IMG/VR virus record: IMGVR_UViG_3300007616_000002
Span: 1 to 64,000 of that record
Strand: one strand, 5' to 3'
DNA length: 64,000 nt
Origin: a virus
Within the stretch, counting starts at the first letter, position 1. The number at the start of each line of letters is the position of its first letter. Made by a program: the position numbers and the translations under genes. The notes under the pieces are model-generated. The model did not search any database, was not told the origin of the DNA, and saw only the letters and a list, made by a program, of their open reading frames with translations. Shown one piece after another: positions 1 through 64,000 of the stretch.

Positions 1-18
1 ACCACGGACGCCCAAGAG

Positions 19-360
19 ATGTACAACCGGCGGAAGATGGAGGAGTCCGAACGGGTCACCGAAACTGGTCAAATAATCGGTAACTGGGTCGATGAAGAGG
101 GTCTCGTCGGTGAATACCTCCGCGAAAAGGCCGAGACTACGCCGGAGATAAACAAGGATAAGGTCGAAGACACGCACCAAGCTGTGTACCCCATTGTGGG
201 TGGGTTCCACATGGAGAATATTGAGGAGGACGACTCTTCAATCATGGTGCACAAGAAGTACCGAACCTCGAAGTACGACGTGTACTTCCGGGTGAAGCAA
301 ATCGGTGAGGAGATGGCAAGTGGTCAGGTCTTCGTAGCCGAGAACGAAGGCTACAAATAA
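19..360 (+). CDS. hypothetical protein (probably 5'-truncated)
   Basis: Acidic ORF at the window edge, followed by a T-tract and the next promoter. Confidence 0.6.
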   Translation: MYNRRKMEESERVTETGQIIGNWVDEEGLVGEYLREKAETTPEINKDKVEDTHQAVYPIVGGFHMENIEEDDSSIMVHKKYRTSKYDVYFRVKQIGEEMASGQVFVAENEGYK

Positions 361-416
361 ACCCTCTTTTTACACTTCCCTAAGCTTTAATACCCACCCG
401 GAACAATAGTCGGGTA

Positions 417-1214
417 ATGAGAGACAAATACAAAGAGGTGATTGACGACCCTGAATCACCCGTTCTCGATATAAACGAGAGTGCTGGTGAAGTCATGTCA
501 ATCCTCCTTCTCACGGATGGAGGAACAGAACTTATCGACGGGAGTGCAGAAAATACCCTTCTGTACGTTCACGGACTGCGAGAAGTGCTGGAAGGCGAGC
601 AAGGTGCAAAGCTCTCCGAAGACCCGTATGTCTCTGTGGAGAAGACAGCGGCCCGCTCAGTGTATCGTATCGCTGTCGGTGACCGGCCGGTCGAGTCGAT
701 GCCTCACCAAGCAGACGACGTTCTAGAGGCCCTACAAGCCGCTGTAGAAGATTCTAACCTCGACCCCCTGCTGGACATTTACGAAGAGATAATCGACTCG
801 CAGGTGCGCCGTGGTGTCGTAAACGACCTAAAAGAACTCCTTCCGAACATCGACAGTGACCGTATCGAAGTGACTGACCGTGGGTGGCTCATCGATGGGT
901 TCTATGTCGTGGACTGGACTGCAAGCGTCTATGTCGTGACTGACGACCCGAACGAGGACGACTACGTAATACAGACCTCTGGGGTTGGTCGAACGGAGCG
1001 AGACCACGAGTTCGTTGAATTAGTTCCGTCCGAATCGCCCGAACGAAAGAAGGTGACAATGCCCGACGGAGAGTCAGTTATCGTCGGTGAACGAGAGATG
1101 ATGTTCCTGTCGAAGGTGGAGTGGCTTTTGAACCGGACCAGCTACCATCCGGACGAATCGTTCTGGCGGTACAACGAGCAACTCCGAAAAGATTACCTCC
1201 GGAATGATAGCTAA
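417..1214 (+). CDS. hypothetical acidic viral protein
   Basis: 265-aa D/E-rich ORF with a leaderless ATG after promoter TTTAATACCCACCCG. Confidence 0.8.
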   Translation: MRDKYKEVIDDPESPVLDINESAGEVMSILLLTDGGTELIDGSAENTLLYVHGLREVLEGEQGAKLSEDPYVSVEKTAARSVYRIAVGDRPVESMPHQADDVLEALQAAVEDSNLDPLLDIYEEIIDSQVRRGVVNDLKELLPNIDSDRIEVTDRGWLIDGFYVVDWTASVYVVTDDPNEDDYVIQTSGVGRTERDHEFVELVPSESPERKKVTMPDGESVIVGEREMMFLSKVEWLLNRTSYHPDESFWRYNEQLRKDYLRNDS

Positions 1215-1547
1215 TGTCGGTGAAAAATGATGGTGCTGATGCATTTGAGATATATCTCTCGTGTATTCCTGTAGCAGGTGCCGCTGGAGCCATTACCGGT
1301 GTTATCGACCTCGACTACAACCACAGTCGAAAAAAAGGTCAACAGAAAATACAGGCATTTCTCATCAGTCACACAGTATACATTCTACTCTTCATTATAT
1401 TAGGAGTGATGCTATGAGCAAGGATAGTAAACACAGTGAGTGTCTCTGTAACCCCGCATGTCCCCATTGCGGTGAGAAGCTGAATGACCTTATCTCGTTC
1501 CATATGGGTCACAAGACTTGGGGTTGGGATGAATGGGAGGACGAGTC

Positions 1548-1913
1548 ATGACTACTTACAATCACGAAGGTATCCGTGAAGAGATGGTGTTCCATCTCTC
1601 GATGAAAGAAGGTTTGTCGGAACTGGAGCAGACTGAGCGGTGGTCGAAGGCCGCAGGAGCGGCTCGCGCTCTCCGGATGGTCAATAGCTTCTTTAACGAG
1701 GATGCCGGCTCAGCTAAGGAGAAAGTGCGTCTTCACTGGGAAAACTCAGTCGAGGCTATTGAGGAAGATGAGAGCCCGCCCGTCTCGTGTAATGATGTGA
1801 CGATGCGGAGATACTTGAACGAGGGGTATCTGTTTGGGATAGCCCGAGCGTGGGCTATCATAGAGCACGAAAAGAGCCACTTCGGTGAACATTACGGGAG
1901 CAGAAGAGGATAG
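1548..1913 (+). CDS. hypothetical protein
   Basis: ATGA-coupled to the upstream small CxxC ORF; acidic. Confidence 0.6.
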   Translation: MTTYNHEGIREEMVFHLSMKEGLSELEQTERWSKAAGAARALRMVNSFFNEDAGSAKEKVRLHWENSVEAIEEDESPPVSCNDVTMRRYLNEGYLFGIARAWAIIEHEKSHFGEHYGSRRG

Positions 1914-1976
1914 GAGAAGATAGGTCACCGAAAGTTTTAAGTCCCCCCGGACGCAATTTGTATTCAGAAGGAGCTA

Positions 1977-2392
1977 TGACAGGCCAAGAACTTGACTTAA
2001 CCCCCGACCAACACAGCAAGCAGGAAGTACTAGAAGATGAAGCGATTGTCGAACTCGACCTCAGCGGTGAAGCTGAAGGTGTGGACGAACTCGTTTCGGA
2101 ACTGAAGAACACTGCTGATAGCTTCAGTGTCCGCGACTTCAAGTGTGCGAAGTGTGGTCTTCCGCACGGTCATAAAACTTCGAAGCACAGAGTCAAAGAC
2201 TCATTCAAGGTTTCAGCAAAGGACACTTCAGAGATGCCGTTTAACCCTACGTGTCATTGTGGATACAATTGGGTGGCCCATCACGGCAAGAGTGAACTTG
2301 GAATCCGAGATGCACCGTCGCCCGAGAACGCTTCGGACACCGCCCCCATCCCGCAACACATCCAGCAAGATATTCGGAACTGGAGCGGCTAA
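1977..2392 (+). CDS. Zn-binding hypothetical protein
   Basis: CAKC...H and CHC motifs; own promoter at ~1935. Confidence 0.65.
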
Positions 2393-2459
2393 CTAAAGAA
2401 GGGATTTCTTTAACCAAAAAATTTTAGTATCGACCGTCTCAACGGTTAGTTGGGATTAA

Positions 2460-3368
2460 ATGCGCTACTCCGACGAGGACCTGAAAGAGATGGTCCAAGA
2501 AGCAGAAGACCGGTTAGACAGGTTGACTACTACTTCTTTCGACCAAATAGACGATTTCTGTACGAGCAAATGCGTTATTAATAGGTTCGGTAGTTGGGAA
2601 GCGGCTAAGTTCGAAGCTGGTGTTATTGAAGACGTTGAAAAATGTCCAAAGTGCGGTAAAGTTTTGAGACAATTTGGGAACCATTGGAGAACATCTTGTG
2701 GGTATCCTGAGATACCCGACCGAAAGTGGAATATGTTCATCGGATTACTGATGGGTGACGCGAGCGTTCAAGGGGATGGATACGAAGAAGCAAAGAACGC
2801 TAACATGAGAATTTATTCCTCTAACAAGAAGTTCTTAGAGTGGCTTGACGGAGAGATGGGTGTCTTTACAACTAACGTCAACTTGAACGACACGGGTGGT
2901 GACAGACTCTTACGGAATCAAAAGTCGGGATTCGACAACCGAAAGGAGGCCGACTACTCAGACATGTACGTGTTGAACACACGGGCAATGCCCTGCTTCA
3001 CGGAACTCAGGGTGTGGTACGATAGCGGGAAAAAGAAGTTCCCCAAAAGTCTTGAGTTGACAAAAGAGGTGGCGAGGATGTGGTTTGTCTCCGATGGAGG
3101 GTTGAATTGGCAGGGTGAAAGGTACACAAATCCCACCGCTCAAGCCGAAATAGCGTCCGTGAACGAGTCCGAGAGACCGGAAATGCTAGTCAGCTTATTC
3201 GAAGACCACGGCTTCAACCCCACCTTCGACGGGACAAGACTGCACTTTAACAGCCAGACAGAGGATTTTCTTGAGTGGCTTGGTGACCCCGTGCCCGGAT
3301 ACGAGTATAAGTGGGAAACGAAAAACCGAGACCGATACAAAGAACTCTATGAAACGGCATACAACTAA
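2460..3368 (+). CDS. free-standing LAGLIDADG homing endonuclease with N-terminal HEG-associated repeat and Zn finger
   Basis: RFGSWEAAK repeat, CPKC, two LAGLIDADG-like motifs (IGLLMGDA; WFVSDGG). Confidence 0.85.
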   Translation: MRYSDEDLKEMVQEAEDRLDRLTTTSFDQIDDFCTSKCVINRFGSWEAAKFEAGVIEDVEKCPKCGKVLRQFGNHWRTSCGYPEIPDRKWNMFIGLLMGDASVQGDGYEEAKNANMRIYSSNKKFLEWLDGEMGVFTTNVNLNDTGGDRLLRNQKSGFDNRKEADYSDMYVLNTRAMPCFTELRVWYDSGKKKFPKSLELTKEVARMWFVSDGGLNWQGERYTNPTAQAEIASVNESERPEMLVSLFEDHGFNPTFDGTRLHFNSQTEDFLEWLGDPVPGYEYKWETKNRDRYKELYETAYN

Positions 3369-3437
3369 CTCAGAAAAAAACACACGCCGTGTGTTTGTCG
3401 ATACTTTTAAAACCTACCCGATTCAAGCTTACAACAG

Positions 3438-3740
3438 ATGGCAGACTTTACTATCTCAGACAGGGACCCCGAAGAGTATGAGCCTGACGAACCTTCTGGA
3501 AACATCGAATGGCTCTTTCGTCACGCAGGGAATGATGGCTCTATGACAGTTCCCGGGAATAGCCAAGATGAAGCATGGAAAGCTGTTCGATACCATGAAG
3601 GTGAGAACTGGTTCGAGTGGATGTTAGTCGGTCGAGCAAAAAGTAACGAGCCCGAAGACAGAATAAGAGAGGTCTCAGCGCAATTCAAACACCGGAATAA
3701 GAGCCTCGTTGAGAAGTGGGAAGAGAACGACGGAAAGTAA
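3438..3740 (+). CDS. hypothetical protein
   Basis: Leaderless ATG after promoter at ~3405; acidic. Confidence 0.65.
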   Translation: MADFTISDRDPEEYEPDEPSGNIEWLFRHAGNDGSMTVPGNSQDEAWKAVRYHEGENWFEWMLVGRAKSNEPEDRIREVSAQFKHRNKSLVEKWEENDGK

Positions 3741-3979
3741 ACTTTATAACTTACCCGTCTCAAAACGACTCATGGGAACGAAATCACCGAAGAGTCAGAG
3801 TTACACCTTTGAATGCAGTTGTGGGAAGCAGTTCAGCGCCTTTGAGCACTGTAAACAGCATAAAAGTGCAAAAGGACACCGTGGTTACATTATTCTCGAT
3901 GGGGAGACTGGTGAGGAGTTAGAGCGAAAGCACTGCTGACCAAAAGCTTAAGTGCCCCCCGGCCCAACTTTTGGTTAAG

Positions 3980-4426
3980 ATGGACTGGGAAATCCCCGAC
4001 GAACCGAAAGTGTCTCTACGAGACGCAATCAAACCGATGCAGGAGAATATTCCTGTTGGACGACTTGCTGTCCCGTATAATCGAGACCCGCCGATGGTCT
4101 TCGTAAAGAAGGTCGAACGCGGAAATCCGCCTGAGAACCCCGAGCACTACTATCTTCACATCGATGGCTATGAGGATGGTGGGTATGTCATGTCAGAAGA
4201 CATTATCGACCAGCTTGAGCTACACGATGTTGGACTGGTGTTCACCTACGAGGAGGACACAGATATGGTGCTTGAGCACAAGCTTGAGGATTACTCCGAA
4301 ACGATAGATAGCGATGCTTACAGCAATAAAAAGCAGTTTGTAGCGCCTGAAAGTGAGGCTGAGTATCGGTGGGAGAGTCTCGGAACGGACCTCTTCACGA
4401 ACAATTCGTTCTGGAGCAAGCAATGA
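3980..4426 (+). CDS. hypothetical protein
   Basis: Acidic ORF after promoter CTTAAGTGCCCCCCG. Confidence 0.7.
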   Translation: MDWEIPDEPKVSLRDAIKPMQENIPVGRLAVPYNRDPPMVFVKKVERGNPPENPEHYYLHIDGYEDGGYVMSEDIIDQLELHDVGLVFTYEEDTDMVLEHKLEDYSETIDSDAYSNKKQFVAPESEAEYRWESLGTDLFTNNSFWSKQ

Positions 4427-5115
4427 GTAACCACAAATACACGATAAAGGACCGTTCCGATGACTGGAAAGTGAGGACCCGACAGGGGAAAGAGCACCCT
4501 GTCCACGTGACGGACATTAGCGCCGTTCGTGAGCACGCTGAAGACCTCTGGGATGCCGGAACCTCTCCGACCCATGACTTCGACTCACGGGCCAATGAGC
4601 GGTCTCGTGAGAAGTTTATCAGTGACCGTATTGAAGGGAAGGTCGGTGAGCACGTCTTTAAACTCTTTCTCGAACGACTCGGATACTCAGCAGAAGTCGA
4701 TTACGATATATACGAGTCGAAGCAGGTCACCGACGACGCAGACCTGAAGTCTATAGAGGGCGATGACCCTACTGTCAGCTTCGACGTGAAGACCACAAAG
4801 AAGCGAAACAAGTGGCTCGCTATCCGAGAGTCGATATACCACTCTCACGAGCCCACCGACCCGTTCATTCTCGTGTTGGTTAACCCCGACGAAGTTCACA
4901 ATCCGCCCTTCACTGCGGAAGTTGTTGGTTGGGTCGAGAAGAAAAACCTCAACATCCGCCTTGGGCGTGGTGAGCGGATGTACATGCCCGGCGATAAAAG
5001 TCATAAGATTGGTCCGCCGCTCAAGACTGATAACCGGTGTATCCCTGTAGATAGCATCCAGCGCCGGACGAAAAATGAGTGGGAACAGTTCGTTCAGAAT
5101 CGACTGGTCACATAA
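4423..5115 (+). CDS. PD-(D/E)XK-fold nuclease-like protein
   Basis: GKVGE...DDADL...FDVKTT motif pattern; ATGA-coupled. Confidence 0.6.
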   Translation: MSNHKYTIKDRSDDWKVRTRQGKEHPVHVTDISAVREHAEDLWDAGTSPTHDFDSRANERSREKFISDRIEGKVGEHVFKLFLERLGYSAEVDYDIYESKQVTDDADLKSIEGDDPTVSFDVKTTKKRNKWLAIRESIYHSHEPTDPFILVLVNPDEVHNPPFTAEVVGWVEKKNLNIRLGRGERMYMPGDKSHKIGPPLKTDNRCIPVDSIQRRTKNEWEQFVQNRLVT

Positions 5116-5134
5116 CTATCTGACGGAGACACTA

Positions 5135-5422
5135 ATGAAATTATCAGAGTCATATGTTCAAATCGAATCGAGCGAAGAACGAAAAATCCGTCAGGCTGTC
5201 GCTGAGCGGGTTTATGAGATTGAAGATGACGTAGAGGTCACTGTACGTGATGAAGACATTGAGGGCCTCGTAGAAGAGCTAATCGGGCTCATTGAACAGC
5301 GTATCGAGATAGAAGTCGAGGATTCGGATTATGCGACAGGCGAGCACTTCCGAAAGCACATTAAACACATTGAGTCCTTCACTCTCATCGCATTGGTCGA
5401 GTACTCTGACCGAAACATTTAA
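5135..5422 (+). CDS. hypothetical protein
   Basis: Acidic ORF in operon. Confidence 0.55.
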   Translation: MKLSESYVQIESSEERKIRQAVAERVYEIEDDVEVTVRDEDIEGLVEELIGLIEQRIEIEVEDSDYATGEHFRKHIKHIESFTLIALVEYSDRNI

Positions 5423-5443
5423 GTACCCCCGGTCCTAATAGTA

Positions 5444-5534
5444 GCATACACGCTGAGACAAGGCGACGGGTTACTTCGAGATTACAAATCTCATCAAGCA
5501 CTTCCCGACGCCGACTATCGCTCAGGGTGTTTGC
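5444..5534 (+). ncRNA. minimal Y-RNA-like ncRNA (bulged-helix module)
   Basis: Own TATA promoter at 5418; stems ACACGCTGAG/CTCAGGGTGT and GGCGACGGG/CCCGACGCC with internal loop ACAA/GACTATCG; TTACTTCG then hairpin GAGA-TTACAAA-TCTC. Confidence 0.7.
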
Positions 5535-5564
5535 ACGCCTCATCTCTCCCGCCCTCTTTCCGCT

Positions 5565-5746
5565 CGGGCGAGCGAGTCGGATACTTCGAATCCATTGATT
5601 GATAGCTCAGCACTGGATTAAGACCGGACAACCGGACCGCGTTGGACGGCGGAAGATACGTCCTGCGCCCAGCCTAAATACTGGGAACAGAGGCCCTGTC
5701 GGGGCGACTCGGAACAACAATCCGACCCGACACTCCTCCCGACTCC
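5565..5746 (+). ncRNA. structured ncRNA, possibly a divergent member of the same family
   Basis: GTCGGA-TACTTCG ... TCCGAC stem, D-arm-like TAGCTCAG, several hairpins, no credible ORF. Confidence 0.45.
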
Positions 5747-5899
5747 ACATTTTACCGAGCACTTTTCCGAGTGTGGGAATGGGGTTAACTTGGCACTTTT
5801 TTGAGACCGTAAAGTTTATTAGCCACCCGGCTAAAATATAACGCGTATGGGAAACAGACCCAGTATAGAGACGGTTGACACCGGGGTGAAATCACGGTG

Positions 5900-6310
5900 A
5901 TGGTCGTCTGGAGTGATGCTTCTGTGAAGAGTCGCCACGGCGCTGGCATTGGCTGGCACATACAGACATGGAGTGAATCGCAGAGTAAGCTCTTGAGCAC
6001 AGTTGATAAAGGTAATGACTACCTCTCAGACAGTTACACATCAGAAGAAGCCGAGCTTCTGGCTATTATACGAGGGGTCAAAGAATGCCTACAGAACGGA
6101 GAAGATAGTTATCTCAAAATTCGAAGTGACTGTAAACCGCTGGTAAGAAAAGTACAGGACCGAACGTATATCACCGATGACGGTCGGTACATGAAAGCTC
6201 TCACCTCTCTTCTGAGCCATGTGAAAGAGTGGGATATTAAATGGCGAAAGCGTGACAAAAACTCAGTCGCTGACAGGCAGGCTCACTACGGGTTGGAGCA
6301 ACACGCTTAA
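5900..6310 (+). CDS. rnhA: RNase HI-like protein
   Basis: WSDAS..., EAELLA, SDC, NSVADRQA catalytic pattern. Confidence 0.8.
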   Translation: MVVWSDASVKSRHGAGIGWHIQTWSESQSKLLSTVDKGNDYLSDSYTSEEAELLAIIRGVKECLQNGEDSYLKIRSDCKPLVRKVQDRTYITDDGRYMKALTSLLSHVKEWDIKWRKRDKNSVADRQAHYGLEQHA

Positions 6311-6335
6311 GTCAAAGCTTCTCTAAAGTTGGCGT

Positions 6336-6536
6336 ATGAACACAGCAGAGATTTATCGACTACATGCAGTTCCTGTCAACGGAACGGTTCGAACCGTTCA
6401 CGAAGCTGACGAACACCAGACTTTTATTTTCGGTTGCGCGTTTGATGCTGATGGGCAAATCTTAGAGCAACTATTCGAATACTACGGAGACCGTGTGGCT
6501 CTTTCTGGAGACCTTGAGACGGCTGTTTCACCGTAA
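6336..6536 (+). CDS. hypothetical protein
   Basis: Leaderless ATG after a TATA box. Confidence 0.5.
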   Translation: MNTAEIYRLHAVPVNGTVRTVHEADEHQTFIFGCAFDADGQILEQLFEYYGDRVALSGDLETAVSP

Positions 6537-6570
6537 CATTTAAGTGCCGCCCGAGGCTACGTTAGACGTA

Positions 6571-7524
6571 ATGAGTAACAAAGTGATTGTAGCCGGTAGT
6601 CGAGACATTACCGACTTTGATGCAGTCTCCAATGCTATCGAGAAGAGTGGGTTCCAGATACGCGAAATTGTCTCAGGTGCCGCGGATGGCGTAGATAGTC
6701 TTGGGGAAGAGTGGGCCGAGAATCATGCCATCGACACTGCAATTTTCGAAGCTGACTGGGATACGCACGGCAAATCCGCCGGTCCGATTCGAAACAAGCA
6801 AATGGCACAGTATGCCGACGCGGCTGTCATCGTCTGGGACGGGGAGTCCGTTGGGACGCGTTCGATGTTAGAGAAGGCACTGTACAATCGTCTCGACGTT
6901 CATGTTGAGCCGATTAAATACGACGGATTCGTTCCTAACGACCTCACTGAGAAGGAGCTTCTTCGACGCTTTCCCGAAATTAAGAAGATTGATGATGTGT
7001 GGATTCGAGCAGAGCTAATCGAAGCAATGCTCTCTGCCTATCCGGATTACAACTGGAGTACTAGCTCTTCCCGTCACCATCACCCGCCCGATGAACGTCA
7101 GGAGATGGGACAATGGCTTCACGTCAAGCGCGTGTACTCAGTATACGAAGGAATTGCTCGGGACTTCGAGCACCAGAACAAGCTATCAGCTAGAGAGATA
7201 GAACTCGGAAAGGCCGCAGTGTTCCTCCATGACATGTTCAAATATGGCATTCCGCCCAAAAAATACGACTCTGCTTACGGCAATCACGACACGTTGGCGG
7301 CAGAGTACGTCAGACAATACACTGACTTCCCTGAGCAGGTAGCACGAGCGTGTGACACGCACAATGGCGGCTGGGGCAACGATACAATCCCCTCGACACC
7401 GCTAGAACAGGCTGTTCACATGGCTGACTATATAGCGTCTCGTGACCACTCTAATCACGGGGTCTACGAGCCGGTGACGGAACTAAAGGACATGTCTGAT
7501 ATGCTCACTGAGATTGAGGAATAA
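6571..7524 (+). CDS. SLOG (YspA/DUF2493-like) domain fused to an HD hydrolase
   Basis: VIVAGSR, SGAADGVDSLGEEWA, AGPIRN; C-terminal H...FLHDMFK...H...HMADYIAS. Confidence 0.8.
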   Translation: MSNKVIVAGSRDITDFDAVSNAIEKSGFQIREIVSGAADGVDSLGEEWAENHAIDTAIFEADWDTHGKSAGPIRNKQMAQYADAAVIVWDGESVGTRSMLEKALYNRLDVHVEPIKYDGFVPNDLTEKELLRRFPEIKKIDDVWIRAELIEAMLSAYPDYNWSTSSSRHHHPPDERQEMGQWLHVKRVYSVYEGIARDFEHQNKLSAREIELGKAAVFLHDMFKYGIPPKKYDSAYGNHDTLAAEYVRQYTDFPEQVARACDTHNGGWGNDTIPSTPLEQAVHMADYIASRDHSNHGVYEPVTELKDMSDMLTEIEE

Positions 7525-7643
7525 TATGGTAGTTTATAACGCACCCAAGGTGGGACACAAAGCCACGATTAAAGAAGATGGAACAATGTCAATAGATAGC
7601 CACATCTTGTTCAAATCCGATGGTTCCAAGGAGGAGTTCGGTC

Positions 7644-8147
7644 ATGAGTAACGAAGGTGAAGTAAACACACGACGCCTTGCTTCCGAAGTCTCAGACGAG
7701 GAGTTTTCTGAGTACAGTAAACTGCCCGTGACGATTGAAGCTGTGCAGATGGACGAGCCGTTCGTCGTGGAGACGATGGAGAACAAACGCGGAGAAAAGT
7801 TATACGGGGACGAAGGAGACTACCTCATCCGAGGAGTCGAGGGAGAGCTTTACCCGTGTGACGCGAGTGTGTTTGACCAGACCTATCGAAAGGGATGCAA
7901 GTGTGACATGCGAGAGTTTCATTTCCAGCGTGTCGAAGATGAATCGGGGACCTCTGGAACCGGAATAGTTGCTGAGGGAGTCGAGTTCTCCGATGGAAGT
8001 GTGATGATTCACTGGTTCAACGAGGACAACCCCAACCTCAACACTACGTCTGATGGGTTCTCGTTCAAGCCCGGTCCTGACGGGATGGAGGATACTATAC
8101 AGGTCCACGGACACGGTGGGAAAACTGAGGTTGTATTCCATGAGTAG
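7644..8147 (+). CDS. two-domain phage protein (PGDYG-like GDYLIRGVEGELYPC domain)
   Basis: GDYLIRGVEGELYPC..VFDQTY followed by DESGTSGTGIVAEGVEF domain. Confidence 0.65.
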   Translation: MSNEGEVNTRRLASEVSDEEFSEYSKLPVTIEAVQMDEPFVVETMENKRGEKLYGDEGDYLIRGVEGELYPCDASVFDQTYRKGCKCDMREFHFQRVEDESGTSGTGIVAEGVEFSDGSVMIHWFNEDNPNLNTTSDGFSFKPGPDGMEDTIQVHGHGGKTEVVFHE

Positions 8148-8461
8148 AATTTGTGGTAACTGCGGAAAGAATCTCAAAATACCGCATGGGCGAGGAGATA
8201 TAACGAAGGTTTCTGTTTCCTTTGGTGGTTCTTTCTGCTCTCGTGAATGTGCAGTTGAATCGTGGGAAGAGCACGACTTACTTGGATGACAATGTCACTC
8301 GGACTAGCTGAGTATTATCGTGGTTTTCGTGCGGAGGGCAACGGGCGTATTCGTTCGGTTATTGACGTGCTGTTTTTCTTACTGAGTGTTTTGGCGGTGC
8401 ATGTGGTGAAGGTATTCCCTCTTCCATAATCTTTATATTCCACCCGGAGTAAGTGGTGAGT

Positions 8462-9946
8462 ATGAAAGTAAAAGGAGACTACAATACTGCTGACGTAAAG
8501 ACAGAATCTGGCGAGGATGAAGCAATCGACCAGATTCAGTCGATGGTGGATGCTGAGGCCTTTGAGGGCGACGAAGACGTAGCAATTATGCCCGACTTCC
8601 ATTTCGGTTCAGGCGCTGTTATCGGCTTCACAATGCCGTTCAAAGACCGTGTTGCCCCGGCAACAGTTGGCGTTGACATTGGGTGCGGAATGACCGCCAT
8701 TCGTCTGAACGGGAATCCCGAACTCGAAGACTGGGACCTTCGTGAAGAAGTAGACGAGGCTGTTCGTGAGCGCGTCCCCGTCGGGTTCGACGTTCACAAC
8801 CGTAGCGACTATCACATGGTGGACGACTTCCCGTGGGAAGTCTGTGCGACGAAGCTGTCGGAGTTCGAGAAGACAACCGGCTTTGACCTCGGGGGAGACA
8901 AGCCGCCTACGTTCGATGGAACTGATATTCCCCTCTACGGCAAAGAGTATTTCATCGACCTACTGAAGCGTGTCGAGTATGACTCCACACGAGCCATTAA
9001 CTCGGTCGGCACACTCGGTGGTGGGAATCACTTTATCGAGATTGGCGAAGACCCTGACGCTGTTGAAAACCCCTACTGGGCAGTCATCCACTCTGGGTCC
9101 CGAGGTCTCGGGGCGTCTATCGCCCAGTACTGGATTGACCGTGCAGGCAAGATTCGAAACGCTACCGATGTGCGTAAGCACTTCCGCTTACTCCCCAAGG
9201 AGTACCGCAAGTACCTCAAGTTCGACGTTGATGGTGTGTCAGACGAAGACTTACTTGACTGGGTGCAGGGTGGCATGGGTGAGGATTACGTGGCCTACGA
9301 ACTACTCAAAGATGAGTATAAGGAAACTGACCCCGAGCGCATCGGTGAAATCTCTACCGCACTGAAGGACGCTCTCAACGTCATCAAGACGGGTGAAGAC
9401 CCCACGGCCTACCTCGAAGAAGAAGAGGCCCACGGATACATCGTGGACATGGTGTTCGCCCAGACCTACGCACAGGAGTCGCGCAAGCAGATGGCCAAGG
9501 CTGTCGAAGATGCATGGAAAGAGCTTGGCCTCACCGCCAAAGACATGGCGTCTCGGGACTTTATCGAGTCAGTCCACAACTACATCGACTTCCGCGACGC
9601 CACCATCAGAAAGGGTGCTTGTCGGGCCCACGAAGACGAGCGTGTTATCATCCCCTTCAACATGAAATATGGCACTCTCATCTGCAAGGGCAAGGGCGAC
9701 GAAGACTGGAACAACTCAGCACCCCACGGCGCTGGTCGTGCCATGTCGCGTACCGGAGCTAAACAGAAGTTCGAGCAGGACAACTTCGAAAACGAGATGG
9801 CAGACGCAGGAGTCTATCTCTCGAAACACCCGCTTGACGAAGCTCCCGGGGCGTACAAGGACCCTGAAACAATCGAAGATGCCATCGGCCCCACTGTCGA
9901 GGTGAAACGGCGTGTAAAGCCGCTCATTTCCATCAAGGCGGAGTGA
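8462..9946 (+). CDS. rtcB: RtcB RNA ligase
   Basis: MPDFHFG, GVDIGCG, GTLGGGNHFIE, HSGSRG, HNY, SAPHGAGR, DEAPGAYK. Confidence 0.97.
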   Translation: MKVKGDYNTADVKTESGEDEAIDQIQSMVDAEAFEGDEDVAIMPDFHFGSGAVIGFTMPFKDRVAPATVGVDIGCGMTAIRLNGNPELEDWDLREEVDEAVRERVPVGFDVHNRSDYHMVDDFPWEVCATKLSEFEKTTGFDLGGDKPPTFDGTDIPLYGKEYFIDLLKRVEYDSTRAINSVGTLGGGNHFIEIGEDPDAVENPYWAVIHSGSRGLGASIAQYWIDRAGKIRNATDVRKHFRLLPKEYRKYLKFDVDGVSDEDLLDWVQGGMGEDYVAYELLKDEYKETDPERIGEISTALKDALNVIKTGEDPTAYLEEEEAHGYIVDMVFAQTYAQESRKQMAKAVEDAWKELGLTAKDMASRDFIESVHNYIDFRDATIRKGACRAHEDERVIIPFNMKYGTLICKGKGDEDWNNSAPHGAGRAMSRTGAKQKFEQDNFENEMADAGVYLSKHPLDEAPGAYKDPETIEDAIGPTVEVKRRVKPLISIKAE

Positions 9947-9947
9947 A

Positions 9948-10406
9948 ATGAGCGATTACGAATTACCCAGCGACGCCATAGAAATCCGCTCGGCCAGCAA
10001 CGACCCCGACCACGTGGACGACTTCCGGACAAAGAGCCACTACCCCGAAGAGGTGGCTGACCAGTGGGACGAGATACGAGCCGGTCAGTGTGTTTACGTT
10101 GATGAAAAAGGAAACGAGGTTGATGGATTGAGTGACGCGTATGTAGTCCTTCATCCGTCGTATGCAATGGATGGAATGCCGTCGTCTCTCTCGGGAATTG
10201 GACCTGATGACCTTCCGCCTGTCACAACTCACCATGTTGGACGGCCTGACGAGCGCATTGAAGAGCAGAAACAGACCGAGTGGAAGAACGTTTACGCCGA
10301 GTGGGTAGACCCCGACACTGGGCACGCAATGGTAACAGGGCTGGATGAAGACGGCGAAGTGGTAGACGTTGATATAAACAAGGTGTACGCTGATGACGAG
10401 GAGTGA
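9948..10406 (+). CDS. hypothetical protein coupled to rtcB
   Basis: Starts 1 nt after the rtcB stop; acidic. Confidence 0.7.
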   Translation: MSDYELPSDAIEIRSASNDPDHVDDFRTKSHYPEEVADQWDEIRAGQCVYVDEKGNEVDGLSDAYVVLHPSYAMDGMPSSLSGIGPDDLPPVTTHHVGRPDERIEEQKQTEWKNVYAEWVDPDTGHAMVTGLDEDGEVVDVDINKVYADDEE

Positions 10407-10512
10407 TGAGAAATTCGAGCAAGCTGAACGTGGTCCGTTCGGGAAGCTCCTCGAACTGATGCGACAGTGGGTTCACCAAAAGTCTTAAGACCTACCCGGT
10501 CAAAGTCAGGGT

Positions 10513-11580
10513 ATGGACGAACGTACCGCTGACAACGTTATTAGAATCGCTCAACTGTTTATTTCTGCACTCGACGGTAATGAGTACCACAACTGGGACC
10601 ATCATCGCTCTGTTGTAGAGGAAGCTGTTACTATCGCACGAAAAGAAGGCCTCTCAAACGAGGATGAGCTACTTCTACGAGTTGCCACGTGGTTCCACGA
10701 CATTGGGTACGTCAACGGCGCTGATGACCATGAGAAGCTGAGTACTGACATTGCCAACGCTGTGCTCAAGAACAACGGTGTCAAGAAAAACTCTGAGGAT
10801 AGTCGTATCATCCGGGAAGCTATTCGGGGTACTGAGATTCCGAAGCGAGAAGAGCCGGAAAACAAAGTCGCCGCTATTCTCTCTGACGCAGACCTCGCTA
10901 ATCTCGGGAAAGATTATATCACGACGACAAAGCAACGAATGTCGGTCTATGAGGAGGCAGACACGGACCTGACCGAAGCAGAGTGGAACGAGGAAATGAG
11001 CCTCCCGCTTCTTGAACATGTCGCTGAAATCGGCTACTACACCGAAACAGCACAGGAGTTGTACGGCGACCAGCTTCGACAGAATCTCGAATACCTTCGT
11101 GAAGAGGTAGAAAACGGAACCCCTGACGTTATTGTTGCAGGAACTTTTGACGTGTTCCATATCGGACATGAAAAGATGTTCGACACCGCGTTCGCTCACG
11201 GGAATCCGATTATTGGTCTCACGAGTGATGAGATGGCGTCCAAGTCACGTGAACGTGAGGTCCGTGATTACAGTAGCCGTCTATCTGGAGTCGAGATGCA
11301 GGCTTCGGAAAGAGCTAGCATGTTCCATCGTGAGTACGAGGTACAACAAATCAATTCGACGTATGCTGACGCCATGACTATTGACGCGGACAAGATTATC
11401 GTCTCTCCCGAAGAAAAGACAATCGAGCGGGCTGAAGATATTAACGATGTTCGGGAAGAGAACGGGTTAAACACACTCGATATTATCGTTGCCGAGGAAG
11501 TGCGTGCTGATGATGGCGGTCGTATCTCTTCGACGCGCATTCGGAACAACGAAATCAACTACAAAGGGAATATTCTGTAG
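10513..11580 (+). CDS. HD phosphohydrolase fused to a cytidylyltransferase-family (archaeal PPAT/CoaD-like) domain
   Basis: YHNWDH...FHDIG...DADL; AGTFDVFHIGH, GLTSD, VSPE, ISSTRIR. Confidence 0.85.
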   Translation: MDERTADNVIRIAQLFISALDGNEYHNWDHHRSVVEEAVTIARKEGLSNEDELLLRVATWFHDIGYVNGADDHEKLSTDIANAVLKNNGVKKNSEDSRIIREAIRGTEIPKREEPENKVAAILSDADLANLGKDYITTTKQRMSVYEEADTDLTEAEWNEEMSLPLLEHVAEIGYYTETAQELYGDQLRQNLEYLREEVENGTPDVIVAGTFDVFHIGHEKMFDTAFAHGNPIIGLTSDEMASKSREREVRDYSSRLSGVEMQASERASMFHREYEVQQINSTYADAMTIDADKIIVSPEEKTIERAEDINDVREENGLNTLDIIVAEEVRADDGGRISSTRIRNNEINYKGNIL

Positions 11581-11625
11581 TCACCAAAAAGTTTAAGTAC
11601 CCCCGCCCCCAAGTGAGCATGTAGT

Positions 11626-11746
11626 AACGCACGAGGGAAACGGATACTTCGACTATAGAGTCACCGCGGGTTCAAATCCCGCTCCGAGATAGCCTCTCGG
11701 GGGTGTTTGGCTAACCATATACCCCCGTTTCCCGACTCTTGGCGTT
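11626..11746 (+). ncRNA. YrlA-like Y RNA (circularly permuted tRNA mimic)
   Basis: Promoter at 11592; end stem AACGC-ACGA-GGGAAACGG / CCGTTTCCC-GACTCTTG-GCGTT; ATACTTCG; T-arm GCGGG-TTCAAAT-CCCGC precedes loop-closed acceptor-like stem TCCGAGA/TCTCGGG and a D-like hairpin. Confidence 0.75.
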
Positions 11747-11801
11747 CAGGGTGGCACCCCATAAAAAGCCCGGGAGGATGGCTCCTCTCGTCAGAAAGCT
11801 T

Positions 11802-11929
11802 GGACCCATAGCTCAGTCTGGTAGAGCGCGTATTTATACTCTGTCCTGCTATTGGCACCCCGGTGCACTATGGAGGGAGTTACTCCGATGCTAACGGCGA
11901 GGTCGATGGTTCGAGTCCATCTGGGTCCA
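11802..11929 (+). ncRNA. tRNA-like RNA (GCT anticodon) with 54-nt structured insert in the anticodon stem
   Basis: Acceptor GGACCCA/TGGGTCC, D and T arms intact; anticodon stem CG^CCG/CGGCG interrupted at 11831-11884. Confidence 0.8.
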
Positions 11930-11933
11930 CTTC

Positions 11934-12058
11934 GGGGCCGTGGTGTAGTGGCCTATCATCGACTTATCCCGCACTCGGCTATTGCCGTCTTACGGACAAC
12001 GAGCGCGGTTACTTCGTATCTGGAACGACGGACCCTCGTTCAAATCGAGGCGGCCCCA
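11934..12058 (+). ncRNA. tRNA-like RNA (CTG anticodon, Gln-like) with 52-nt structured insert in the anticodon stem
   Basis: Acceptor GGGGCCG/CGGCCCC, T arm CCTCG-TTCAAAT-CGAGG; stem CG^TCGT/ACGACG interrupted at 11962-12013. Confidence 0.8.
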
Positions 12059-12148
12059 CTAATTTTAGAGGGCATCTCCGGTAGCGATTAGTACCTTGCC
12101 AACACCACTCCCACAAACTTTAATATCCCCCCGACACTTGTGTTGGAT

Positions 12149-13042
12149 ATGAGCTTCATGGATACACTCGCTCTGCCCTCGGAGATGACAAAACGCGACC
12201 ACTGGATTGTCTGGAAGGTTGATACACGCAACGGGAAAGAAACGAAAATTCCCATCTCGCCGCACACACGACAGTTCGGTAAAACTGACGACCCCCAGAC
12301 GTGGGCAACCTACGAGAAGGCTTCGAAGCTCGTTAACAAGAAGCCCCAGAAGTACGGTCTCGGATTCGTTTTCACCGAGGACGACCCGATAGTCGGAATC
12401 GACCTCGACCACGTTCGTGAGCCCGAGACGGGTCGTGTGACGGACGAGCGAGCCAAGGACATTATCAACACTCTCGACTCTTATACTGAGATTAGCCCGT
12501 CCGGTGATGGGTATCACGTCATCGTCAAGGGTCGTATGCCCTCGGGGCGTAACCGAAAGGGTGAGATAGAGATGTACGACTCTGGTCGATTCTTCACCGT
12601 CACTGGTAACCGAGTCCCGGGGACAGAGCCCGAAGTCAAGAACCGCGACTCGCCGCTTCGCGTGATTCACAACAAGTACCTCCGAGAGAGCATGACCCAG
12701 CAGACTCAGAGTACTACCAACGTAGGTGACCCTGAGATAGAACTGGACGATAACGAGGTCCTCAAGAAGGCCAAGAACTCCAAGTCTGGAAAGAAGTTCG
12801 AGGCGCTGTGGAACGGTATCACCTCGGGTTATGATTCACACAGTGAGGCTGACCTCGCACTCTGTAGCTATCTGGCGTTCTGGACTGGTGGAGACAAGAA
12901 CCAGATGGACGACCTCTTCCGTAAGTCTGGTCTCATGCGACCGAAGTGGGACAACCAACACGCTTCGGACGGGGATACCTACGGCGACCTCACCATTCAG
13001 AAGGCGATTCGAACATCCGATAGTTTCTACGGGCAGAACTGA
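12149..13042 (+). CDS. primase-polymerase (AEP, NrS-1-like)
   Basis: GIDLDH, YTEISPSGDGYHV, EMYDSGRFFTVTG, HSEADLALC..LAFWTG. Confidence 0.9.
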   Translation: MSFMDTLALPSEMTKRDHWIVWKVDTRNGKETKIPISPHTRQFGKTDDPQTWATYEKASKLVNKKPQKYGLGFVFTEDDPIVGIDLDHVREPETGRVTDERAKDIINTLDSYTEISPSGDGYHVIVKGRMPSGRNRKGEIEMYDSGRFFTVTGNRVPGTEPEVKNRDSPLRVIHNKYLRESMTQQTQSTTNVGDPEIELDDNEVLKKAKNSKSGKKFEALWNGITSGYDSHSEADLALCSYLAFWTGGDKNQMDDLFRKSGLMRPKWDNQHASDGDTYGDLTIQKAIRTSDSFYGQN

Positions 13043-13175
13043 GAATTAGTACTGCCAAACTTTGTAAAGCTTTTTCCTGAAACCTTTTATAAGATTCAAG
13101 ATTTTCCTTGACGGAGTAGGTAAACACACTCCGAGGCCAGCCACACGCGTGTGTTTGTATTTCTTTCAGAATAGC

Positions 13176-13216
13176 TGGACAGCCAGTTGGCCAACCAGTA
13201 ATCCAGCCAGTAATAC
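13176..13216. repeat. CCAG(TAAT) iteron-like repeats, copy 1
   Basis: CCAGTAATCCAGCCAGTAATA at 13195-13215 is identical to 31319-31339. Confidence 0.7.
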
Positions 13217-13408
13217 GCGCGTGTACACGTTCGTTTTGAAGTCTGTGACACTCAAGCGAGTGTGTGACTGACTCTTGCGAAACATTTATTATCCCCCCGA
13301 CTCTATACTTGGGTAAGCACTGATGGTTGAGGGGCGAACCGGACGCCACGGAGAGATGAGGCGTCGTAAGGTTTATACCCTACCCGGTGCATAAAACTAA
13401 ACACAAAC

Positions 13409-14587
13409 ATGAGTTTCCGAGACATTGCAAGCCAAGGCGCAGTTGACAGTCGAGAAAACAACGCAGATGATTCCGAAGATGACGGGCAGTCCGTCGAAGA
13501 CTACGGCATCGACGTAGACTTCGATGAAATTGCCTTCGTCCGATGTTCGCCCACCGTCTTTGTGACGGGCGTGTTCCCGAACGAGGACGAGGGTAACCCC
13601 ATCATCCGCTTCAAGAACGCGGACTACAACGACGGTCGATACGACCAAGGGTACCTCGGGCTGGTCATCGAAGACCCCGAGCCCATCGTCTCCGAAGACG
13701 AGGGAACTGGTGGCACTGTCATCCTGAAGACGGACGACCAAGACTCCACCGACTACCGAATGTTCGACTCCAACGACGACGAGACGAAGGTCGTGGAAGG
13801 CATGGGTGTCAAGTTCGGCAACAAGCTCTACGAGGGCGAGGTCCTCGAAGAGTTCTCCGAAGACCGTATTCTGCTGACGGTCAGCGGTGCTTCGTCCAAG
13901 AACGTGGCCCGTCGCCTCGACAAGAAGGGCGCTCTCGTGGCTGGCATGGACGAGGAGAACGGTGGCGTCAACGACGGCCTCATCGAGTACAAGCCCTACG
14001 ACCAGCGAGAAGACGGTCAGAACGAGGTCACGTCGCGCTACGCCCGTGACCCCGAACTCAAGACTGACCTCCACGAGACCCGTGTGGGCCTGTTCCTCGC
14101 CCGTCGTGAGGAACTGGACGACGAGAACACTGGCTACCTCGGTGCCGAAGGGCAGGGTCAGGAAGGAGACGGTCGTATTCCCCTCCTCGGGGAAGCACCT
14201 GACGGTGTGGACACGCACGCAGACCCCGATGAGGCCTCCTATGCGGAACTGGTGGCTGACGACAACCGTGGCGAGCGACCGATGTACTGGTACGTCGTCT
14301 TCAACGTCGAGGCCGAGGAAGAAATCGAGATGGAAGAGACCGACGACGAAATCGTGGGCTACTCGTGGCTCGATGACGACTGGGACCAGTTCGACCCGAG
14401 CGTCGGCGGTATTCCCGACGACCAGTGGGAGTTCGTGGAGCACTTCGTGGAGATGGTCGATGAAGGTGAAGTGACTGACACCTCCGAGGAGAACATCATC
14501 GCAAACATCGAAGACAACGCCGATGCCTTCGAGAGCGAGCCTGAGACGGACTCGATGGTCAACGCGATTACGAACCGCGTCGAATGA
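13409..14587 (+). CDS. highly acidic, codon-optimised protein (possible ssDNA-binding/replication factor)
   Basis: 392 aa, strong GC3 bias, tandem promoters, downstream T-tract; function guessed from context only. Confidence 0.8.
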   Translation: MSFRDIASQGAVDSRENNADDSEDDGQSVEDYGIDVDFDEIAFVRCSPTVFVTGVFPNEDEGNPIIRFKNADYNDGRYDQGYLGLVIEDPEPIVSEDEGTGGTVILKTDDQDSTDYRMFDSNDDETKVVEGMGVKFGNKLYEGEVLEEFSEDRILLTVSGASSKNVARRLDKKGALVAGMDEENGGVNDGLIEYKPYDQREDGQNEVTSRYARDPELKTDLHETRVGLFLARREELDDENTGYLGAEGQGQEGDGRIPLLGEAPDGVDTHADPDEASYAELVADDNRGERPMYWYVVFNVEAEEEIEMEETDDEIVGYSWLDDDWDQFDPSVGGIPDDQWEFVEHFVEMVDEGEVTDTSEENIIANIEDNADAFESEPETDSMVNAITNRVE

Positions 14588-14943
14588 GCGACTACATCGT
14601 CGTGAGTGAGTACGGAACAGAGTACTCCACGCCGATGACACGACAACACGCCGTGGCAAAGGCCAACTCGCTCAACTGGTCAAAGATGCACGAAGCATCT
14701 GAAGCAGAGGCAGTCGAGGCCGAGTAAGGCTCCACTTGCGTTTTTTTTTTTGAGCAGATTACTTTCGATAGCGATAGCTATTCAGCCTTGACAAAGTTAC
14801 AGCAAGTAAACACACTGCGCTTCTTCTTATTGCACTCTCTTTCTTCATCTATCGCCACGAGATGTTCACACTTAACTTTAACCCTACCTGTCCTTGATTG
14901 CCGGAAGATTTAAGTCCCACCCGACACAACTCAAGGATGAAAG

Positions 14944-15843
14944 ATGGAAACGTATCCCAAGTTACGCTATCCCGGGGAAGAGGCCACACAAGGCCTGTTC
15001 GCCAGTGGTTCTATTGTTATACAGGAGAAGTTAGATGGTTCGAACTTTCGGTTTACGTGGGAACCCGATACTGGATTCACGTTCGGGTCTCGGCGGACTG
15101 AAGGAGAGGGTCTTCACCGTGACCAGTTTGCCGACGCTATCGAGTACGTCGAAGAGAACGTCAGTGAAGTCGAGCTACGGAGCCAGCACAACGAGTTCGG
15201 TAAGCTAGTCTACTTCGGTGAGTTCATGAACCCGCATACCATCTCGTATGACTGGGAGGGAACGCCCGACTTCATCGGCTTCGACGTATGGTCTGAGGAC
15301 GCGCAGAACTTCCTCACAACGGGTCTTGTCCAATCCCTGTTCGATGGCCTCGACCTTCCCACTGCGCCGATTGTGACGACTGTGAGCGCCGATGAGTGGG
15401 ACGACTACGACTTTGAGTGCCCCGAGTCCGAATACTACGACGGAAAGGCTGAGGGTGTGGTGTTCAAGAATCATACGACCGACACTTACGGAAAGTATGT
15501 TCGAGAAGACTTCAAGGAGAAGAGCAAGCAGACCTTCGGACCCAGCAAAAAGTCCTCACTCAACGATACGGAGCGAATGGTCTACGCCTACATCACCGAG
15601 GCCCGTATTAGGAAAGCAATATATAGGCTTCAAGATGAAGAAGGTAAAAAGATTAGAATGGAGATGATGGCTGAAGGACTTCCGCAAGAAGTTATTTCGG
15701 ATTTTGTAGATGAGGAAGGGTTTAACGTGTTTATGAATGAGAATTGGAAAATAGGAATTGGAGAATTCCGGTCAATAGTATCTAGTAGATGTGCTGAAGT
15801 TCTTCGTCGTGAAGTAGATAAAAAAGTGAAGGAGGAGCTATAA
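14944..15843 (+). CDS. ATP-dependent RNA ligase (Rnl2-like)
   Basis: QEKLDGSNFR, FGSRR, FGEF, FIGFDV, EGVVFK, KYVREDFKE nucleotidyltransferase motifs. Confidence 0.85.
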   Translation: METYPKLRYPGEEATQGLFASGSIVIQEKLDGSNFRFTWEPDTGFTFGSRRTEGEGLHRDQFADAIEYVEENVSEVELRSQHNEFGKLVYFGEFMNPHTISYDWEGTPDFIGFDVWSEDAQNFLTTGLVQSLFDGLDLPTAPIVTTVSADEWDDYDFECPESEYYDGKAEGVVFKNHTTDTYGKYVREDFKEKSKQTFGPSKKSSLNDTERMVYAYITEARIRKAIYRLQDEEGKKIRMEMMAEGLPQEVISDFVDEEGFNVFMNENWKIGIGEFRSIVSSRCAEVLRREVDKKVKEEL

Positions 15844-16646
15844 TGCCTATAAAAATAACTTGTGATGAGTGTGGGGATGAATTTACTGTTCCACCCTCGA
15901 ATTCCGAGCAGAAATATTGCTCTCGTGAATGTTATTTATACAAAAATAATCCTAATAAAGAAGAAAAAGTTTCAGTCAATTGTGACTGGTGTGATAGTAA
16001 TATCCAAAGAATACCGTCATTAGTAGAACGAACAGAAAATAACTTTTGTGACCAAAAGTGTTCTTCCAAATGGAGGTCTGAGAACTGGACTGGTGAACGT
16101 TCACCGACATATAAAGACGCATCTGTCGAATGCACGTGTGAATGGTGTGGTTCAGATTATGAAGAATGGAGTACTCGAAAAGAACGTACTCGATTTTGCT
16201 CTCTTGAGTGTCGGAATAAATGGCAATCTTCACGTGATGGACCCGAGCACCCACTGTACAAAGGTGGTAGAAAAGAATTTGGTGAAAATTGGAAAGAAAT
16301 GAGAAGAGAAGCATTATCACATTACGGAGAAGAATGCAGTCTATGTGGAGCAGATTCATCTAATTCACTGATTGATGTTCATCATATAATACCAAGATGG
16401 CTATGGGACAATGTTGATGATGCAGACAAACTATGGAATCTTACTCCACTTTGTAGGTCTCACCATATGAAAGTTGAACGCCAAACTGAGAAAGTTATTG
16501 AGAAAATGGCCAAAGAGGAGGCCGAGAATATCTTCATGGAGGAGAACTGGGAAATCGACACGGGTGAAACACTCTCCATCGTCTCGAACCGGTGCTCCGA
16601 GGTCCTGCGTCGGATGATTGACCAGAAAATCAAGGAGGAGCTATGA
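15843..16646 (+). CDS. HNH homing endonuclease with Zn-finger repeats, fused to a displaced ligase C-terminus
   Basis: Repeated CxxC...FCS..C, DVHHIIP...NLTPLCRSHH; AT-rich; last ~45 aa resemble the ligase C-terminus. Confidence 0.88.
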   Translation: MPIKITCDECGDEFTVPPSNSEQKYCSRECYLYKNNPNKEEKVSVNCDWCDSNIQRIPSLVERTENNFCDQKCSSKWRSENWTGERSPTYKDASVECTCEWCGSDYEEWSTRKERTRFCSLECRNKWQSSRDGPEHPLYKGGRKEFGENWKEMRREALSHYGEECSLCGADSSNSLIDVHHIIPRWLWDNVDDADKLWNLTPLCRSHHMKVERQTEKVIEKMAKEEAENIFMEENWEIDTGETLSIVSNRCSEVLRRMIDQKIKEEL

Positions 16647-16906
16647 GTAGCCCTGTAATTTGTGAAGACTGCGGAAAGCGGGTCTCTATCTGTGCTGTCT
16701 CAACTGAGTCAAAGGAAGAATACAAGAAAAGCTACGGCGGATTCGTCCAGTCAAAAGGTGAGCGTGTGTCGGTGAGACTTGGCCTCGCCTGTGTTTGTAC
16801 GGTCTACACCGGGCATAAATTGAGATATGAAGGGCTAGATTCGGGAACATTCAAAGAGAAACCCGAGAAGTTCCCGGAAAATTGGATTAAGGTGAAAGAT
16901 GACTAA
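16643..16906 (+). CDS. small Cys-containing hypothetical protein
   Basis: ATGA-coupled; CEDC, CVC. Confidence 0.55.
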   Translation: MSSPVICEDCGKRVSICAVSTESKEEYKKSYGGFVQSKGERVSVRLGLACVCTVYTGHKLRYEGLDSGTFKEKPEKFPENWIKVKDD

Positions 16907-17288
16907 AGAGTACACCATCGAGGTTGATGTGGATGGGGAGCCCACTGAGGTAACCCTCTCTCAGCCCCAAGGAATAGAGTTTATGCACATAGTGGCGACG
17001 ATGCCCGATAGCTTCTCTGAAATGGGGCCTGAAATTGACCTTGATTCAGATGATGTTGATTGGTTACAGGCCCTTCTGGAGGTTACAACAGACCTTAGCC
17101 GCCGTGAGATACAATCTGGTATCTCTGTCGAAGACCTCAATAAACTAATTGGTGCCTCAGCAGAAGTGTTCGCAGGTGAAGAACCTAGCACACCCAGCGA
17201 TAGTTTTCGAATAGAACGGTCTGAAGGACCGTTCGAGGCGTTTGAGCTTGACAGTGATGGGTCTGTTGACACGGATGAGTGGCGATGA
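16899..17288 (+). CDS. hypothetical protein
   Basis: Acidic, overlapping operon gene. Confidence 0.65.
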   Translation: MTKEYTIEVDVDGEPTEVTLSQPQGIEFMHIVATMPDSFSEMGPEIDLDSDDVDWLQALLEVTTDLSRREIQSGISVEDLNKLIGASAEVFAGEEPSTPSDSFRIERSEGPFEAFELDSDGSVDTDEWR

Positions 17289-17695
17289 GTGAGACCACCC
17301 AGTGCCCTCTTGAAGGTTTGAAAGAAGATTCAGATGGATGTGATGGGCAGGCAAATCTACTGTTTGACGGCTCGTTGTACTGTCCAACATGTGAAAACAT
17401 GTTTGAAACAGAGTACACCCTTCGGGACGAAGATGAGAATATGTATGCAGAAGAAGTTCGAGACCTTCTGGAAGAAGACGCTGAAGTAGTGTATGAAGAG
17501 TATATCCGACTACTCGACCTGTATTACAAGAAACCTTTAGGATTCCCCGATGAAGGGCTGTATCAACGCTTTCAGTGCATATTTCCTCTGCTTATTGTAA
17601 AATATATACAAACTATGAAATCGTACCAAGAGGAAGTAAATCGAGAGATTAGAAACCAACTTCGGAGACAATCAATAAATAAAAAGACAGTTTGA
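17285..17695 (+). CDS. Zn-finger hypothetical protein
   Basis: CP...C...LYCPTC. Confidence 0.6.
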   Translation: MSETTQCPLEGLKEDSDGCDGQANLLFDGSLYCPTCENMFETEYTLRDEDENMYAEEVRDLLEEDAEVVYEEYIRLLDLYYKKPLGFPDEGLYQRFQCIFPLLIVKYIQTMKSYQEEVNREIRNQLRRQSINKKTV

Positions 17696-17719
17696 CTACG
17701 AGTTTGTTAAGAAGAAAGG

Positions 17720-17735
17720 TTTAAGTACCACCCGA
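17720..17735 (+). promoter_or_regulatory. representative viral promoter TTTAAGTACCACCCG (dozens of copies)
   Basis: TATA + CC(A/C)CCCG also at ~387, 1936, 5418, 8432, 10484, 11592, 12119, 14908, 23360, 25546, 27767, 38969, 46914, 47863, 53083. Confidence 0.85.
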
Positions 17736-17752
17736 GACTATTTTCGGGCACA

Positions 17753-18211
17753 ATGAACGACGAAGAACGAATTGATGCTGTTTTGAGCGCGGTGGCAAAC
17801 GTGCTCCTCGATAAAGGTGATGGGTATAGCGTCGGCCAATTGGTGGCTGACCTCGAAGGAGATGGAAATACACATGAGTCTGACCCGTACCACGTGTGGG
17901 ACCGGCACTTCCTTCAAGACATGGAGAAGCAAGCTACTGAATGGCGAGACGAGCCCCGTGACTTCGAAGAGGTAGAGAGTCTCATGGACGCCTTCTACGA
18001 GTACTGGTCCGAAAATACGGAGAAGAAATTCTGCCAGATTGTATGCATGGCACACGCTATCGAGAATGGAATTAGTGGATATAATGATGAATCTCCGTAT
18101 CAGGAACCGATAGATAATCTTGGGGATGACCAGTTACGACGGTATCTAAACAAGCGCCTCGAAAAAGAGGACTTCGAAGTTGAAGCCGCGGAGGCTATCA
18201 TCAATGAGTGA
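17753..18211 (+). CDS. hypothetical protein
   Basis: Leaderless ATG after promoter TTTAAGTACCACCCG. Confidence 0.7.
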   Translation: MNDEERIDAVLSAVANVLLDKGDGYSVGQLVADLEGDGNTHESDPYHVWDRHFLQDMEKQATEWRDEPRDFEEVESLMDAFYEYWSENTEKKFCQIVCMAHAIENGISGYNDESPYQEPIDNLGDDQLRRYLNKRLEKEDFEVEAAEAIINE

Positions 18212-19103
18212 CGGACTATCTCTCGAAGTAACCGCTGAGTCTGTGTTTGTTGTGGACTACACGGAAGAGGAGGTTAAAGAACTTATCGAAGCAGGTCGAA
18301 TCTCAGATGAGGAAGAGCTTATCAAAGAGACGAAGGGACAGCTTCGAGAAGAGATTAATCATCAGGCTAATGGTCGTGAGCTAAAGTCTGTTGACGTAAC
18401 TGCTGAGGTGGTCGATGATGAGTGAACGATATGAGTGTCCCGAGTGTGGTTCTGTCGTAACACTCGACCTTGCTGGAGGGGGAACAGCCAACTTCGGAAC
18501 GGCGTATTGCTCCGGTCGAGAAGAAGACCCGCACACAGCTACACTAATGGAGAGTGAATAAGATGGGTGATATTACTATTACGACGACTGTTCATGCATT
18601 GACTCAGAAGTCCCATGACAAAGAAGAACTACAAGAGCAGATGGACCGGTTGGGACTCGATAATATGGATGAATTTATCGAAATGGCTGAAACATCTGTC
18701 GAGTCACATCTTCACGAAAATGCGTTTGAGGAAGACGCACTCGAACTACTTGAAGTAACCGCAGAGGTGGAAGAAAGTGACGAGTCTGCCTGACGAATTA
18801 ATCGAGTATCACTTCGTTCTGAAGGACGGTGAGTCCTTCAAGGTCGATGCGGAGTACGTCGAGGTCGAGTACGGTGAGTCTGAGAAGCCCCATATCATGG
18901 CCGAGGTGAAGAAGTGGACGCTCTCGACCAAGACGTACTCACGTGAGATAACTGAAAGAGACGTAGAATCAGTGATGGCAGTTGTAAAAGACGAAGAGCG
19001 TGACAACGCGAAGTCGCTCATCAGCGGTAAAGACACGTAAACACACGCGCTACTCTTCTCAAACAGCGAAAGGTTTATTACCCTCCCAACCCTCGTACTG
19101 TGT

Positions 19104-19592
19104 ATGAAGTTCAATCAGACCAAGAAGTCTATTGCTGAGAGAACTCGGACGACCAATCACGAGGGTGGGGAGGCGTTCGAACCCGAAGATGTTCGACTTG
19201 GGCTTTATAAAGTCGTTATCAACAATCTTCTTGAAGACTCGTTCTACGAGTCCGACGAGGAGAGCTTTGACAAGGTGAAGTCACGTTTTGAGGAGTGTGT
19301 CATCGAGCACCCCGAGTTCGTGCTGAAGCTCGCCTACTGGGCCCGTGAAGAGGCGTACCTTCGGCAGATTCCCCAGCTACTGCTCGTGTTTGCGGCTAAC
19401 AACGAGCACACGAAGGGGTACGTCCGTGAGTACTCTACTGGAGTCATGCAACGGGCTGACGAGCCGCTGGAGGTGCTTGCAATGCAGGTGGAACTCTTTG
19501 GGACGAGTATTCCGAACCCTCTCCAGAAGGGTATCGAGGACGCACTGCACACGTTCGATGAGTACGAAGTGTCAAAATGGGATACAGCATGA
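19104..19592 (+). CDS. TROVE/Ro60 N-terminal half
   Basis: TTNHEGGEAF, DSFYES, PEFVLKLAYWAR...LR, QRADE, IPNPLQKGI...FDEYEVSKW. Confidence 0.9.
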   Translation: MKFNQTKKSIAERTRTTNHEGGEAFEPEDVRLGLYKVVINNLLEDSFYESDEESFDKVKSRFEECVIEHPEFVLKLAYWAREEAYLRQIPQLLLVFAANNEHTKGYVREYSTGVMQRADEPLEVLAMQVELFGTSIPNPLQKGIEDALHTFDEYEVSKWDTA

Positions 19593-20374
19593 GCTGGAAT
19601 AAAGTTTCCAAGTCAGAGTGTACCGGTGCTCTGGTTCAGGCGAAGCAGGAGTTGGGTGAGTCGCCCAGCGTGTCCCAGTACCGTGAGTTGGACCTACAAC
19701 CAACAGTCTACACCATGCAAAATAAATTCGGTTCGTGGAACAAGGCGAAAAGGGCCGCTGGCCTGCAAGCTTGCACCAACCGTGTTGTGAGTGATGACGA
19801 GATAAGCATTGCCATCAACCTGTACGCAGGTGGACTGTCAGTCCGGGAGGTTGCTGATGAGTTAGAAGTCCAACCACAGACAATCCATTACCACCTTCAG
19901 AATGAGGGGGTTACCGAGTCCATCTCTGAGGCTCTAAAAGGACGTGACCATAGCTGGGGAGACAAGATTTCGCAATCTCTGGAAGGTCATGAGGTTAGCG
20001 AATCAACTCGTGAGAAGATTTCAGAGACCCATACCGGGAAAGAGCCTTGGAACAAGGGAAAAACGAAGAAATCCCACCCAGACGAAATCGACTACGGGCG
20101 CTCAGGTGAAGCGCACCATGCTTGGAAGGGTGGTATTAGTAGTGAGTTGAACCGACTGCGACAAACACCTGAGTACAAGGAATGGCGTAAGTCAGTGTTC
20201 GAGCGTGACAACTGGACATGCCAAGATTGCGGTCAGAGAGGCGGTGAATTGAACGCGCATCATATCAAATCATTTGCGGAGAACGAAGACCTTCGGTTTG
20301 ACGTAGATAACGGAGAGACACTATGCAAGGAACATCATATCGAGCGACACATGACGGAGGAGAGAAATGAGTAA
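19589..20374 (+). CDS. HNH homing endonuclease (HEG repeat + HTH + NUMOD3-like) splitting TROVE
   Basis: KFGSWNKAK, HTH, REKISETHTGK, WRKSVFERDNWTCQDCG..LNAHHI...NGETLCKEHH. Confidence 0.9.
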   Translation: MSWNKVSKSECTGALVQAKQELGESPSVSQYRELDLQPTVYTMQNKFGSWNKAKRAAGLQACTNRVVSDDEISIAINLYAGGLSVREVADELEVQPQTIHYHLQNEGVTESISEALKGRDHSWGDKISQSLEGHEVSESTREKISETHTGKEPWNKGKTKKSHPDEIDYGRSGEAHHAWKGGISSELNRLRQTPEYKEWRKSVFERDNWTCQDCGQRGGELNAHHIKSFAENEDLRFDVDNGETLCKEHHIERHMTEERNE

Positions 20375-21374
20375 CAAGAGCCGTGAGTTCAGCTACCGAG
20401 ACCTGATGAATCTCGTCCATCCCAAGCCCCGAGACGACCTTCGGAAAGAGCTATTCAAGCGGATTGCACTCGGTGAACTGGACGACCACCCCGAGGTCGA
20501 GCCGCTGAAACAGCACCGGACGTGGGAGGATACCATGTCGAACGACGATGACGACCGCTCGGAGGCAGAAAAGTTCCACGACCGGCTAGACGATATGGGC
20601 CTCTTCGCCAAGATTCGGAACGTCCGGAACATGCTTGAGGCTGGGCTGGAGCCCGAGGTAATCCTCACAGACGAGGACCTCGATTCTGTTCCCCACGTCA
20701 AGCTGTTCCCGTTCCGCTTCTACCAAGCGTACAAGGCTGTAAAAGACGCTGGGTACCGCTCGACGTATCTCGATGTGTGGTTCGAGAACGCCATCGACCG
20801 GTCTGTCGAAAACGTTCCCGAGGAGTTCGGAGACACCTATGTAGCGGCTGACACCTCCGGGTCGATGACGTGGACGCCCATCTCCGATAACTCGGACCTT
20901 ACCCCGATGGAGATAGGGGCGCTCTTCGGCGCTGTGTGCGGTTCGAAGGGCGCAAAGGTGTCTGCCTTCGCAAGTACCCACGAAGACGTTCAGTTCCACG
21001 CTGGCGAGCCTGTGCTCTCGATTCAGGACCGCATCAAGGAGGCCCCCGCAGGCGGCGGGACACACGGGTACAAAGTTCTCAAGACACTCCGTCAACGAGG
21101 AGAGAGTTGGGAGAACGTCGCACTCTTCACGGACACCCAACTTTGGGGCGGCTCGCTGAAGGAGGAGTGGGACAAGTACATGCAGGAGGTCAATCCCAAC
21201 GCGAGCCTCTACATCGTAGACCTCGCAAGTTACGGCGACCTCGTGGTTCCCGAGGGGTACGATTCGGTCTATCGAGTGTCGGGTTGGAATGAGAACATCG
21301 TAAAGCACATCCGGTACGCATCGGAAACGGATGCCGCGATTCAGGAAGTCGAATCTGTCGGCTCTCCTGAGTAG
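20367..21374 (+). CDS. TROVE/Ro60 C-terminal half with vWA domain
   Basis: RDLMNLVHPKP, TWE, IRNVRNM, FPFRFYQAY, MIDAS DTSGSM, GGGT, FTDTQ, VSGWNE. Confidence 0.9.
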   Translation: MSNKSREFSYRDLMNLVHPKPRDDLRKELFKRIALGELDDHPEVEPLKQHRTWEDTMSNDDDDRSEAEKFHDRLDDMGLFAKIRNVRNMLEAGLEPEVILTDEDLDSVPHVKLFPFRFYQAYKAVKDAGYRSTYLDVWFENAIDRSVENVPEEFGDTYVAADTSGSMTWTPISDNSDLTPMEIGALFGAVCGSKGAKVSAFASTHEDVQFHAGEPVLSIQDRIKEAPAGGGTHGYKVLKTLRQRGESWENVALFTDTQLWGGSLKEEWDKYMQEVNPNASLYIVDLASYGDLVVPEGYDSVYRVSGWNENIVKHIRYASETDAAIQEVESVGSPE

Positions 21375-21412
21375 TCGGAACACTTTTAACCCATCCGTTG
21401 CAATAAACGGAT

Positions 21413-22120
21413 ATGAGTTCAATCGAGAGCGTAGAAAACGTTGAAGAGCGAAAGGTAATTGCGGTTGATTTTGACAAAACCCTCACGACTGGAGAGGGTG
21501 CCGACTTTTGGGAAGACGACGAGAAAGAGTATCCCAACGAAGAAGTTATTGACTGGGTGAAAGAGATGTATCACAACGGACACGTCATCATTATCCATAC
21601 CGCCCGACAGTGGGAACAGGCTTCTACTGTCGAATCGTACTTAGTCAAGTGGAACGTTGAGTACCATGGACTACGCTGTAACAAGACCGGTGCTGACCTC
21701 TATGTTGACGATAAGGCTGAAAACGTCGAGAAGGTATCAAATTCGAATGAGGAAACTTCTGTAGTCGGAAAAGAGTCAGTCTCTGAGAAAAAGTGTGATA
21801 TATGCTCAGAGAAGTTCTCGACGGACGATAATCGGACAGTGTGTAGTAAACACGGTGCTTTCTCAACTACCGAAAAGGAAGATGAAGACGGAGAAGACAA
21901 ATACATTGGAGAGGTGACATTCTTCAATGATACTGGTGGTTATGGGTTTGTCGAAGCAAAGGGTCTCGATAAAGAGGTGTTCTTCCATATGGAAGACCAC
22001 GATTTTCCGGAACCGGAAGAAGGATACAAAGCCGTGTTCGAGGTCGAACAGCACGAAAAGGGTCCGCGGGTTGAGAAGTTCCACGAGTTAAACACCAACG
22101 TTTACTTCACGAAAGAGTAG
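21413..22120 (+). CDS. HAD-family phosphatase fused to a C-terminal cold-shock domain
   Basis: AVDFDKTL, HTAR, LYVDDK; GEVTFFNDTGGYGFVE...EVFFH...GPR. Confidence 0.85.
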   Translation: MSSIESVENVEERKVIAVDFDKTLTTGEGADFWEDDEKEYPNEEVIDWVKEMYHNGHVIIIHTARQWEQASTVESYLVKWNVEYHGLRCNKTGADLYVDDKAENVEKVSNSNEETSVVGKESVSEKKCDICSEKFSTDDNRTVCSKHGAFSTTEKEDEDGEDKYIGEVTFFNDTGGYGFVEAKGLDKEVFFHMEDHDFPEPEEGYKAVFEVEQHEKGPRVEKFHELNTNVYFTKE

Positions 22121-22158
22121 TCGAAATACTTTTAACCCGCCCGGTCATCTTATCGGGT

Positions 22159-23094
22159 ATGAGTGAACCCCACCATTGGCCGCTTCATGCTGTCAAAGAA
22201 TTTGAAAACCAGCATGATATAGACGTTATCGAGATTCGAGACTTTGGCTCCCGTTCGAACAATATGGATGGTCCCGACTCCGACAGGGATGCAATGTTCA
22301 TATTCGACCAGCCCGCACTGGCGCACAAAACACTCGGTAACGAGGTCGACACGATTCATACCGAAAAGTATGACGTTGACTTCCACGGATGGAATCTTCG
22401 GAAATTCGCCAGCCTGCTCTCCGATTCGAACCCGCAGGCGCTCGATTTCCTTAACTCAGAGATTCAGTACCATACCGCAGAGCCGAAACACGCCATCAGT
22501 GAGCAACTTGAAGACCTTCGACTGTACGCAAATCGGAACTTCAATCCGATTCGACTCTACATGCACAACCGGTCGAAGGCCAAATCGAACTACGAGAAGT
22601 ACGTTCTCCGAAAACTCATCGGACAGAACGGAGAGAGTGGCCAGTATATCATCGAAGGAGAAACGGATGAAAAATACGAGGTCACACCCAAAGGGGAAGA
22701 CGCAAACCCGTACAACAGCATAGGAAAGAATAACGTCGGTGACGGAGAGAAGTTCCGACTAGCAACCACTGACCGGACAATTCGGCGTAACCTGAAGGTC
22801 ATTCAAGTGGTTCTCTATGCCCGTCACATCCGCAGAAGTAAGTCGCTTCCGCAGATGGACTTTGAGGAGTTCCTTGAGCACAGTGTCGATTCTACCATTC
22901 AAGAGCGCGTCATGGACCTGCTGGAGATGAAACGAAAGGGTGAGGGAGATATGGAAGCAGGAAACCCCTTCGAAGACCTCATTGAGAGTGAAATCAACTA
23001 CGACGTTGACCATCAGAACCTCAACCAAGCAGGTATAGACCGTGAGATAGTCAATCAGTTCATCCTCGACATAGACGGTCTGCTCTACCGGTAA
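22159..23094 (+). CDS. RlaP-like Pol-beta nucleotidyltransferase
   Basis: FGSRSNNMDGPDSDRD, GWNLRKF..LL..SNPQALDFLNS. Confidence 0.8.
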   Translation: MSEPHHWPLHAVKEFENQHDIDVIEIRDFGSRSNNMDGPDSDRDAMFIFDQPALAHKTLGNEVDTIHTEKYDVDFHGWNLRKFASLLSDSNPQALDFLNSEIQYHTAEPKHAISEQLEDLRLYANRNFNPIRLYMHNRSKAKSNYEKYVLRKLIGQNGESGQYIIEGETDEKYEVTPKGEDANPYNSIGKNNVGDGEKFRLATTDRTIRRNLKVIQVVLYARHIRRSKSLPQMDFEEFLEHSVDSTIQERVMDLLEMKRKGEGDMEAGNPFEDLIESEINYDVDHQNLNQAGIDREIVNQFILDIDGLLYR

Positions 23095-23122
23095 GAGAAG
23101 TAAACACACTGATTCATTACCC

Positions 23123-23308
23123 GTGATTGAACCCACAAACGTAGACATTGGCGATTGGCTTACAGTATCTGACAAAGACTCCCGGTACAACGGTGAGCAA
23201 GGGCGAGTGCTTGCAATCTACGAAGACCACCTGATACTGGAGATTCCCGAGGAGAACGGGTGGTCGATTACCCTTGACTTCGACCTCGGCCAGCTTTCAC
23301 GAGCGTAG
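23123..23308 (+). CDS. small SH3/KOW-like protein
   Basis: IGDWLTV...RYNGEQGRV pattern. Confidence 0.45.
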   Translation: MIEPTNVDIGDWLTVSDKDSRYNGEQGRVLAIYEDHLILEIPEENGWSITLDFDLGQLSRA

Positions 23309-23393
23309 CACACGGCGTGTGTTTGTCTTCTTTTGGTAGTCAAAGGGGTCACCCGGAAAGTTTATAATCCCCCCGAACCAAAAGTCTAACAGA

Positions 23394-25328
23394 ATGAGCA
23401 CAGGAGAGTTTAGCTTTGGCGACAAAGCAACCGAAACTGCCACAGAATCTTCTAACCCTAACTCTGAGGCAGAGACGGAGCTTGGTGATTTTGAGGACGC
23501 TGAGACCACCTCTGATGAGGTCGAAGAAAACGTAGGTTCTGAGGAGCCCGACGAAGCGGCCAGTTCTGAGCCTGAGTACAACTATACCCTCCATAGTAAC
23601 GTTATAGAGGACCTTGTAATGTACTCTCGGTCCGCGCAGGCAAAGAACGAGCCGCAGTTTGTTTTGACGACGCTGGGTTATCTTACCGGTCTGATGGAAA
23701 ACCCGCACCATTACGTTTCTGGTGTCATTATTGGAACATCTTCTTCAGGGAAAACGCATATGCAGGACAAAGTGGAGAAGTTGTTCCCCGAAGATTGGAT
23801 GTATAACTTTACCACGGGGTCGGACCAGACACTCGCCTACGACAGTGAGTGGGATGAGAGTCGTATCGCATCACTGGACGAGCTTAATAAGGTCTCTGAG
23901 GAACTGACGGAGATTCTGAAGTCCGTTCACGGCGGTGACGAGAAGTTCAAGCGGAAGGTCGTTCAGGACTGGCGAAATGAGGAGATGAAGACACTCGAAC
24001 GTGAGGCTCTCCCGTACTGGTTCCTGTTCGCACAATTCGACAGTGACTTCGAACTCTGGAATCGACTTTTGAAAGTGCCTGTTCACGAGGGTCAGGCAAA
24101 GAATGAGGCCGTGCTGAAGCTCCAGTTCGACCACCACAATATCGAGTTCTCAGACTCACCGTACACGTATGACTTCGAGTTCACCGACGGGAAGATGGCG
24201 CTTCAGGACCACATCGCCAGCCTGCCCAATAACTCGTGGGTCAAACTCCCGGCGGGTGAGGAGAAATTCAACGGGTTTGACGTGGCGTCAACTGTCCAGT
24301 CTATCTTCGACACTCAGCGAAGTGAGACTAACCGTGTTGCGGGTATGGTTGCAAATCTCGTCCGAGCGTCGGCCCTACTAAACCACAAAAACCGAGAGAA
24401 GACGACGATTCACATCCCTAACGAAGGGGAAAAAGACGTTATCGTCGCAGAACCCGAAGACGTTGCGAACATCCTCGCGTGTCGTGACGTTCTTTTGGCA
24501 AGCACACACGAACTCGACCGCAAGAAACAGGCTATCTGTTCTGCTATCGATTCGAAGGGTGGGACCCAGAACATGGCAACCATCCCTGATATTGTAGAGT
24601 ACCTTCGACAGGGTAATGCTCCCATCGTCAGCCGAACGCAGGTCGAGAAAAACCTCAACCAGATGATAGACCACTATCTAATCGAGAGGTATGAGGGGGC
24701 GAGCGAAGACGGTCTCAACATGTACAAGTTCATGGGGTGGCACAACATCGGTGCTATCCGAACTGACGAACAGTTCCAAGAGCGTTTCGAGGGGATTCAG
24801 AACCCGATTACGGGAGAAAACTTCCTCGAAGCCGTCGAGCGCCTCAACGATGACATTCTCCCGGGTGCAAGTGATTTCACACAGGAGGCGACAGTGCAGT
24901 CGGATACGGGAAGTTCTGGTGGACAGGCAACGCTTGGTACATCGGACAGTTCAATCGACCTCGAAGCGCATGAGGAGGCTGTCAGAGCCGCTATGAAGTC
25001 CGCCATCGACGGGGTGAAGTTGGAGAACCTAGACGAGTTCGAGCCGTCCCTGTACGCTATGACTGGCGTTGCCGACCTCGAACACGAGCCGTCTGACCCC
25101 GACCCCGACGTTGAGGATACCATCTTCGACCCGGAAAAGGGTATCTGGAACCGTCCTGACGTGAACGACAACTGGGTCACCTCGGAGAAGGAAGCCTACG
25201 ACGCCGTGAACGAGACCATCACCGACCTCCAGAAGAAGGGTGTCTTCAAGATGGACATTCACGAGACGAACGAGGCAACTGAAGCTGTCGAAGCGACTGT
25301 CTCTGTGATGAGCAAGGACCAGCTATGA
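23394..25328 (+). CDS. P-loop ATPase with wHTH, probable replicative helicase-like protein
   Basis: Walker A GTSSSGKT, Walker B SLDE, Arg-finger-like ELWNR. Confidence 0.65.
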   Translation: MSTGEFSFGDKATETATESSNPNSEAETELGDFEDAETTSDEVEENVGSEEPDEAASSEPEYNYTLHSNVIEDLVMYSRSAQAKNEPQFVLTTLGYLTGLMENPHHYVSGVIIGTSSSGKTHMQDKVEKLFPEDWMYNFTTGSDQTLAYDSEWDESRIASLDELNKVSEELTEILKSVHGGDEKFKRKVVQDWRNEEMKTLEREALPYWFLFAQFDSDFELWNRLLKVPVHEGQAKNEAVLKLQFDHHNIEFSDSPYTYDFEFTDGKMALQDHIASLPNNSWVKLPAGEEKFNGFDVASTVQSIFDTQRSETNRVAGMVANLVRASALLNHKNREKTTIHIPNEGEKDVIVAEPEDVANILACRDVLLASTHELDRKKQAICSAIDSKGGTQNMATIPDIVEYLRQGNAPIVSRTQVEKNLNQMIDHYLIERYEGASEDGLNMYKFMGWHNIGAIRTDEQFQERFEGIQNPITGENFLEAVERLNDDILPGASDFTQEATVQSDTGSSGGQATLGTSDSSIDLEAHEEAVRAAMKSAIDGVKLENLDEFEPSLYAMTGVADLEHEPSDPDPDVEDTIFDPEKGIWNRPDVNDNWVTSEKEAYDAVNETITDLQKKGVFKMDIHETNEATEAVEATVSVMSKDQL

Positions 25329-25752
25329 AGGAAGAAAAAGTTAACGTTAATATTAACGTGACTGATACAGACGAAAATGGAAATCAACTCGTGGTTATAA
25401 GTGTCAACGGTGACGTTACAAAGAGCGAGGTAGAGGAAGGTAAGAGCTATGCAATTTCTATCAAAAAGACTGTTGAAGTAGAACAAACAGATGGAGTGAT
25501 TGCGGCCGTCAAAGAACTGCTGGGTTTGTACTAGAGCCCACAACATTTATAACCCACCCGTCCCAAATACGGGTGAATGAATACTAACGAAGGTTCTGGT
25601 CTACGTGGTGCTCTCTCGGAAGCCGAACGAGAGCGTGAGGCAGTAAAACAAATGTTTCGAGAGGATACCGGTGCTGATTCTGTTCGATTAGAACACAGTA
25701 ACATGGGTACTACTGTCCATCTCGTCTTCCGGAAGGATGGTGATGGTGAACT

Positions 25753-26370
25753 ATGAGTGATAAGATTATCTATGCACTGACAGGTCTTCCCGGAGTTGGG
25801 AAATCGTCCGTGGCCGAGCGGCTCGCAAACTCCGGAAAGCTCCCCATTGTGAATATGGGTGAGGAGATGAAAAAGCAGTATCAGTCTATGCCCATCTCAG
25901 GCCATCATGATGATGTTCCGCAAGGAACGTGGGAGATGGCCCAAGCACTTCGTGACAAGTTCGGTCCTGAGGGCCCGGCAGTAGCGTCTGTATCTCGTGT
26001 TGGTGCCGCTCTTGTTGAGCATGACCGTGTTGTCGTTGACGGTATCCGAAGCATCGATGAAGTGTGGCTATTCTCTGACATGTTTATCGATGCAGACGTA
26101 CATCTCATCAAAGTCACAGCCGACTATGACACCCGTCTCGACCGGTTCTATGACCGAGGAGACTACGCTCGGTATGATGTGATGAGTGGCTCCACACAGC
26201 GTGTGTTGGCTGAAAAAGACATGAACGACCGGACGGAAAGAGAAGCCGAAGAGGGACTCCGTAACGCAATTGAGGAAGCTGAGTATGAAATAGATAACAG
26301 CGGGTCTCTGAAAGACGCAGAAGAACAGTGTCTTGACCTTCTGGATGAGCTAGACCCTATTCACGGGTGA
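25753..26370 (+). CDS. NMP/dephospho-CoA kinase-like P-loop kinase
   Basis: ALTGLPGVGKS, VVDGIRSIDE, IDNSGSL. Confidence 0.8.
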   Translation: MSDKIIYALTGLPGVGKSSVAERLANSGKLPIVNMGEEMKKQYQSMPISGHHDDVPQGTWEMAQALRDKFGPEGPAVASVSRVGAALVEHDRVVVDGIRSIDEVWLFSDMFIDADVHLIKVTADYDTRLDRFYDRGDYARYDVMSGSTQRVLAEKDMNDRTEREAEEGLRNAIEEAEYEIDNSGSLKDAEEQCLDLLDELDPIHG

Positions 26371-26374
26371 TACA

Positions 26375-26818
26375 ATGAATACGATGAAAGACCTCAAGCA
26401 AGAGGTTCTCAGCCGTCTTCAGCATCTTGACGGGCGGTACTTCGAATCCATCAGTACCATCTCAATCGAAGAAATGCTGGGAATTGTGGAGATAGAGGAG
26501 AAATATCATCCAGATATTATCAACGGCTCGTTACTCGATTTGGAGCACGAGTTCTGGGACGACTACATCCGAGAAATGCACTCAGAGAGAGCAATTATTG
26601 AAGAGTGTGACGTAGCAATCCGTCTCCTGAAAGACGAGGGGAAATTCAGAATGGTCGAGCCTGTTGACGAAGAATTGACAGGAACAACTGTCTACGTAGA
26701 GCAGTCTCACAAGAGTACTCAGGATTTTGACATTGAGGTTGAGGAAGAAGCAAACAGCGCCGTTCTCCGTATCACCACCGAAAAAGGAGTATACGGCGTT
26801 GTCATGAAACCGTTGTAG
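26375..26818 (+). CDS. hypothetical protein
   Basis: Acidic operon ORF. Confidence 0.65.
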   Translation: MNTMKDLKQEVLSRLQHLDGRYFESISTISIEEMLGIVEIEEKYHPDIINGSLLDLEHEFWDDYIREMHSERAIIEECDVAIRLLKDEGKFRMVEPVDEELTGTTVYVEQSHKSTQDFDIEVEEEANSAVLRITTEKGVYGVVMKPL

Positions 26819-26862
26819 CTATCACAACCCTTAATACGTACCCGACTAAAGAAGAAGGTACG

Positions 26863-27486
26863 ATGAGCAAAACACACGACCCGCGAGAAGGATTGACTCA
26901 TGATATAGTTGAAGGTCAAGTGTACGGTGACAAGCGTCAAGCGAACTATGACGGTGACGTAATCGAAGGATATGACGAGCGCCTTCGACTCGTTTACGTG
27001 GACGATGAACGAGTTCTGCTCCGGTCTAACGATACCATTGACCGAGGGAATCACATTGGACGCCATCACTACCGCTGTGAGCACCGTGAGACGTTCGAGA
27101 AGAACGCAGGCGCTGGACGATACCAACTGCTTGAAGAGCCCACAGACCCGCCGAGAATGCCGACTGACGGTGTATCATCGACTCTCACTGTGTTGAAGCG
27201 TCTCCAAAGCATGGAGCAAAACGAAGCACAGTCTGGCGGTGGTCGGAAATCGAAACATCGACTTGAGGCGTTTACAGATGCAATCGAAGCCATCTCCGAG
27301 ATGGACCCCACCTCAATCGACTGGTCATCAATCAATGGTGTCGGTAACAAGACAGCCGAGAACCTCAATGAAGCGGGGTTCGAGACCGACGTTGATGTAC
27401 AATCTGCCTCGGATGAGCAGTTGCTTGATGTGGGTGGTGTTGGGTCAAAGAATCTGAAGAACATCAAGGAGGTTGCAGGACTCTAA
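26863..27486 (+). CDS. protein with C-terminal helix-hairpin-helix domain
   Basis: INGVGNKTAENL...LLDVGGVGSK. Confidence 0.75.
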   Translation: MSKTHDPREGLTHDIVEGQVYGDKRQANYDGDVIEGYDERLRLVYVDDERVLLRSNDTIDRGNHIGRHHYRCEHRETFEKNAGAGRYQLLEEPTDPPRMPTDGVSSTLTVLKRLQSMEQNEAQSGGGRKSKHRLEAFTDAIEAISEMDPTSIDWSSINGVGNKTAENLNEAGFETDVDVQSASDEQLLDVGGVGSKNLKNIKEVAGL

Positions 27487-27758
27487 TGGACAAAACTGAA
27501 CGACTTCGCAACGCAGACTTCCTCCAAATTGCTGTTCACTTGCTTGAGAGCGGCGAGCTTCAGAGTGCAGAGGAAGCAATCTTCGATGTTGCGATGGAAC
27601 TCCACTATACGGAGTATGACCGCCAAGCAAACACACTGCTCGGTGCGGCTTATCATGTTCACTTCGGCCGGGTCGAACGAGCACAGCGTTTCGTGGGTGA
27701 GGTCTTTGAGTGTCTGACTCAAGGACTTCTGACTTCGGTTGAGCGACCTGCGCTTTAG
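27486..27758 (+). CDS. hypothetical protein
   Basis: TAATG-coupled. Confidence 0.55.
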   Translation: MDKTERLRNADFLQIAVHLLESGELQSAEEAIFDVAMELHYTEYDRQANTLLGAAYHVHFGRVERAQRFVGEVFECLTQGLLTSVERPAL

Positions 27759-28010
27759 CCGTAAGGTTTAAGACCCACCCGACTCTATTTTGTGGTAAGT
27801 AATGAGCGAAGAAACTTGTCTTGACTGCGGTAAGCCTCTAGGTAGTACGATTGTGAAGTGCCACGACTGCGGTGGGAAGAGTCGTCGCGGTGGGAAGGCT
27901 ATTGCTCCCCATCAATGGCAAATGCTTCTGGGCGTCGAGCCTCAGAATCTCAAGAATCTTGACTACGACTCTCGGAAGTACGGAACCGACGCGTGGGAGG
28001 AGTCTCATTA

Positions 28011-28730
28011 ATGGAGGTGGAAGTAATCGAAGAGGCCACTTCACCTGAGCCTGAGAAGGCTGTTGCACTCGGAGCACGAAACGACTACTACTCGGGTAAC
28101 ATTACGGACGACGACTTTGAGGAGGTTATGAGCGCCATTGAAGGCGACGAAATCGATGAGAAGCTGTACAACCTCCTCGTAGAAGAACTACTTCAGAAAG
28201 AGCACTACGGTCCGTTCGAGCACCCGCAAATCATGTTTCACGTCGAGGGCATGAGCCGTGTCACGATGGCTCAGATTACCCGCCATCGACACATGTCTTT
28301 CGACATTCAGTCGATGCGATACGTTGACTTCGAGGACGCGGATATTGCGGTTCCGAAGTCGTTGACTGACGAAGACCACTTCTCTCGGGAGACTGGACTG
28401 GTGTGGGAAGACAACGAGTACGACCCGAGCGATGCCCTTCAAATATTCGAGCGAGCCGTCGACAACTCTGTGACGGCCTATAACGAGATGGTGAAGATGG
28501 GGGTCCCTCGTGAGGATGCTCGATACGTTCTTCCACTTGGTGCGAAGGTCAACGTCACGTTCAGTGGTAACCTCCGGACGATGCTCCACGTTGCGAACAT
28601 GAGAGGGAAGGCAGATGCTCAATGGGAGGTTCGAGAACTGACTGACTGCGTGTGTGAGCACCTCGATGACTGGGCCCCGAGAACGATGAACTACTTCGAT
28701 GAGAAGGGACCGTTTAAGCTGGGGATGTGA
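28011..28730 (+). CDS. thyX: FAD-dependent thymidylate synthase
   Basis: HYGPFEH, QITRHRHMSFDIQSMRY, EDARYVLP, AQWEVR. Confidence 0.95.
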   Translation: MEVEVIEEATSPEPEKAVALGARNDYYSGNITDDDFEEVMSAIEGDEIDEKLYNLLVEELLQKEHYGPFEHPQIMFHVEGMSRVTMAQITRHRHMSFDIQSMRYVDFEDADIAVPKSLTDEDHFSRETGLVWEDNEYDPSDALQIFERAVDNSVTAYNEMVKMGVPREDARYVLPLGAKVNVTFSGNLRTMLHVANMRGKADAQWEVRELTDCVCEHLDDWAPRTMNYFDEKGPFKLGM

Positions 28731-29016
28731 TAGGTTTAAAGCTGTTCGAAAAGTTTAAGTCCCTCCCGAGCATTTTCTCTGATAAGAGAATGCTACTGGA
28801 AATAAAGTACACTGACGGAACGATAAAGCGATTCGGACCGAAAGAAGACGCTGACAACGAACTTTCTTACAAAGTCTTCACGGAGAGTCGATTCTTGGCT
28901 ATCCGAGAGATTACCGACGACGACCCGGATGAAATCGGAGTGGTGGAACGGTACGACACCATTCGGAAAGTCAACCTCGACCTCGTTCGAGAGTACGGCT
29001 TCGTTGATGAGGATAA

Positions 29017-29625
29017 GTGATGATTGGTTGGGCTCTCTTTCTCCTCGATAAGATAACTCGTGGGCCGTCGAGTGGTGTACTTTCGGACAGTGAAATCTGG
29101 GACGAATTTGCTTACTCCGACTTTGATATTCACCCGCTCACCACGGAGCAGGTTCAGCCTGCATCAATCGACCTTCGTCTCGGAAACGACTTCAAGCGTC
29201 TGAAAGCCAATCCGGGGATGGAGACCATTGATACGAGTGAAGATTCAGAACAGAGTTTTGAATCATTTACAGACGACTCCGTGGTCCTCCAGCCCGGGGA
29301 TTGTATCCTCGGGACTACCAAAGAAGTGGTGAACATGCCTGCTCACCTACTGGGTGAGATTGAAGGTCGGTCAAGTCTCGGTCGACTCTTTGTCGAGGTT
29401 CACAAGACCGCAGGAATAATCGACCCCGGATTCAAAGGAGAGATAACCCTTGAGTTAGAAAATTGTGGCCCGAATCCTATTAAACTTCATGAAGGTCAAC
29501 GAGTTTGCCAAATGATTATAACTCGTCTGAATAAACCTTGCGAAGAACCTTACGGTCAAAAGAAAGATACTAAGTACCAAGGACAGACCGGAGCAACTGG
29601 AAGTAGACTCCATCAGGACGCATAA
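29017..29625 (+). CDS. dcd: dCTP deaminase
   Basis: QPASIDLRLG, GRSSLGR, AGIIDPGFKGEITLE, KYQGQ. Confidence 0.93.
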   Translation: MMIGWALFLLDKITRGPSSGVLSDSEIWDEFAYSDFDIHPLTTEQVQPASIDLRLGNDFKRLKANPGMETIDTSEDSEQSFESFTDDSVVLQPGDCILGTTKEVVNMPAHLLGEIEGRSSLGRLFVEVHKTAGIIDPGFKGEITLELENCGPNPIKLHEGQRVCQMIITRLNKPCEEPYGQKKDTKYQGQTGATGSRLHQDA

Positions 29626-29982
29626 CAATGCTCAGATGTGCACGGTGTAGAGATATTATTCGAGGTACGAAATCTGATGGAGTAACGGGGTTTTCTATCT
29701 CATCTAGATTCGCCAGCCGCTCCGGAGACCTGTGTGGGAGTTGCACAGACGACTTCGTTGAGTTCATCGAAGACGACTGATGTACGAGGGAAAAGAGTGC
29801 ATCCGGTGTGGGTCTGAGGAGTTCGAAATAAACGTCATGGCGATGGGTGAGCTAACCCTCGGAGACGTGAACATGGAACGAATAAACGCCGGACTCGACC
29901 CGCTCTGTTGTCTTGAGTGCGTCGAAAAGTGGCCGTCTCCACTCCCGAATTAGCAGAGATTTTTGCTATAGCGTCATACGGT

Positions 29983-30384
29983 TTATTCACCGAGCCCGTA
30001 TCCGAACTCTTCTAAAACATCTGACACCCCATCGGTGTCGAGGTCATCGTTCTGTCGCAAGCCGTTCATCACAACCGCCTCATACACATCGAGTTTCTGC
30101 ACCTCGTCTGAAGTAAAGTGGTCCTCCATCTCACGGACCATCGCCGTGAGGTCCTCGGCTGTCTGGTCGAGCATGTACATCGTCTTGGCAGTCTCTCTGA
30201 GATACTTCACACCATTGCCCTGTCTCCTGAAGATGAGCGGTATATCACCGCCGTCGAAGGGGGTTTGTCGGGCCTCGGGGGTGGGGGTAGCCACCTGTGT
30301 TTGTGTCTCCTCGGGCCCATCAGACGACTTCGCTGATGAGAGACCGTCGTCGCCGTCGAAACTGTAGTGGTCTTCTTTTGCCAT
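29983..30384 (-). CDS. small ParA-partner protein
   Basis: Coupled downstream of parA; layout as in haloarchaeal plasmids. Confidence 0.65.
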   Translation of the reverse strand: MAKEDHYSFDGDDGLSSAKSSDGPEETQTQVATPTPEARQTPFDGGDIPLIFRRQGNGVKYLRETAKTMYMLDQTAEDLTAMVREMEDHFTSDEVQKLDVYEAVVMNGLRQNDDLDTDGVSDVLEEFGYGLGE

Positions 30385-31262
30385 CAGGCCACCTCGGTTT
30401 TCTCAACGATACTCCCGTCATCCAGAGAGAACTCACCGTCGATGAGACCAGCTAGCTTGTCGAACTGGTCGAGCACGTCCGACTCGTAGTCACGAAGGTC
30501 GTGACCGTCGGAGTACTCGTAGATGGACTGGTTCTCACGCCATGCACTCTTCAGTACGTCACGCTGTCGAACGTCTATCGGAAGCACGAGCCTGCCACTG
30601 TCGTGCAGGTCAGAGCGAACGTTCTCGTAGATGTTACTGTCACGCACTCGATTGGGGACGAGACCTAGGATTGACAACGAGATAGAGTCATCAATTCGTT
30701 GCAGACCCTTCTCCATCGCGCTGATGGTATCCTCCAGCCCGCCGACCGAGACACGCCCTTTCTCTGTCAATTCAACGGGCATCAGCACGTTTCTCGTAGC
30801 GATGAGCGCATTGTTCACCACAGTCCCCAGACTCGCCGGACAGTCGATGAGGAAGTAATCGTAGTCCTCTGACAGTCTCTCTATCTCCGGTCGCAGTAAG
30901 AACTCTGCGCCACTGATATTCTCCAGAGCGATTTGCTTGTCGATGAACGCGAGGTCTTCGTGTGCGGGAACCACATCGAAGTCCTTCTGTTCGACAATCA
31001 CCTCGTCCAAGTGTACATCCTCGTTCATGAGCACATCGACAATCGTAGTGCCCTCTGACTGCTTGTACTCCGCGAGGCCCACATGGTTGGTCAGCGAGGC
31101 TGGCTGGGCATCTACGTCAACCAGCAGTACATCATGGCCTCTCCGACCGAGGGCCGCTCCGACGTTCAGCGTCATGGTCGTCTTGCCGTCTCCACCACTC
31201 TCGGACCACACCGATATAGCTCGTGGCATACCAGTGACCACCATTCCATCTGTATTAAACAC
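30384..31262 (-). CDS. parA: ParA/Soj ATPase
   Basis: SESGGDGKTT, LLVDVDAQPAS, DYFLIDCPASLG, NALIA. Confidence 0.9.
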   Translation of the reverse strand: MFNTDGMVVTGMPRAISVWSESGGDGKTTMTLNVGAALGRRGHDVLLVDVDAQPASLTNHVGLAEYKQSEGTTIVDVLMNEDVHLDEVIVEQKDFDVVPAHEDLAFIDKQIALENISGAEFLLRPEIERLSEDYDYFLIDCPASLGTVVNNALIATRNVLMPVELTEKGRVSVGGLEDTISAMEKGLQRIDDSISLSILGLVPNRVRDSNIYENVRSDLHDSGRLVLPIDVRQRDVLKSAWRENQSIYEYSDGHDLRDYESDVLDQFDKLAGLIDGEFSLDDGSIVEKTEVA

Positions 31263-31294
31263 CCGTCAGACACGCGGCATACAGCGCCACCTGA

Positions 31295-31340
31295 ACAGCC
31301 AGTAATACAGTTGGCTGGCCAGTAATCCAGCCAGTAATAT
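31295..31340. repeat. CCAG(TAAT) iteron-like repeats, copy 2 (upstream of parA)
   Basis: Three CCAGTAAT units; 21-bp identity with 13195-13215. Confidence 0.7.
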
Positions 31341-31520
31341 AGACAACTGGAAGTCCAGAGCGGGGACTCTCCGGACAATCAACCAAGCAATCTGTTTGTC
31401 CGTCTACCACCTCCCCGCATTGTATTGTATGACGAACGGGTCAACCGGCTGTAGAGCAGTCGATAAACCATATTCCGCTATACCAAAACTATTTGACCCT
31501 GCTCGACTTATTTGCACATA

Positions 31521-31994
31521 ATGGTAGGAAAACTTGACGAGGCGTATCTCACGGAATTACAGCAACGGCAACGTCCTGAAGGGCAACAATCGCTTTTTGA
31601 AGACTACAAACACAGTGCGACTGCTATCGCTGTCGTGACCGCCCCGACCGGTGGGATAGTTGAAATCTGCGATGAGTTCATGCCGGAGCTAGGGATGCCG
31701 CGAAGTGTGTTGGATGACTTCCAAAAGCTCAGAAGCCAGATGAACGAAGTGAGCGGGGTCAAAGAACACAACAAGGCATACGAGCGGTGTGACCTCGATT
31801 CGGAGTATAGAACGTACCTCAAGCTCAACAGTGATGCTCAGGAGGCCGTAGAATCGGTTGTGAACCGGTTGGAGTCAGGTGAGTCTATCACCCTCGTCTG
31901 CTTTGAGAAATCCCCCAAGCGGTGTCACAGGCACGTTCTGAAGGAAGAAATAGAAAAGCGTCTTGGAGAGAGGTCTCAGGCTACGAAGTCGTAA
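31521..31994 (+). CDS. DUF488-family protein
   Basis: ITLVCFEKSPKRCHRHVL. Confidence 0.75.
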   Translation: MVGKLDEAYLTELQQRQRPEGQQSLFEDYKHSATAIAVVTAPTGGIVEICDEFMPELGMPRSVLDDFQKLRSQMNEVSGVKEHNKAYERCDLDSEYRTYLKLNSDAQEAVESVVNRLESGESITLVCFEKSPKRCHRHVLKEEIEKRLGERSQATKS

Positions 31995-32339
31995 TCGTCC
32001 GACTCATCGAGCCGGAACTCTTCCATCTCTTCGCCCTCACCTGCTGAGCACTCTCCACAAAACAGTTCGCCGTTTACTTGAACGAGGTCTGAACCGCAGT
32101 TTGAACAATCCATAGGTAAACCTATTAGCCGGGCAGTACTTAAAACTTACGATTAAGGTGAAACTGAAGCCTACTCCTCTTCGAAGTAGTGGTCGTACTC
32201 ACCATCCACCCACTTCAACCGCCACTCTATGTCCCGATACTCAAGCTCTTCCGTCTGAATCTCCGCGACTTCATTGAGGCGCTCCCAGTATTCGTAAAGC
32301 ACATCGGGTTTGGAGGGTGGATTAAAAAGTTTTGGCTCC

Positions 32340-34919
32340 TTACGCGCAGGGTGAGTGGAAGCAGTTCGGGCAGATAGTACAGCCTTCACCGTCGTCTTCC
32401 ATTTCAGTGCCACACTCCTCACAGAGTTCTTCGCCAGTCTCCACGTCGAGGCCCAGTTCTTCGGCGGCCTCCGCGGTCATCTCACCAGACTTATAGAGGT
32501 CTTCGAGGGTCTGGTGAATATCATCGTCCGTCTCGTCAAGCTTGTTGTCACGTCGGACGGTCTTAACCTGCTCGTTCCGAGAGCCGTCACGATAGAACGT
32601 GAGCCCCTTCGCAGGTGCGCCGATGTTCTGGTCCTCGTCACTGATAGCTCGCATGAACGAGGTGTACACGTCGGCTCGTGTGGCGTCGTTGGGGGCGTTG
32701 ATGGTCTTCGAAATACCAGAGTCGGTGAACTCTTGGAACGACCTCTGCATGTCCGTGTGCTGGAACGATGTAAGCTCGTTCGTCGTAACGAACACGTCAG
32801 CGATTTTATCGGGAATCGAAAGGTCCTGCGGGCCCTCGAAGTCGTTCGTGGCCATAAGTTCCTGCGCCTCGGCCTTCACTTCTTCGGGGTCGTAGCCGTT
32901 CTCTTCGAGGACCTCACCGAAGTAGTCGTCAAACTCGACCAGCATGTCGTCACCCTGTACGTCATCACCGACGTTCTTGTAGTTCACGACGTTGAACAGG
33001 GGCTCACACCCACCAGTCGTGTTGCCGAGCATCGACGTGGTACCCGTCGGTGCGATAGTCGTCGTGTTGTGGTTACGGATTTTGAAGCCACCTTCCCAGT
33101 CGTCAGCGTCCTCGTAGGTGTGCTTCTCGAACCACTCGGGGTACTCAGTCGGGCTCGCATACTTGGACTCGTCCCAGTACTTGAACGTGCCACGCTCCTT
33201 GGCCAGTTCGTGCGAGACCATCTTGGACTCACGGTCGATTTCGTGCATGATGGCACGAGCGACCTCGTAGCTCTCGTCGGAGCCGTACTGGAGCCCCATT
33301 TGGAAGAGCATCTGAGCGAAGCCCATGATACCCAGACCAATCTTTCGCTGACCTTTCACACGGTCGGAAATCTGGTCTAGCGGGAACTCGGACTGTGTGA
33401 CAACGTTGTCGAGGAATCGAGTACCTGACTCGATGACGCGCTGGAACTGCTCGTTGTCGAGCGCCTTATCGACGTATTCGTGGACAAGCTCTTCAGTGTC
33501 AGCCTCAGAGATACGGCTGTCAGGCTGGTTCTGAAGCCACTGGCCGTAGGTGACGGCATCTTGGTTGAGCATCAACGAGAGATTGATGTGACCAAGGTTA
33601 CAGGCCTCGTGCTCACTGAGCGGCTGTTCGGCGCAGGGGTTGGTGGCCTCGATGGCGTGCTCGGGGTACTCTTCCACGTCGAAGCTGTGGTCACGGTTTG
33701 TCTCGTCGTAGTAGAAGAGACCGGGCTCACCGTTACGCCACGCACCGTCGATGATGAGGTCGAAAACAAACCGGGCGGGAAGCTCCATCTCTTCGACTTC
33801 TCGAAGCTTGTACTCGGACTCCTCAATCACAACTTCCTCAGTGAAAGCGGGGTTGGAATCTTCGGGGGCATCTTCAAGCGGGAACTCTTTGTTTCCGTCA
33901 GCATCAACGACCCACGTTTCAGTTTCATCGGTGAACGAGTCTTTCCACTTCTCAGCGACGGAGACCTTCTCACCAGCTTCGGGGTCCCACGCCATAATCT
34001 CGTCGGCGTAGTCTCGCCAGAAGTTCTCCTTGACGAGCTTGCCGGACACACCGTCTTCCTGTGCGTCTTCCCAGTCCTGCGGATTGTTCTCGAACTCGGG
34101 GTTGTAGAAGTTTGCCGTCTCTTCGACTACCTCGAACGCCTCTTCGTAGTCGCTCTCGGGGTCGAAGAACGTGTACGTGCCACCGTGCTCGACAGCCTTC
34201 TTGAAGTCGTCGGTGACACCGACTGAGATGTTGAAGTTGTCCAGTTCTCCTTCCTTTCGCTTGGCGCAGATGAATCGACCAATGTCGGCATGGTCGATGC
34301 GAAGGATTCCCATCTGTGCCCCCCGTCGTTTTCCGCCTTGTTCCACAGTCCCACATGTTGTATTAAACACCTCCATGAAGGAAATGGGACCCGAGGAAAC
34401 GCCACCAGTCGATTCAACGATAGCGCCCTGCGGGCGTAGGTGCGAGAAGGAGTAACCGACACCGCCGCCGGACTTGAAAATAAGCGCCGCGTGGCGTGCG
34501 GAGTCAAAGATGTGGTCCATGTCGTCCTTCGGTTCGAGGACGAAACATGCAGAAAGTTGCTGAAGGTCGGTATCAGCGTTCATCAGCGTGGGCGAGTTCG
34601 GCATGAACTGCTGGGTCTCCATCAGGTGCTGGAACTCGTCGGCCCACTCCTGATACTGTTCTTGCGCTTCGAGTGTGTTCGGGTCGTCTACATGGTCGAA
34701 CTCGGCCTCTGCGACGTTACTGGCGACTCGCTCGAATAGCTCTTCAGGCTCTTCAATCACCTCACCATCACCATCTCGCTTCAGATAGCGAGCCGGGAGA
34801 ATGTTATAGAGGGCGTTATCAGTAAAACCCTCCATCGGCTCGGGGATGGACTGAATCGGCGTTTCGATTGTCTGAACTTGCTCTTCGGCTTCAACTTGAG
34901 TGTCTGCGTTCGTGCTCAT
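32340..34919 (-). CDS. nrdJ: class II (B12-dependent) ribonucleotide reductase
   Basis: FMPNSPTLMN, SACFV, GGKRRGAQMG, NPCAEQPL..ACNLG, TIAPTGTTS, C-terminal Zn finger. Confidence 0.93.
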   Translation of the reverse strand: MSTNADTQVEAEEQVQTIETPIQSIPEPMEGFTDNALYNILPARYLKRDGDGEVIEEPEELFERVASNVAEAEFDHVDDPNTLEAQEQYQEWADEFQHLMETQQFMPNSPTLMNADTDLQQLSACFVLEPKDDMDHIFDSARHAALIFKSGGGVGYSFSHLRPQGAIVESTGGVSSGPISFMEVFNTTCGTVEQGGKRRGAQMGILRIDHADIGRFICAKRKEGELDNFNISVGVTDDFKKAVEHGGTYTFFDPESDYEEAFEVVEETANFYNPEFENNPQDWEDAQEDGVSGKLVKENFWRDYADEIMAWDPEAGEKVSVAEKWKDSFTDETETWVVDADGNKEFPLEDAPEDSNPAFTEEVVIEESEYKLREVEEMELPARFVFDLIIDGAWRNGEPGLFYYDETNRDHSFDVEEYPEHAIEATNPCAEQPLSEHEACNLGHINLSLMLNQDAVTYGQWLQNQPDSRISEADTEELVHEYVDKALDNEQFQRVIESGTRFLDNVVTQSEFPLDQISDRVKGQRKIGLGIMGFAQMLFQMGLQYGSDESYEVARAIMHEIDRESKMVSHELAKERGTFKYWDESKYASPTEYPEWFEKHTYEDADDWEGGFKIRNHNTTTIAPTGTTSMLGNTTGGCEPLFNVVNYKNVGDDVQGDDMLVEFDDYFGEVLEENGYDPEEVKAEAQELMATNDFEGPQDLSIPDKIADVFVTTNELTSFQHTDMQRSFQEFTDSGISKTINAPNDATRADVYTSFMRAISDEDQNIGAPAKGLTFYRDGSRNEQVKTVRRDNKLDETDDDIHQTLEDLYKSGEMTAEAAEELGLDVETGEELCEECGTEMEDDGEGCTICPNCFHSPCA

Positions 34920-35339
34920 GTTTAAGATATTTACGGATTTGTCCCTTGTCTCGGGTGGTACTTAAACCCTTCGTTACGAAAACGCGAGAGGGGTCCCCAA
35001 TCGTATATAAATTCAGTGACTGGAACCCGTCTATGCGTTTAGAAAGGAGTGTGAGATACTGGTGTAGACCAGTAGTTCAACGGGTGGAGGGACACGCCCG
35101 TAATGGGCACGTAACATGGTAAGCAGAGATAGTTTTTAAGTGGCCCCCCAAACTGTGTTGGTCGAAGGATTTATATACCCTCCAGAGTGTAGCGGTAAGT
35201 GCGGCAAAAAAGAGAGCGGGGGTCTTAAACAAAGGTAAACACACTTGCGACAGCATTGTCTGGACGGTGCTATCCCTCTTCCCCGTTGCTGTCCTCTGGG
35301 GAAAGGCTTAAGTCCCGGCCGTTCAAATAGTCTGATAAC

Positions 35340-35672
35340 ATGACTGAAGAAGACGAGACTGTTCCGGAGCGTTTACTTGACCCGGAGTGGCGGATGCAAA
35401 ACATCTTGAAGTACGCAACAGAAAAACGAGAAGACACAGACGTAATCGTGCAACATCCTGTTCGAGAAGAGTCTCCCGAAAGTGTTGATGCTGAGTTCGT
35501 TGAGGTGATGGGACTTTCTGTCGGTTCCAATGGGAACGGTGTTGTGACTATTCAGAACACCACTTCTGACACTTCCATGACCGAGCGATTCGTCGCTTTT
35601 GATGCGGAACTAATTGATGGCCTCGTTCAAGCACTCGAAGATGTTAAGCGCAGGGAGAACACCGATGAGTAG
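35340..35672 (+). CDS. hypothetical protein
   Basis: Leaderless ATG after promoter. Confidence 0.65.
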   Translation: MTEEDETVPERLLDPEWRMQNILKYATEKREDTDVIVQHPVREESPESVDAEFVEVMGLSVGSNGNGVVTIQNTTSDTSMTERFVAFDAELIDGLVQALEDVKRRENTDE

Positions 35673-36282
35673 ACCGTTGGTTATCTCTATCGAGGGGATA
35701 GACGGCTCGGGGACAACCAGTGTTACTGATGCCGCACAGAAGCGGTTCAAAAACGTCAAGACGACAGCAGAGCCCGCTGAGCAGTTCTACACTGGTGAAG
35801 CTACCCGAAAGGCCATCAACGACAACAAGACGCACCCGATGACTGATTTTCACTTCTTCATCGGGGACCGGGCCTACCACATCGAGAACACCATCAAGCC
35901 CGCGCTTAAGGCCGGGCGAACTGTCATTACGGACCGGTATCTCCACTCGACGTTCGCGTATCAGCAAGTAAATCTAGATGGTGTTGTCGATGAGCCTGAA
36001 GAGTACATCCATGAGTCCATGAAAGAGTGGGTTCTCTATCCCAACCTCACTATCCTTCTTGATGTTCCGGCTGATGTGGCCGCTGAACGAACATCTGACG
36101 ATGACAAGTACGAAGTGTCATCTTTCCAGAAGAAGGTTCGGCAGAACTATCTTGACCTCGCTGAAGACGACCCGTCCGTCATTACCGTCGATGCGTCTCA
36201 GCCCAAGGAGAAGGTCATGATGGAGTCGTTGACCATTATCGAAGAAGCGATGACGCAGATGCACGAAGAGGATGGGTGGTAA
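35665..36282 (+). CDS. tmk: thymidylate kinase
   Basis: SIEGIDGSGTTS, DRAYH, VITDRYLHSTFAYQ. Confidence 0.93.
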   Translation: MSRPLVISIEGIDGSGTTSVTDAAQKRFKNVKTTAEPAEQFYTGEATRKAINDNKTHPMTDFHFFIGDRAYHIENTIKPALKAGRTVITDRYLHSTFAYQQVNLDGVVDEPEEYIHESMKEWVLYPNLTILLDVPADVAAERTSDDDKYEVSSFQKKVRQNYLDLAEDDPSVITVDASQPKEKVMMESLTIIEEAMTQMHEEDGW

Positions 36283-36541
36283 CATGGCCAAGCTCACGCA
36301 CATCAACAACGGGAACGACTGGGAGGCTATTTATATCGAGGGTGAGAAGGTCACGGACCAGCATCTCGGACGACTCTGGCCGAAGAGCGTTCTCGACCTC
36401 ATGGTAGCGCATGACATTACAGAGACAGAGACAAAAACTGAACCCGAGTTCGAGTTTCCGGAAGTTCTGGAAGACGAGTAAACACAGTGCGTTTTTCACC
36501 GGGTCGAAAGTATTAAGTACCACCCATTCAAATAGAAGGTT

Positions 36542-36690
36542 GCCGCAAACGCGTGGTAACTCCGTCGTAAAACTAAGTCCCGTAAACCTCGGCGGTTAAT
36601 AACGTCGGGCTATGGACGAGCGTGCGGGTGACGGCCCACTGGTGTTGGAAGACTTCGTTGCGCGGAGTGGCGAGCCTAACTCGCCAACGG
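36542..36690 (+). ncRNA. unassigned structured RNA upstream of tRNA-Leu
   Basis: Promoter at ~36512; stems CTCCG/CGGAG, GTCC/GGAC, TGGCGAG/CTCGCCA; no credible ORF. Confidence 0.45.
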
Positions 36691-36698
36691 TTTCAGTT

Positions 36699-36781
36699 GG
36701 AGGTGTACCCAAGTGGTCAAAGGGGCACCGTTGAGGGCGGTGTGGCGTAGGCCTTCGCAGGTTCGAGTCCTGTCACCTCCA
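36699..36781 (+). tRNA. tRNA-Leu(GAG)
   Basis: Cloverleaf, CACCG-TTGAGGG-CGGTG, long variable arm. Confidence 0.92.
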
Positions 36782-36782
36782 T

Positions 36783-36992
36783 ATGAAAGAAGACCAGACG
36801 GCTGAACTGAGGCACATACTGAGTTTCGTCCAGTCACATCTCGACAAGCACGACGTTCGAATGAGTAACTGTAGCTACGACATTGTGTCCCACACGGATA
36901 CAGAGCCCGGACGTGTTCCAGAACCTGATTTCGAAGTCACAGGACAGGAAGTAGAAGTCTCGTTCAAGTACACGGTTCCGTTCGAGGAATGA
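36783..36992 (+). CDS. hypothetical protein
   Basis: ATG 1 nt after the tRNA 3' end. Confidence 0.55.
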   Translation: MKEDQTAELRHILSFVQSHLDKHDVRMSNCSYDIVSHTDTEPGRVPEPDFEVTGQEVEVSFKYTVPFEE

Positions 36993-37786
36993 AATCCCAT
37001 CTACTGGCGGGACAACGGAGGTTTTACGAGTGTGACAGCGAGCATAAGCTCTTTCTCGGCGGCCGTCGTTCGGGAAAGACTCATGCGCTTGCTTTTGAAG
37101 GAATTGAAGCCTCGATAGAGCACGGCCTCGATGTGTTGTTACTTACTCAGCGGGAGATGATGGCACAAAACGCGGTCGACACCGCGAGAGAAATATCCTT
37201 CGACCAGTTTAACCAGATGAGTTTGAAAACTAATGGGAAATTAAAGCTGAAGTACAAAAATGGCGGGACGTTTCACGCCAATACGTTTACTCGTGTCACT
37301 GGGGGGCTGAGAGTCAACCATTATGATTTACTTCTAATTGATGAAGTTCAGGAGATTGACCCGGACAACCTGAGAAGCCTCTACAGATACACGTATGAAA
37401 TGTCTCCGAAACTGTTTGAGGGATTCTATGCGGCTGGAACCCCGTTAGACGGGCTAAATGAGCCTCTTGAATTTTTGAGAGATGAAGAATTTGTGTTTAT
37501 GCCTGTTTCAACCATCGAAAATTCAATGATTAACCATGAGGTGGTGCAAGAGCAACGACAAAGGCTTTCTGAAGTAGAGTTTCGAAAGCGGTTCATGGTT
37601 GGTCTCAATGTAGGTGGTCATATGCTCTTTAATATTGAGCAAGACGGAGAACGTCTTCATCAGTGCATGTTGTGTGACTTTGAAGAAGCAATTCCGCTGA
37701 ATTTCCCCGATGAGAAGGTGTCTGCGGTTGAGGGGTATATCTTCGGAAAGGCACAGAAGTCATCCTGCAATAAGCAAAAGGTTTAA
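36989..37786 (+). CDS. terminase-large-subunit-like ATPase domain (no nuclease domain)
   Basis: Q motif, GGRRSGKT, LLLIDE, AGTP, STIENS. Confidence 0.7.
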   Translation: MKSHLLAGQRRFYECDSEHKLFLGGRRSGKTHALAFEGIEASIEHGLDVLLLTQREMMAQNAVDTAREISFDQFNQMSLKTNGKLKLKYKNGGTFHANTFTRVTGGLRVNHYDLLLIDEVQEIDPDNLRSLYRYTYEMSPKLFEGFYAAGTPLDGLNEPLEFLRDEEFVFMPVSTIENSMINHEVVQEQRQRLSEVEFRKRFMVGLNVGGHMLFNIEQDGERLHQCMLCDFEEAIPLNFPDEKVSAVEGYIFGKAQKSSCNKQKV

Positions 37787-37811
37787 TACGCACCCGACTA
37801 AATACATGTAT

Positions 37812-38228
37812 ATGAACACCGAAGAAGAGTATCCGAATATCAAAGAAGTACTCAACAATAGCAGTAAGGTGGCCAACGCTTACTGTGCGGCAAAGTACGC
37901 CATCTGGCAAGTTGGATATGTGCTATTCCTGCTTATCGGCGGAGTAGCAACAATCCTTGTCGGCATCGCTTTACTTATTTTAGCCGTCCTTGAAAAGATA
38001 TTAAAGCTTGTTGGAGAGGGTGTAGATATAGCGTCCGACAAGCTTAGTGTCAGTGACGCTGGGTCCCAAGTGTCTGAAGCTATCGAAAGTGGTCACGAGA
38101 AGTCCAAGGAAACACCCGTTGTTCGACGCATCTGGGGTGAGTGTCCTGTCAGTATCAAGCAGGAGCCGAAGTGGTTCGAGACAATCGCTGACACTATTGA
38201 ACGAAAGCTAGACGACCTGTTCCATTAG
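37812..38228 (+). CDS. membrane protein
   Basis: Long hydrophobic segment; promoter at ~37782. Confidence 0.6.
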   Translation: MNTEEEYPNIKEVLNNSSKVANAYCAAKYAIWQVGYVLFLLIGGVATILVGIALLILAVLEKILKLVGEGVDIASDKLSVSDAGSQVSEAIESGHEKSKETPVVRRIWGECPVSIKQEPKWFETIADTIERKLDDLFH

Positions 38229-38249
38229 GCAATAGAACAACCACATTGT

Positions 38250-38367
38250 GCCGTCGTTGAGCAATGGTAGCTCGCCGGTCTTGAAAAAACGATGGAATTA
38301 ATTCCATCGTAGCAAGATAACCGGCGTCTGAAATATTGGCATAGGGGTTCGAATCCCCTCGACGGCG
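38250..38367 (+). tRNA. tRNA-Ser(TGA) with canonical 33-nt intron (38286-38318)
   Basis: Central helix CTTG/CAAG with AAA and ATA bulges at 37/38; long variable arm; G73. Confidence 0.9.
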
Positions 38368-38370
38368 TTC

Positions 38371-38973
38371 ATGAACGATATAGACCTCTTAGAACTCGCT
38401 GAAAAGGTTGGCGAGGACTTTCCGATGGATTTTAAATATCAGGTATACGATGAAACGGCCCGATTCAGAGAGGTGCTTCGTATTGGTCTGAACGCACAGT
38501 ATGTCGATGGGAGTGAACAGCCAGTCACAGGGGAGGTAACCGTCACACCTGAGATAGTCACAGACTCGAATATTAACCCACTGGAACTTCTCGAAGGGCA
38601 GATACAGAAAACACATAGAAGTGTTATAGAGAACTCTTCCGACAAGATAGAGGTCAACGGTCACGAGATTCAAATACAGATGACACACGGCTTCAGGGCG
38701 ACGTGTCTCGATACTGGTGTGGAACTGTCCGTCCAGCCGGAAGAATACAAACACACGCCGCCAGCTACTCTCCACGTAGACGGGGTAGATGAAGCTCTGA
38801 CGGTAACAGACGCCACTGTGTTTGATGACTCCCGAGACCTCCCATACCACATCAAGGAAAAGTTGTTGATGTACGTCGTCGGCTGGGCGATGGAGTACTC
38901 CCCGGATGAATGGTTTAACCAACACTCGGGCGAGTTGTTGGTTAAGTCTACCGAAGGGCGTCGAAAGATTTAA
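38371..38973 (+). CDS. hypothetical protein
   Basis: 200-aa acidic ORF 3 nt after the tRNA. Confidence 0.7.
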   Translation: MNDIDLLELAEKVGEDFPMDFKYQVYDETARFREVLRIGLNAQYVDGSEQPVTGEVTVTPEIVTDSNINPLELLEGQIQKTHRSVIENSSDKIEVNGHEIQIQMTHGFRATCLDTGVELSVQPEEYKHTPPATLHVDGVDEALTVTDATVFDDSRDLPYHIKEKLLMYVVGWAMEYSPDEWFNQHSGELLVKSTEGRRKI

Positions 38974-39146
38974 GTACCCCCGGGTTATACATGAGTACAC
39001 AAGGACGTGTCAGACCGAGGTGACGCTTGGAAGACACGGGCAAGGGAAAAAGGTCACCATCCTGATTCCCAATAGTCATACGGTGATGGAATTGAGATGG
39101 AACCCCGTCATTAGTCGTAGACACTGGGGAATTAATATTCCCCGTT

Positions 39147-39219
39147 GCCGGGTTAGTTTAGTGGCCTAAAATGAGGCACTGTCACTGCCTCGCCGCGGGT
39201 TCGACTCCCGCACCCGGCG
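39147..39219 (+). tRNA. tRNA-Asp(GTC)
   Basis: Cloverleaf, loop CTGTCAC, G73. Confidence 0.92.
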
Positions 39220-39431
39220 TTTCCCCGAGCCGATAGCGGACCCTACGCACACATCGCTACACTTCAACTCCACGGCTCATGCAAGCTTTGCTTCGGGTCA
39301 TCCGGTCCGTGGTGTAGGTGCAGGGGAAATTGGGTTTGGGCGGTGCAACTCCGTCCTGCCTGCGATAGACGCCTCACGGTACATCGCAAATTTCCACAGT
39401 TAGGGGGCTAACATCCCCATATCACTGTCTC

Positions 39432-39505
39432 GGACGGGTAGCATAACTGGGAATGCACTCCCATGAATCGGGAGACTGATGTAGGTTCGAATCCTACCCT
39501 CTCCA
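39432..39505 (+). tRNA. atypical tRNA-Phe(GAA)-like gene
   Basis: Cloverleaf, but loop ATGAATC (A32, T37) and a C-C mismatch in the acceptor stem. Confidence 0.65.
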
Positions 39506-39508
39506 TTC

Positions 39509-39582
39509 GCTCCCATAGGGTAGCTGGCCAATCCTGTCGGCCTTTCGAGCCGACGACGTGGGTTCGAGTCCCACTGGGAGCA
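39509..39582 (+). tRNA. tRNA-Glu(TTC)
   Basis: Cloverleaf, loop CTTTCGA. Confidence 0.93.
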
Positions 39583-39770
39583 TGAGCCGAGACCTCACTC
39601 GGTGGAGGCCGTATGACCATGCTCCGAGAAGGTGCGCTGACTACCCTGCGTAAGCAGGTTACGCGTGTCCACGATGGGCGTGGGTGCGGCAAGTAAAGGG
39701 GAGTGAAGCCAAGGTTTGCGGACAACTGGCCATTGTCGCGGCGAGCGGCCCCAATTACCGCTATACAAAC

Positions 39771-39839
39771 ACGAGCGTGGGGTAGTTCGGTTATCCCTCT
39801 CGGGAACGAGAGACGCTGGTTCAAATCCAGCCGTTCGTA
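39771..39839 (+). ncRNA. anticodon-less tRNA mimic
   Basis: Acceptor, D and T arms intact; anticodon arm is CTCTCG-GGAA-CGAGAG. Confidence 0.75.
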
Positions 39840-39850
39840 TGAGACAGTGT

Positions 39851-39924
39851 GGCCGCGTTGGGGTAGTGGCCTATCCTTCCGCCCTGTGGCGGCGGAGACC
39901 CTCGTTCAAATCGGGGGCGCGGCC
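39851..39924 (+). tRNA. tRNA-His(GTG)
   Basis: Loop CTGTGGC; encoded G-1 and C73. Confidence 0.93.
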
Positions 39925-39929
39925 CTTCT

Positions 39930-40002
39930 GCGGGGTTGGTGTAGTCTGGTATCACAGCGGCCTTCCAAGCCGCTGACCCGTGTTCAAATCACGGACCCCG
40001 CA
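39930..40002 (+). tRNA. tRNA-Gly(TCC)
   Basis: Cloverleaf, loop CTTCCAA. Confidence 0.93.
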
Positions 40003-40441
40003 CTAAAAATTTACAACGTTCCGAGTCACAGAAGATTTAAGTGGCCCCCGAATAATTGAATAGATGAATGCAGACCTCCGACTTGTATGTTTGGCCACAT
40101 GGAACCCGCTATCACACAGAAGAATATTGTCGATTCGCACGCGGCACACTCGTCAGAACAGAGTTTTGTTCAATCTCCGACGAGTATAGACCGTGCCTTT
40201 GTTCCGCGTGACCAAAAGATTTAAGTACTACCCGTTCAAATCCTTTATAAGATGGCAAAGTGTCTGGAATGCGTGCCCGAGACGGTGCGTATGTATTCTT
40301 CGAAACAGCGGACCCCGATGAGTTGTTCTGAGTGTGGGAAACGGCCGGCTTACTGGTGGCAACCAGCAAATAAGAAAATTCACTTCAAGTAGCTTACCAA
40401 AAGATTTAAATACCACCCGTTCATTTGTTGGAACACGAAGT

Positions 40442-40515
40442 GCCGGGGAGGCCCCCGTGGTGGGGGTGACTCGCTGTTAACGAGACTGTGACAGGTTCGA
40501 CTCCTGTTCCCGGCG
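40442..40515 (+). tRNA. tRNA-Asn(GTT)
   Basis: Loop CTGTTAA, G73; unusual extended D stem. Confidence 0.85.
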
Positions 40516-40516
40516 T

Positions 40517-40590
40517 ACAACGTTGACAACTACTGGCAATGGGGCCAAGGCGAAAGATATGGTCTGGTGGTTCGATTCCACCCGCGTTGT
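40517..40590 (+). ncRNA. degenerate tRNA-like element
   Basis: ACAACGT/GCGTTGT acceptor and T arm GGTGG-TTCGATT-CCACC; no canonical D or anticodon arm. Confidence 0.55.
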
Positions 40591-40600
40591 CTCGCACATA

Positions 40601-40895
40601 GAACCGTCATACCCTGCCGCTACCCCATGATGGGATGTTGGGTTGGTCATACCCCCTGCGTGTGACGTAAAAAACCACATTACCCGATGACAAATCATGG
40701 AACTGAGTCGCCTTTCGGCCAGTATAAACATATACTCGTCTGTAGCCCCCGAGAGGGAGTGTCCGAACGTGAGGTGGAGTAAGCCCACGTCCCTGCCGAC
40801 ACAGGGACTTCTCCACGGTAGGATGGTTTCACGGGCGAGTGGGCGAGAGGGCGCTAAGGTTTGCGACACTCGTCGGTTATTGTGGCACCTGTTCT
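40601..40895 (+). ncRNA. large unassigned structured RNA
   Basis: Long-range pairing GAACCGTC..CCTGCCG / CGGTAGGATGGTTTC; GTGGAG/CTCCAC; GTCCCTG/CAGGGAC. Confidence 0.5.
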
Positions 40896-40898
40896 GGT

Positions 40899-40972
40899 GC
40901 CAGTGGAGCTTGGGTGGTTCAAGCAGTCCCCTTGTAAGGGACAGTTCGCCGGTTCAAATCCGGCCACTGGCT
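40899..40972 (+). tRNA. tRNA-Thr(TGT)
   Basis: Loop CTTGTAA, T73. Confidence 0.92.
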
Positions 40973-40978
40973 TCTTTG

Positions 40979-41353
40979 ATGAGTGAGTCCGTTACATTCT
41001 ATACGTATCGAGCACGAGCACGACGAGTTATCGATGGAGACACGCTAGAGGTTCTCATTGACCAAGGTTTCAACGACTACACAGTAAAGAAGCTCCGTCT
41101 TGGCGGTGTGGACACGGCAGAGATATTTGGCGTCTCGAAAGACACCGAGGAGTATCAACTCGGGATGGAGCAAAAAGAGTTCACTGCCGACTTCGTTGAG
41201 GTTGATGAGCACGGAGAAGAGGAGTTCCCGCTCTCTGTCCGGACCTCTGGAAAGGGGAAGTACGGCCGATGGGTAGCACGTGTGTGGAAGGATTCGGAGT
41301 GCCTGAACGAGTCGTTGGTTGAGGAGTGGCCCGATTCAAAGTCCGAGTACTGA
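40979..41353 (+). CDS. thermonuclease (SNase-like)
   Basis: RVIDGDTL, LRLGGVDTAE, GKYGRWVA. Confidence 0.88.
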   Translation: MSESVTFYTYRARARRVIDGDTLEVLIDQGFNDYTVKKLRLGGVDTAEIFGVSKDTEEYQLGMEQKEFTADFVEVDEHGEEEFPLSVRTSGKGKYGRWVARVWKDSECLNESLVEEWPDSKSEY

Positions 41354-41661
41354 TATACAGCTTGGTGAAACTGAAGCTAATCGCCAGACGGCGGCTTTCC
41401 GTGCAAAGCCCCTTGTCGTTATGATGGGGCTAGTGACACCACATGTGGATAGGCCATCCATCCGCCGTCACTTGGGAGAATCTGGCCCTTCCTGCTGTAC
41501 TGCAACCGCTGAACCGCTACTGCACACCCACTACCGCACCAGCCCCGCCGTTAACTTTATTACTAATACCTTCAAAACAGTCCATTAAGTGAGGTTCCTA
41601 GAGCGAACGAACGAGTCGTAGACGAGTGAGTGAGCGTGGAACCGAACGACGAAAAGAACAG

Positions 41662-42108
41662 CTAGCCTAGAGACGCGGCTTCCCGGGCGAGCAACTCCAT
41701 CTCTTCGGAAGTAAACTCCACACGAGAGGGACGCCCGGGAGTCTCCACAACACCTCTATCTCTGAGGCTCTTCATATGATGCTGTACGGTTCGCTGTGAA
41801 ACGTCACACTGCTCGGCAAGGAGTTTGTACGTCCCGTGGGGCGAACGCTCCACAATCGCTCTCAGGAGCCTCAGACGAGTTCCGTTCTCTTTCCTGTCCT
41901 GTACGCTGTGTGACCACTGCATCAGCCACGTCCACTCCCACATCCATTCCTCGTCGCGTTTCAGTTCCCGTAGCTCTTCGATGGGGTTCTGTGGTTCATC
42001 GACCTCCAGCATCTCCGGACGGACGCGGCCTAACCCCGACGGGTGGCTTACCGACAAGGGGCTTTGCACTGTATCTTCGCTGACATGTTCGGTGTCTTCG
42101 TCTTGCAT
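41662..42108 (-). CDS. winged-HTH DNA-binding protein
   Basis: TYKLLAEQCDVSQRTVQHHMKSLRDRGVVE. Confidence 0.7.
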   Translation of the reverse strand: MQDEDTEHVSEDTVQSPLSVSHPSGLGRVRPEMLEVDEPQNPIEELRELKRDEEWMWEWTWLMQWSHSVQDRKENGTRLRLLRAIVERSPHGTYKLLAEQCDVSQRTVQHHMKSLRDRGVVETPGRPSRVEFTSEEMELLAREAASLG

Positions 42109-42332
42109 GATTCTGACGAAGCCGTTACCTCGTTACAGCGTCGCCACTCTCCGACAAGTTTAAGGGACCCAGCCTCGAAGAAGCAGGTACGGTTCGATAC
42201 CCCCGAACCTCTTCCAGCGTCGTCCCGTTGGGCGAGCAGTTGTCGTCCGGGTGATGGCACACCCGGACACGCTTTCACGAGTTCACATAGCTTCTGCTAA
42301 CGGGTTCTACTCGGTGGGTAATCAAGCTTTCG

Positions 42333-42647
42333 CTAAATACAACCGCTTTCGAAGAACGAGCCGTACATGTATCCTCTCAGTCTCGATATTGTCTCATCGT
42401 CCTCTGTGTAGAGCCGGTCGTGCTCGACGTACTCCGAGTGGTCACACTTCTCGCAGTAATATCCGAGGCCGACGAGTTTTTGTTGACCATGCAGTTTCTC
42501 AAAAACGTACTTGACGCGGACTGAGTGGCGACCTACATCTACTGGATATATCTTTCTCTTGTCGTTCGAGAGCCACCGACTGGTCGACATAACTTCCGAG
42601 TGTCGGTACTCCGGGGTGACTTCTGTCCGGTACGAGTCTATTGCCAC
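42333..42647 (-). CDS. small CxxC protein
   Basis: YYCEKCDH...GYMYGSF..SGC. Confidence 0.6.
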   Translation of the reverse strand: MAIDSYRTEVTPEYRHSEVMSTSRWLSNDKRKIYPVDVGRHSVRVKYVFEKLHGQQKLVGLGYYCEKCDHSEYVEHDRLYTEDDETISRLRGYMYGSFFESGCI

Positions 42648-42657
42648 GAGTTACTAA

Positions 42658-42960
42658 CTAAACCTTCCGCTGTCGAAAGAAATCACTTAGCCGTTCGAGT
42701 GGTTTATTTCGTGCCGCAGACACCATCTCGTTCGCTCGGTCTAGCTCGTGTTGGTCAAATCCATCAAGTCCAAGAACTAGTTGCTTCCGCCAACGTCGAA
42801 GACAAGAAACTTTACCATCACCTTCTGCGTACTCTAGAGAACCGTCTCTAAGCATTACAACGTTTTCTTGCTCGAAAACTTCACGTGTTTTCGGTAACGT
42901 TCCATCGGCACAGACTTCTTGAAGAACAGACCAGTGTCCTTCAACCTTCTGAATTGACAT
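42658..42960 (-). CDS. hypothetical protein
   Basis: ATG just downstream of tRNA-Gln. Confidence 0.55.
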   Translation of the reverse strand: MSIQKVEGHWSVLQEVCADGTLPKTREVFEQENVVMLRDGSLEYAEGDGKVSCLRRWRKQLVLGLDGFDQHELDRANEMVSAARNKPLERLSDFFRQRKV

Positions 42961-42973
42961 AGTGCAAATTAAA

Positions 42974-43048
42974 TCCTCCCGTCCGGACTCGAACCGGAGT
43001 CTTGGCGTCCAAAGCGCCAAAGGATTGGCCAAACTACCCCACGGGAGT
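42974..43048 (-). tRNA. tRNA-Gln(TTG)
   Basis: Reverse-strand cloverleaf, loop CTTTGGA; 1:72 A-G mismatch. Confidence 0.88.
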
Positions 43049-43240
43049 TCATTCTTCCACCTCGACTGAAAGTGTCTTTGTCGTCTCCCACTTGCACTCC
43101 CAGCAAAATGCTGTTACGGATATATTTTCACCGTGCTCAGAAAAGAGAACGAAATTTCTGATAGGACGACCAAGTATCGAACCCTCTTCTGGTGTTAGTG
43201 TAACCGCTCCATCACCGCATTCAGGGCATTTCTCTGGCAT
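43049..43240 (-). CDS. small Zn-finger protein between two tRNAs
   Basis: CPEC...CWEC. Confidence 0.6.
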   Translation of the reverse strand: MPEKCPECGDGAVTLTPEEGSILGRPIRNFVLFSEHGENISVTAFCWECKWETTKTLSVEVEE

Positions 43241-43252
43241 CGTGGGACTGAA

Positions 43253-43324
43253 TGGAGTCGGTAAGATTCGAACTTACGGCATCTCGCTAGCGAAGCGAAC
43301 GCTCTTCCGCTGAACTACGACCCC
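43253..43324 (-). tRNA. tRNA-Ala(CGC)
   Basis: G3:U70 pair, loop TTCGCTA. Confidence 0.9.
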
Positions 43325-43907
43325 GTTCATAAACCCTTTGAATCCGGAGGTACTTAAACCTTTCGGTTGCTTTCACCCACTCAGAAAAGGGTGAACAAAC
43401 ACACGCCGTGCATCGCTCACTGTGTTTACTTTCTCCGTAAAGTTTAAGACCCTCCCGGCTATACGTTAGGGTAGAAACAATGAATCCGGAAGAGTACATT
43501 GTCAAGATGGAAGAAGGCGAAGAACGAACTGTTACCGCAAAGAGTCACGACGTTGCGGGTGGGCACGATTTTGTGTCCTTTTACAACAAGCCCGAGGGCG
43601 GCGAGGTAGTCTACTTGGTCGAGCGGTACCGAGTTCAGGAAATTATCCCTGTCGAGGGAGGCTCTTCTAACGTCGAAGAAGCCCGAGTGTAATGTCTGAG
43701 GACGCTAACATCCTGCCTAACGGGGGTGAAATACACTTCAACGACGGTAGAGATATGCGAGTTGCTGACCGTGTGGTGCTCCTCGACGGCTTCGTGAAGA
43801 CCATCAACAAGAAGACGTACCAGCTAAACGTCTACCCCTCGGAGGTTGTTGAGGGTGTTTACACTCATACGAATCACCTTGAAGACGAGGAGTGGTGGTG
43901 ATTTGAC

Positions 43908-45197
43908 GTGAGTGAAAACTCAGTCTATCTGGCTGGCCCCATCCAACACGCCGACAATCATGGGACGAACTGGCGCGAGGAGATTCAAGAAGTTTATCCT
44001 GACCGATTCGATTGGCTTGACCCGCTGTCGAAGTATGACCCCACCGACCCGAAGGTGGACTTTTACTTCGATGAGGATGACCGAGACGACCTCTATGAAC
44101 TGAAGACCCAGACGGCCGATGATGGCTCAAACAAGTATGTCACACCCACGGACATTGTGGAAGGTGACAAGCTCGTCATCGATGAGGCTGATGCCATTCT
44201 TGTTGGTTGGTCGGTAGAGCAAGATTCAAGAGTAACTGATTCAAAGACTTCTGACATGAAAGTATGTCCTGAATGTGGCGAAGAAAAGAAGCTCTTAGCC
44301 AAACATATTCAAATGAGTGGGTGTTCATGGCCCAAAATTCCTGAACCCGATGTTGAGGCTATTGCGGGGATGGTTCTTGGCGATGGCTCAATTAATAACC
44401 GGGATGGTCTCCCCCGACTTGACATTAGTATGATTTCGGGGAAGTTTTTGGAGCATCTGTATGACCGTTTTGGGGTTTTATCTGCTGGATTGAAGGTTAA
44501 GAAAACGGCCTCGGCTCAAGCAGTATCGCATCGTGAAAGTGGTTTCAATCCGGGCGCAGAGGCGTCGGAATATTCTGACGTGTATCGCTATTGGACAATT
44601 GGGCATCCAGTTTTTGAAGAATTTGCGTCTTGGTATGGACCCAATGGAAAGGAGATTCCAGACGTTTTCAAATTGACACCTGAATCGGCCCGATATTGGT
44701 ATGTATCGGATGGTGGATTAAATTGGAACAAGAAGGCATCTCGGGCGTATGTTCAGATTAGTAGTGTTGTCGGTGCTTCAGACGAACGACTTGAAGAGTT
44801 ATTTGATGAGGTGGGATTCTCTCCCAATGTTGGGAATGGGGCTGTTCAGTTCTCCGTCGAGGAGTCAGAGAAGTTCCTTGATTGGATTGGTGACCCGTTA
44901 CCCAACTTCGAGTATAAATGGGAGTATAAATCGTTCAAGCAGTATGAGCGTGCAAAACCTTTGACCAAAGTTAGCTCAGCGGGGACCCCGATGGAGGTCA
45001 TGTATCAGTACATGTTGAACGAACTTCACCCGCATCGAGAGCACGTCCCCATCGTGGTGTGGTGGATTGATGGTGAATACTCCAACAGCCACCTCTCACC
45101 GTGGATGGAGTATCACGCTGACCGCATAGAGTTCGACCGAGAGGATGCACTCAACACGCTAGAGTTCACACTCGAATCTGACGTGATTGTCGAGTAG
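43908..45197 (+). CDS. nucleoside 2-deoxyribosyltransferase-like protein with an in-frame LAGLIDADG insertion
   Basis: VYLAGPI..WR..DPL..IVEGDKLVIDEADAILV [CPEC, GMVLGDG, WYVSDGG] SSAGTPMEV. Confidence 0.8.
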   Translation: MSENSVYLAGPIQHADNHGTNWREEIQEVYPDRFDWLDPLSKYDPTDPKVDFYFDEDDRDDLYELKTQTADDGSNKYVTPTDIVEGDKLVIDEADAILVGWSVEQDSRVTDSKTSDMKVCPECGEEKKLLAKHIQMSGCSWPKIPEPDVEAIAGMVLGDGSINNRDGLPRLDISMISGKFLEHLYDRFGVLSAGLKVKKTASAQAVSHRESGFNPGAEASEYSDVYRYWTIGHPVFEEFASWYGPNGKEIPDVFKLTPESARYWYVSDGGLNWNKKASRAYVQISSVVGASDERLEELFDEVGFSPNVGNGAVQFSVEESEKFLDWIGDPLPNFEYKWEYKSFKQYERAKPLTKVSSAGTPMEVMYQYMLNELHPHREHVPIVVWWIDGEYSNSHLSPWMEYHADRIEFDREDALNTLEFTLESDVIVE

Positions 45198-45236
45198 TCC
45201 ACTCTTGGTCGATTCGGTGTGAACTATTCTGTTTTC

Positions 45237-45307
45237 GGGCGATTAGTGTAACGGTAAAATTCGAGCCTTGGGTGCTCGGTCTGAAGGTTCGATTCCTTCA
45301 TCGCCCA
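45237..45307 (+). tRNA. tRNA-Pro(TGG)
   Basis: Cloverleaf, loop CTTGGGT. Confidence 0.9.
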
Positions 45308-45354
45308 TTTTCTTATCCGGTACCTTTAATAGATACCCGACGAAAGTATAGGGT

Positions 45355-45726
45355 ATGAGTACGAGCAATAACGAAGACCTTGGACATAAGCTCACTGAGT
45401 TACAGCGAAAGTCTGAACATAGTGACTTTGAACACGTTGGATACATCGTCTGGGTTAAGGACCAAGTAGAAGAAAGTGGGAAGGTAGCTATTAAAGTCCA
45501 GTTCCCTGACGATAGGAGCTACTTTATTAATCATTTCGACTGGCCCGAAGATTGGAATACGGATTCAAAGCTGAAGCGGTTGGTAGAGCATGATAAACTT
45601 CCGTTCGCACCGGGGTCGTTCACGAACGAAGAACTACAGGACGAACCTGTCCCCATCGACCCGAAGCGTAGATGTATAAAGATTCCCAGAAAATCACATG
45701 AGAGGGTTTGTGAGCCGGCCAAGTAA
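45355..45726 (+). CDS. hypothetical protein
   Basis: Leaderless ATG after promoter. Confidence 0.6.
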   Translation: MSTSNNEDLGHKLTELQRKSEHSDFEHVGYIVWVKDQVEESGKVAIKVQFPDDRSYFINHFDWPEDWNTDSKLKRLVEHDKLPFAPGSFTNEELQDEPVPIDPKRRCIKIPRKSHERVCEPAK

Positions 45727-45872
45727 AAGCTGATGAGTGTCCCGTTCGTGGAAGATACTTTCGATAACATCGAAGAGAATGGCATTCTGGACACATTGGT
45801 GGTTCTTGGGGTGAAAGTATACTATCTCATCGTGCTCATGGTGGTATCCATCACTCTTCTCTTGGTGGTTCT

Positions 45873-46250
45873 ATGAGTTCGCTACTCATAGCGACGCTGT
45901 GTTGGGCAATTCCTTCAGTTTTAGCTATTTTATTGATGAATGAAAATTGCAAGGAATGTGAGAATGAACTAAAGACAACCACTTTCTTCGTCTTGTTAGG
46001 GTTCTCTATCTTTGGTGCGGGTATTGTGGGTCCTGTGGAGTCTACTGAAGCGATGGTTGAGCATGAAATTGTTGAAGAGGATTTCTTCGACAAATACCCC
46101 AATGATGAAACTATTTACATTACTAAACAGGGAGCTGTATTCACTGGGTTCTACTGGGCGTTCGGATTATCATTCGTAGTTCTGTCTGCAATTGCAGGTG
46201 ATGCTCTTCATGAGTTCAACATGAGAGTTGAACATCACCGAAAAACTTAA
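45873..46250 (+). CDS. membrane protein
   Basis: Three hydrophobic segments. Confidence 0.6.
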   Translation: MSSLLIATLCWAIPSVLAILLMNENCKECENELKTTTFFVLLGFSIFGAGIVGPVESTEAMVEHEIVEEDFFDKYPNDETIYITKQGAVFTGFYWAFGLSFVVLSAIAGDALHEFNMRVEHHRKT

Positions 46251-46280
46251 ATACCACCCGTCCATAAAGCTTAAGTACTA

Positions 46281-46535
46281 ATGGACGAACAGAAGTCTGA
46301 ATGTAATTCGATTGAGAGCGGAGAGCCACCTGCGGTTACTATCAACTACGGAGTTTTTGAGGTTGCCGTGTACGGGGGTTCAGGTGACTCACTCGAAAAA
46401 GTCGAAGAGGCAACTGAGAGGCGCGTAGAAGAAGCTATGAAGAATATCGAAGAACTCAAGCGAATGGATTACGACCTTAGCGAAGAGTACACAGAAGAGG
46501 ATGACCGAGGACCGACCGGTCGGATGAGTCAGTAG
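46281..46535 (+). CDS. hypothetical protein
   Basis: Promoter plus acidic ORF. Confidence 0.6.
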   Translation: MDEQKSECNSIESGEPPAVTINYGVFEVAVYGGSGDSLEKVEEATERRVEEAMKNIEELKRMDYDLSEEYTEEDDRGPTGRMSQ

Positions 46536-46754
46536 TCAGTCTGCCACCGCGACAGGTAAATTTTCGTTAAGTACTTCTGTCTCTGTATCCCGAACATCGA
46601 CGGGAGGATGGACGAAGAGTGCGTGTCCGACGAGCGCAATTGCGAACAAGGAAAACACACTCACCACCATCGGTGTTGTGAGGATTGCTGTCACCGCTCC
46701 AGCGAGGAGCAGGAAACCTATACCAGCCAATACTTTGTCGTAGTAGTTTGCCAT
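46536..46754 (-). CDS. small two-TM membrane protein of haloarchaeal type
   Basis: YYDKVLAGI...VGHALFVHPP. Confidence 0.65.
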   Translation of the reverse strand: MANYYDKVLAGIGFLLLAGAVTAILTTPMVVSVFSLFAIALVGHALFVHPPVDVRDTETEVLNENLPVAVAD

Positions 46755-47007
46755 TTTTCATCACCTACATTAATAGTTGCACTTACCCCTATTCGTTGGG
46801 GCAAGTAGGTGGCTCGGGTGAAAAAGGACCTCCGAGCCTGACTGTGTGTAAATATGAGTGGGTGGTATATAAGTCTTTCGGTTAAAGTGAGTAATTTTCG
46901 GGTCGGGGAAAAGTTTAAGTACCCCCGGAACATAGCTGTGGGTGCAGGAAGAGAAAAAGGCGGGACCTTTAACAAAGGTAAACACACTTGAGGAAGTGGT
47001 GCTGTGC

Positions 47008-47082
47008 GCGGGTGTGGTCTAGTCCGGTTACGACACTCCCCTTACATGGGAGAGGCCGAAGGTTCAACTCCTTCCACCCGCA
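47008..47082 (+). tRNA. tRNA-Val(TAC)
   Basis: Cloverleaf, loop CTTACAT. Confidence 0.92.
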
Positions 47083-47086
47083 TGAT

Positions 47087-47170
47087 GCCACCGTTGGACA
47101 GTTTGGCCGTCCGTCCGCTTGCTGAGCGGGTATCCTCACGGGTTCCCCGGTTCAAATCCGGGCGGTGGCG
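47087..47170 (+). tRNA. tRNA-Ser(GCT)
   Basis: Loop TTGCTGA, long variable arm, G73. Confidence 0.9.
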
Positions 47171-47462
47171 TAATCAAAAGACTTAAGTGCTACCCGACTC
47201 TCCGTTCACGTATGCAAAAGTTTGTTGTAAAAGTTCGAGAACGTGAGACTGAGATGGTGCGTGCCATGCGAGCTAGTTCGGTTGATGAAGCAAAGCGAGC
47301 CTTCACTGAGGGTGGTATATTCAGCCATCTCGAACTGCTTAGTATCTATGACTTCGGTGATTATGTTGAGAACTTCGAGCAGAAAGTGGAGTACGCCAAT
47401 GGAATGGTCCGATTTGGCGAGCGAGCGTTTCAGGATAAGCGTAACGTTGGTGAGTTCAATTA

Positions 47463-47849
47463 ATGGGCGTCGAGGTATACGTTGCCAGCGACGATGATGA
47501 ACTTCTAGGAAAGCTAAAAGAAAAGTATCCCGAGCAGTCGTTCCTCACCAACGACTCAGACGCGGAAGCTGAGCCGAGTAAGGTTGTTTCAGCCTCTCAC
47601 GAGGTGGTCGAAGAGTCGGATGGTGTTCTTGTTGTCTACGATGGAAGTGAGGATTACATTGCAGATGTGCTGGTTCGGACAGCCTACGAGCACGGAACAC
47701 CGGTAGTCGTCTATAACGACACTGATGAAACCGTTGAACCGTGGTTGGCCTATCACACTCGGTACGTTGATGACCGTATCTCACAGGCAGTTCCGTGTCT
47801 GTTGATGTATGCTGGTGTGTCTGCGGAGCAGGTCGTCAGTAAGGGTTGA
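47463..47849 (+). CDS. degenerate NDT-like protein
   Basis: VVEESDGVLVV...AYEHGTPVVVY...PWLAYH parallels the 43908 protein. Confidence 0.55.
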   Translation: MGVEVYVASDDDELLGKLKEKYPEQSFLTNDSDAEAEPSKVVSASHEVVEESDGVLVVYDGSEDYIADVLVRTAYEHGTPVVVYNDTDETVEPWLAYHTRYVDDRISQAVPCLLMYAGVSAEQVVSKG

Positions 47850-47895
47850 GTGAGGCGTAACATTTAAGACCCATCCGACCATCTTTTTGGTCACG

Positions 47896-50800
47896 ATGGG
47901 TATTCGAAACTTCGCCAACTTAGCTACTGAAAAAGAGCCGTTAAAGCTCACTACTGCGGAATATACTGTCGAAGACAGTGGGAGCGTTCGTGATGAGCCG
48001 ATTGTTCACCTCATCTGCCGACGCCCGAACGGGAAGCGTCGTCATATCGAGGTAGAGGGGTTTTACCCTTCGTTCTACATCACCGGAGAAGAGTTCCTTG
48101 AGAACAAGACTGAACTCATCAACGAAGGACGTATTCGGTGGATGGAAGTTCCTGAGTCGATGGTCAACAAAGAGGACGACAGGGAACTCTTTTTCCAAGA
48201 TTCCGTTCGGATGATGGACGACGGGAATGAAGTGCAAACGCTTCACGACGAGAAGCTGGTAAAGATTGTCTGCGGCATCCCCAAGCATACCTCTAACCGA
48301 AAGAACGGTGGACTGTCGGACTACTTCGACCAGACGTGGGAATCTGACGTGTTCTTCACCCAGCGTTTTCTTATCGACACCGGAGTCAAGACGGGATTCC
48401 GCGCCCCCGTTGGTGAGGACCGAGTTCACTTCTCCGAGCTTGAGCCGCTCAGCCCGGAAGAGACACCCAACGTCGAGTCACGAACAATATATCTTGACAT
48501 TGAGGTGTATAGCGATGGGGAGTTTCCGGACCCGACGGAAGCTGAACAACCCGTCACGTCTATCTCTGCTTACGACAGCTACGATGACGAGTACAAGGCG
48601 TGGATTCTGCATACTGAAGAGTGGGCAAACACAGTGCCGGGCGGCTACGGAGGCAGTGAAGAAGACTTCGAAAAGATGGAGGACCACTTCGAAGAGCAGT
48701 ACGACGAGCGGTGGCCGGGGACGGAGGTGCGTGTGTTTGCCGATGAATCATACCTGTTAGACGACTTTCACGAGTATGTCATAGACCGCCGTCCCGACAT
48801 TATGACGGGCTGGAACGCGCACAAGAACGATATTGGGAACGGGTTCGATTTCCCCTACCTCATCAACCGTAGCAAGGCTGTGAACGCGTGGAACGTGAAC
48901 GACTGGTCTCCCCTTCACAACGGCAATGTCTTCGTCACACGGGCTGGGAGCGCCGTCGTAGAGGGGATAGAACTCTTCGACATGCTCCGGGCCTACGAGA
49001 AGACACAAATCCACGAGCTTGACCAGAAATCACTCGACTACGTTGCCAACAAAGAACTCGGGATGGGGAAAGAGGATATAGACGACCTCAACGACGCATG
49101 GGCGTGGGAGCCCACCAAATTCCTGATGTACAACATTAGGGACACCGAGGCAGTCGTTGAGATTGAAGAATCGCAGTCGGTCATCTCGATGTACGACCAC
49201 CTTCGTGACGTGACCGGGCAGTTGTACTCCGAGTGTCACCACAACATCTCGATGATTGACATGTTGTTCCTGCGTGACGCCTTCGAGAAGAACATCGCTC
49301 TGCCGACCTCAGAGAAGCCCAACGTGCGTCATTATCACGGAGCAAAAGTGTTCACGCCCAGCCCCGGTCGCTCCGAGAACGTCTTCTACCCCGACTTGGC
49401 GAGCCTGTACCCCAACCTCTTCTGGGCGACAAACATGTCCCCCGAGACTGTCATCGGCAACTACGAGGACTTACAGGCGTCCGACTACGCCGAGGAGGAC
49501 TGTTTCGTCGTCTACTGGGACCCCAGAGACGAGGAAATGAAGAAGGACGACGACACGCCTGACTATGTTGCTGACCAGCACGACGAGGCGCTCTACGTCA
49601 TCAAGCCCGACATTAAGAAAGGGTTCGTGCGCGACAGCATCGGCAGTCTTATTGATATGAAGTATTTATATAAAGGCACTGACAAATATGGTGCTGTTAA
49701 GCGCGTGACTAACTCTTGCTTCACCCCCGATACTGAAGTCATGACCCCTGACGGTGTTCGGAATATTCGTGACCTTGACGTTGGTGATAAGGTGTACTCA
49801 CTAAATCCCGACACCCATCAGATGGAGGTCAAACAAGTTACTGAACTCATCGAAAAGCCCGATTACGACGACGAGTTAGTCACCATTCAGAATAACACTA
49901 TCGACCTGAAGGTAACTCCTGACCACCGCCTCTATACCAAGCGACAGCGCCACAGCGACGAGTTTGAGGCAGTCGATGCTGGAGGCCTCAACAGTTGGAC
50001 GAGCTATGAGATGGCTACTGACTGGTCTGTGCGGGAGAGTGGTGGTGTTGGTCGGATTGACCTTGCTGAGTACGTTAACTCGGACTTCGAAGTGACCGAG
50101 ACGGATGGTGTTGAGTACATTCGCAACGCAGAGACGATTAATGGTCGCCCCGGATGGGTCAAGCGGTATTACTCCGAGGAAGAGATGGCCAAGTTGGTTG
50201 GCTGGTTCGCAACTGAAGGACATTCGGTCGTTAGCTCAAGTTCGAGAGTCGCTATCAGCCAAAAAACCCCTGAACATTTCGAAGAGGTGGAGGAGTGCCT
50301 CTCGTCTACGGGACGATACGTCTCTAAAGACGCGAATGGGTTCAATGTGCACAATCGCCTTCTCGCTGAAGCCACAAGGAACATGTGCGGCGAATCCTCG
50401 TCAGAGAAGAAGCTCCCCGAGTGGGTGTTTGAGACAAAAGCATCGACGCGGAAAGAGCTTCGTAGCGTCCTCATGAAAGGAGACGGAGACTCGGACGCTA
50501 ACCGATTCAGCACCCAGTCCAAGAAGCTCCGTGACCAGTTCCTCCAACTCTGTTGGGAACTGGGTGACCCCGCGCAGTACAATCGTGATAGCGACGTATG
50601 GTGCGTTTACTTTGGCGAAAAGAGCCAGTCGTTCCGCATGAATCGGTCGGGTAACCGTGAGGGAGACGGTAACACCGAACAGGCCGAAAACGGCGTCTAT
50701 TGTGTGCAAGTCGAGGATAACCATATGCTCGTGGCAGGTCGGAACGGGAAATTTGTCAACATTTTTAATTGTTACGGCGTAATGGGCGACTCAGACACAT

Positions 50801-51912
50801 ACGGGAAAGGTTTCCGACTCTTCGACGTTCGTATTGCAGAAGCTATCACGCTCGCTGGCAGAAAGGTGCTGGAGTTCACCGCGAAGCAGATTCGCAACTG
50901 GCTCCAGAATAACGGCTTCCCCGAGGCCGAGATTGTCGGCGGCGACACGGACTCTGCGATGTGTTCTGTCCCCGGCTACGACATAGACCCCGAAGATATT
51001 TGGGCCGACTTCGTGCGTCACCAGAACGGAGAGCCTGTGCAGACACCCATCTTCAAGTCCGCAAAGTATGCCAACGACTCCTACGACGAGTTCATGGCAG
51101 AGACGTTTAACATCGAGAAGTCTGAGGGCTACGAGCACAAGATGGAAGTCGAAGTCGAGTGTGTGGCCGACGCGCTCTTCTTCAAGAGCGATTACGACGC
51201 CGACAACCCTGAAGAAGTCGGCAAGAAGAAAAGATACTCGCAAACTGTTGTCGTAGATGAGGATGATGGAATTATCGAGAACCCCGAGGCAGAGCACACT
51301 GGGTGGGACCTCGTTCGTTCTGATGCCTCTGGTGTCACCAAATGGGCCCAAGGACAGGTTCTCACTCTCATCCTGAAATCGGATACACCGAAGGATGACA
51401 CGCTAGACTTCCTTGAAGAATCTGTCAATTATCTTAAGAACGGTGACCTCGACGGACTTTCCGAAATGGCAGGCAGAGAGTTCACGATGGAGGATGTGGG
51501 CATACCGAAGTCTATCTCGTCGGCCCCGCCCGAAGAGTATGGTGTCGATGATGAGACGGGAGAAAACACACGTACTCCGCACCCCCACATCCGTGGAGCG
51601 AAGTACGCAACCCAGAACATCCCTGACGAGAGCATCGAGCAGGGGGCGAAGCCGTACCTCTACCATGTCGAACGGATGGGTGGTGACTATCCCCAGACCT
51701 ACACTGCCGACACACTCGAAGACGGGAACATCGTGGACGCCATCGCGGTCGAGAACCCGAGCAACATACCGAACGAGGCTCGTATGGACTGGGACGTGAT
51801 GGTCGAGAAACTGCTCAAAAATCCGATAAACGAGATTATCATGACGATGGGGTGGACTTGGGAAGACGTAACAAACGAAGGACGGCAAGCAGGACTGGAC
51901 GCATGGGCATAG
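47896..51912 (+). CDS. polB: family B DNA polymerase with intein
   Basis: Exo DIE, GWN..FDFPYL, YNIRD; DLASLYPN, KRVTNS/CYG, GDTDS, KKRY. Confidence 0.96.
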   Translation: MGIRNFANLATEKEPLKLTTAEYTVEDSGSVRDEPIVHLICRRPNGKRRHIEVEGFYPSFYITGEEFLENKTELINEGRIRWMEVPESMVNKEDDRELFFQDSVRMMDDGNEVQTLHDEKLVKIVCGIPKHTSNRKNGGLSDYFDQTWESDVFFTQRFLIDTGVKTGFRAPVGEDRVHFSELEPLSPEETPNVESRTIYLDIEVYSDGEFPDPTEAEQPVTSISAYDSYDDEYKAWILHTEEWANTVPGGYGGSEEDFEKMEDHFEEQYDERWPGTEVRVFADESYLLDDFHEYVIDRRPDIMTGWNAHKNDIGNGFDFPYLINRSKAVNAWNVNDWSPLHNGNVFVTRAGSAVVEGIELFDMLRAYEKTQIHELDQKSLDYVANKELGMGKEDIDDLNDAWAWEPTKFLMYNIRDTEAVVEIEESQSVISMYDHLRDVTGQLYSECHHNISMIDMLFLRDAFEKNIALPTSEKPNVRHYHGAKVFTPSPGRSENVFYPDLASLYPNLFWATNMSPETVIGNYEDLQASDYAEEDCFVVYWDPRDEEMKKDDDTPDYVADQHDEALYVIKPDIKKGFVRDSIGSLIDMKYLYKGTDKYGAVKRVTNSCFTPDTEVMTPDGVRNIRDLDVGDKVYSLNPDTHQMEVKQVTELIEKPDYDDELVTIQNNTIDLKVTPDHRLYTKRQRHSDEFEAVDAGGLNSWTSYEMATDWSVRESGGVGRIDLAEYVNSDFEVTETDGVEYIRNAETINGRPGWVKRYYSEEEMAKLVGWFATEGHSVVSSSSRVAISQKTPEHFEEVEECLSSTGRYVSKDANGFNVHNRLLAEATRNMCGESSSEKKLPEWVFETKASTRKELRSVLMKGDGDSDANRFSTQSKKLRDQFLQLCWELGDPAQYNRDSDVWCVYFGEKSQSFRMNRSGNREGDGNTEQAENGVYCVQVEDNHMLVAGRNGKFVNIFNCYGVMGDSDTYGKGFRLFDVRIAEAITLAGRKVLEFTAKQIRNWLQNNGFPEAEIVGGDTDSAMCSVPGYDIDPEDIWADFVRHQNGEPVQTPIFKSAKYANDSYDEFMAETFNIEKSEGYEHKMEVEVECVADALFFKSDYDADNPEEVGKKKRYSQTVVVDEDDGIIENPEAEHTGWDLVRSDASGVTKWAQGQVLTLILKSDTPKDDTLDFLEESVNYLKNGDLDGLSEMAGREFTMEDVGIPKSISSAPPEEYGVDDETGENTRTPHPHIRGAKYATQNIPDESIEQGAKPYLYHVERMGGDYPQTYTADTLEDGNIVDAIAVENPSNIPNEARMDWDVMVEKLLKNPINEIIMTMGWTWEDVTNEGRQAGLDAWA
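49717..50769 (+). mobile_element. intein (351 aa) with LAGLIDADG endonuclease in PolB motif KxxxNSxYG
   Basis: CFTPDT start, VTPDH block B, GWFATEG and MKGDG, VYCVQVEDNH, ends IFN|C. Confidence 0.93.
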
Positions 51913-51963
51913 CGTAGCACACTGTGTTTACCTACTTTGTTAACCGAAACACTTAAGTGCTAC

Positions 51964-52206
51964 CCGAGCAAACTTTTGGGTGTAATGGAATACGACCGTA
52001 CCCAAGTTCAACTTTTGTTTCAAGATTATGGGGAACTCATGTTCGTTCTCGAATCCGACCGCGAATACGAACTTCACACTGGCAATGTAGAGTTCGAGGA
52101 CGAGCAGATGGTTGCAAAGGGGTTCAACGAATCCACTGGAGAATACGAGAAAGTCTGGATTCCCTACGACACTATCGAGCATGTAAAGACTCACGAGGCA
52201 CTGTAA
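51964..52206 (+). CDS. hypothetical protein (Sm-like fold possible)
   Basis: Leaderless ATG after promoter; YELH...WIPYDTIEH. Confidence 0.55.
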   Translation, partial: PSKLLGVMEYDRTQVQLLFQDYGELMFVLESDREYELHTGNVEFEDEQMVAKGFNESTGEYEKVWIPYDTIEHVKTHEAL

Positions 52207-53152
52207 CGCGCAAAAAATTTTATCATGGCCTGTGGTACTGCCTCTCATGAGTCGCCCTCCCGGTTCAACTCCGAAGAGCGACGCCTAACTACAGATATTC
52301 TACACATGTTACACAAAGACCCGGTGGCGCTGAACGACTCGCTTATCGAAGTAGACGGTGAAAAACTCGAATACGAGAGTCTGTCCTTCTGGAGCGATAC
52401 GTTTCGGAATGCAGACCTTCTACAGTATCAAGAGAGTGATGTACGTCTTATGCCTACTAACACTCCTGAAACGACAACGTTCGAGATTACAGTAACCGTA
52501 GCTGACGTACCGGAGTATCTTGAAACGTTCTGGGAGACAGGAGAAAGGTTTTCAATATACGTTGAAAACGAGTACTTTGACCTCTCCGTGGATAACGCCC
52601 GGATAGAGGGGCTCGATGACGGAACTGTAACAATCGTCGCAAACGTTCGCTGGAGGGCTATGAGTAGTGTCTGTTAGAGCATCTTCTGCTTCGCGGATGG
52701 ATTTGTACCAAGTCGAGGTTGATGGGTTTCCGTTCTTCGCTGAGCAGTTCGAATGTTCGAGAGAGGTTGAAACCACACATGCTGGAGTCGGTAATGGCGG
52801 AATGGCACAAGGAGCTATGGTGAACCAGACCTCTGTAACCGGAAAAGTTGTTTTTGAAGGCCAATTTATACACGAAGAACTCAATAATATATTTTTCTCC
52901 AACAAGACGCCGGAACCAGTCGAAGTTGAAGTAAAGTCATTGTTCGCGGATGAAAATCATGCCACATTTATGGAGGCGATGGCAACTTCAATACACCAGA
53001 CTGCTGAGTCGGGAAGTAACAAAGTAGAAGTAGATATAGTCTCTAAAGATGTTACGCAATTGACGTAACTTTTAGCGAAAGATTTAAGTCCCCCCGGACT
53101 CAATTCTTGAGTACGTTATGGTACTTACGTCTTTTGGTTTAGGGTGGTCTCC

Positions 53153-53737
53153 ATGAGCCGTCAGAAACGTGGGTTAGATTACGAACATAAGTTGGCGGCT
53201 GGTATTTTCGAACTGAGCGAAGGAAAAATAATTCCGATACGCTCGGGGTATTCTGGAAACCAATCAGTTCCCTCACCAGACCTTCTTATCCCGTTTGGTG
53301 GAGCACTGGCCGCAGTAGAGGCCAAGACAACTTCTTCTGACACGTCTCTGATAATCGAGCCTGAGGACATTGAGGATATTGCGTTCTGGGCCCTGCGTAT
53401 GTCGGAGGTTCCGACGTATCCGTATCTTGCAATCAAGTTCAACCGACGTGTTGTGTATGTCACACGTCTCACTCGTGTGAGTAACACGAAAAAGTGCTTC
53501 GAGAAAGAGGTTGAGAAGTGCCCGTTTGACGCGACTGTGACGAAGACTGGAAACTTGAGCTTCAGAAAACCGGACACAGATGAGTGGTCCTCGGTGAAGG
53601 GTGCTGACGGACCTAACGGGAAGAAAGACGCCCATATGGTCCTTGAGTCACTCCGTGACGACCAGTTCGAACACCCGTCTGTGATAGAGGTACTGAATCA
53701 GAAAGAAGAGTACTTCGAACAGTTCGGTGACGATTAA
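53153..53737 (+). CDS. hjc: archaeal-type Holliday junction resolvase
   Basis: GLDYEHKL, RSGYSG, PDLL, AVEAKT, AIKF. Confidence 0.85.
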   Translation: MSRQKRGLDYEHKLAAGIFELSEGKIIPIRSGYSGNQSVPSPDLLIPFGGALAAVEAKTTSSDTSLIIEPEDIEDIAFWALRMSEVPTYPYLAIKFNRRVVYVTRLTRVSNTKKCFEKEVEKCPFDATVTKTGNLSFRKPDTDEWSSVKGADGPNGKKDAHMVLESLRDDQFEHPSVIEVLNQKEEYFEQFGDD

Positions 53738-53742
53738 TTTCG

Positions 53743-54132
53743 ATGACAACGGCTATCGATTTCGAGATGCTCCTCGATGCGCTTGACCAGAACGCAGAGG
53801 GGTATGTTTACGTCATCAAGCTCCGTCGCTCTGACGACAAACTATACTACTATATTGGAAGTGTCACATCTGGTCTCGATGGACTAAAAAAGCGAATCCA
53901 GTCCCACTGCCGACTCAACGGTGAGTGCTCTGCCCCAGTCCGAGTAAACGGAACTGAAGTACTTCTGGGAAAGCGAGACGATGTTCGCAAGGGAGAATAC
54001 GAGTTTGTCTCCGTCGAAGAAATAGAACCCGTCTACACATCTAGAGACCGTCACATCCGGGAACTGGAGCGTCAGAAGTCGATGGACGTGGCGTTTGAAC
54101 ACGGAACGAAGAACGTCCTCGGCGGTAAGTGA
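53743..54132 (+). CDS. GIY-YIG nuclease-like protein
   Basis: GYVYVI...YYIGS...KRIQSH...ELE...NVLGG. Confidence 0.75.
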   Translation: MTTAIDFEMLLDALDQNAEGYVYVIKLRRSDDKLYYYIGSVTSGLDGLKKRIQSHCRLNGECSAPVRVNGTEVLLGKRDDVRKGEYEFVSVEEIEPVYTSRDRHIRELERQKSMDVAFEHGTKNVLGGK

Positions 54133-54357
54133 CGAGAGCGAAACTCTTTTATATAACACCCTTCTACCTCAAATCGCCGTGGCAACCCCGCGGTGAAATG
54201 GGTAGGTTCTTGCACTGCCACTCCATTTCGTTACAAACGGCCTGAGCCGCCGCTGAGCGGTTTTCTCTTCACCGAGATGGATACCCCTCGTTAACTGAAA
54301 ATGCTCGTCAGGAGCCGCTCCTCGGCCTGAGATAGCGCCACAACAGAAATACACCTT

Positions 54358-54672
54358 TCATCCGTCGAGTAACTCGTCCTCTGTGTACTCGTAAGCTTGC
54401 TCAAACCCACCGGGTAAAATCGGCTTGTTCGAGTGGGCGTATCTGTGCTTTTCCGAGCCACAGAACCTGTTTTCGTAGAAGTCAGTAGAAATTTCATCAG
54501 TTGGGTCACGGTCGGCGCTAAGCGCGTGTTTATCCTCTCCCCGAAAAACGCGATAACATACGTCGCAGACTAACTCGTGTGTGTTGACCCATAAATCACC
54601 TTCTTCACAGTTTGGACATTCGCCCTCAGTTACGTCGTAGTTGTCGTCCTTGAGACTCATGGTCACTGCCAT
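54358..54672 (-). CDS. TFIIB-type Zn-ribbon small protein
   Basis: CPNC...ELVCDVC. Confidence 0.6.
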   Translation of the reverse strand: MAVTMSLKDDNYDVTEGECPNCEEGDLWVNTHELVCDVCYRVFRGEDKHALSADRDPTDEISTDFYENRFCGSEKHRYAHSNKPILPGGFEQAYEYTEDELLDG

Positions 54673-55415
54673 TATGCATCGTCCACACCAGCTTCAACGA
54701 TTGATTCGAGGTCCTCGTTCATCCCTTCACGCAGGTCTGCGAACTCTTCGAACATTTCTTCGGGAGTCTCGAACCACTCGGGTGAGCTACTGACTTCCCA
54801 CGTCTCTGAGTCTGGGTGCATCTTGATGACTTGACACTGGTCAATCTCGATATTGACAGCGTTCTTGTACGCAGTCAACTGCATTTTATGCTTGTCGTAG
54901 ACCCGCTTGCTAGTCTTTAAATCTGCCAGTGTCACCTTTCCGTCCTTGTCGATGTAGAGCATGTCAAATTGACCTGCATATCCAAGGCTCGTATTCTGGA
55001 CGAAGCATTCAACGTCGAGAACAGAGTCATGGTTGATGCCATGTTTTGCCTTAATCTCTTCCCACGCTTCTTGTGCCCAGAATAGATTCGCTCGGTATTC
55101 TTGCCATGAACCGTAGTCTGTTCCTTTTTTGAGTTCCTGTTCAGCTTCCTCCTCGTTGTGGCCCCCAATATCTTCCTCGGCAAATGGGTCCAGAAGATGA
55201 TAGTGAATAAGGGTACCACGGTAACTTTTAAAATTCAAAATATTCCTCCAATGTGGTCGTCCGCCAGTTCCGTCGTTCCACTGCTTCCATTTCTTTAGCC
55301 CTTCAGGTGTCGGCTTAGTATCAAGTACTGTCGTAACAGATGGGAGGTACATTTCGTGTTCATCAGAAAAATAAACACGACCAACTCCCTCTAGTGTTCT
55401 TCGTTCTAGTCCCAT
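54672..55415 (-). CDS. PD-(D/E)XK exonuclease (phage/Cas4-like)
   Basis: PSVTTVL, RGTLIH, YAGQFD, LADLKTS, QLTAY. Confidence 0.88.
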   Translation of the reverse strand: MGLERRTLEGVGRVYFSDEHEMYLPSVTTVLDTKPTPEGLKKWKQWNDGTGGRPHWRNILNFKSYRGTLIHYHLLDPFAEEDIGGHNEEEAEQELKKGTDYGSWQEYRANLFWAQEAWEEIKAKHGINHDSVLDVECFVQNTSLGYAGQFDMLYIDKDGKVTLADLKTSKRVYDKHKMQLTAYKNAVNIEIDQCQVIKMHPDSETWEVSSSPEWFETPEEMFEEFADLREGMNEDLESIVEAGVDDA

Positions 55416-55469
55416 TTATGAGCGAAAGTTGAGTCGGGTGATACTTAAGTCTTTCGGTAAAGTAATATT

Positions 55470-56129
55470 TTACTCAGCCGGATGTGCGGGACACTCCATT
55501 CTCTCATTTGATTCGGCTTTAATATGACAAGATTGGCATAGTACTACTATATTTAGTTGGAAGTTAGAATCTTCAACGGTGAAATATTCACTCTGTATAA
55601 ATGCTCTTCTGGGCAAGATGTGATGAGCGGAGAGCCTTCTACCGTTTTCCTCTTCTGTTTTCCCGAAGATTTCACACTCTCCTCCGGCACGCTCCCATGC
55701 TTCTTTTCGAACATTTATCCAATTTGACCCAAATTGACGATATTTACCATTTCGGTAATTAGGGTTGTCCTCACCGGACCACTTCCTTGCCCTCCAATCT
55801 GATGTACATTTTGTACTGCAAAATTGGCGCTCTTGGTCCTTTGTCCGAGACTTCATTTGTTCAAACTCTGTTTCACATTTTTCACAAGTTACCATGACTC
55901 GGTTATCGGACTCTCTGTATTTTGCTGAACAAGACCTATCACAAAATTTTTTCTTTTCTGAAGGTCTATACGATATTTCATTTCCACAGTATTTACAATT
56001 ATCTTTTATTAAATTCTTTTGAAATTCATCATGGCATTCTTTACTGCAAAAAAGGTTATTTGAGCGATTTAACTCATTTGGCTCACGATGTATTCCTTTA
56101 GAGCAGTGAGAACAATTAGCTTTGACCAT
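55470..56129 (-). CDS. free-standing HNH endonuclease with Zn-finger repeats
   Basis: Repeated CxxC..FCS..C; SAHHILP...NIVVLCQSCH; AT-rich. Confidence 0.85.
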   Translation of the reverse strand: MVKANCSHCSKGIHREPNELNRSNNLFCSKECHDEFQKNLIKDNCKYCGNEISYRPSEKKKFCDRSCSAKYRESDNRVMVTCEKCETEFEQMKSRTKDQERQFCSTKCTSDWRARKWSGEDNPNYRNGKYRQFGSNWINVRKEAWERAGGECEIFGKTEEENGRRLSAHHILPRRAFIQSEYFTVEDSNFQLNIVVLCQSCHIKAESNERMECPAHPAE

Positions 56130-56231
56130 ATTAAGCAATTCTTTTTATAACATATAAATCTTTCGCCTGAGTACGCTCCTTGGTAAAAAGTTACCGAAAC
56201 GTTTAAGTACTGCCCGGTACAAAAGGGGTAT

Positions 56232-56966
56232 ATGACGAACCTAACTGACATTACTGGCGTGAGCGAGTCTCGCGCTGATGACCTTCGTGAAGAAGACTTT
56301 GTGACCGTAGACGACGTTGCTAACGCAACTGAGAGTGAGCTTACTGAAGTCTCCGGAATCGGTGGCGCGACTGCCCCTGACCTCATTCAAAGTGCCCGAG
56401 ATGTTATTCGTGGTACTGTTGATGATGAAGTTGAGGAAGAAGAAACAAACACAGATGGCGATGCTGAGCCTGAAGAAGAGACTGAGGAAGAGTTCCCCGA
56501 CATAGATTCGACTACTGAGGAAGAAGAAGTGACTGTCGAAGACCTCGAAGAAGTTAATGGAGAAGAGCCGGAAAACGAGCCGGACGACGAACTGTCTGTT
56601 GAAAGTGACGACGGTGAACCTGAGAACGTGGATGTGACTCCCGAAAAGTACGATGTATCAATCGAACTGAAGAACGAAGAACAGTTCGACTATGTACTGT
56701 ATGCGCTCATTGACATGCGACTTGGCCGACTCAACGTCACCTACGAGCAGGAATCTATTTCAGTCGAACTACTAAACGAGTTCCGACCGCTGGGTGGCGC
56801 TGGGAGTGTCACTATCAGTCTAACAAGTGCAGAACTAAACGCACTTCACGCACTCCTAACACAGACTGCAACAGCGTATCAGGGTGAGAGTGCTGTCGAG
56901 GCGTTCAATGCAGTCCGAGAAGTAAAAAATCAGGTTCAGGATGCCCGTGAAGAGTACCTTCTCTAA
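56232..56966 (+). CDS. helix-hairpin-helix protein with acidic linker
   Basis: LTDITGVSESRA...LTEVSGIGGATA. Confidence 0.75.
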   Translation: MTNLTDITGVSESRADDLREEDFVTVDDVANATESELTEVSGIGGATAPDLIQSARDVIRGTVDDEVEEEETNTDGDAEPEEETEEEFPDIDSTTEEEEVTVEDLEEVNGEEPENEPDDELSVESDDGEPENVDVTPEKYDVSIELKNEEQFDYVLYALIDMRLGRLNVTYEQESISVELLNEFRPLGGAGSVTISLTSAELNALHALLTQTATAYQGESAVEAFNAVREVKNQVQDAREEYLL

Positions 56967-56969
56967 AGG

Positions 56970-57317
56970 TTAATCTTCACCAAACCGTTCGAGAATATCT
57001 TCTATTTTCCGCTCGACCTCTAAAATACGCTCTTTAAGGTCCTCTCGTTCTACAGAAGAGTCATCCATGTCGTCTTGTAACTCTTCTACTTCTTTTTTCA
57101 GTTCCGATACTTCTTTAACGAGTCCAACGTGGAGGGGATTGTTTTCCTTTCCGAAGATGGCGGCCTCTTTTTGCCCTTGTCCTTCTTCAAGCTCTTTGAG
57201 GCGGCTGTGGGTATTATAAAGTACCCAGAAGAGAGCACCACCGATTGTGCTAACCACAAGGGAAATTGCCGCCAACGCCGCATGAACAGCACTCCACGAA
57301 AAGAGTGGTACCAACAT
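56970..57317 (-). CDS. membrane-anchored coiled-coil protein
   Basis: N-terminal TM plus heptad repeats. Confidence 0.7.
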   Translation of the reverse strand: MLVPLFSWSAVHAALAAISLVVSTIGGALFWVLYNTHSRLKELEEGQGQKEAAIFGKENNPLHVGLVKEVSELKKEVEELQDDMDDSSVEREDLKERILEVERKIEDILERFGED

Positions 57318-57375
57318 ATCAGTAAATTAGTTTTTCGACCAGAAACCGCAACTGTGTTTGATTTTTCTTGCGATA

Positions 57376-57651
57376 CTATTTACCTGAGTTTCTGTACGCT
57401 TCGAGTGTGTCTGTTCCCCAGAGCCATGTAGCGGCCATGCCAACGACGAGGGCAACGAGAGCGAACCACTGTTGTGTAATCAGCGATAGGCTAAGAACAC
57501 CTGCGGCTCCCAGACCGACGATGAGCATAAATCCAATGAGAACTGCTGTCGTGATAGCTGATGAAAGATATGTCCATCGTGTATCTGTATTTGTTGTTGT
57601 TGCGTCAAGGTCTATGCTTTCTTGGTCTTGCTTTTCACTTTCTGTGTCCAT
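57376..57651 (-). CDS. two-TM membrane protein (holin-like candidate)
   Basis: Two TM segments; located at the end of the tail operon. Confidence 0.55.
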   Translation of the reverse strand: MDTESEKQDQESIDLDATTTNTDTRWTYLSSAITTAVLIGFMLIVGLGAAGVLSLSLITQQWFALVALVVGMAATWLWGTDTLEAYRNSGK

Positions 57652-57744
57652 ATTTCTAACTACTGTATCCCTCCTTGATTGAGATACTCATCGCTCACGT
57701 AAGGTGGTAAGCAGAGTCCGCCTTTAAAAAGTCTCAGCGGTTAT

Positions 57745-58224
57745 TTACTTCGTCACGTTCGACATATTCTTGCTTTCATCTATGTCAAACGTATTCTTTG
57801 CCCACTCTTTACCTTTCTGTGGGTTCCAGTCAACGCCGTTGTAATGGTCTCTGGGACGAACCCACGGATTCAACTCGTAGTGGGCCCAGACAGCTACACC
57901 ATCTTCATGCGGCCAGAGACGGACGTGATACTGGTACTCTCCAAAGAACCCGTTCGGGACATACGCATAGCTTGCACGCTCATAGACGCGCTCACCGTCC
58001 TGTGTCTCTCTCCACTTGAGTGCGGCGAGGTTCCGAGAGTAGACGTTCTCCATCGACTGAAGCTCTTCAACTACGTCTGCAACGGTTCGGTCAACAATTA
58101 CCCCTGTATAGGTTCGGTTTTGTCCCTTTTTGGAGAACATAATATCTTTTCCGAACCAAGATTCTTCATTTTGTTCAAATATTGGTACTACAATCCGACG
58201 GAAGGTATTAAGGTCAGGGTACAT
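57745..58224 (-). CDS. hypothetical viral protein
   Basis: QYHVRLW...WAHYELNPW..P..HY. Confidence 0.65.
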   Translation of the reverse strand: MYPDLNTFRRIVVPIFEQNEESWFGKDIMFSKKGQNRTYTGVIVDRTVADVVEELQSMENVYSRNLAALKWRETQDGERVYERASYAYVPNGFFGEYQYHVRLWPHEDGVAVWAHYELNPWVRPRDHYNGVDWNPQKGKEWAKNTFDIDESKNMSNVTK

Positions 58225-58228
58225 GCTT

Positions 58229-58921
58229 CTAAATTTGTACCCAACTACTTCCGTCCCAATATTGGACGTTAGATGGAATGTTCCCACTGCCGTATTTTAC
58301 GACTTTTTCGTTCCAAGAAGAACCATCGTAGATTTTGGCAACAAATGCTACCTGTATAGACTGTTCTGATGAAGATGCTGAACCTGCGGAATTATATACA
58401 TTTACTCGGTAATAGTTCGCCTTTCCGAGAGTTGGGCTAGAATCAGTGTACGAGGTCGAATCAGCCGAAATATCTGCTATTTGTGATAGTGAGCCACTGC
58501 TTGTACCACGGTATATTTTAAATCCACTTTCATTATCAGAATTATCACTCCACGTAAGCTCAACAGAGGTTGCGTCAGGCGATGAGAGTGATAAGTTAGA
58601 TGGAGCAGATGGTGGTGCTTTATCAGTACTAACTGTTATTACACTTGAATCAGCCGATTTATGCTCAGTTTTGGCAGTGACGTAGAAATCATACGTAGTG
58701 TCCGATGAAAGACTAGATACAGTATAAGATGTACTAGTTACATTTCCATCTTTAGTCCATGAAGAAGTTGATGATTCTCTATAATATATATCATATGAAT
58801 CAGCATCAGAAGAACCCCAATCTAAAACTACAGACGAAGAATCTTTTCCATCTTCGTGTAATGGGCCGGGAAAACTTAGGTCAGTAGTAACACTGACTTC
58901 GGTGGATAGGCTTTCAGTCAT
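58229..58921 (-). CDS. fibronectin type III repeat protein (C-terminal part)
   Basis: W...Y.IYY...TSYT...YDFYV and ELTWSDNSDNESGFKIYR FN3 repeats. Confidence 0.8.
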   Translation of the reverse strand: MTESLSTEVSVTTDLSFPGPLHEDGKDSSSVVLDWGSSDADSYDIYYRESSTSSWTKDGNVTSTSYTVSSLSSDTTYDFYVTAKTEHKSADSSVITVSTDKAPPSAPSNLSLSSPDATSVELTWSDNSDNESGFKIYRGTSSGSLSQIADISADSTSYTDSSPTLGKANYYRVNVYNSAGSASSSEQSIQVAFVAKIYDGSSWNEKVVKYGSGNIPSNVQYWDGSSWVQI

Positions 58922-59733
58922 TGGTCAGATGATGCTATTCTATAATAATATTTTTCTCCATTTGAAACTGTACTATCCGTGTAAGAGGTTGTATTTCCTT
59001 CAATAGAATCTATTTGAGTATAGTCACTTTGAGTTGAGCCAGAACTTTCTGAACGATATATATTGAATGAAGTAGCATATTCTGCATCCCAAGACAAATA
59101 TGAGTCATTGTTGCTAAGAGAAGCACTAACATTTGTAGGTTCAGATGGTGGTACAGTTTGAGTTATATCGTCAATATAATAGACCATATCACCATTATAG
59201 CTGGAAGATTCTATATAAATACTGTCTAATGTAAGTTCTTTATTAATACTTCCCATTGAATCACTATTCCAAATCTCACCCGTATCTTTTTCAATAACTC
59301 TTGCATCTAAAGAGTATCCGTCATCTGGATAAAACTCAAATTCTATTCTATATTCTACGTTTTCAGTGAGGTTACTAAATCCGAGAGAATCATACATACT
59401 ATCATACCAATAATGTACATCATCATCATCAATGGAAAATTCTAATTGATTATAATCCCCAAATACAAGTCGAAATTCGCCACCATTTATCTTTGTAAAA
59501 AGTATATCAAAACTAACTATTCCGCCTGCACTGGTATCAGGATAATGGAACGAAGCTGAAGATTCACTGTAAAGGTTGGCATCAGTAGATGATGTACAAG
59601 ATACTTTTAGCTGTTGGCTTCCATCAAAATAACCCCAATTACCTGTTTCTATGTTAGCCCCTACATAGTAGTCATTAACATCCCACCTATCAAGGCCGTT
59701 TTCAAAGTCTTCTATTATTTCTGTAATAGCCAT
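58918..59733 (-). CDS. putative adhesin: beta-sandwich plus FN3 (N-terminal part)
   Basis: AT-rich; PPSEPTNVSA...LSW...FNIYRS...TSYTD...YYYRI. Confidence 0.75.
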   Translation of the reverse strand: MAITEIIEDFENGLDRWDVNDYYVGANIETGNWGYFDGSQQLKVSCTSSTDANLYSESSASFHYPDTSAGGIVSFDILFTKINGGEFRLVFGDYNQLEFSIDDDDVHYWYDSMYDSLGFSNLTENVEYRIEFEFYPDDGYSLDARVIEKDTGEIWNSDSMGSINKELTLDSIYIESSSYNGDMVYYIDDITQTVPPSEPTNVSASLSNNDSYLSWDAEYATSFNIYRSESSGSTQSDYTQIDSIEGNTTSYTDSTVSNGEKYYYRIASSDQ

Positions 59734-59736
59734 AAT

Positions 59737-60417
59737 TTACGAAGTATCAATCCACACGTCGTTTGTACTTGGACTGCTCGGTGATGAAGACTGAACGAAT
59801 ATATTTGAGCCGTCTACACTATCAGCGTCAATTCCACCACCACTTCCTTCATCATTCTGTGTTAAAATGGGGCTTCCACCAGCAGTGGTACCGCTGTTCA
59901 GAGATGCTCCTGTAACAACATCGACCGATTCAGGAGCAACATCATGTGAAGATTTGTAGTGCTCATGTACAGCCTGTACTAGCTCCTCGTAGTTAGGACT
60001 CTCTCCAGTAAAGGAACCCTCATCTTCTCTTGCATACACTACATTAGAGTCTTCATTTTTCTCATGGACACACTGAGCACAGACTACTGTCTTTTGCTTA
60101 CCATTGATTTTGTTGTACTCTACGTACCCGTAACATCCATCATATTCTCCATACTCAACTACTCCGATGTACAGCCCGTCTTTAGTTTTAATACTAACAA
60201 CCGGGTCTACCAAGTCCCCAGAAACTTCACGGAGGACTGATTGAGCTTCCCATTCGTTAAGAGAGCATGTTTCTTTGATTAGCTCGACCGACTCCTGCTG
60301 TGTGAAAAGCTCTCCTTCATTTTCATGAAAGGCGTTTGCGGCATCCCGAACGTTCTGATACGTGAGTTTTCTCTCACTTTCAGATTGTTCAAGAATTTCT
60401 TTTGCGTTTTCTGACAT
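59737..60417 (-). CDS. tail-associated protein
   Basis: C-terminal DADSVDG...SPSTNDVWIDT fibre motif. Confidence 0.6.
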   Translation of the reverse strand: MSENAKEILEQSESERKLTYQNVRDAANAFHENEGELFTQQESVELIKETCSLNEWEAQSVLREVSGDLVDPVVSIKTKDGLYIGVVEYGEYDGCYGYVEYNKINGKQKTVVCAQCVHEKNEDSNVVYAREDEGSFTGESPNYEELVQAVHEHYKSSHDVAPESVDVVTGASLNSGTTAGGSPILTQNDEGSGGGIDADSVDGSNIFVQSSSPSSPSTNDVWIDTS

Positions 60418-60425
60418 ACTAACTT

Positions 60426-60623
60426 TTACTCTTCAGTTTCTTCTGCAAGCTCTTTGGCTTCTTCCTGCTGTTCTCGCTGGCGCTCTACTTGACGGTATGT
60501 ATCGTGTATAATCTCTTCAACCTCGTTGCGTAGCTGATTCTCGTACTGTTCTCCGAGCATTTCTGAAAGCTGTTCGTGTAGACCCTCGTGAAGACTCGAA
60601 ACGTTGACTTCAATTTTAGACAT
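60426..60623 (-). CDS. small coiled-coil protein
   Basis: Own promoter; acidic. Confidence 0.55.
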   Translation of the reverse strand: MSKIEVNVSSLHEGLHEQLSEMLGEQYENQLRNEVEEIIHDTYRQVERQREQQEEAKELAEETEE

Positions 60624-60693
60624 GGTTACGTAGTACTCTTGTTCTCTTTTTGAATCCGGTTACTTATAAATCTTTCGGTAGTGATTCTAACTA

Positions 60694-62265
60694 TTACAGT
60701 GCAGAACCCTCTACATATTCTCCTTCGATAGAGAGGTTTCCGTTTGTTCTGTCGAGGCTCATCCTATCTTCACCGTTCGACTCGTCAGACCAAACCATCG
60801 AATCTGTATCTCCGTGATACCTCATTCCGAAGTAACTTCCTTCTCCGAGCTTAAGCAGAGCATCTTCCAAGTCGAGATTCATCGACGGAGTTCCAGTGTC
60901 CGCTGTATCTGAACCCGGAGATATTTTCACAGTCCCGGAGCCGTCGTCAGGCCCTTCGAATGTGAAGTTGTTAGCCTTCCAAGTATCTGCTTTATCAGCA
61001 CGAAGGAACTGTGTTACTTCAAGGCCTTCGAACAAATCAGCGTTTAGTCCTATCCACTCACTGCCGTTGTCGTACTTCACCCTGCCCGTATCCGAGGCGA
61101 TAAACACACGGTTTTTCGTTCCTTGGCTCGGGAGATTACTCTCTGTGTTTGCTATTATTTCACTGGCATCTGAATCCGCTATTTCCTCAAGGCTAGTCGT
61201 CTTGGTGTGATGGTCGTCAGTGTTTACGCCTGACAGTTGGCTGTGGGAAGTAACTCCGATGTTCTTCCATGAGCTACCGCTGTCATACTGTATTATTCCA
61301 GTGTTTGATGAAATGAATACAGTTCCGGATGAACCCGCTGATGGCCGATTGGACTCATTGTCAATGATAATATCTGACGCATCTGAATCGTCAAGTTCAT
61401 CCAGAGAGACGGTCTTTGAGTGGTGGGCGTCTGCTGTCCCTTCGTGTTGATTGAGTTCGGTCTGTGTAGCCGGGTCGAATCCGAGGTCGGAAGGTGAGAT
61501 TTTAGACGCGTCGAGGGAGAGACGAATCCAAGAGTTTCCATCATCGTAGTAGACAGACTGTGTGTCTGTCTCGAAGAATATCCTACCCTCTTTACTTGCT
61601 GTCGGTCGATTACTCGAACTGTCCTCTATAAGACCAGTTACACCATCAACGTCATCATCTCTGAGACTCTGTATTCCTGAGTACTTCCAGCCAGATTTAG
61701 TGTAGTACCAAAGACCCTGAGTGTCAGAGCTATCTCCGGTAATGTATATTATATTACCTTCACCACTTTCAGCCTTTCTAACTTCACCGTATATTGGGAT
61801 TCCAAGGTCGAGAAACGAGCGGAATCGACCGACTTCAATATCTGGATTCCTGTTCTTGAGCGATTGGCTGTTGCTAGAAGTATCTATTTCACCAAGTAGA
61901 AGCTCATCAGAACTGGCATTAGCATCGTTGGTATAGACATTAATCAGCGGACTATCATTACTCCCAACATTCCCATCCAGATATACATAATTTACTGTGC
62001 TTGAAGAAAGTGGAATTGTTTCACTTGGAACGTGAAGTGCATACAGCGCGTGTAGAACGCTCTCACCGTTTCCTTTACTGGATTCATCTTTCAGGACAAA
62101 CGCTTTTCCAGTCGTCACATCTGCTGTGAGATTGCTATAATCTACGTTCTGGAACTCCAATCCAGTTTCTACATAATCAGACAGGTTTGAATGTCCGACG
62201 TGTGCCGCGAAGTCCTCTGCAAATCCTTTATCACCACTTTGTGGAAACGAATTTTGTGTAACCAT
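60694..62265 (-). CDS. tail fibre protein with internal repeats
   Basis: Three SNRP.A...GRIF..TDT..V.YD.G.SW repeats; C-terminal GNLSIEG. Confidence 0.8.
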   Translation of the reverse strand: MVTQNSFPQSGDKGFAEDFAAHVGHSNLSDYVETGLEFQNVDYSNLTADVTTGKAFVLKDESSKGNGESVLHALYALHVPSETIPLSSSTVNYVYLDGNVGSNDSPLINVYTNDANASSDELLLGEIDTSSNSQSLKNRNPDIEVGRFRSFLDLGIPIYGEVRKAESGEGNIIYITGDSSDTQGLWYYTKSGWKYSGIQSLRDDDVDGVTGLIEDSSSNRPTASKEGRIFFETDTQSVYYDDGNSWIRLSLDASKISPSDLGFDPATQTELNQHEGTADAHHSKTVSLDELDDSDASDIIIDNESNRPSAGSSGTVFISSNTGIIQYDSGSSWKNIGVTSHSQLSGVNTDDHHTKTTSLEEIADSDASEIIANTESNLPSQGTKNRVFIASDTGRVKYDNGSEWIGLNADLFEGLEVTQFLRADKADTWKANNFTFEGPDDGSGTVKISPGSDTADTGTPSMNLDLEDALLKLGEGSYFGMRYHGDTDSMVWSDESNGEDRMSLDRTNGNLSIEGEYVEGSAL

Positions 62266-62266
62266 T

Positions 62267-62653
62267 TTACTCTGTCACCGTAACCTTAAATTCAAACACT
62301 TTGTTGTCACCGCTGTCTATTGTAACTGCATTACCACGGACTTCTCTGTAGATTAGAGTTCCGTCCGAAGAAAACAGACCAAACTCTACAACATCAGAGC
62401 CTGCTGTCACTTCTGTTCCGCCAGTAATGGAAATGGTGCATCGTATTTCTCCGGTATTTGAGGTCGCCTCGATTGTGACATTTCCACTTGATTTTGACTG
62501 CCGATACTGCTCGTTTGCAAGTTGTGTGTCAGACTTTTTCACCGAATCGTTTCCGGTTCCAACTGCAATAATATCTATATTTTCGTTATAACTCCCATCT
62601 ACGGAGCGTGTAGTGAACCAGTCCTTTCCAACGTCTGTAATTGCGTGTGCCAT
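62267..62653 (-). CDS. tail-collar/fibre attachment protein
   Basis: ITDVGK, IAVGTG, DTQLANE, EFGLF. Confidence 0.7.
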   Translation of the reverse strand: MAHAITDVGKDWFTTRSVDGSYNENIDIIAVGTGNDSVKKSDTQLANEQYRQSKSSGNVTIEATSNTGEIRCTISITGGTEVTAGSDVVEFGLFSSDGTLIYREVRGNAVTIDSGDNKVFEFKVTVTE

Positions 62654-62656
62654 AAA

Positions 62657-63322
62657 TTACTGCAATTTCCAGCTACCGTCGAGGGTAATCTCGTCTGTCC
62701 CGAGGCCAGATGCAGATGAGATGACCTTTGTCTCGGTTGCATCAATCTTTACATTTGCACCTTCAAGAGTTACCACCGGAGTACTCGATAGTTCTACACC
62801 TGATGGGTCCGCCAATTCTGCAACATCGTCTACAACACTGGATAGAAACCCAACATCTGTATCATCAATACGCACTCCGTATTCGTTATTTTGAAAGTCT
62901 TCATCGATTATTACGTTTTCAGGGTCCGTCCCAACAGCAGAGCCGATTGCAAACTTGAGACCCGGTTTCGTGCCTCGGCCACGGAATGATTGAACAATAC
63001 CTTTGAGGTATGCTCTGTACTCCTCATCCGAGCGACCACGACGCTTTCCGAGTTCTCCGAACTTTGAGCCTATCTTTTCGAGGTCCGACGAATGTGCTTC
63101 ATCAACGTGCCGGGATTGAAGTACGTAATCGAGGTCCGCATCGAACTTTTTTATTTCCGACTCATGTGCATTTATGAAATTGGCAAACACAGATGGATTG
63201 CCTTCTTCATCCTCCACTTTGAATATCTGGGGGAAGTAGTCGATAATCCGCTCATCGACAATTGGCTCATAGTCCCCGCTGTAAGAACTCCAGCCGTAAT
63301 CGTCAGTTCCGTATTCAGGCAT
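62657..63322 (-). CDS. baseplate wedge-like protein
   Basis: LEKIG..FG...RR GRSDEEYR....GTKPGL; PSGV. Confidence 0.7.
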   Translation of the reverse strand: MPEYGTDDYGWSSYSGDYEPIVDERIIDYFPQIFKVEDEEGNPSVFANFINAHESEIKKFDADLDYVLQSRHVDEAHSSDLEKIGSKFGELGKRRGRSDEEYRAYLKGIVQSFRGRGTKPGLKFAIGSAVGTDPENVIIDEDFQNNEYGVRIDDTDVGFLSSVVDDVAELADPSGVELSSTPVVTLEGANVKIDATETKVISSASGLGTDEITLDGSWKLQ

Positions 63323-63332
63323 TCTCTACTGT

Positions 63333-63677
63333 TTATTCCTGCTTTACCCACTCTGGCTCTGTGGTGTACTCTCCGACTTCCGGTGCCGGAAGGTCGGTTT
63401 CTGCTTGTCTCGGAATAGGAATTGAACCGTTAAGGCCGAGGTCGTACTCTCCATCGTCAGTTTCGATGTGCCCAGAGTCTGTGTGAAGCTGAATGAGATT
63501 TGAAATAAGTTGCCTCAACTCTTCCTGAACTTCTTCTTGCTCGTCAATAAGTGAGTTGGCAGTCGATGTGTTTACGTCTGCGTCCGAGAAGGCTTCTGCT
63601 TGGTCTGAGAGTTTGCTAATTTGATTCGACAACCTGTGCATATCGGAGGCTATCTGAGAAGCGTCTTGTTCTTGCAT
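63333..63677 (-). CDS. coiled-coil hypothetical protein
   Basis: Own promoter at ~63720. Confidence 0.6.
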   Translation of the reverse strand: MQEQDASQIASDMHRLSNQISKLSDQAEAFSDADVNTSTANSLIDEQEEVQEELRQLISNLIQLHTDSGHIETDDGEYDLGLNGSIPIPRQAETDLPAPEVGEYTTEPEWVKQE

Positions 63678-63730
63678 GAAAAGATTAAGGTTACTTGTGT
63701 TTTTAATCCGGTGGTACTTAAATCTTTTGG

Positions 63731-64000
63731 TCAGAGTGCCGCACCTTCCGAAAAGCTACCCTCGATTGAGAAGTCTCCGGAGTTGTGAGTTTTTGCCTGA
63801 ACAGAACCATCTGTCACAAATGCTATTTCATCATTTCCAACAGATGAATGATAGCCACCACCTGAGTTCTATGTATGTGGAGTTTCCACCCTTTTCGTTC
63901 TGTGCTTCCACTATATTTGTGTACACTGCTGGAGCACCTATCCCCGTCCCAGCGTCAGTTGACGCTGAACCCGAAATTCCATTAACATCAACTTGTGATG
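63731..64000 (-). CDS. 3' end of a tail-fibre gene (apparent frameshift near 63863)
   Basis: Ends GDFSIEGSFSEGAAL*, paralogous to the 60694 C-terminus GNLSIEGEYVEGSAL. Confidence 0.6.

What the first reader, a model, noticed from the sequence alone, without database searches (positions are those of the whole stretch)
5444..23094. Candidate viral Ro60-Y RNA RNA-repair system in an archaeal virus
Seen: within ~18 kb lie TROVE/Ro60 (19104-21374), RtcB, an Rnl2-like ligase, an RlaP-like nucleotidyltransferase and a HAD-CSD phosphatase (the last two directly after TROVE), two HD proteins and four ncRNAs. The ncRNAs share a module: [outer stem]-AC(A/G/T)A-[~9-bp stem]-(T/A)TACT(T/C)CG opposite [stem']-G(A)CT(A/C)T(T/C)G-[outer stem']. 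The stem sequences differ between copies but pairing is kept. Established: Ro60 binds a bulged helix in Y RNAs, and bacterial rsr, Y RNA and rtcB genes form RNA-repair operons responding to tRNA damage. Inference: this virus encodes a full Ro/Y/ligase machine, probably countering host tRNA-cleaving defences. I know of no described Y RNAs in archaeal viruses.
Basis: partly seen in the sequence, partly recalled or inferred. Interest (0 to 1): 0.95.

Follow-up and report, generated by a model that had tools for sequence, protein, structure and literature searches.

The report
Ro60 partner RNAs in a halovirus
A virus of salt-loving archaea encodes the RNA-surveillance ring protein Ro60 (here cut in two by a selfish endonuclease gene), RNA-repair enzymes and five small RNAs with one conserved "handle"; the same handle lies beside Ro60 genes in haloarchaea and phages and marks these RNAs as archaeal relatives of bacterial Y RNAs, two of them built into otherwise normal tRNAs.

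Summary
The genes named are present. TROVE/Ro60 is split into two intact halves by an HNH homing endonuclease. Five RNAs, not four, carry the module.

The family-wide module is: outer stem, (G)NCGA, 9-bp stem, WU(A/C)CUUCR, then stem', a 7-8-nt U-rich loop and outer stem'.

- **Independent detection.** A covariance model built only from other loci finds window Y1 (E 8e-7), Y3 (E 0.003) and the 5' part of Y2 (E 0.03) as its top three hits.
- **Link to TROVE.** In 55 TROVE loci from GTDB genomes, all 139 hits lie upstream of TROVE on its strand (45 of 49 haloarchaeal loci). HGTV-1, which has TROVE, has the RNAs. Three haloviruses that have RtcB but no TROVE have none.
- **Structure.** All 18 base pairs covary.
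- **Relation to YrlA.** Y3 has YrlA architecture. Phage RNAs with the same motif hit Rfam YrlA at E 3e-6.

These are therefore YrlA/YrlB-type Y RNAs of haloarchaeal viruses and mobile islands. I found none described in print.

The new variant is the handle inserted at the D/anticodon junction of complete tRNAs. There is no BHB splice motif, yet excision in silico restores cloverleafs.

Ro60 binding, splicing and a counter-defence role are untested. This scan has noted similar Ro60 "handle" RNA arrays on other DNA.

The parts
5418..5425 (+). TATA-like box TTTAAGTA ahead of Y1; the unit Y1-Y2 ends at a T-run at 5797-5802
   Evidence: Read from the sequence. The same TTTAAGTACCCCCG box precedes Y3. 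TTTAAGTA boxes precede the HGTV-1 copies and a related TTTATTA box precedes the window's TROVE gene. No transcript data.
5444..5535 (+). Y1: minimal handle RNA (YrlB-like). Outer stem, ACAA, GGCGACGGG, UUACUUCG, small apical hairpin, CCCGACGCC, GACUAUCG, outer stem'.
   Evidence: Fold -37 kcal/mol, z -5.3. Model R1, built without window sequences, scores 34.9 bits, E 7.7e-7 at 5449-5529.
5556..5768 (+). Y2: handle RNA with a large (~150 nt) apical domain that is not tRNA-like. 5' strand 5562-5588 (GCUCGG-GCGA-GCGAGUCGG-AUACUUCG); 3' strand 5739-5760 (CCGACUCC-ACAUUUUA-CCGAGC).
   Evidence: Fold -79.7 kcal/mol, z -4.2, keeps both handle helices. R1 finds the 5' part at 17.9 bits, E 0.027.
5897..6310 (+). 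RNase H-like protein
   Evidence: PF13456, E 2.5e-12
6544..7524 (+). SLOG (YAcAr) + HD phosphohydrolase protein
   Evidence: PF10686, E 1e-13; PF01966, E 4e-7
8453..9946 (+). RtcB RNA ligase (joins 3'-phosphate or 2',3'-cyclic phosphate to 5'-OH)
   Evidence: PF01139, E 1.5e-62; about 67% nucleotide identity to HGTV-1 RtcB
10513..11580 (+). HD phosphohydrolase fused to a cytidylyltransferase-like nucleotidyltransferase
   Evidence: PF01966, E 2.9e-8; PF01467, E 7.5e-13; PHROG phosphohydrolase
11592..11599 (+). TATA-like box TTTAAGTA ahead of the unit Y3-tRNA-tRNA
   Evidence: Read from the sequence
11612..11760 (+). Y3: YrlA-like RNA. The handle (ACGA, GGGAAACGG/CCGUUUCCC, AUACUUCG, GACUCUUG) carries a permuted tRNA-like body: a 4-bp stem with a tetraloop, T arm GCGGGUUCAAAUCCCGC, a closed acceptor hairpin and a D-like arm.
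   Evidence: Fold z -3.1. Full-length but weak Rfam YrlA match, 14.7 bits, E 1.4. R1 scores 21.6 bits, E 0.0028. Aligns with 19 TROVE-linked RNAs.
11802..11929 (+). tRNA with the handle, closed by a hairpin, inserted after position 28 (insert 11831-11884). The anticodon loop is AUGCUAA (GCU) on a body with a short variable loop.
   Evidence: Rfam tRNA 46.1 bits with a 67-nt insertion. ARAGORN finds a 75-nt cloverleaf only after the insert is removed in silico.
11934..12061 (+). tRNA-Gln(CUG) with the handle inserted after position 27 (insert 11962-12013)
   Evidence: ARAGORN finds a 74-nt cloverleaf only after the insert is removed. Counterpart of HGTV-1 gene 136.
14944..15843 (+). ATP-dependent RNA ligase (Rnl2-like family PF09414), followed by an HNH endonuclease at 15843-16646
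   Evidence: PF09414, E 2e-21; HNH
19104..19592 (+). Ro60/TROVE N half (162 aa)
   Evidence: PF05731, 23.9 bits. 76% identical to residues 1-162 of the intact 491-aa homologue P0002.
19577..20374 (+). HNH/NUMOD3 homing endonuclease that splits the TROVE gene. It overlaps the stop codon of the N half and the start codon of the C half.
   Evidence: PF18780, PF07460, PF01844. The frames are shown.
20367..21374 (+). Ro60/TROVE C half with the vWA/MIDAS domain (335 aa)
   Evidence: PF05731 22.5 bits, PF25045 18.8 bits. 70% identical to residues ~161-491 of P0002. DxSGS motif present.
21413..22120 (+). HAD (PNKP-like) phosphatase fused to a cold-shock domain
   Evidence: PF00313, PF08282, PF25109; PHROG polynucleotide kinase and cold shock protein
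22159..23094 (+). RlaP nucleotidyltransferase (RNA repair pathway Pol-beta family)
   Evidence: PF10127, E 1.4e-26

Best explanation
The five RNAs are Y RNAs of the bacterial and phage YrlA/YrlB kind, encoded by a haloarchaeal tailed virus.

**The handle.** It consists of a terminal stem, an asymmetric internal loop (NCGA opposite a 7-8-nt U-rich strand), a 9-bp stem and the single-stranded WUACUUCR. I take it to be the docking site for the virus's two-piece Ro60 (TROVE + vWA) ring.

**The variable end.** It presents a small hairpin (Y1), a large unique domain (Y2), a closed tRNA mimic (Y3) or a whole tRNA (the two interrupted tRNAs).

**Proposed working, by analogy with Rsr-Y RNA particles.** The RNA gates the Ro60 ring and tethers it to tRNA-shaped substrates or tRNA-handling enzymes. 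The neighbouring end-healing and sealing enzymes then repair or discard damaged tRNAs during infection. These enzymes are RtcB, the Rnl2-like ligase, the HAD phosphatase-CSD protein, RlaP and the HD hydrolases.

**Shown:** the RNA family, its structure, its linkage to TROVE genes and its likeness to YrlA.
**Inferred:** transcription, Ro60 binding, and the repair or counter-defence role.
For: 1. **Independent detection.** Model R1 was built from 21 handles of other loci. It finds Y1, Y3 and the 5' part of Y2 as the three best hits in 64 kb on both strands.
2. **Linkage to TROVE.**
   - In 55 GTDB-genome TROVE loci (475 kb), all 139 hits at E<=0.01 are upstream of TROVE on its strand, mostly within 600 nt. 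45 of 49 haloarchaeal loci have them.
   - In 1.6 Mb of mixed loci, all 54 hits are on the TROVE strand.
   - The 8-mer occurs at 0.9/kb in the 1.2 kb upstream of TROVE and at 0.118/kb elsewhere, which is the random expectation.
   - Full modules are 17-25 times enriched.
3. **Control genomes.** HGTV-1 (TROVE 45.5% identical) has one copy ending 8 nt before the TROVE start codon, plus others. HCTV-1, HCTV-5 and HCTV-16 have RtcB but no TROVE, and have no R1 hit and only background motif counts.
4. **Neighbours.** In a haloarchaeal island the only conserved neighbours of the RNAs are TROVE and tRNAs. There is no RtcB, RlaP or HAD-CSD downstream.
5. **Structure.** All 18 pairs have changes on both sides. 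90.6% of cells pair against 59.5% in shuffles and 33-54% when partners are slid.
6. **YrlA likeness.**
   - Y3 carries a T arm, a closed acceptor hairpin and a D-like arm on a long stem.
   - It has the YUAY (UUAC/AUAC) motif and a GNCGA motif, as described for YrlA.
   - Phage RNAs upstream of TROVE with the same UUACUUCR motif hit Rfam YrlA at 36 bits, E 3.3e-6, and 33.6 bits.
7. **The protein looks functional.** Both TROVE halves are 70-76% identical to an intact homologue, with no residues lost.
Against: - No copy reaches Rfam's YrlA gathering score (69 bits). The window's best is 14.7 bits.
- The window's own copies lie 7-13.6 kb from TROVE, not beside it.
- Three of the five have ACAA or ACUA where the family has NCGA.
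- No transcript data exist; no RNA run holds this DNA.
- Many haloarchaeal loci look like one mobile island, so those counts are not independent events.
- The alignment used for covariation was fitted to the model.
- Two copies sit in tRNAs like introns, which fits a processing role as well as a binding role.
- Whether a two-piece Ro60 assembles is unknown.
Confidence: 0.7

Rival explanations
1. The handle is a tRNA-processing element, not primarily a Ro60 site. It would act as an intron in the two interrupted tRNAs and as a leader-trailer helix in circularly permuted tRNA precursors. An endonuclease would cut it out and RtcB would seal the ends. On this view it lies near TROVE only because both sit in tRNA gene clusters.
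For: - Removing the inserts in silico restores canonical cloverleafs with perfect anticodon stems.
- The same holds for dozens of class B copies elsewhere, which have normal 7-nt anticodon loops (Thr UGU, Ile UAU, Arg UCU, Lys UUU, Gln CUG and others).
- Class A RNAs have the topology of permuted tRNAs, a possibility raised for YrlA by Wang et al. (10.1101/312249).
- RtcB is encoded nearby.
Against: - No bulge-helix-bulge motif that would give a correct tRNA exists at any junction.
- Y1, Y2 and many family members carry no tRNA part.
- Y3 has a tetraloop where the anticodon loop should be.
- The handle has conserved sequence, not only structure.
- It also lies beside TROVE in bacterial phages, and Wang et al. 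(10.1101/312249) note that no splicing endonuclease has been reported in bacteria.
- TROVE-less haloviruses that have RtcB and tRNAs lack it.
- In HGTV-1 a tRNA-free copy lies directly upstream of TROVE.
Confidence: 0.13
2. The handle binds another protein, or is a cis-regulatory leader. Candidates are L7Ae at the possible tandem G.A loop, the cold-shock-domain phosphatase, or RlaP. In HGTV-1 and in the islands it precedes the TROVE coding sequence, so it could be a leader that autoregulates TROVE.
For: - The HGTV-1 copy ends 8 nt before the TROVE ATG.
- The last RNA in the haloarchaeal islands ends about 190 nt before TROVE.
- The internal loop could form tandem G.A pairs (read from the sequence).
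- A CSD protein and RlaP follow TROVE in this window.
Against: - The window's copies are far from TROVE and have their own promoter-like boxes and T-runs.
- Tandem arrays of 3-6 copies do not fit a single leader.
- RlaP and CSD are absent from the island examined while TROVE is constant.
- A leader that binds Ro60 would still be a Ro60 site.
Confidence: 0.08
3. The elements are decayed tRNA genes or chance repeats with no function of their own.
For: tRNA clusters of haloarchaea are reported to hold 'tRNA pseudogenes' (PMC6333295).
Against: - Compensatory changes occur at all 18 pairs.
- The 8-mer is conserved between haloarchaeal and bacterial-phage loci.
- Strand and position relative to TROVE are strict.
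- Fold z-scores are -3 to -5.
Confidence: 0.02

Closest known systems
YrlA / YrlB Y RNAs with Rsr (bacterial Ro60), including phage copies (Chen et al. 2014, PMC4201824; Wang et al. 2018, 10.1101/312249; Rfam RF02553)
   Same: - Encoded with a TROVE gene and often with RtcB.
- A long stem formed by the two RNA ends.
- A GNCGA-type motif on the 5' strand and a YUAY motif.
- An 8-nt 3' loop strand (YrlA AAAACUUG; here GACUCUUG).
- A tRNA-like domain with a T arm, closed acceptor hairpin and D arm (Y3).
- A shorter partner without the tRNA part (Y1, like YrlB).
- Several Y RNAs per genome.
   Different: - Host domain: an archaeal virus and haloarchaeal islands.
- Rfam's model scores only 14.7 bits.
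- The handle has an extra outer stem and a strictly conserved WU(A/C)CUUCR.
- The TROVE protein is in two pieces.
- Some copies are topological isomers in which the handle is a closed hairpin inside a complete tRNA with open ends, whereas YrlA lacks a free 3' end.
Metazoan Y RNA - Ro60 particle (Stein et al. 2005, as cited in PMC4201824)
   Same: Modular design: a Ro60-binding stem formed by the RNA ends plus a variable effector loop. The 5'-strand motif in many family members (G-UCGA-G) resembles GGUCCGA.
   Different: No bulged-C helix of the metazoan type. The window copies have ACAA, ACGA or GCGA. The tRNA-like cargo is not a metazoan feature.
Archaeal tRNA introns and circularly permuted tRNA genes (bulge-helix-bulge splicing, sealed by RtcB)
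   Same: An insert within the anticodon stem of tRNAs whose removal restores the tRNA. Permuted topology of class A RNAs. RtcB in the same genome.
   Different: - No BHB motif at the junctions.
- Position 26-28 rather than 37/38.
- Conserved primary sequence.
- Linkage to TROVE.
- Many copies have no tRNA at all.
Haloarchaeal tRNA gene clusters with a TROVE gene (Morgado & Vicente 2019, PMC6333295) and HGTV-1 (TROVE gene 129 in record NC_021328; tRNA metabolism genes in PMC8651126)
   Same: The same genomic neighbourhood: tRNA arrays, TROVE, homing endonucleases, and a link to mobile elements or viruses.
   Different: Those papers report the protein gene, 'tRNA pseudogenes' and introns. They do not report a Y-like RNA family or handle-bearing tRNAs. 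HGTV-1 gene 136 is annotated 'tRNA-Asp (gtc) + intron', but reads here as tRNA-Gln(CUG) carrying the handle.

Membership tests
YrlA-type Y RNA (Rfam RF02553; Chen et al. 2014) | Reaches the Rfam gathering score (69 bits) | tested here: not met
   Window Y3 scores 14.7 bits, E 1.4, full length. No hit at gathering score in the window or in 18 related loci. Phage RNAs with the same motif reach 36 and 33.6 bits, E 3e-6 and 2e-5.
YrlA-type Y RNA (Rfam RF02553; Chen et al. 2014) | Encoded next to a Ro60/TROVE gene | tested here: met
   Met for the family: all 139 hits are upstream of TROVE on its strand in 45 of 49 haloarchaeal genome loci, and HGTV-1 has a copy ending 8 nt before TROVE. The window copies are 7-13.6 kb upstream, on the same strand, in the same cluster.
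YrlA-type Y RNA (Rfam RF02553; Chen et al. 2014) | Stem formed by the 5' and 3' ends that carries the GNCGAAN0-1G motif (the putative Rsr site) | tested here: inconclusive
   The terminal stem is present and covaries. The family consensus is (G)NCGA followed by G or A. The window copies read GCGA (Y2), ACGA (Y3), ACAA (Y1, tRNA-Gln) and ACUA (tRNA GCU). Infernal instead aligns YrlA's CGAAUGCUU with CGGWUACUU, so the register is ambiguous.
YrlA-type Y RNA (Rfam RF02553; Chen et al. 2014) | tRNA-like domain: T arm, closed acceptor-like stem, D arm; conserved YUAY | tested here: met
   Y3 has GCGGGUUCAAAUCCCGC, the hairpin UCCGAGA-UAGCC-UCUCGGG, a D-like arm, and AUAC at the YUAY place. Y1 and Y2 lack this domain and resemble YrlB.
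YrlA-type Y RNA (Rfam RF02553; Chen et al. 2014) | Physically bound by Ro60; tRNA-type modifications | not testable with these tools
   Needs RIP, EMSA and modification mapping.
Ro60 / TROVE protein | TROVE domain followed by a vWA domain with a MIDAS motif, about 500 aa in one chain | tested here: inconclusive
   The domains are present and colinear: PF05731 at 23.9 and 22.5 bits, PF25045 at 18.8 bits. Identity to the intact 491-aa P0002 is 70-76%, and the DxSGS motif is kept. However, the chain is split at ...SKWDTA* / MSNKSREFSYRDL by an HNH gene, and assembly of the halves is untested.
Archaeal BHB tRNA intron | Bulge-helix-bulge motif (3-nt bulges flanking a 4-bp helix) at both splice sites | tested here: not met
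   A scan of 7 handle-bearing tRNAs found no BHB whose excision gives a tRNA. That strict scan also missed the relaxed motif of the window's ordinary intron tRNA at 38250-38367, so a very relaxed motif is not excluded.
Circularly permuted tRNA gene | 3' half before 5' half, processed into a decoding tRNA with a 7-nt anticodon loop | tested here: not met
   Y3 has the permuted order but a 4-bp stem with tetraloop AUAG in place of the anticodon arm. Some relatives in other loci do have 7-nt anticodon-like loops.

The most novel reading that the evidence does not exclude
Y RNAs and tRNAs interconvert in these elements. On this reading the Ro60 handle is a removable cassette at the D/anticodon hinge.
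- The handle-bearing tRNAs are real precursors. Elsewhere most of them carry UNU anticodons, which read ANA codons.
- They would be matured by a splicing route that does not use BHB and is sealed by RtcB. Ro60 would act as chaperone or gatekeeper, and the excised handle would be released as a mini Y RNA.
- That would be a living intermediate for the origin of Y RNAs from tRNA introns or permuted tRNAs.
Probability: 0.15. Interest if true: 0.85.

Novelty: new variant of a known kind. Interest (0 to 1): 0.62.

Why it matters
- **Domain of life.** Ro60-Y RNA particles have been studied in animals and in a few bacteria. Candidate Y RNAs for Archaea and their viruses would extend the system to the third domain.
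- **A culturable model.** HGTV-1 on Halogranum carries the same RNAs. So do several type strains with the island, for example Haloarcula argentinensis DSM 12282 and Halorubrum ezzemoulense DSM 17463.
- **An open question made testable.** The handle sits at the same hinge in closed tRNA mimics and in complete tRNAs. This bears on the question raised by Wang et al. 2018 of whether YrlA-type RNAs derive from, or are processed into, tRNAs.
- **Annotation.** It suggests what some 'tRNA pseudogenes' and odd 'introns' annotated in haloarchaeal tRNA clusters and in HGTV-1 may be.
- **Model coverage.** Rfam's YrlA model misses a large share of the TROVE-linked RNAs.

Tried and rejected
- **Rfam.** At gathering score it finds only tRNAs in the window and in 18 related loci. 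At E<=10 over 4000-25000 it finds no Y RNA family.
- **Single-protein locus search.** A search of IMG/VR with the TROVE C half alone found nothing. An alignment was needed.
- **BHB.** Checked by eye and by script; no usable motif. The script is strict and also missed the relaxed motif of the control intron tRNA.
- **My first pairing criterion was too loose.** With 8 of 9 plus 5 of 6 pairs, reversed-stem controls found partners almost as often (132 against 168 of 640). Only scores of 14-15 separate real from control. The covariance model replaced this criterion.
- **Known self-cleaving ribozymes** (hammerhead, hairpin, twister, pistol, hatchet). I compared the conserved cores from memory and saw no resemblance. 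This was not tested formally beyond the Rfam scans.
- **C/D or H/ACA guide RNA.** The boxes are absent.
- **Sequencing runs.** No RNA holder is listed; three DNA metagenome runs hold the stretch.
- **Model R1 is centred on haloarchaeal sequences.** It does not recover most bacterial-phage copies. For those, the link rests on the motif-plus-stem scan and on the YrlA hits.
- **Literature.** Searches of the held library found no description of Y RNAs in archaea or archaeal viruses. Subscription journals and the supplements of Chen et al. 2014 could not be read.

Full report
**What is in the window.** The window is the first 64 kb of a 76.7-kb IMG/VR virus record. It carries 14 or more tRNA genes and an RtcB about 67% identical in DNA to that of the haloarchaeal myovirus HGTV-1.

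Between 5.4 and 23.1 kb, all on the + strand, Pfam finds the following:
- an RNase H-like protein;
- a SLOG-HD protein;
- RtcB;
- an HD-nucleotidyltransferase fusion;
- a primase-polymerase;
- an RNA ligase of family PF09414, followed by an HNH gene;
- TROVE;
- a HAD(PNKP-like)-cold-shock-domain protein;
- RlaP.

The gene inventory of the finding is correct.

**The TROVE gene is split.**
- ORF 19104-19592 aligns to residues 1-162 of an intact 491-aa homologue (76% identity).
- ORF 20367-21374 aligns to residues ~161-491 (70% identity), including the vWA DxSGS motif.
- An HNH/NUMOD3 endonuclease ORF (19577-20374, another frame) overlaps the stop of the first and the start of the second.
- No residues are lost, and no non-coding room is left for an intron core.

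This is a free-standing homing-endonuclease split, and both halves look functional.

**The RNAs.** The 8-mer WTACTYCG is over-represented in the window: 18 occurrences against 7.1 expected. Five copies lie in two intergenic clusters. Each cluster follows a TTTAAGTA box and ends at a T-run.
- **Y1** (5444-5535): handle plus a small hairpin.
- **Y2** (about 5556-5768): handle plus a 150-nt domain. Its long-range helices are kept in the minimum-energy fold, z -4.2.
- **Y3** (11612-11760): handle plus a permuted tRNA-like body.
- **Two tRNAs** (11802-11929 and 11934-12061): here the handle is circularly permuted. Its outer stem is closed by a loop, and its open end is joined to the tRNA just inside the anticodon stem.

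Y1 and Y3 fold much better than shuffles, with z -5.3 and -3.1.

**Is the handle a family, and is it tied to TROVE?**

HGTV-1 has an intact TROVE gene that is 45.5% identical. It carries:
- one handle RNA ending 8 nt before that gene's start codon;
- another handle RNA 3 kb upstream;
- next to that one, a handle-bearing tRNA, annotated 'tRNA-Asp (gtc) + intron' but with the anticodon loop AUCUGGA, like the window's tRNA-Gln(CUG).

I collected TROVE loci from three sources, using an alignment of 28 TROVE proteins:
- 80 from IMG/VR, mostly bacterial phages (23-38% identity);
- 80 from metagenomes, about 60 of them hypersaline (40-64% identity);
- 55 from GTDB species genomes, 49 of them haloarchaea, on chromosomes and plasmids.

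A motif-plus-stems scan gave these results:
- The 8-mer occurs at 0.9/kb in the 1.2 kb upstream of TROVE on its strand. Elsewhere it occurs at 0.118/kb, which equals the random expectation of 0.122/kb.
- Full modules are 17-25 times enriched.
- Perfect 15/15 pairings number 21, against 0 for reversed-stem controls.

I then built covariance model R1 from 21 handles, none from this window.
- **In the window**, with filters off, the three best hits are Y1 (34.9 bits, E 7.7e-7), Y3 (21.6 bits, E 0.0028) and the 5' part of Y2 (17.9 bits, E 0.027). The next hit has E 0.27.
- **In the 55 genome loci**, which were not used for training, all 139 hits at E<=0.01 lie upstream of TROVE on its strand. Typically there are three tandem RNAs within 600 nt. 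45 of 49 haloarchaeal loci have them.
- **In whole HGTV-1**, it finds three copies, one of them new (45703-45790, minus strand).
- **In the TROVE-less but RtcB-bearing haloviruses** HCTV-1, HCTV-5 and HCTV-16, it finds none. Motif counts agree.

On the model-fitted alignment of 54 hits, all 18 base pairs show changes on both sides. 90.6% of cells pair, against 59.5% in shuffles and 33-54% when partners are slid.

In one haloarchaeal island, the genes after TROVE are small unknowns, an HTH protein and an Orc1/Cdc6. None is RtcB, RlaP or HAD-CSD. TROVE is therefore the constant protein neighbour.

Caveats:
- Many haloarchaeal loci look like copies of one mobile island, so the counts are not independent events.
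- The covariation alignment leans towards the model.

**Relation to known Y RNAs.** Chen et al. 2014 define YrlA by four features (PMC4201824):
- a stem formed by the RNA ends, with GNCGAAN0-1G;
- a conserved YUAY;
- T, acceptor-like (closed) and D arms;
- often a further 'V' stem-loop before the T arm.

Y3 has this layout. It gives a full-length but weak match to Rfam YrlA (14.7 bits, E 1.4).

RNAs upstream of TROVE in bacterial-phage loci carry the same UUACUUCR, a GYGW/GCGA 5' junction and a U-rich 3' loop. Two of them in locus L049 hit YrlA at 36 bits (E 3.3e-6, full length) and 33.6 bits. A 20-sequence alignment joins Y3 to both groups, with the CUUC core of the 8-mer and the T arm invariant.

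The window's RNAs are therefore divergent members of the YrlA/YrlB kind, which Rfam's model does not reach.

Which part contacts Ro60 is not settled. The NCGA junction resembles GNCGA(A), and in many copies (G-UCGA-G) it resembles the metazoan GGUCCGA. Infernal instead aligns YrlA's CGAAUGCUU with the stem end plus WUACUU.

**The handle-bearing tRNAs.**
- Removing 11831-11884 and 11962-12013 in silico turns two sequences that ARAGORN rejects into canonical cloverleafs: a 75-nt tRNA with anticodon GCU and a 74-nt tRNA-Gln(CUG).
- The GCU tRNA has a short variable loop, unlike any tRNA-Ser body. The window also has a normal tRNA-Ser(GCU) at 47086-47171. Its decoding role is therefore doubtful.
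- In other loci the same construction recurs 1.5-3 kb upstream of TROVE. After excision these read Thr(UGU) in most cases, or Ile(UAU), Arg(UCU) or Lys(UUU), on nearly the same body. Leu(CAG) and Asn(GUU) also occur.
- I found no bulge-helix-bulge motif that would give a correct tRNA, so the standard archaeal splicing signal is missing.

Class A RNAs (ends at the handle, acceptor stem closed) and class B RNAs (handle closed, acceptor open) are topological isomers. In both, the handle joins a tRNA body at the same D/anticodon hinge. Whether class B is spliced or keeps the handle as a fifth arm cannot be told from sequence. Wang et al. 2018 raised the idea that YrlA-like RNAs might be processed like permuted tRNAs (10.1101/312249).

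**What is known and what is new.**
- Already in print or in the records:
  - Ro60 with Y RNAs and RtcB in bacteria and phages (PMC4201824);
  - TROVE annotated in the HGTV-1 record;
  - HGTV-1's tRNA metabolism genes, including RtcB (PMC8651126);
  - a TROVE gene in 20 of 29 archaeal tRNA clusters, along with 'tRNA pseudogenes' (PMC6333295);
  - Ro60 genes in Asgard viruses and Borgs.
- Not found in the held library: Y RNAs in archaea or archaeal viruses, or Ro60-handle-bearing tRNAs.
- This scan's own notes record similar TROVE-linked 'handle' RNA arrays on other DNA, including one archaeal virus. My phage-locus results agree with them.

**Verdict.**
- The Y-RNA reading is supported by comparative evidence (about 0.7).
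- The repair or counter-defence mechanism is a reasonable inference from the gene set but is untested.
- Novelty: a new variant of a known kind.

Noticed in passing
window 19104-21374: The Ro60/TROVE gene is split into two intact, in-frame halves by an HNH/NUMOD3 homing endonuclease ORF. That ORF overlaps the N-half stop and the C-half start. HGTV-1 has an HNH gene directly after its intact TROVE. Short TROVE C-half-sized proteins (P0023, P0057) in the homologue list may be further splits.
   Followed up: partly
L107, L111, L114, L140, L173, L196 and about 25 other loci (e.g. L107:6660-6830): Handle-bearing tRNAs on nearly identical bodies (acceptor GGGACGG or GGGGCGG) carry anticodons UGU, UAU, UCU or UUU in different genomes. 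All of these are UNU anticodons, which read ANA codons. This looks like anticodon switching on a single scaffold.
   Followed up: partly
L003 15441-15572 (HGTV-1 record 70440-70571, gene 136): This gene is annotated 'tRNA-Asp (gtc) + intron'. The anticodon loop reads AUCUGGA (Gln CUG), and the 'intron' is the Ro60 handle at the D/anticodon junction. The annotation is probably wrong.
   Followed up: partly
HGTV-1 record NC_021328 45703-45790 (minus strand): A further handle RNA (R1 41.8 bits, E 2.4e-8) lies far from the TROVE gene and was not in the training set.
   Followed up: no
window 38250-38367: A tRNA with an intron at the usual 37/38 place. Its motif is relaxed (central helix CUUG/CAAG, a 3-nt bulge on one side only), so my strict BHB scan missed it.
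   Followed up: no
L119:3144-3281, L090:9721-9852, L142:794-923 and relatives: In many haloarchaeal class A RNAs, the 3' strand of the anticodon-like arm repeats the 5' strand of the 9-bp handle stem (GGAGCG or GGAGCC). Stem' could therefore pair with either. This may be a structural switch.
   Followed up: no
handle internal loop, e.g. window 11631-11634 with 11734-11741: The 5' ...CGA next to the 9-bp stem and the 3' GA... next to stem' could form tandem sheared G.A pairs, a kink-turn-like feature. This is read from the sequence only.
   Followed up: no
L167-L212 (GTDB genomes; e.g. L183 = Salinibaculum litoreum chromosome 745306-754817): About 48 haloarchaeal species carry a conserved island made of a tRNA array, three tandem handle RNAs and TROVE, on chromosomes and plasmids. 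In the island examined, an Orc1/Cdc6 gene lies nearby, which suggests a mobile or proviral element.
   Followed up: partly
window 15843-16646: A second HNH endonuclease gene starts at the last base of the RNA ligase ORF (15843). Homing endonucleases crowd this RNA-repair cluster.
   Followed up: no

What the first reader, a model, noticed from the sequence alone, without database searches (positions are those of the whole stretch)
5444..5534. Minimal ~90-nt Y-like RNA displaying only an anticodon-like hairpin
Seen: it has its own promoter and the same ACAA/GACTATCG internal loop and TTACTTCG. Instead of a tRNA body it carries only GAGA-TTACAAA-TCTC, a 7-nt anticodon-like loop. Inference: a third topology of the module, possibly a decoy or tether.
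Basis: partly seen in the sequence, partly recalled or inferred. Interest (0 to 1): 0.72.

Follow-up and report, generated by a model that had tools for sequence, protein, structure and literature searches.

The report
Minimal Y RNA of an archaeal virus
The 5444-5534 element is a real small RNA gene: the short, tRNA-less type of Y RNA (the partner RNA of the Ro60 protein), here in a salt-loving archaeal virus that also encodes Ro60 and an RNA ligase. It is an ordinary member of a known RNA family in a host group where, in the papers I could search, that family has not been described.

Summary
A consensus viral promoter (5418-5430) precedes an ~85-nt RNA. It folds far better than shuffled sequence (z -5.5) into an end-to-end stem, an asymmetric internal loop, a 9-bp helix, UUACUUC and a short apical hairpin.

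A covariance model built only from RNAs next to Ro60 genes in other genomes (78 sequences; all 13 pairs covary) finds exactly three places in the window:
- this element (21.4 bits, E 0.002);
- a large sister 30 nt downstream (5559-5763);
- a tRNA-like sister (11626-11746).

The family's 5' loop consensus reproduces the published YrlA motif GNCGAA. This element has GACAAG, differing at the best-conserved G.

Of 120 distinct family members, 66 have a short body (10-49 nt) like this one. So it is the common minimal class (YrlB-like), not a new third topology. The 'anticodon-like' loop is not a family feature.

The same minimal plus tRNA-like tandem sits upstream of Ro60 in about 50 named haloarchaeal genomes and in HGTV-1.

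Not tested here: Ro60 binding, expression, and the decoy or tether role.

The same first-stage scan had already noted the Ro60/Y-RNA system on this window.

Verdict: new member of a known kind; moderate interest.

The parts
5418..5430 (+). Archaeal-type viral promoter TTTAAGTACCCCC; the predicted start lies about 28-32 nt downstream (5446-5450)
   Evidence: Exact copy of a motif found 21 times at <=2 mismatches against 0.75 expected. The same motif lies 34-36 nt before the 5' ends of the tRNA genes at 40441 and 43324.
5446..5534 (+). Element A: minimal (YrlB-like) Y RNA, about 85 nt; ends are predicted, not mapped
   Evidence: Fold z -5.48. Full-length match to model R2 at 5450-5528: 21.4 bits, E 0.0018. 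Top hit of the independent model R1.
5448..5457 (+). 5' strand of the terminal stem (ACACgCUGAG); pairs with 5521-5530
   Evidence: This stem covaries across the family (helix 1, 5 of 5 pairs with changes on both sides).
5457..5462 (+). 5'-strand loop motif GACAAG, the variant of the Ro60-contact motif GNCGAA
   Evidence: Family consensus at fixed distance from UACUUC is G-K-C-G-A-R. The G is present in 93 of 118 members and is A in 8. The published motif is GNCGAAN0-1G (PMC4201824).
5462..5470 (+). 5' strand of helix 2 (GGCGaCGGG); pairs with 5504-5512 around an A-A mismatch
   Evidence: Helix 2 is 98% paired, with 8 of 8 pairs changed on both sides, in 76 distinct sequences.
5471..5477 (+). 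UUACUUC junction motif, near-invariant in the family; its UUAC matches the published YUAY
   Evidence: YUAY is described in PMC4201824.
5478..5492 (+). Apical hairpin GAGAUUACAAAUCUC, followed by AUCAAGCACUU (5493-5503); together with UUACUUC these form the 33-nt body
   Evidence: 6-bp stem, ACA triloop in the minimum-energy fold. Not conserved in other minimal members.
5504..5512 (+). 3' strand of helix 2 (CCCGaCGCC)
5512..5520 (+). 3'-strand loop CGACUAUCG. It resembles sister B (CGACUCUUG) and departs from the family consensus S-A-N-U-U-U-Y-C-C.
5521..5533 (+). 3' strand of the terminal stem (CUCAGgGUGU) plus a UUU tail
   Evidence: The model consensus also ends in U-rich residues after the stem.
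5559..5763 (+). Element C: large-bodied sister Y-like RNA, 30 nt downstream of A. No promoter of its own was seen. A T6 run at 5796-5801 is the likely terminator of an A-C transcript.
   Evidence: R2 27.7 bits, E 3e-5. Fold z -3.2. Its 5' handle shares a 14-nt string with the HGTV-1 element in the leader of that virus's TROVE gene.
11626..11746 (+). Element B: tRNA-like (YrlA-type) sister with a T arm GCGGGUUCAAAUCCCGC and its own copy of the promoter (11592-11604)
   Evidence: 19.6 bits, E 0.006
19104..19592 (+). Ro60 N-terminal part (TROVE)
   Evidence: Pfam PF05731
20367..21374 (+). Ro60 C-terminal part (TROVE plus Ro60 vWA). An HNH homing-endonuclease gene (19577-20374) separates it from the N part.
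   Evidence: 45% identity to HGTV-1 gene 129
8453..9946 (+). RtcB RNA ligase, the usual genomic companion of Ro60 and Y RNAs
   Evidence: Pfam PF01139, E 1.5e-62

Best explanation
Element A is a small non-coding RNA gene of the Y RNA family, of the short type that lacks a tRNA-like domain. Its counterparts are YrlB of Salmonella and Mycobacterium smegmatis and Yrn2 of Deinococcus.

Proposed working:
1. It is transcribed from the viral promoter at 5418, most likely together with the large sister RNA C just downstream, and cut out of that precursor.
2. Its 5' and 3' ends pair into a stem. That stem presents the 5'-strand motif GACAAG in an asymmetric internal loop, followed by a 9-bp helix and single-stranded UUACUUC.
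3. By analogy with solved and mapped Ro60-Y RNA complexes, this handle docks on the outside of the Ro60 ring encoded at 19.1-21.4 kb.
4. A carries no T or D arm, so it would occupy Ro60 without bringing the tRNA-shaped module that sisters B and C carry. It would then act as a gate, as a competitor, or as an adaptor for a different partner within the virus's RNA-repair set (RtcB, HD and nucleotidyltransferase proteins, many tRNAs).

Shown here: the RNA structure, family membership by covariance model, the promoter, and the genomic association with Ro60. Inferred: transcription, processing, Ro60 binding and the gating role.
For: - Thermodynamics: z -5.48.
- Independent models: R1 was built from 19 Ro60-linked elements and R2 from 78, none from this window. 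Each returns only A, B and C in the window. For A, R2 gives 21.4 bits and E 0.0018 over the whole model.
- Negative control: 405 kb of unrelated viral contigs, each chosen because it contains TACTTCGA, give nothing above 16.5 bits.
- Structure is conserved: 94.4% of cells paired against 55% in shuffles; 13 of 13 pairs changed on both sides; covariation 0.97 against 0.22 (shuffled) and 0.11-0.18 (slid).
- Link to Ro60: 126 hits in Ro60 loci, nearly all on the Ro60 strand and mostly within 1 kb upstream. All 63 hits in named haloarchaeal and other genomes are on the Ro60 strand.
- Link to published Y RNAs: the family's 5' loop consensus G-K-C-G-A-R equals GNCGAA, and UUAC equals YUAY. In Streptomyces phage GiJojo the model hits a T-arm plus D-arm RNA and a minimal one just upstream of the annotated Ro-like gene.
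- A's class is common: 66 of 120 members have 10-49-nt bodies; A has 33.
- Same tandem in hosts: an ~87-nt minimal and an ~150-nt tRNA-like element lie side by side upstream of Ro60 in Halorubrum, Haloarcula, Halogranum and others.
- HGTV-1 has three such RNAs, one minimal.
- RtcB and Ro60 are in the same window.
Against: - A's score is among the lowest in the family (21 bits against 25-60).
- It has A where 79% of members have the G of the CGA core.
- Its 3' loop misses three of six conserved positions.
- It lies 13.6 kb from Ro60, beyond the 4 kb used to define YrlA.
- The viral Ro60 gene is split by an HNH gene, and it is not shown that the halves assemble.
- No ortholog of A itself was found, so there is no covariation for this particular copy.
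- No RNA data exist.
- Only UUU follows the stem, so a discrete 3' end is not established.
- R2 does not detect the Salmonella yrlB/yrlA locus or the Ro locus of mycobacteriophage Myrna. The tie to the experimentally proven Y RNAs therefore rests on shared layout and motifs, not on a model hit.
Confidence: 0.7

Rival explanations
1. A is a decaying paralog: a duplicated Y RNA that lost its tRNA-like body and is drifting, with no function of its own.
For: Low model score. G-to-A change in the best-conserved loop position and a divergent 3' loop. No ortholog found. HGTV-1 has a tRNA-like element at the syntenic place upstream of its RNase H gene, whose 5' handle is about 80% identical to A's over 27 nt.
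Against: Both helices are intact apart from one mismatch each, the fold is far better than chance, and it keeps an exact consensus promoter. Minimal members are a regular, conserved class elsewhere. A's body shows no significant similarity to the HGTV-1 body, so a recent deletion is not visible (1903 of 2000 shuffles score as high).
Confidence: 0.12
2. A is not a separate RNP component. It is the structured 5' leader of one A-C transcript, serving for example as a processing or stabilising element for the large RNA C.
For: No promoter motif lies between A and C. Only UUU follows A, while a T6 run follows C. The whole of 5444-5805 folds as two independent domains. In M. smegmatis YrlA and YrlB come from one precursor (PMC4201824).
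Against: A has the complete handle on its own, matches the model end to end, and folds independently of C. In bacteria the co-transcribed short RNA is itself Ro60-bound.
Confidence: 0.1
3. A is an anticodon-stem-loop mimic: a bait for host anticodon nucleases or tRNA-modifying enzymes, displayed on a Y-type handle.
For: UUACAAA fits Y32-U33-NNN-R37. The virus carries many tRNAs and RtcB, consistent with a conflict over tRNA cleavage.
Against: The stem has only 4 bp in that reading. The energy model prefers a triloop. The loop pattern has about a 1 in 16 chance expectation. No such hairpin recurs in 62 other minimal members.
Confidence: 0.05
4. It is a chance hairpin, or a terminator of the upstream ORF (5075-5422), with no relation to Ro60.
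For: A stem followed by UUU lies just after an ORF. The short motifs alone are not above chance.
Against: A consensus promoter lies between the ORF stop and the stem. There is a model hit at E 0.002 with only the three predicted sites in the window, and a clean negative control.
Confidence: 0.03

Closest known systems
YrlB (Salmonella Typhimurium, M. smegmatis) and Yrn2 (Deinococcus radiodurans): the second, shorter Ro60-bound Y RNAs of bacteria
   Same: About 80-90 nt. The ends pair in a long stem with an asymmetric loop carrying a CGA-type 5'-strand motif. There is a short body without a full tRNA-like domain. It is encoded in tandem with a tRNA-like Y RNA and probably shares a precursor with it, in a genome that has Ro60 and RtcB (PMC4201824). 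In the Salmonella rsr-rtcB fragment L145, the first element after rsr shows the same order by eye: stem, CGAAUG loop, 8-bp helix, UUAC-initiated short loop (my reading).
   Different: It sits in an archaeal virus behind an archaeal promoter. The core motif is GACAAG, not GNCGAA. The body is a hairpin plus tail rather than the 'small pyrimidine-rich loop' described for YrlB and Yrn2. It lies 13.6 kb from Ro60. The R2 model does not hit the Salmonella locus. Binding is untested.
YrlA (bacterial and phage tRNA-like Y RNAs; Chen et al. 2014, Wang et al. 2018)
   Same: The same handle: terminal stem, GNCGAA-like 5' loop, helix, then YUAY. The same association with Ro60 and RtcB. Sisters B and C, and the GiJojo hit, have the T-arm-containing body.
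   Different: A has no T arm, D arm or closed acceptor stem. ARAGORN and Rfam tRNA find nothing.
Unannotated minimal element of Halogranum tailed virus 1 (NC_021328, locus L046 16458-16531)
   Same: Same promoter type, same handle, a 27-nt body, AUACUUCAAG. R2 gives 35.8 bits, but this element was in the model's seed. It is the nearest viral counterpart.
   Different: It lies directly in front of an intron-bearing tRNA rather than in front of a large Y-like RNA. Its loop is ACGAC with the conserved G. It is not alignable to A outside the handle.
Metazoan Y RNAs (Rfam RF00019)
   Same: Size, paired ends, an internal loop, and a 5'-strand Ro60 contact motif of related sequence (GGUCCGA against GNCGAA).
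   Different: No Rfam hit at E<=10. Different motif, a different polymerase, and no La-type context.

Membership tests
Ro60-linked Y RNA family (YrlA/YrlB type) | 5' and 3' ends pair in a long stem, interrupted by an internal loop, in an RNA of about 80-130 nt | tested here: met
   a 10-bp terminal stem, a 4/8-nt loop and a 9-bp helix; about 85 nt; z -5.48.
Ro60-linked Y RNA family (YrlA/YrlB type) | 5'-strand motif GNCGAAN0-1G near the 5' end (proposed Ro60 contact) | tested here: inconclusive
   A has GACAAG at the family's fixed distance from UACUUC, so 5 of 6 positions fit. The G of CGA (79% of 118 members) is A, as in 7% of members.
Ro60-linked Y RNA family (YrlA/YrlB type) | Conserved YUAY after the Ro60-binding stem | tested here: met
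   UUAC at 5471-5474, within UUACUUC.
Ro60-linked Y RNA family (YrlA/YrlB type) | Significant match to a covariance model of RNAs found next to Ro60 genes | tested here: met
   R2 (seed without window sequences): 21.4 bits, E 0.0018, model 1-73. The control set gives at most 16.5 bits. E-values are rough because calibration was shortened.
Ro60-linked Y RNA family (YrlA/YrlB type) | Encoded within about 4 kb of Ro60 on the same strand | tested here: not met
   Same strand, but 13.6 kb upstream. In HGTV-1 and in haloarchaeal genomes the homologous RNAs are within 1 kb.
Ro60-linked Y RNA family (YrlA/YrlB type) | Bound by, and stabilised by, Ro60 | not testable with these tools
   Needs a pull-down or a Ro60 knock-out.
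YrlA subfamily (tRNA mimics) | T arm, closed acceptor-like stem and D arm in permuted order | tested here: not met
   No T-arm motif in the 33-nt body. No tRNA or tmRNA hit over A.
Metazoan Y RNA (Rfam RF00019) and other Rfam families | Match to the curated model | tested here: not met
   No hit at E<=10 in 5000-13000. Rfam also finds nothing over the clear Ro60-linked elements of 7 other loci, so this is uninformative for the bacterial type.
tRNA | Cloverleaf with an anticodon arm of 5 bp and a 7-nt loop | tested here: not met
   ARAGORN with introns allowed finds nothing in 5400-5860. The hairpin stem has 4 bp in the 7-nt-loop reading.

The most novel reading that the evidence does not exclude
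The virus makes a tRNA-less Y RNA to act on Ro60 rings other than its own. Haloarchaeal hosts encode a Ro60 of the same clade with their own minimal plus tRNA-like Y RNAs. A viral minimal Y RNA with an altered contact motif (GACAAG, and the 3' loop CGACUAUCG shared with viral sister B) could plug or re-programme the host ring, or distinguish viral from host Ro60. It would then be a counter-measure in a conflict over RNA damage and repair, not a simple cofactor.
Probability: 0.1. Interest if true: 0.7.

Novelty: new member of a known kind. Interest (0 to 1): 0.4.

Why it matters
Y RNAs and Ro60 are well studied in animals and in a few bacteria. What the short, tRNA-less Y RNAs do is still unknown. 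This element, its two sisters, and the matching RNAs in HGTV-1 and in about 50 haloarchaeal genomes suggest that the Ro60/Y RNA/RtcB module, with the same two-RNA layout, extends to Archaea and their viruses. None of the papers I could search describes that.

This offers a genetically tractable setting (Haloferax or Halorubrum with a tailed virus) for asking what minimal Y RNAs are for. For genome annotation, these RNAs are currently missed or covered by spurious small ORFs.

For this single element the result is modest: it is an ordinary member of the common minimal class.

Tried and rejected
- Rfam at gathering and at E<=10: no Y RNA family hit. Rfam also misses the clear elements in other Ro60 loci, so this carries no weight.
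- Exact-pattern scans of IMG/VR for TACTTCGA..GGGTGTTTG and for GAGTCGGATACTTCRA: only chance matches and HGTV-1 itself.
- Related loci through the flanking proteins 5075-5422 and 10513-11580: none in IMG/VR or GenBank phages. The megablast of 5000-12200 against phages found nothing.
The contigs of the closest Ro60 relatives (71% identity, P0002) could therefore not be fetched, and no ortholog of A was obtained.
- My first fold of sister B, ending at GGGUGUUUGG (11712), was wrong. It was not better than shuffles. The descriptor scan and the model place its 3' handle at 11726-11746.
- The idea that A is a deletion derivative of the syntenic tRNA-like HGTV-1 element: MAFFT lined up pieces, but local alignment of the bodies is no better than shuffles.
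- MAFFT alignments of the elements were out of structural register, and RNAalifold saw only the outer stem. This was solved by giving the structure explicitly and re-aligning with the model.
- Sequencing runs: no RNA holder listed.
- Laying contigs: a saltern run covers only part of sister C; nothing over A apart from the probable source samples.
- The supplement of Chen et al. 2014 is not held.
- R2 gives no hit on the Salmonella rsr-rtcB fragment or on the Ro locus of mycobacteriophage Myrna.
- The genome search on the window's own genome with R2 returned only sister B, unlike the direct cmsearch. Its first-look filter evidently dropped A and C.

Full report
**Setting.** The window is the first 64 kb of a 76.7-kb IMG/VR virus record. 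Its nearest named relative is Halogranum tailed virus 1 (HGTV-1), a haloarchaeal myovirus; the Ro60 C-terminal part is 45% identical. The window holds 14 or more tRNA genes and these protein genes:
- an RNase H-like gene (5897-6310);
- a SLOG+HD protein;
- RtcB (8453-9946);
- an HD plus nucleotidyltransferase protein;
- a Ro60 gene in two same-frame pieces (19104-19592, 20367-21374), separated by an HNH endonuclease gene.

**The observation.**
- TTTAAGTACCCCC at 5418-5430 is an exact copy of a motif found 21 times at up to 2 mismatches, against 0.75 expected. It also precedes tRNA genes at a spacing that puts the start of this RNA at about 5446-5450.
- The RNA folds into a 10-bp terminal stem, an asymmetric loop (ACAA opposite GACUAUCG) and a 9-bp helix with one A-A mismatch. 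UUACUUC, a hairpin and an 11-nt tail follow. The energy is -37.2 kcal/mol and z is -5.48.
- The short strings alone are not significant. Most TACTTCGA copies are Tyr-Phe-Asp/Glu codons.
- Only three copies are non-coding: this element (A), one 100 nt downstream (C), and one at 11645 (B).

**Relatives.** HGTV-1 uses the same promoter type and has three unannotated elements with the same grammar:
- a tRNA-like one upstream of its RNase H region;
- a minimal one in front of an intron-bearing tRNA;
- one inside the 110-nt leader of its TROVE gene, which shares a 14-nt string with C.

I then collected Ro60 loci with an alignment of 30 Ro60 proteins of this clade: 9 from IMG/VR and 80 from metagenomes. 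A simple descriptor was used: 5-bp stem, 3-7-nt loop, 8-nt helix, W-UACUUC, body, helix, 5-10-nt loop, stem. It found the same handle immediately upstream of Ro60, on its strand, in dozens of unrelated loci from 29% to 66% G+C.

**Model test.**
- A covariance model (R1) was built from 19 short elements, none from the window. It ranked A, B and C as the only three hits in the window.
- R1 on 83 Ro60 loci gave 78 matches.
- On that model-fitted alignment the 13 pairs are 94.4% paired, against 55% after shuffling. All 13 have changes on both sides. The covariation score is 0.97, against 0.22 (shuffled) and 0.11-0.18 (partners slid). The alignment leans towards the structure by construction, but the margin is large.
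- A second model (R2) built from these 78 sequences again finds only three places in the window: C (27.7 bits, E 3e-5), A (5450-5528, 21.4 bits, E 0.0018, whole model) and B (19.6 bits, E 0.006).
- As a control, 405 kb of unrelated viral contigs, each selected for containing TACTTCGA, gave nothing above 16.5 bits.

**Link to known Y RNAs.** Chen et al. 2014 (PMC4201824) define bacterial YrlA by four things: a 5' motif GNCGAAN0-1G, a conserved YUAY, a tRNA-like T/acceptor/D domain, and location near Ro60. They describe a second, shorter Ro60-bound RNA (YrlB, Yrn2) in every species examined, in one case cut from the same precursor.
- In 118 distinct R2 matches outside the window, the 5' loop read at fixed distance from UACUUC is G-K-C-G-A-R, which is GNCGAA. 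UUAC fits YUAY.
- In Streptomyces phage GiJojo, R2 finds three tandem RNAs just upstream of the annotated Ro-like gene. One has a T arm and a D arm in the permuted YrlA order, and one is minimal.
- Gordonia phage Neville has one R2 hit 200 nt upstream of its Ro-like gene.
- R2 does not hit the Salmonella rsr-rtcB fragment. By eye that locus shows the same order, including a short first element. Mycobacteriophage Myrna is also not hit.
- So the family link is strong in layout and motifs but is not closed by a model hit on the experimentally proven RNAs.

**Where A sits in the family.**
- Body lengths of 120 distinct matches are bimodal. Sixty-six have 10-49 nt, and 5 of these have a T-arm motif. 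Thirty-eight have 80-109 nt, and 36 of these have a T-arm motif.
- A, with 33 nt, is a typical minimal member. It is not a new topology.
- The bodies of 62 minimal members share no hairpin or loop size, so the 'anticodon-like' reading has no comparative support. The energy model prefers a 6-bp stem with an ACA triloop.
- A departs from the consensus at the best-conserved G of the 5' loop (GACAAG) and at three positions of the U-rich 3' loop. It shares this 3' loop with viral sister B: CGACUAUCG against CGACUCUUG.

**Hosts.**
- A scan of species-representative genomes found Ro60 of this clade (45-52% identity) in about 50 named haloarchaea, on chromosomes and plasmids.
- R2 finds 63 elements there, all on the Ro60 strand. 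Typically an ~87-nt minimal and an ~150-nt tRNA-like RNA lie one base apart, 280-520 nt upstream of Ro60.
- In Halorubrum amylolyticum a third, T-arm-only element and a tRNA follow.
- The A-C tandem of the virus mirrors this arrangement. No promoter lies between A and C and a T6 run follows C, so I consider co-transcription and processing the likeliest route.

**What remains inferred.**
- Expression: no RNA run holds the sequence.
- The exact ends, binding to the split viral Ro60 or to a host Ro60, and any gate, competitor or tether role.
The helices of this particular copy are therefore supported by energy and model fit, not by their own covariation.

**Literature.** In the held library, Ro60/TROVE genes are mentioned for HGTV-1-like viruses, Asgard 'Nidhogg' viruses and Borgs. 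No paper describes Y RNAs in archaea or archaeal viruses. Burroughs and Aravind 2016, which surveyed Ro60-RtcB systems, is not held and may touch on this.

**Verdict.** This is a real RNA gene and a new member of the known Y RNA family, of the common minimal class. The setting (archaeal virus and hosts) is the interesting part. The element itself is ordinary, and somewhat divergent in its presumed Ro60 contact.

Noticed in passing
L166 9482-9890 (Halorubrum amylolyticum); likewise L149-L198: Named haloarchaeal genomes carry, directly upstream of a Ro60 gene, a minimal Y-like RNA, a tRNA-like one, often a third T-arm-only one, and then a tRNA. All 63 model hits are on the Ro60 strand. No paper in the library describes Y RNAs in Archaea.
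   Followed up: partly
L046 (HGTV-1, NC_021328) 11255-11433, 16458-16531, 19406-19500: HGTV-1 has three unannotated Y-like RNAs. One fills the 5' leader of its TROVE gene 129. One is overlapped by the annotated minus-strand ORF 148 (L046 11296-11487), which is probably spurious.
   Followed up: partly
window 19104-21374: The Ro60 gene is split into N (162 aa) and C (335 aa) parts in the same frame by an HNH/NUMOD3 homing-endonuclease gene (19577-20374). All relatives found have it in one piece (about 490-525 aa).
   Followed up: partly
window 11802-11929 and 11934-12058; L046 16536-16667: Two tandem intron-bearing tRNA-like genes follow sister B. The second contains GGUUACUUCGUAUCUGGAA, and the HGTV-1 'tRNA-Asp + intron' has GUUACUUCGCUAUCUGGAA. 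ARAGORN's intron models are doubtful, and R2 does not hit them.
   Followed up: partly
L121 11683-13104; L129 9611-9953 and 11866-12563; L142 11544-12479: Some metagenomic Ro60 loci carry arrays of 6-9 tandem Y-like RNAs, mixing minimal and tRNA-like members, upstream or downstream of Ro60.
   Followed up: no
L146 2568-2644 (Gordonia phage Neville); L210 2413-2756 (Streptomyces phage GiJojo): Model hits just upstream of the annotated Ro-like genes. In Neville the hit lies under two tiny annotated ORFs (gp089, gp090). In GiJojo three tandem RNAs lie unannotated between tRNA-Asn and tRNA-Arg.
   Followed up: partly
window 5542-5712: A saltern metagenome run holds short contigs that cover part of sister C, with 9 substitutions and a 3-nt insertion. 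A relative of this RNA therefore exists in another sample. Nothing there covers A.
   Followed up: no
window, 13 sites of TACTTCGA: TACTTCGA is about 5-fold enriched in the window (13 against 2.8). Ten of the 13 are in-frame Tyr-Phe-Asp/Glu codons of an acidic proteome, not RNA motifs.
   Followed up: yes
G000 whole record: the genome search with model R2 on the window's own genome reported only sister B, whereas direct cmsearch reports C, A and B. The first-look filter of that tool can lose weak or long matches.
   Followed up: no

What the first reader, a model, noticed from the sequence alone, without database searches (positions are those of the whole stretch)
11626..11746. YrlA-type circularly permuted tRNA mimic with an A-bulged Ro-like site
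Seen: the order is end stem, TACTTCG, small hairpin, T arm, loop-closed 7-bp acceptor-like stem, D-like hairpin, end stem. The terminal helix pairs GC-A-CGA with TTG-GC (single bulged A), followed by a 3'-side bulge GACTC. Established: this permuted order is the YrlA architecture, and vertebrate Y RNAs have the same geometry with a bulged C (GUCCGA/GCACUUGAC). Inference: a viral Y RNA with altered specificity; a bulged A occurs in all four copies.
Basis: partly seen in the sequence, partly recalled or inferred. Interest (0 to 1): 0.85.

Follow-up and report, generated by a model that had tools for sequence, protein, structure and literature searches.

The report
Archaeal-virus YrlA-type Y RNA
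This 121-base stretch is a small-RNA gene of a salt-loving archaeal virus, built like the tRNA-mimicking "Y RNAs" that partner the Ro60 ring protein in bacteria and phages. It extends a known RNA-surveillance system to archaeal viruses but is not a new kind of system.

Summary
The described fold is present at 11626-11746 (MFE -54.3 kcal/mol, z -5.3). The order is: end stem with bulged A, CGA/UUG and a GACUC bulge; a 9-bp stem; GGAUACUUCG; a small hairpin; a canonical T arm; a sealed 6-7-bp acceptor-like stem; a D-like hairpin.

It is a divergent YrlA-family Y RNA:
- The virus, a distant HGTV-1 relative, encodes Ro60 (split by an HNH gene), RtcB, an RNA ligase and RlaP.
- The junction motif plus T arm retrieves 55 viral contigs, mostly canonical YrlAs. 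All 5 sampled carry TROVE.
- A covariance model built only from 25 such YrlAs ranks the element first, full length (36.1 bits, E 1e-7).
- Related archaeal-virus contigs have orthologues with different but complementary stems.

Against full membership, Rfam YrlA (RF02553) gives only 14.7 bits (threshold 69; Ro-linked phage YrlAs reach 37-42), and the D arm is not YrlA-like.

"Bulged A = altered specificity" is not supported. That base is A or G among paralogues and relatives, within an invariant R-CRA-N9-WUACUUCR register shared with canonical YrlAs.

The window holds five module copies. Two sit unpermuted inside tRNA-shaped genes next door.

This scan earlier noted Ro60 with Y-like RNAs in other putative archaeal viruses. 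Expression and Ro binding are untested.

The parts
11583..11612 (+). Archaeal-type promoter (BRE-like AAAA(A)G + TATA TTTAAGT at 11592-11598). It is placed to start transcription about 11621-11625, at the foot of the terminal stem.
   Evidence: Member of a 14-copy, 30-nt repeat family found upstream of genes and RNA genes (family D2). TSS position is inferred from the usual haloarchaeal TATA-to-start distance (own knowledge), not measured.
11626..11746 (+). The YrlA-type Y RNA (copy C): whole folded unit.
   Evidence: Fold z -5.26. R1 model hit 11616-11748 at 36.1 bits, E 1e-7, model positions 1-146. RF02553 full-length alignment at 14.7 bits.
11626..11643 (+). 5' strand of the Ro-type module: AACGC, A11631, CGA, then the 9-nt stem strand GGGAAACGG.
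   Evidence: Pair table. R-CRA-N9-WUACUUCR register in 16 of 16 related elements.
11642..11651 (+). Junction motif GGAUACUUCG. It contains the published YUAY position that opens the V region.
   Evidence: Together with the T arm it retrieves 55 IMG/VR contigs, most of them canonical YrlAs.
11651..11662 (+). V hairpin GACU-AUAG-AGUC. It has a 4-nt loop, so there is no anticodon loop.
11666..11682 (+). T arm GCGGG-UUCAAAU-CCCGC.
   Evidence: tmRNA/tRNA T-arm match. A natural variant in a brine metagenome changes C11667>T together with G11681>A, the two sides of one pair (depth 2).
11683..11701 (+). Sealed acceptor-like stem (6-7 bp) closed by UAGCC.
   Evidence: The L005 orthologue has a 9-bp stem of unrelated sequence at the same place.
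11701..11724 (+). D-like hairpin GGGUGU-U-UGG-CUAA-CCA-U-AUACCC. It keeps a GG but is not the canonical UAGCUCAG..GG.AGAGC D arm, and the UA (U8-A9-like) linker is absent.
   Evidence: The L005 orthologue shares UGG(U)CUAAC.
11725..11746 (+). 3' strand of the module: CCGUUUCCC, bulge GACUC, UUG, GCGUU. CGACU(C)UU resembles the CGACUU of phage YrlA 3' strands.
5441..5536 (+). Paralogue A: the Ro-type module on a plain hairpin (CUGAG-A-CAA-GGCGACGGG-UUACUUCG ... CCCGACGCC-GACUA-UCG-CUCAG). It lies behind its own promoter (5409-5438).
   Evidence: Fold z -4.59..
5562..5760 (+). Paralogue B: long form, GCUCGG-G-CGA-GC-GAGUCGG-AUACUUCG ... CCGACUC-CACAUUUUA-CCGAGC.
   Evidence: Fold z -3.64. The orthologous pair A+B is seen at L008:1893-2185.
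11802..11929 (+). Paralogue E: tRNA-shaped gene (Rfam tRNA 46 bits) with a capped Ro-type module inserted after nt 28 of the anticodon stem.
11934..12058 (+). Paralogue D: tRNA-shaped gene with the capped module ([GCUA]-UUG-CCGU-CUU-ACGG-[A]-CAA on the stem CCGCACUCG/CGAGCGCGG) inserted after nt 27. A T-run at 12063-12066 follows.
   Evidence: Orthologue at L008:6209-6333 with a covarying anticodon-like stem (UCGU/ACGA against UCGC/GCGA).
19104..21374 (+). Ro60 (TROVE + vWA) gene, the presumed protein partner. It is split into an N part (19104-19592) and a C part (20367-21374) by an HNH/NUMOD3 endonuclease ORF (19577-20374).
   Evidence: Alignment with the intact HGTV-1 Ro (48% identity) shows a clean break between ...KWD and SREF....
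8453..9946 (+). RtcB RNA ligase, part of the surrounding RNA-repair gene set.
   Evidence: Pfam PF01139, E 1.5e-62.
10513..11580 (+). HD-domain + cytidylyltransferase-like protein. Its gene ends 3 nt before the promoter-like repeat (11583-11612) and 46 nt before the RNA gene.
14944..15843 (+). ATP-dependent RNA ligase family protein.
   Evidence: Pfam PF09414, E 2e-21.
21413..23094 (+). HAD/PNKP-like phosphatase fused to a cold-shock domain (21413-22120), and an RlaP RNA-repair nucleotidyltransferase (22159-23094). Both lie directly after Ro.

Best explanation
The element is a virus-encoded Y RNA of the YrlA type.

Proposed mechanism, with the basis for each step:
1. Transcription (inferred from sequence). 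It is transcribed from the archaeal promoter at 11583-11612, probably as the first unit of a roughly 450-nt RNA operon that also carries the two tRNA-shaped genes at 11802-12058. It is then trimmed to about 120 nt.
2. Terminal module (predicted fold, supported by comparison). The two ends pair into a long stem. The internal-loop module of that stem is a purine, CGA, then exactly nine stem bases before AUACUUCG on the 5' strand, with CGACU..UUG on the 3' strand. This is the counterpart of the Ro60/Rsr docking site of bacterial and phage Y RNAs.
3. tRNA-like end (predicted fold, supported by comparison). The other end is a tRNA written in rotated order: V hairpin, T arm, sealed acceptor stem and a degenerate D hairpin. 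It has no anticodon loop and no free CCA end, so it cannot decode.
4. Function (inferred by homology, untested). The RNA most likely docks on the virus's own Ro60. Its tRNA-like end would gate or aim that particle at tRNA-shaped substrates or tRNA-binding enzymes during infection. It would work alongside the neighbouring RNA-repair genes (RtcB, RNA ligase, RlaP, HAD/PNKP-CSD), for example when host nucleases cut tRNAs.
For: (1) Fold. It is as described and far better than shuffles (z -5.26).

(2) Genomic context. Ro60/TROVE-vWA lies 7.4 kb downstream. RtcB, RNA ligase, RlaP and HAD/PNKP-CSD lie in the same 15 kb. This parallels the rsr-yrlBA-rtcBA arrangement of Salmonella (literature listed).

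(3) Family signature.
- GGATACTTCG-N8-32-GGTTCRANTCC, taken from the element, finds 55 viral contigs against my rough estimate of about 5 expected by chance.
- Most show the canonical YrlA order, including a perfect D arm.
- 5 of 5 sampled contigs carry a TROVE gene.
- Two contigs have the lengths of Caulobacter phages CcrPW and CcrColossus. CcrColossus is named in the literature as YrlA-bearing.

(4) Independent model. Model R1 was built from 25 of those YrlA-type RNAs from IMG/VR viral contigs, with no haloarchaeal-virus sequence. It puts 11616-11748 first among 230 kb, full length, with every modelled pair formed (36.1 bits, E 1e-7).

(5) Orthologues. L005:9096-9242 (32.9 bits) has the same order with different T, acceptor-like and 9-bp stems. 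For example, GGGAACCGG/CCGGUUCCC stands against GGGAAACGG/CCGUUUCCC. L008:6340-6450 is a second orthologue.

(6) Module conservation.
- The spacing CRA-N9-WUACUUCR holds in 16 of 16 elements from five viruses or contigs.
- 12 of 16 have a perfect 8-nt complement nearby, against 14% of random positions (binomial 8e-8).
- The same module sits directly upstream of Ro genes in HGTV-1, L007-L009 and the distant AT-rich L012/L013.

(7) Natural variant. A brine-metagenome contig changes both sides of T-stem pair 11667-11681, C-G to U-A.

(8) Precedent. Phage Ro60 binds phage-encoded Y-like RNAs in vitro (Thermus phage phiLo, PMC12135203).
Against: - The curated Rfam YrlA model (RF02553) aligns the element full length at only 14.7 bits. 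The gathering score is 69, and Ro-linked phage YrlAs score 37-42.
- R1's 36 bits is low beside the 80-130 bits of typical phage YrlAs. A tandem-tRNA false positive scores about the same (35.3 bits). R1's training set was also selected with a motif taken from this element, so part of the score is by construction.
- The D arm and the UA linker, which are strongly conserved in YrlA, are not conserved here.
- The gene is 7.4 kb from Ro rather than adjacent to it.
- HGTV-1's syntenic copy lacks the whole tRNA-like part, so that part may be dispensable.
- The Ro gene is split, so its function as two chains is assumed.
- No RNA data exist. There is no oligo-T terminator right after the element, so a discrete 120-nt species is inferred.
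Confidence: 0.8

Rival explanations
1. A decaying, no-longer-functional paralogue. It would be one of several duplicated Y-like genes, drifting away from the YrlA consensus. The real Ro partners would be the simpler hairpin copies (5441-5760).
For: The D arm is degenerate and the scores are low (14.7 bits RF02553; 36 bits R1). Phage loci hold graded arrays of 5-9 copies, down to about 20 bits. HGTV-1 has lost the tRNA-like part in the syntenic copy.
Against: All six helices are intact. It has its own consensus promoter. The L005 orthologue keeps the T arm, sealed stem and small hairpin with different sequences. A natural variant has a compensatory T-stem change.
Confidence: 0.07
2. A Ro-independent tRNA decoy or adaptor. 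The sealed tRNA-like body would soak up or redirect a host tRNA-binding factor (defence nuclease, modification enzyme or RNase P), and the terminal stem would only provide stability.
For: The T arm and elbow-forming GG are kept, and the acceptor end is sealed. M. smegmatis YrlA with a 7-bp stem is an RNase P substrate. The virus invests heavily in tRNAs and RNA repair.
Against: The most conserved part of the family is the terminal module with its fixed N9 register, not the tRNA body. That module is found directly in front of Ro genes in distant genomes. With no anticodon loop, it cannot decoy anticodon nucleases.
Confidence: 0.07
3. A leader or processing scaffold for the downstream tRNA-shaped genes. 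It would be co-transcribed and discarded, with no function of its own.
For: There is no terminator between 11746 and 11802, and the first T-run is at 12063-12066. In HGTV-1 and L008 a module RNA and a module-bearing tRNA-like gene also share one promoter.
Against: The order of the two units is reversed in L008, so a 5' leader role is not conserved. The element matches an independent YrlA model full length.
Confidence: 0.04
4. A true circularly permuted tRNA gene. The transcript would be circularised at a bulge-helix-bulge motif and re-cut to give a working tRNA, as in Cyanidioschyzon or Thermofilum.
For: The 3'-half-before-5'-half order is present, an RtcB ligase is encoded nearby, and the host is archaeal.
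Against: There is no 7-nt anticodon loop anywhere; the V hairpin has a 4-nt loop. The end stem has 1-nt and 5-nt bulges around 3 bp, not 3-4-3. The 5-nt loop leaves no room for normal end processing. The D arm is not tRNA-like.
Confidence: 0.02

Closest known systems
YrlA (Y RNA-like A) of bacteria and phages, partner of Rsr/Ro60 (Chen et al. 2014, PMC4201824; structure PDB 6CU1, bioRxiv 10.1101/312249; Rfam RF02553)
   Same: - Ends pair into a stem carrying a CGA-type motif on the 5' strand.
- (Y)UAY opens the V region; here it is the identical GGAUACUUCG.
- Canonical T arm, acceptor stem sealed by a loop, then a D-side hairpin.
- No anticodon loop and no CCA end.
- Encoded in a genome with Ro60 and RtcB.
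- The same R-CGN-N9-AUACUUCG register as Ro-linked phage copies.
   Different: - The host domain is an archaeal virus.
- The D arm and UA linker are not conserved.
- The 5' motif reads CACGAGG instead of GNCGAA(N)G.
- It lacks the two-base-pair helix (tRNA 27-28:42-43) that I find covarying in phage YrlAs.
- It scores far below Rfam's threshold.
- It lies 7.4 kb from Ro.
Yrl1 and Yrl2 of Thermus phage phiLo with phiRo60 (PMC12135203)
   Same: A phage-encoded Ro60 plus several phage-encoded Y-like RNAs, recognised by a stem / internal loop / CGAA-type motif. Binding has been shown in vitro for that pair.
   Different: Those RNAs lie immediately upstream of the Ro gene and are described as stem-bulge-stem RNAs. 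Here the RNA has a tRNA-like body and sits in a separate RNA operon. PNPase, the effector co-opted there, is to my knowledge absent from haloarchaea.
Vertebrate Y RNAs (Rfam RF00019)
   Same: A terminal stem with a single bulged base next to CGA/UUG, and a 3'-side internal loop. The published Ro contact is GGUCCGA.
   Different: No sequence-model match. Vertebrate Y RNAs have no tRNA-like domain, and the bulged base there is C.
Circularly permuted tRNA genes (Cyanidioschyzon merolae; Thermofilum pendens) - own knowledge
   Same: The 3' half of a tRNA is written before the 5' half.
   Different: Those genes have a BHB motif at the junction and yield decoding tRNAs. This element has no BHB, no anticodon loop and a sealed acceptor end.

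Membership tests
YrlA-type Y RNA | Encoded in a genome, usually close to the gene, that has Ro60/Rsr (TROVE + vWA) | tested here: met
   TROVE/vWA_Ro60 at 19104-21374, 7.4 kb downstream, inside an RNA-repair gene cluster. Not adjacent as in most bacteria.
YrlA-type Y RNA | 5'/3' terminal stem whose 5' strand carries GNCGAAN0-1G (the CGAA motif) | tested here: inconclusive
   The terminal stem is present. The 5' strand reads C-A-C-G-A-G-G, so 5 of 7 positions match and the CGA core is kept. The register R-CGN-N9-AUACUUCG is identical to that of Ro-linked phage YrlAs.
YrlA-type Y RNA | Conserved YUAY at the start of the V region | tested here: met
   AUAC within GGAUACUUCG. The first base is A rather than Y, but the 10-mer is identical to that of the YrlA-type RNAs on most of the 55 viral contigs (4-5 of which are plain tRNA-Arg).
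YrlA-type Y RNA | tRNA-type T stem-loop | tested here: met
   GCGGG-UUCAAAU-CCCGC. A compensatory natural variant is seen.
YrlA-type Y RNA | [quoted passage not shown] | tested here: met
   6-7 bp, loop UAGCC. The orthologue has a 9-bp stem of other sequence.
YrlA-type Y RNA | Conserved D stem-loop (UAGCUCAG..GG.AGAGC) and UA linker after the acceptor-like stem | tested here: not met
   GG-GUGU-UUGGCUAACCAU-AUAC. Only the GG is kept and there is no UA linker.
YrlA-type Y RNA | Reaches the gathering score of Rfam RF02553 | tested here: not met
   14.7 bits against 69. Ro-linked phage YrlAs, including the contig of CcrColossus length, also fail at 37-42 bits, so the threshold is narrow.
YrlA-type Y RNA | Matches a model built from independent Ro-linked YrlAs | tested here: met
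   R1: 36.1 bits, E 1e-7, full length, top hit of 230 kb. This is within the range of the divergent paralogues of phage arrays (20-56 bits). Part of the score is by construction.
YrlA-type Y RNA | Binds Ro60/Rsr; carries tRNA modifications (pseudouridine 55, dihydrouridine) | not testable with these tools
   Needs RIP/EMSA and modification mapping.
Circularly permuted tRNA gene | Bulge-helix-bulge motif at the junction and a 7-nt anticodon loop after rejoining | tested here: not met
   The bulges are 1 and 5 nt around 3 bp, and there is no 7-nt anticodon loop. ARAGORN with intron search finds nothing at 11626-11746.
Vertebrate-type Y RNA (RF00019) | Match to the family model | tested here: not met
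   No hit at E up to 10 in 11000-13500.

The most novel reading that the evidence does not exclude
The element is the permuted member of a pair of forms.

In Ro-linked phage YrlAs, two bases after the D arm covary with two bases after the V hairpin (tRNA 27-28:42-43). YrlA is therefore a whole tRNA opened inside the 5' strand of its anticodon stem, with the Ro-docking stem growing out of that gap.

The two genes next door (11802-12058), L008:6209-6333 and HGTV-1's 'tRNA-Asp + intron' carry the same Ro-type module at the same site. In them the module is capped by a hairpin and the acceptor end is free, and I could find no bulge-helix-bulge splice motif.

They could be Ro60-tethered, possibly chargeable tRNAs. 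They could instead be tRNAs with a Y-RNA 'intron' removed by a non-standard route, and may be living relatives of the tRNA ancestor of Y RNAs.
Probability: 0.3. Interest if true: 0.8.

Novelty: new member of a known kind. Interest (0 to 1): 0.5.

Why it matters
- In the papers I could search, Y RNAs partnered with Ro60 are described in animals, bacteria and bacteriophages. For archaeal viruses only the Ro60 protein had been noted (HGTV-1 annotation; Asgard viruses).
- This element and its four paralogues show that HGTV-1-like haloarchaeal viruses carry the full set: Ro60, several Y RNAs, and RtcB with other repair enzymes.
- HGTV-1 can be grown on Halogranum, so the system is open to experiment.
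- To my knowledge haloarchaea lack PNPase, the effector that bacterial Y RNAs recruit. The tRNA-like end must therefore aim Ro60 at something else.
- The presence of permuted and unpermuted forms side by side bears on the old proposal that Y RNAs descend from tRNAs.

Tried and rejected
- The search for related loci with the adjacent HD-nucleotidyltransferase protein found no relatives in viral contigs.
- blastn of 11560-12060 against GenBank phages found no match.
- The pattern CACGA-N90-120-TTGG was used to find further copies. It gave 16 hits against 19.7 expected, so it is uninformative.
- The extra GGTTCRANTCC hits at 52262 and 63418 lie in coding-looking sequence and were dropped.
- Ro-based search of genome contigs returned only a Polyangium MAG and no archaeal host.
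- A strict pattern for the tRNA-embedded form in viral contigs gave 0 hits.
- Sequencing runs: no RNA holder was listed. The contigs of X2 and X3 cover only 11905-12100 and are identical there. X5 did not lay.
- After I first concluded that Rfam has no YrlA family. That was wrong: RF02553 exists but is narrow.
- I looked for a bulge-helix-bulge motif around the module inserts of the neighbouring tRNA-shaped genes and of HGTV-1's copy. The linker lengths (7 + 7 nt in HGTV-1) would fit, but the bases do not pair, so I rejected it by hand without a dedicated tool.
- The MAFFT alignment of the three archaeal copy-C orthologues was poor outside the module, so no formal covariation count was made on it.
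Full report
WHAT THE WINDOW IS

The window is the first 64 kb of a 76.7-kb IMG/VR virus record, estimated about 53% complete.
- GC content is 50%.
- A repeated 30-nt promoter motif of archaeal type, (A/G)AAA-N-TTTAAGT-ACCCCCG, stands in front of genes.
- It carries at least 14 tRNA genes.
- Its Ro60-like protein is 45-48% identical to that of Halogranum tailed virus HGTV-1, and gene order is shared: RtcB, then RNA genes, then Ro, then a nucleotidyltransferase.

It is therefore a distant HGTV-1-like haloarchaeal tailed virus.

THE OBSERVATION

The order is:
- terminal helix AACGC/GCGUU;
- unpaired A11631;
- CGA paired with UUG;
- a 5-nt bulge GACUC on the 3' side;
- a 9-bp stem GGGAAACGG/CCGUUUCCC;
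- a multiloop holding AUACUUCG, a 4-bp hairpin, a textbook T arm (GCGGG-UUCAAAU-CCCGC), a 6-7-bp stem sealed by UAGCC, and a further hairpin.

The energy is -54.3 kcal/mol, against -34.9 +/- 3.7 for shuffles (z -5.26). No ORF of 80 aa or more overlaps it. A consensus promoter lies at 11583-11612.

WHAT IT IS: CONTEXT

- TROVE hits at 19290-19586 and 20505-20759 belong to a Ro60 gene at 19104-21374.
- That gene is cut cleanly between ...KWD and SREF... by an HNH/NUMOD3 endonuclease ORF. Both halves are in the same frame and overlap the HNH ORF at each end.
- The C half keeps the vWA_Ro60 domain and a DTSGS MIDAS motif.
- Around it lie RtcB (8453-9946), an HD + cytidylyltransferase-like protein (10513-11580), an RNA ligase (14944-15843), a HAD/PNKP-like phosphatase fused to a cold-shock domain (21413-22120) and an RlaP nucleotidyltransferase (22159-23094).

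This is the gene company that YrlA keeps in bacteria (papers found).

WHAT IT IS: COMPARISON WITH PUBLISHED YrlA FEATURES

Chen et al. 2014 define YrlA by:
- a 5' GNCGAAN0-1G motif;
- a conserved YUAY opening the V region;
- nearly invariant T and D stem-loops;
- a variable sealed acceptor-like stem between them;
- location near Ro60, in more than 250 bacteria and phages.

The crystal-structure paper adds the conserved UA linker and the absence of a free CCA end and of an anticodon loop. The element has this order.

WHAT IT IS: MODEL-BASED TESTS

Rfam model:
- The Rfam scans of the window reported only tRNAs and a T-arm fragment.
- Rfam does hold YrlA as RF02553, a lead from earlier notes of this scan.
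- Searched directly, RF02553 aligns 11637-11734 over its full length but at only 14.7 bits, against a gathering score of 69.
- The threshold is narrow. Ro-linked phage YrlAs, including the contig with the length of CcrColossus, reach only 37-42 bits.

Independent test:
- The motif GGATACTTCG followed within 8-32 nt by GGTTCRANTCC, both read from the element, occurs in 55 IMG/VR contigs. My rough estimate of the chance expectation is about 5.
- Most of these show G-N-(C/U)-G-N-A-G, five bases, GGAUACUUCG, a V hairpin, AGGUC, a T arm, a sealed stem, GUAGCUCAG..GG.AGAGC and a CGACUU-type 3' strand.
- A few (L022, L028, L044, L050) are plain tRNA-Arg(ACG) genes.
- All 5 contigs I sampled encode a TROVE protein.
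- From 25 non-redundant copies I built alignment A3. Its consensus structure is 93.4% paired and beats 500 of 500 shuffles on covariation.
- Model R1, built from A3, was run over 230 kb comprising the window, the rest of the genome, HGTV-1 and related contigs. It ranks 11616-11748 first: 36.1 bits, E about 1e-7, model positions 1-146, no broken pair.

Caveats:
- R1's invariant columns were selected with this element's own motif.
- A tandem-tRNA artefact scores 35.3 bits.
- Typical phage YrlAs score 80-130 bits.
- Phage loci hold arrays of five to nine Y-like genes grading down to 20-56 bits. The element sits in that divergent tail.

WHAT IT IS: RELATIVES

Using an alignment of the window's and HGTV-1's Ro C-terminal halves as the query, I found the related contigs L005/L006 (39% identity) and L007-L009 (55-56%).
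- L005:9096-9242 is an orthologue (R1 32.9 bits). It reads CUCGG-CAA-GGGAACCGG-UUACUUCG, V region, T arm UCGCG/CGCGA, a 9-bp sealed stem UUGUCGUGC/GCACGGCAA, a small hairpin with loop GUCUAA, then CCGGUUCCC-ACUCAU-CCGAG. Every helix differs in sequence but is kept.
- L008:6340-6450 is a second, more eroded orthologue.
- In HGTV-1 the syntenic copy (L003:16455-16535) keeps the module and AUACUUCA-AGACUAUGAAUC but has no T, acceptor-like or D parts.
- A brine-metagenome contig covering 11573-11717 carries C11667>T together with G11681>A, the two sides of one T-stem pair (depth 2, so weak evidence).

THE SHARED MODULE AND THE 'BULGED A'

The window has five copies of the module:

| Copy | Coordinates | Form |
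|---|---|---|
| A | 5441-5536 | plain hairpin |
| B | 5562-5760 | long form |
| C | 11626-11746 | this finding |
| E | 11802-11929 | inside a tRNA-shaped gene |
| D | 11934-12058 | inside a tRNA-shaped gene |

- Across 16 elements from the window, HGTV-1, L005, L007, L008 and the distant AT-rich L012, the 5' strand is always purine-C(G/A/U)A, exactly nine bases, then (A/U)UACUUC(G/A).
- In 12 of the 16, the eight bases before the motif have a perfect complement nearby, against 14% of random positions (binomial 8e-8).
- The nine-base stems all differ in sequence.
- Canonical phage YrlAs have the same register, for example G-CGU-AGAUCACGG-AUACUUCG.
- The opposite strand is a loosely conserved 7-8-nt stretch: GACUCUUG, GACUAUCG, AGAUUUUA, AAUUUCAA. 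It resembles the CGACUU of phage YrlAs.
- The purine before CRA is A in copies A, C, D and E, and G in copy B. L008 has both A and G. It is G in all Ro-leader copies and in L005 and L012.

It therefore corresponds to the variable N of GNCGAA and gives no sign of a changed Ro specificity. The CGA/UUG mini-helix is only half supported, because its middle position reads G.U, A-U, A/C or U/U.

The module also stands directly in front of the Ro start codon in HGTV-1 (L003:19393-19508) and in L007-L009, reaching into the SD-like GGUGAU/GAGGU. This suggests possible autoregulation. The window's Ro gene lacks this leader.

HOW IT PROBABLY WORKS

Shown here: the sequence, the fold prediction, family likeness, conservation and gene context.

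Inferred:
- Transcription starts near 11621-11625.
- The element is co-transcribed with copies E and D, up to the T-run at 12063-12066.
- The RNA is trimmed to about 120 nt.
- The terminal module docks on the viral Ro60. For comparison, Thermus phage Ro60 binds its own Yrl RNAs.
- The tRNA-like end acts as gate or adaptor for tRNA-shaped RNAs or tRNA-binding enzymes in an RNA-repair or quality-control particle.

To my knowledge haloarchaea lack PNPase, so the effector is unlikely to be the bacterial one. The rivals (a decaying paralogue, a Ro-independent tRNA decoy, a mere operon leader, a true permuted tRNA) are each less consistent with the conserved module, the intact helices and the lack of an anticodon loop or BHB motif.

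A WIDER POINT SEEN ON THE WAY

- In the 25 phage YrlAs, the two bases after the D arm pair with the two bases after the V hairpin. They are 95.9% paired, with double changes in 11 and 9 sequences and pair types GC, AU, CG, UA, GU.
- Together with the V hairpin, which often has a 7-nt anticodon-like loop, this rebuilds a complete anticodon arm.
- These YrlAs are therefore whole tRNAs opened after nucleotide 28, with the Ro stem growing out of the gap.
- Copies D and E of the window, L008:6209-6333 and HGTV-1's annotated 'tRNA-Asp + intron' have the same module at the same place (after nt 27 or 28, preceded by GG(A/U)UACU). In them the module is capped by a small hairpin and the acceptor end is open. 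The lead came from note e1-6099697.
- Removing the insert restores CGCCG/CGGCG in copy E and GUCGU/ACGAC in copy D. The stem covaries between D and its L008 orthologue.
- I found no bulge-helix-bulge motif, so how or whether the inserts are removed is open.

That is another finding's subject, but it frames copy C as the permuted partner of unpermuted neighbours.

NOVELTY AND VERDICT

- Phage Ro60 with Y RNAs is established.
- Ro60 proteins have been noted in archaeal viruses.
- I found no paper describing Y RNAs of archaeal viruses.
- This scan has already flagged Ro60 with Y-like RNAs in other putative archaeal viruses.

The element is a new, divergent member of a known kind. The 'altered specificity' idea is dropped. 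Confidence that it is a Ro60-partner Y RNA is about 0.8. Interest is moderate (0.5), and higher for the tRNA-embedded forms next door.

Noticed in passing
window 19104-21374: The Ro60 gene is split into 162-aa and 335-aa ORFs by a 265-aa HNH/NUMOD3/HTH homing-endonuclease ORF whose ends overlap both halves. Compared with the intact HGTV-1 protein, only about two residues are missing at the break. No group I intron model matched the window. In HGTV-1 an HNH gene sits just after the intact Ro gene.
   Followed up: partly
window 11802-11929 and 11934-12058: Two tRNA-shaped genes carry a capped Ro-type module inside the 5' strand of the anticodon stem (after nt 28 and nt 27). Removing it restores 5-bp stems with 7-nt loops AUGCUAA and AUCUGGA. 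I could not build a bulge-helix-bulge motif.
   Followed up: partly
alignment A3 (25 YrlA-type RNAs from IMG/VR viral contigs, e.g. L032:8969-9112): Columns 49-50 pair with columns 121-122, at 95.9% paired and with 11 and 9 double changes. The two bases after the D arm close the V hairpin into a full anticodon-like arm, so these YrlAs look like tRNAs permuted at position 28/29. The V loops often read like anticodon loops (CUUGUAA, CUGCUAA, CUUCCAA ...).
   Followed up: yes
L003 (HGTV-1, NC_021328): 16455-16535, 19393-19508, 11240-11400: Three unannotated module-bearing RNAs:
- a short hairpin before the 'tRNA-Asp + intron';
- a leader directly in front of the Ro gene (gene 129), reaching its SD-like GGUGAU;
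- a promoter-led element with a T arm that overlaps the annotated minus-strand CDS 148.

The 'tRNA-Asp(GTC) + intron' reads better as a CUG-anticodon tRNA shape with a module insert after nt 28.
   Followed up: partly
L042 (contig of CcrColossus length) 3154-4262; L048 4779-6204: Bacterial-phage Ro loci hold tandem arrays of 7-9 Y-like RNA genes. Scores grade from 130 down to about 20 bits, and some copies are about 79 nt with no tRNA-like body.
   Followed up: no
L012:9238-9426 and L013:2100-2260: AT-rich contigs with a Ro gene only 21-23% identical carry two tandem hairpin RNAs just upstream of Ro, with the same AG-CGA-N9-UUACUUCG register. The module is therefore far older than the haloarchaeal virus lineage.
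   Followed up: no
L005:8964-9000 and 9100-9173: Beside the L005 Y-like RNAs there is an acceptor-stem + T-arm minihelix (GGGAACG..AGGGUUCGAGUCCCU..CGUUCUC). ARAGORN calls part of the copy-C orthologue a 'tRNA-Pyl(cta)', because its V hairpin has the loop AUCUAGC.
   Followed up: no
window 40530-40600: A T arm (GGUGG-UUCGAUU-CCACC) flanked by GACAAC/GUUGUC lies right after tRNA-Asn. No tRNA is called there, so it may be another tRNA-like RNA.
   Followed up: no
window 38250-38367: tRNA-Ser(UGA) with a 33-nt palindromic insert at the canonical 37/38 position (ARAGORN with intron search). This is a different kind of insert from the module-bearing ones.
   Followed up: no
window 11573-11717: A brine-metagenome contig (run X4) is a close variant of the promoter and of the 5' two-thirds of the element. 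Its differences include G11615>A, T11625>C and the paired C11667>T / G11681>A.
   Followed up: partly
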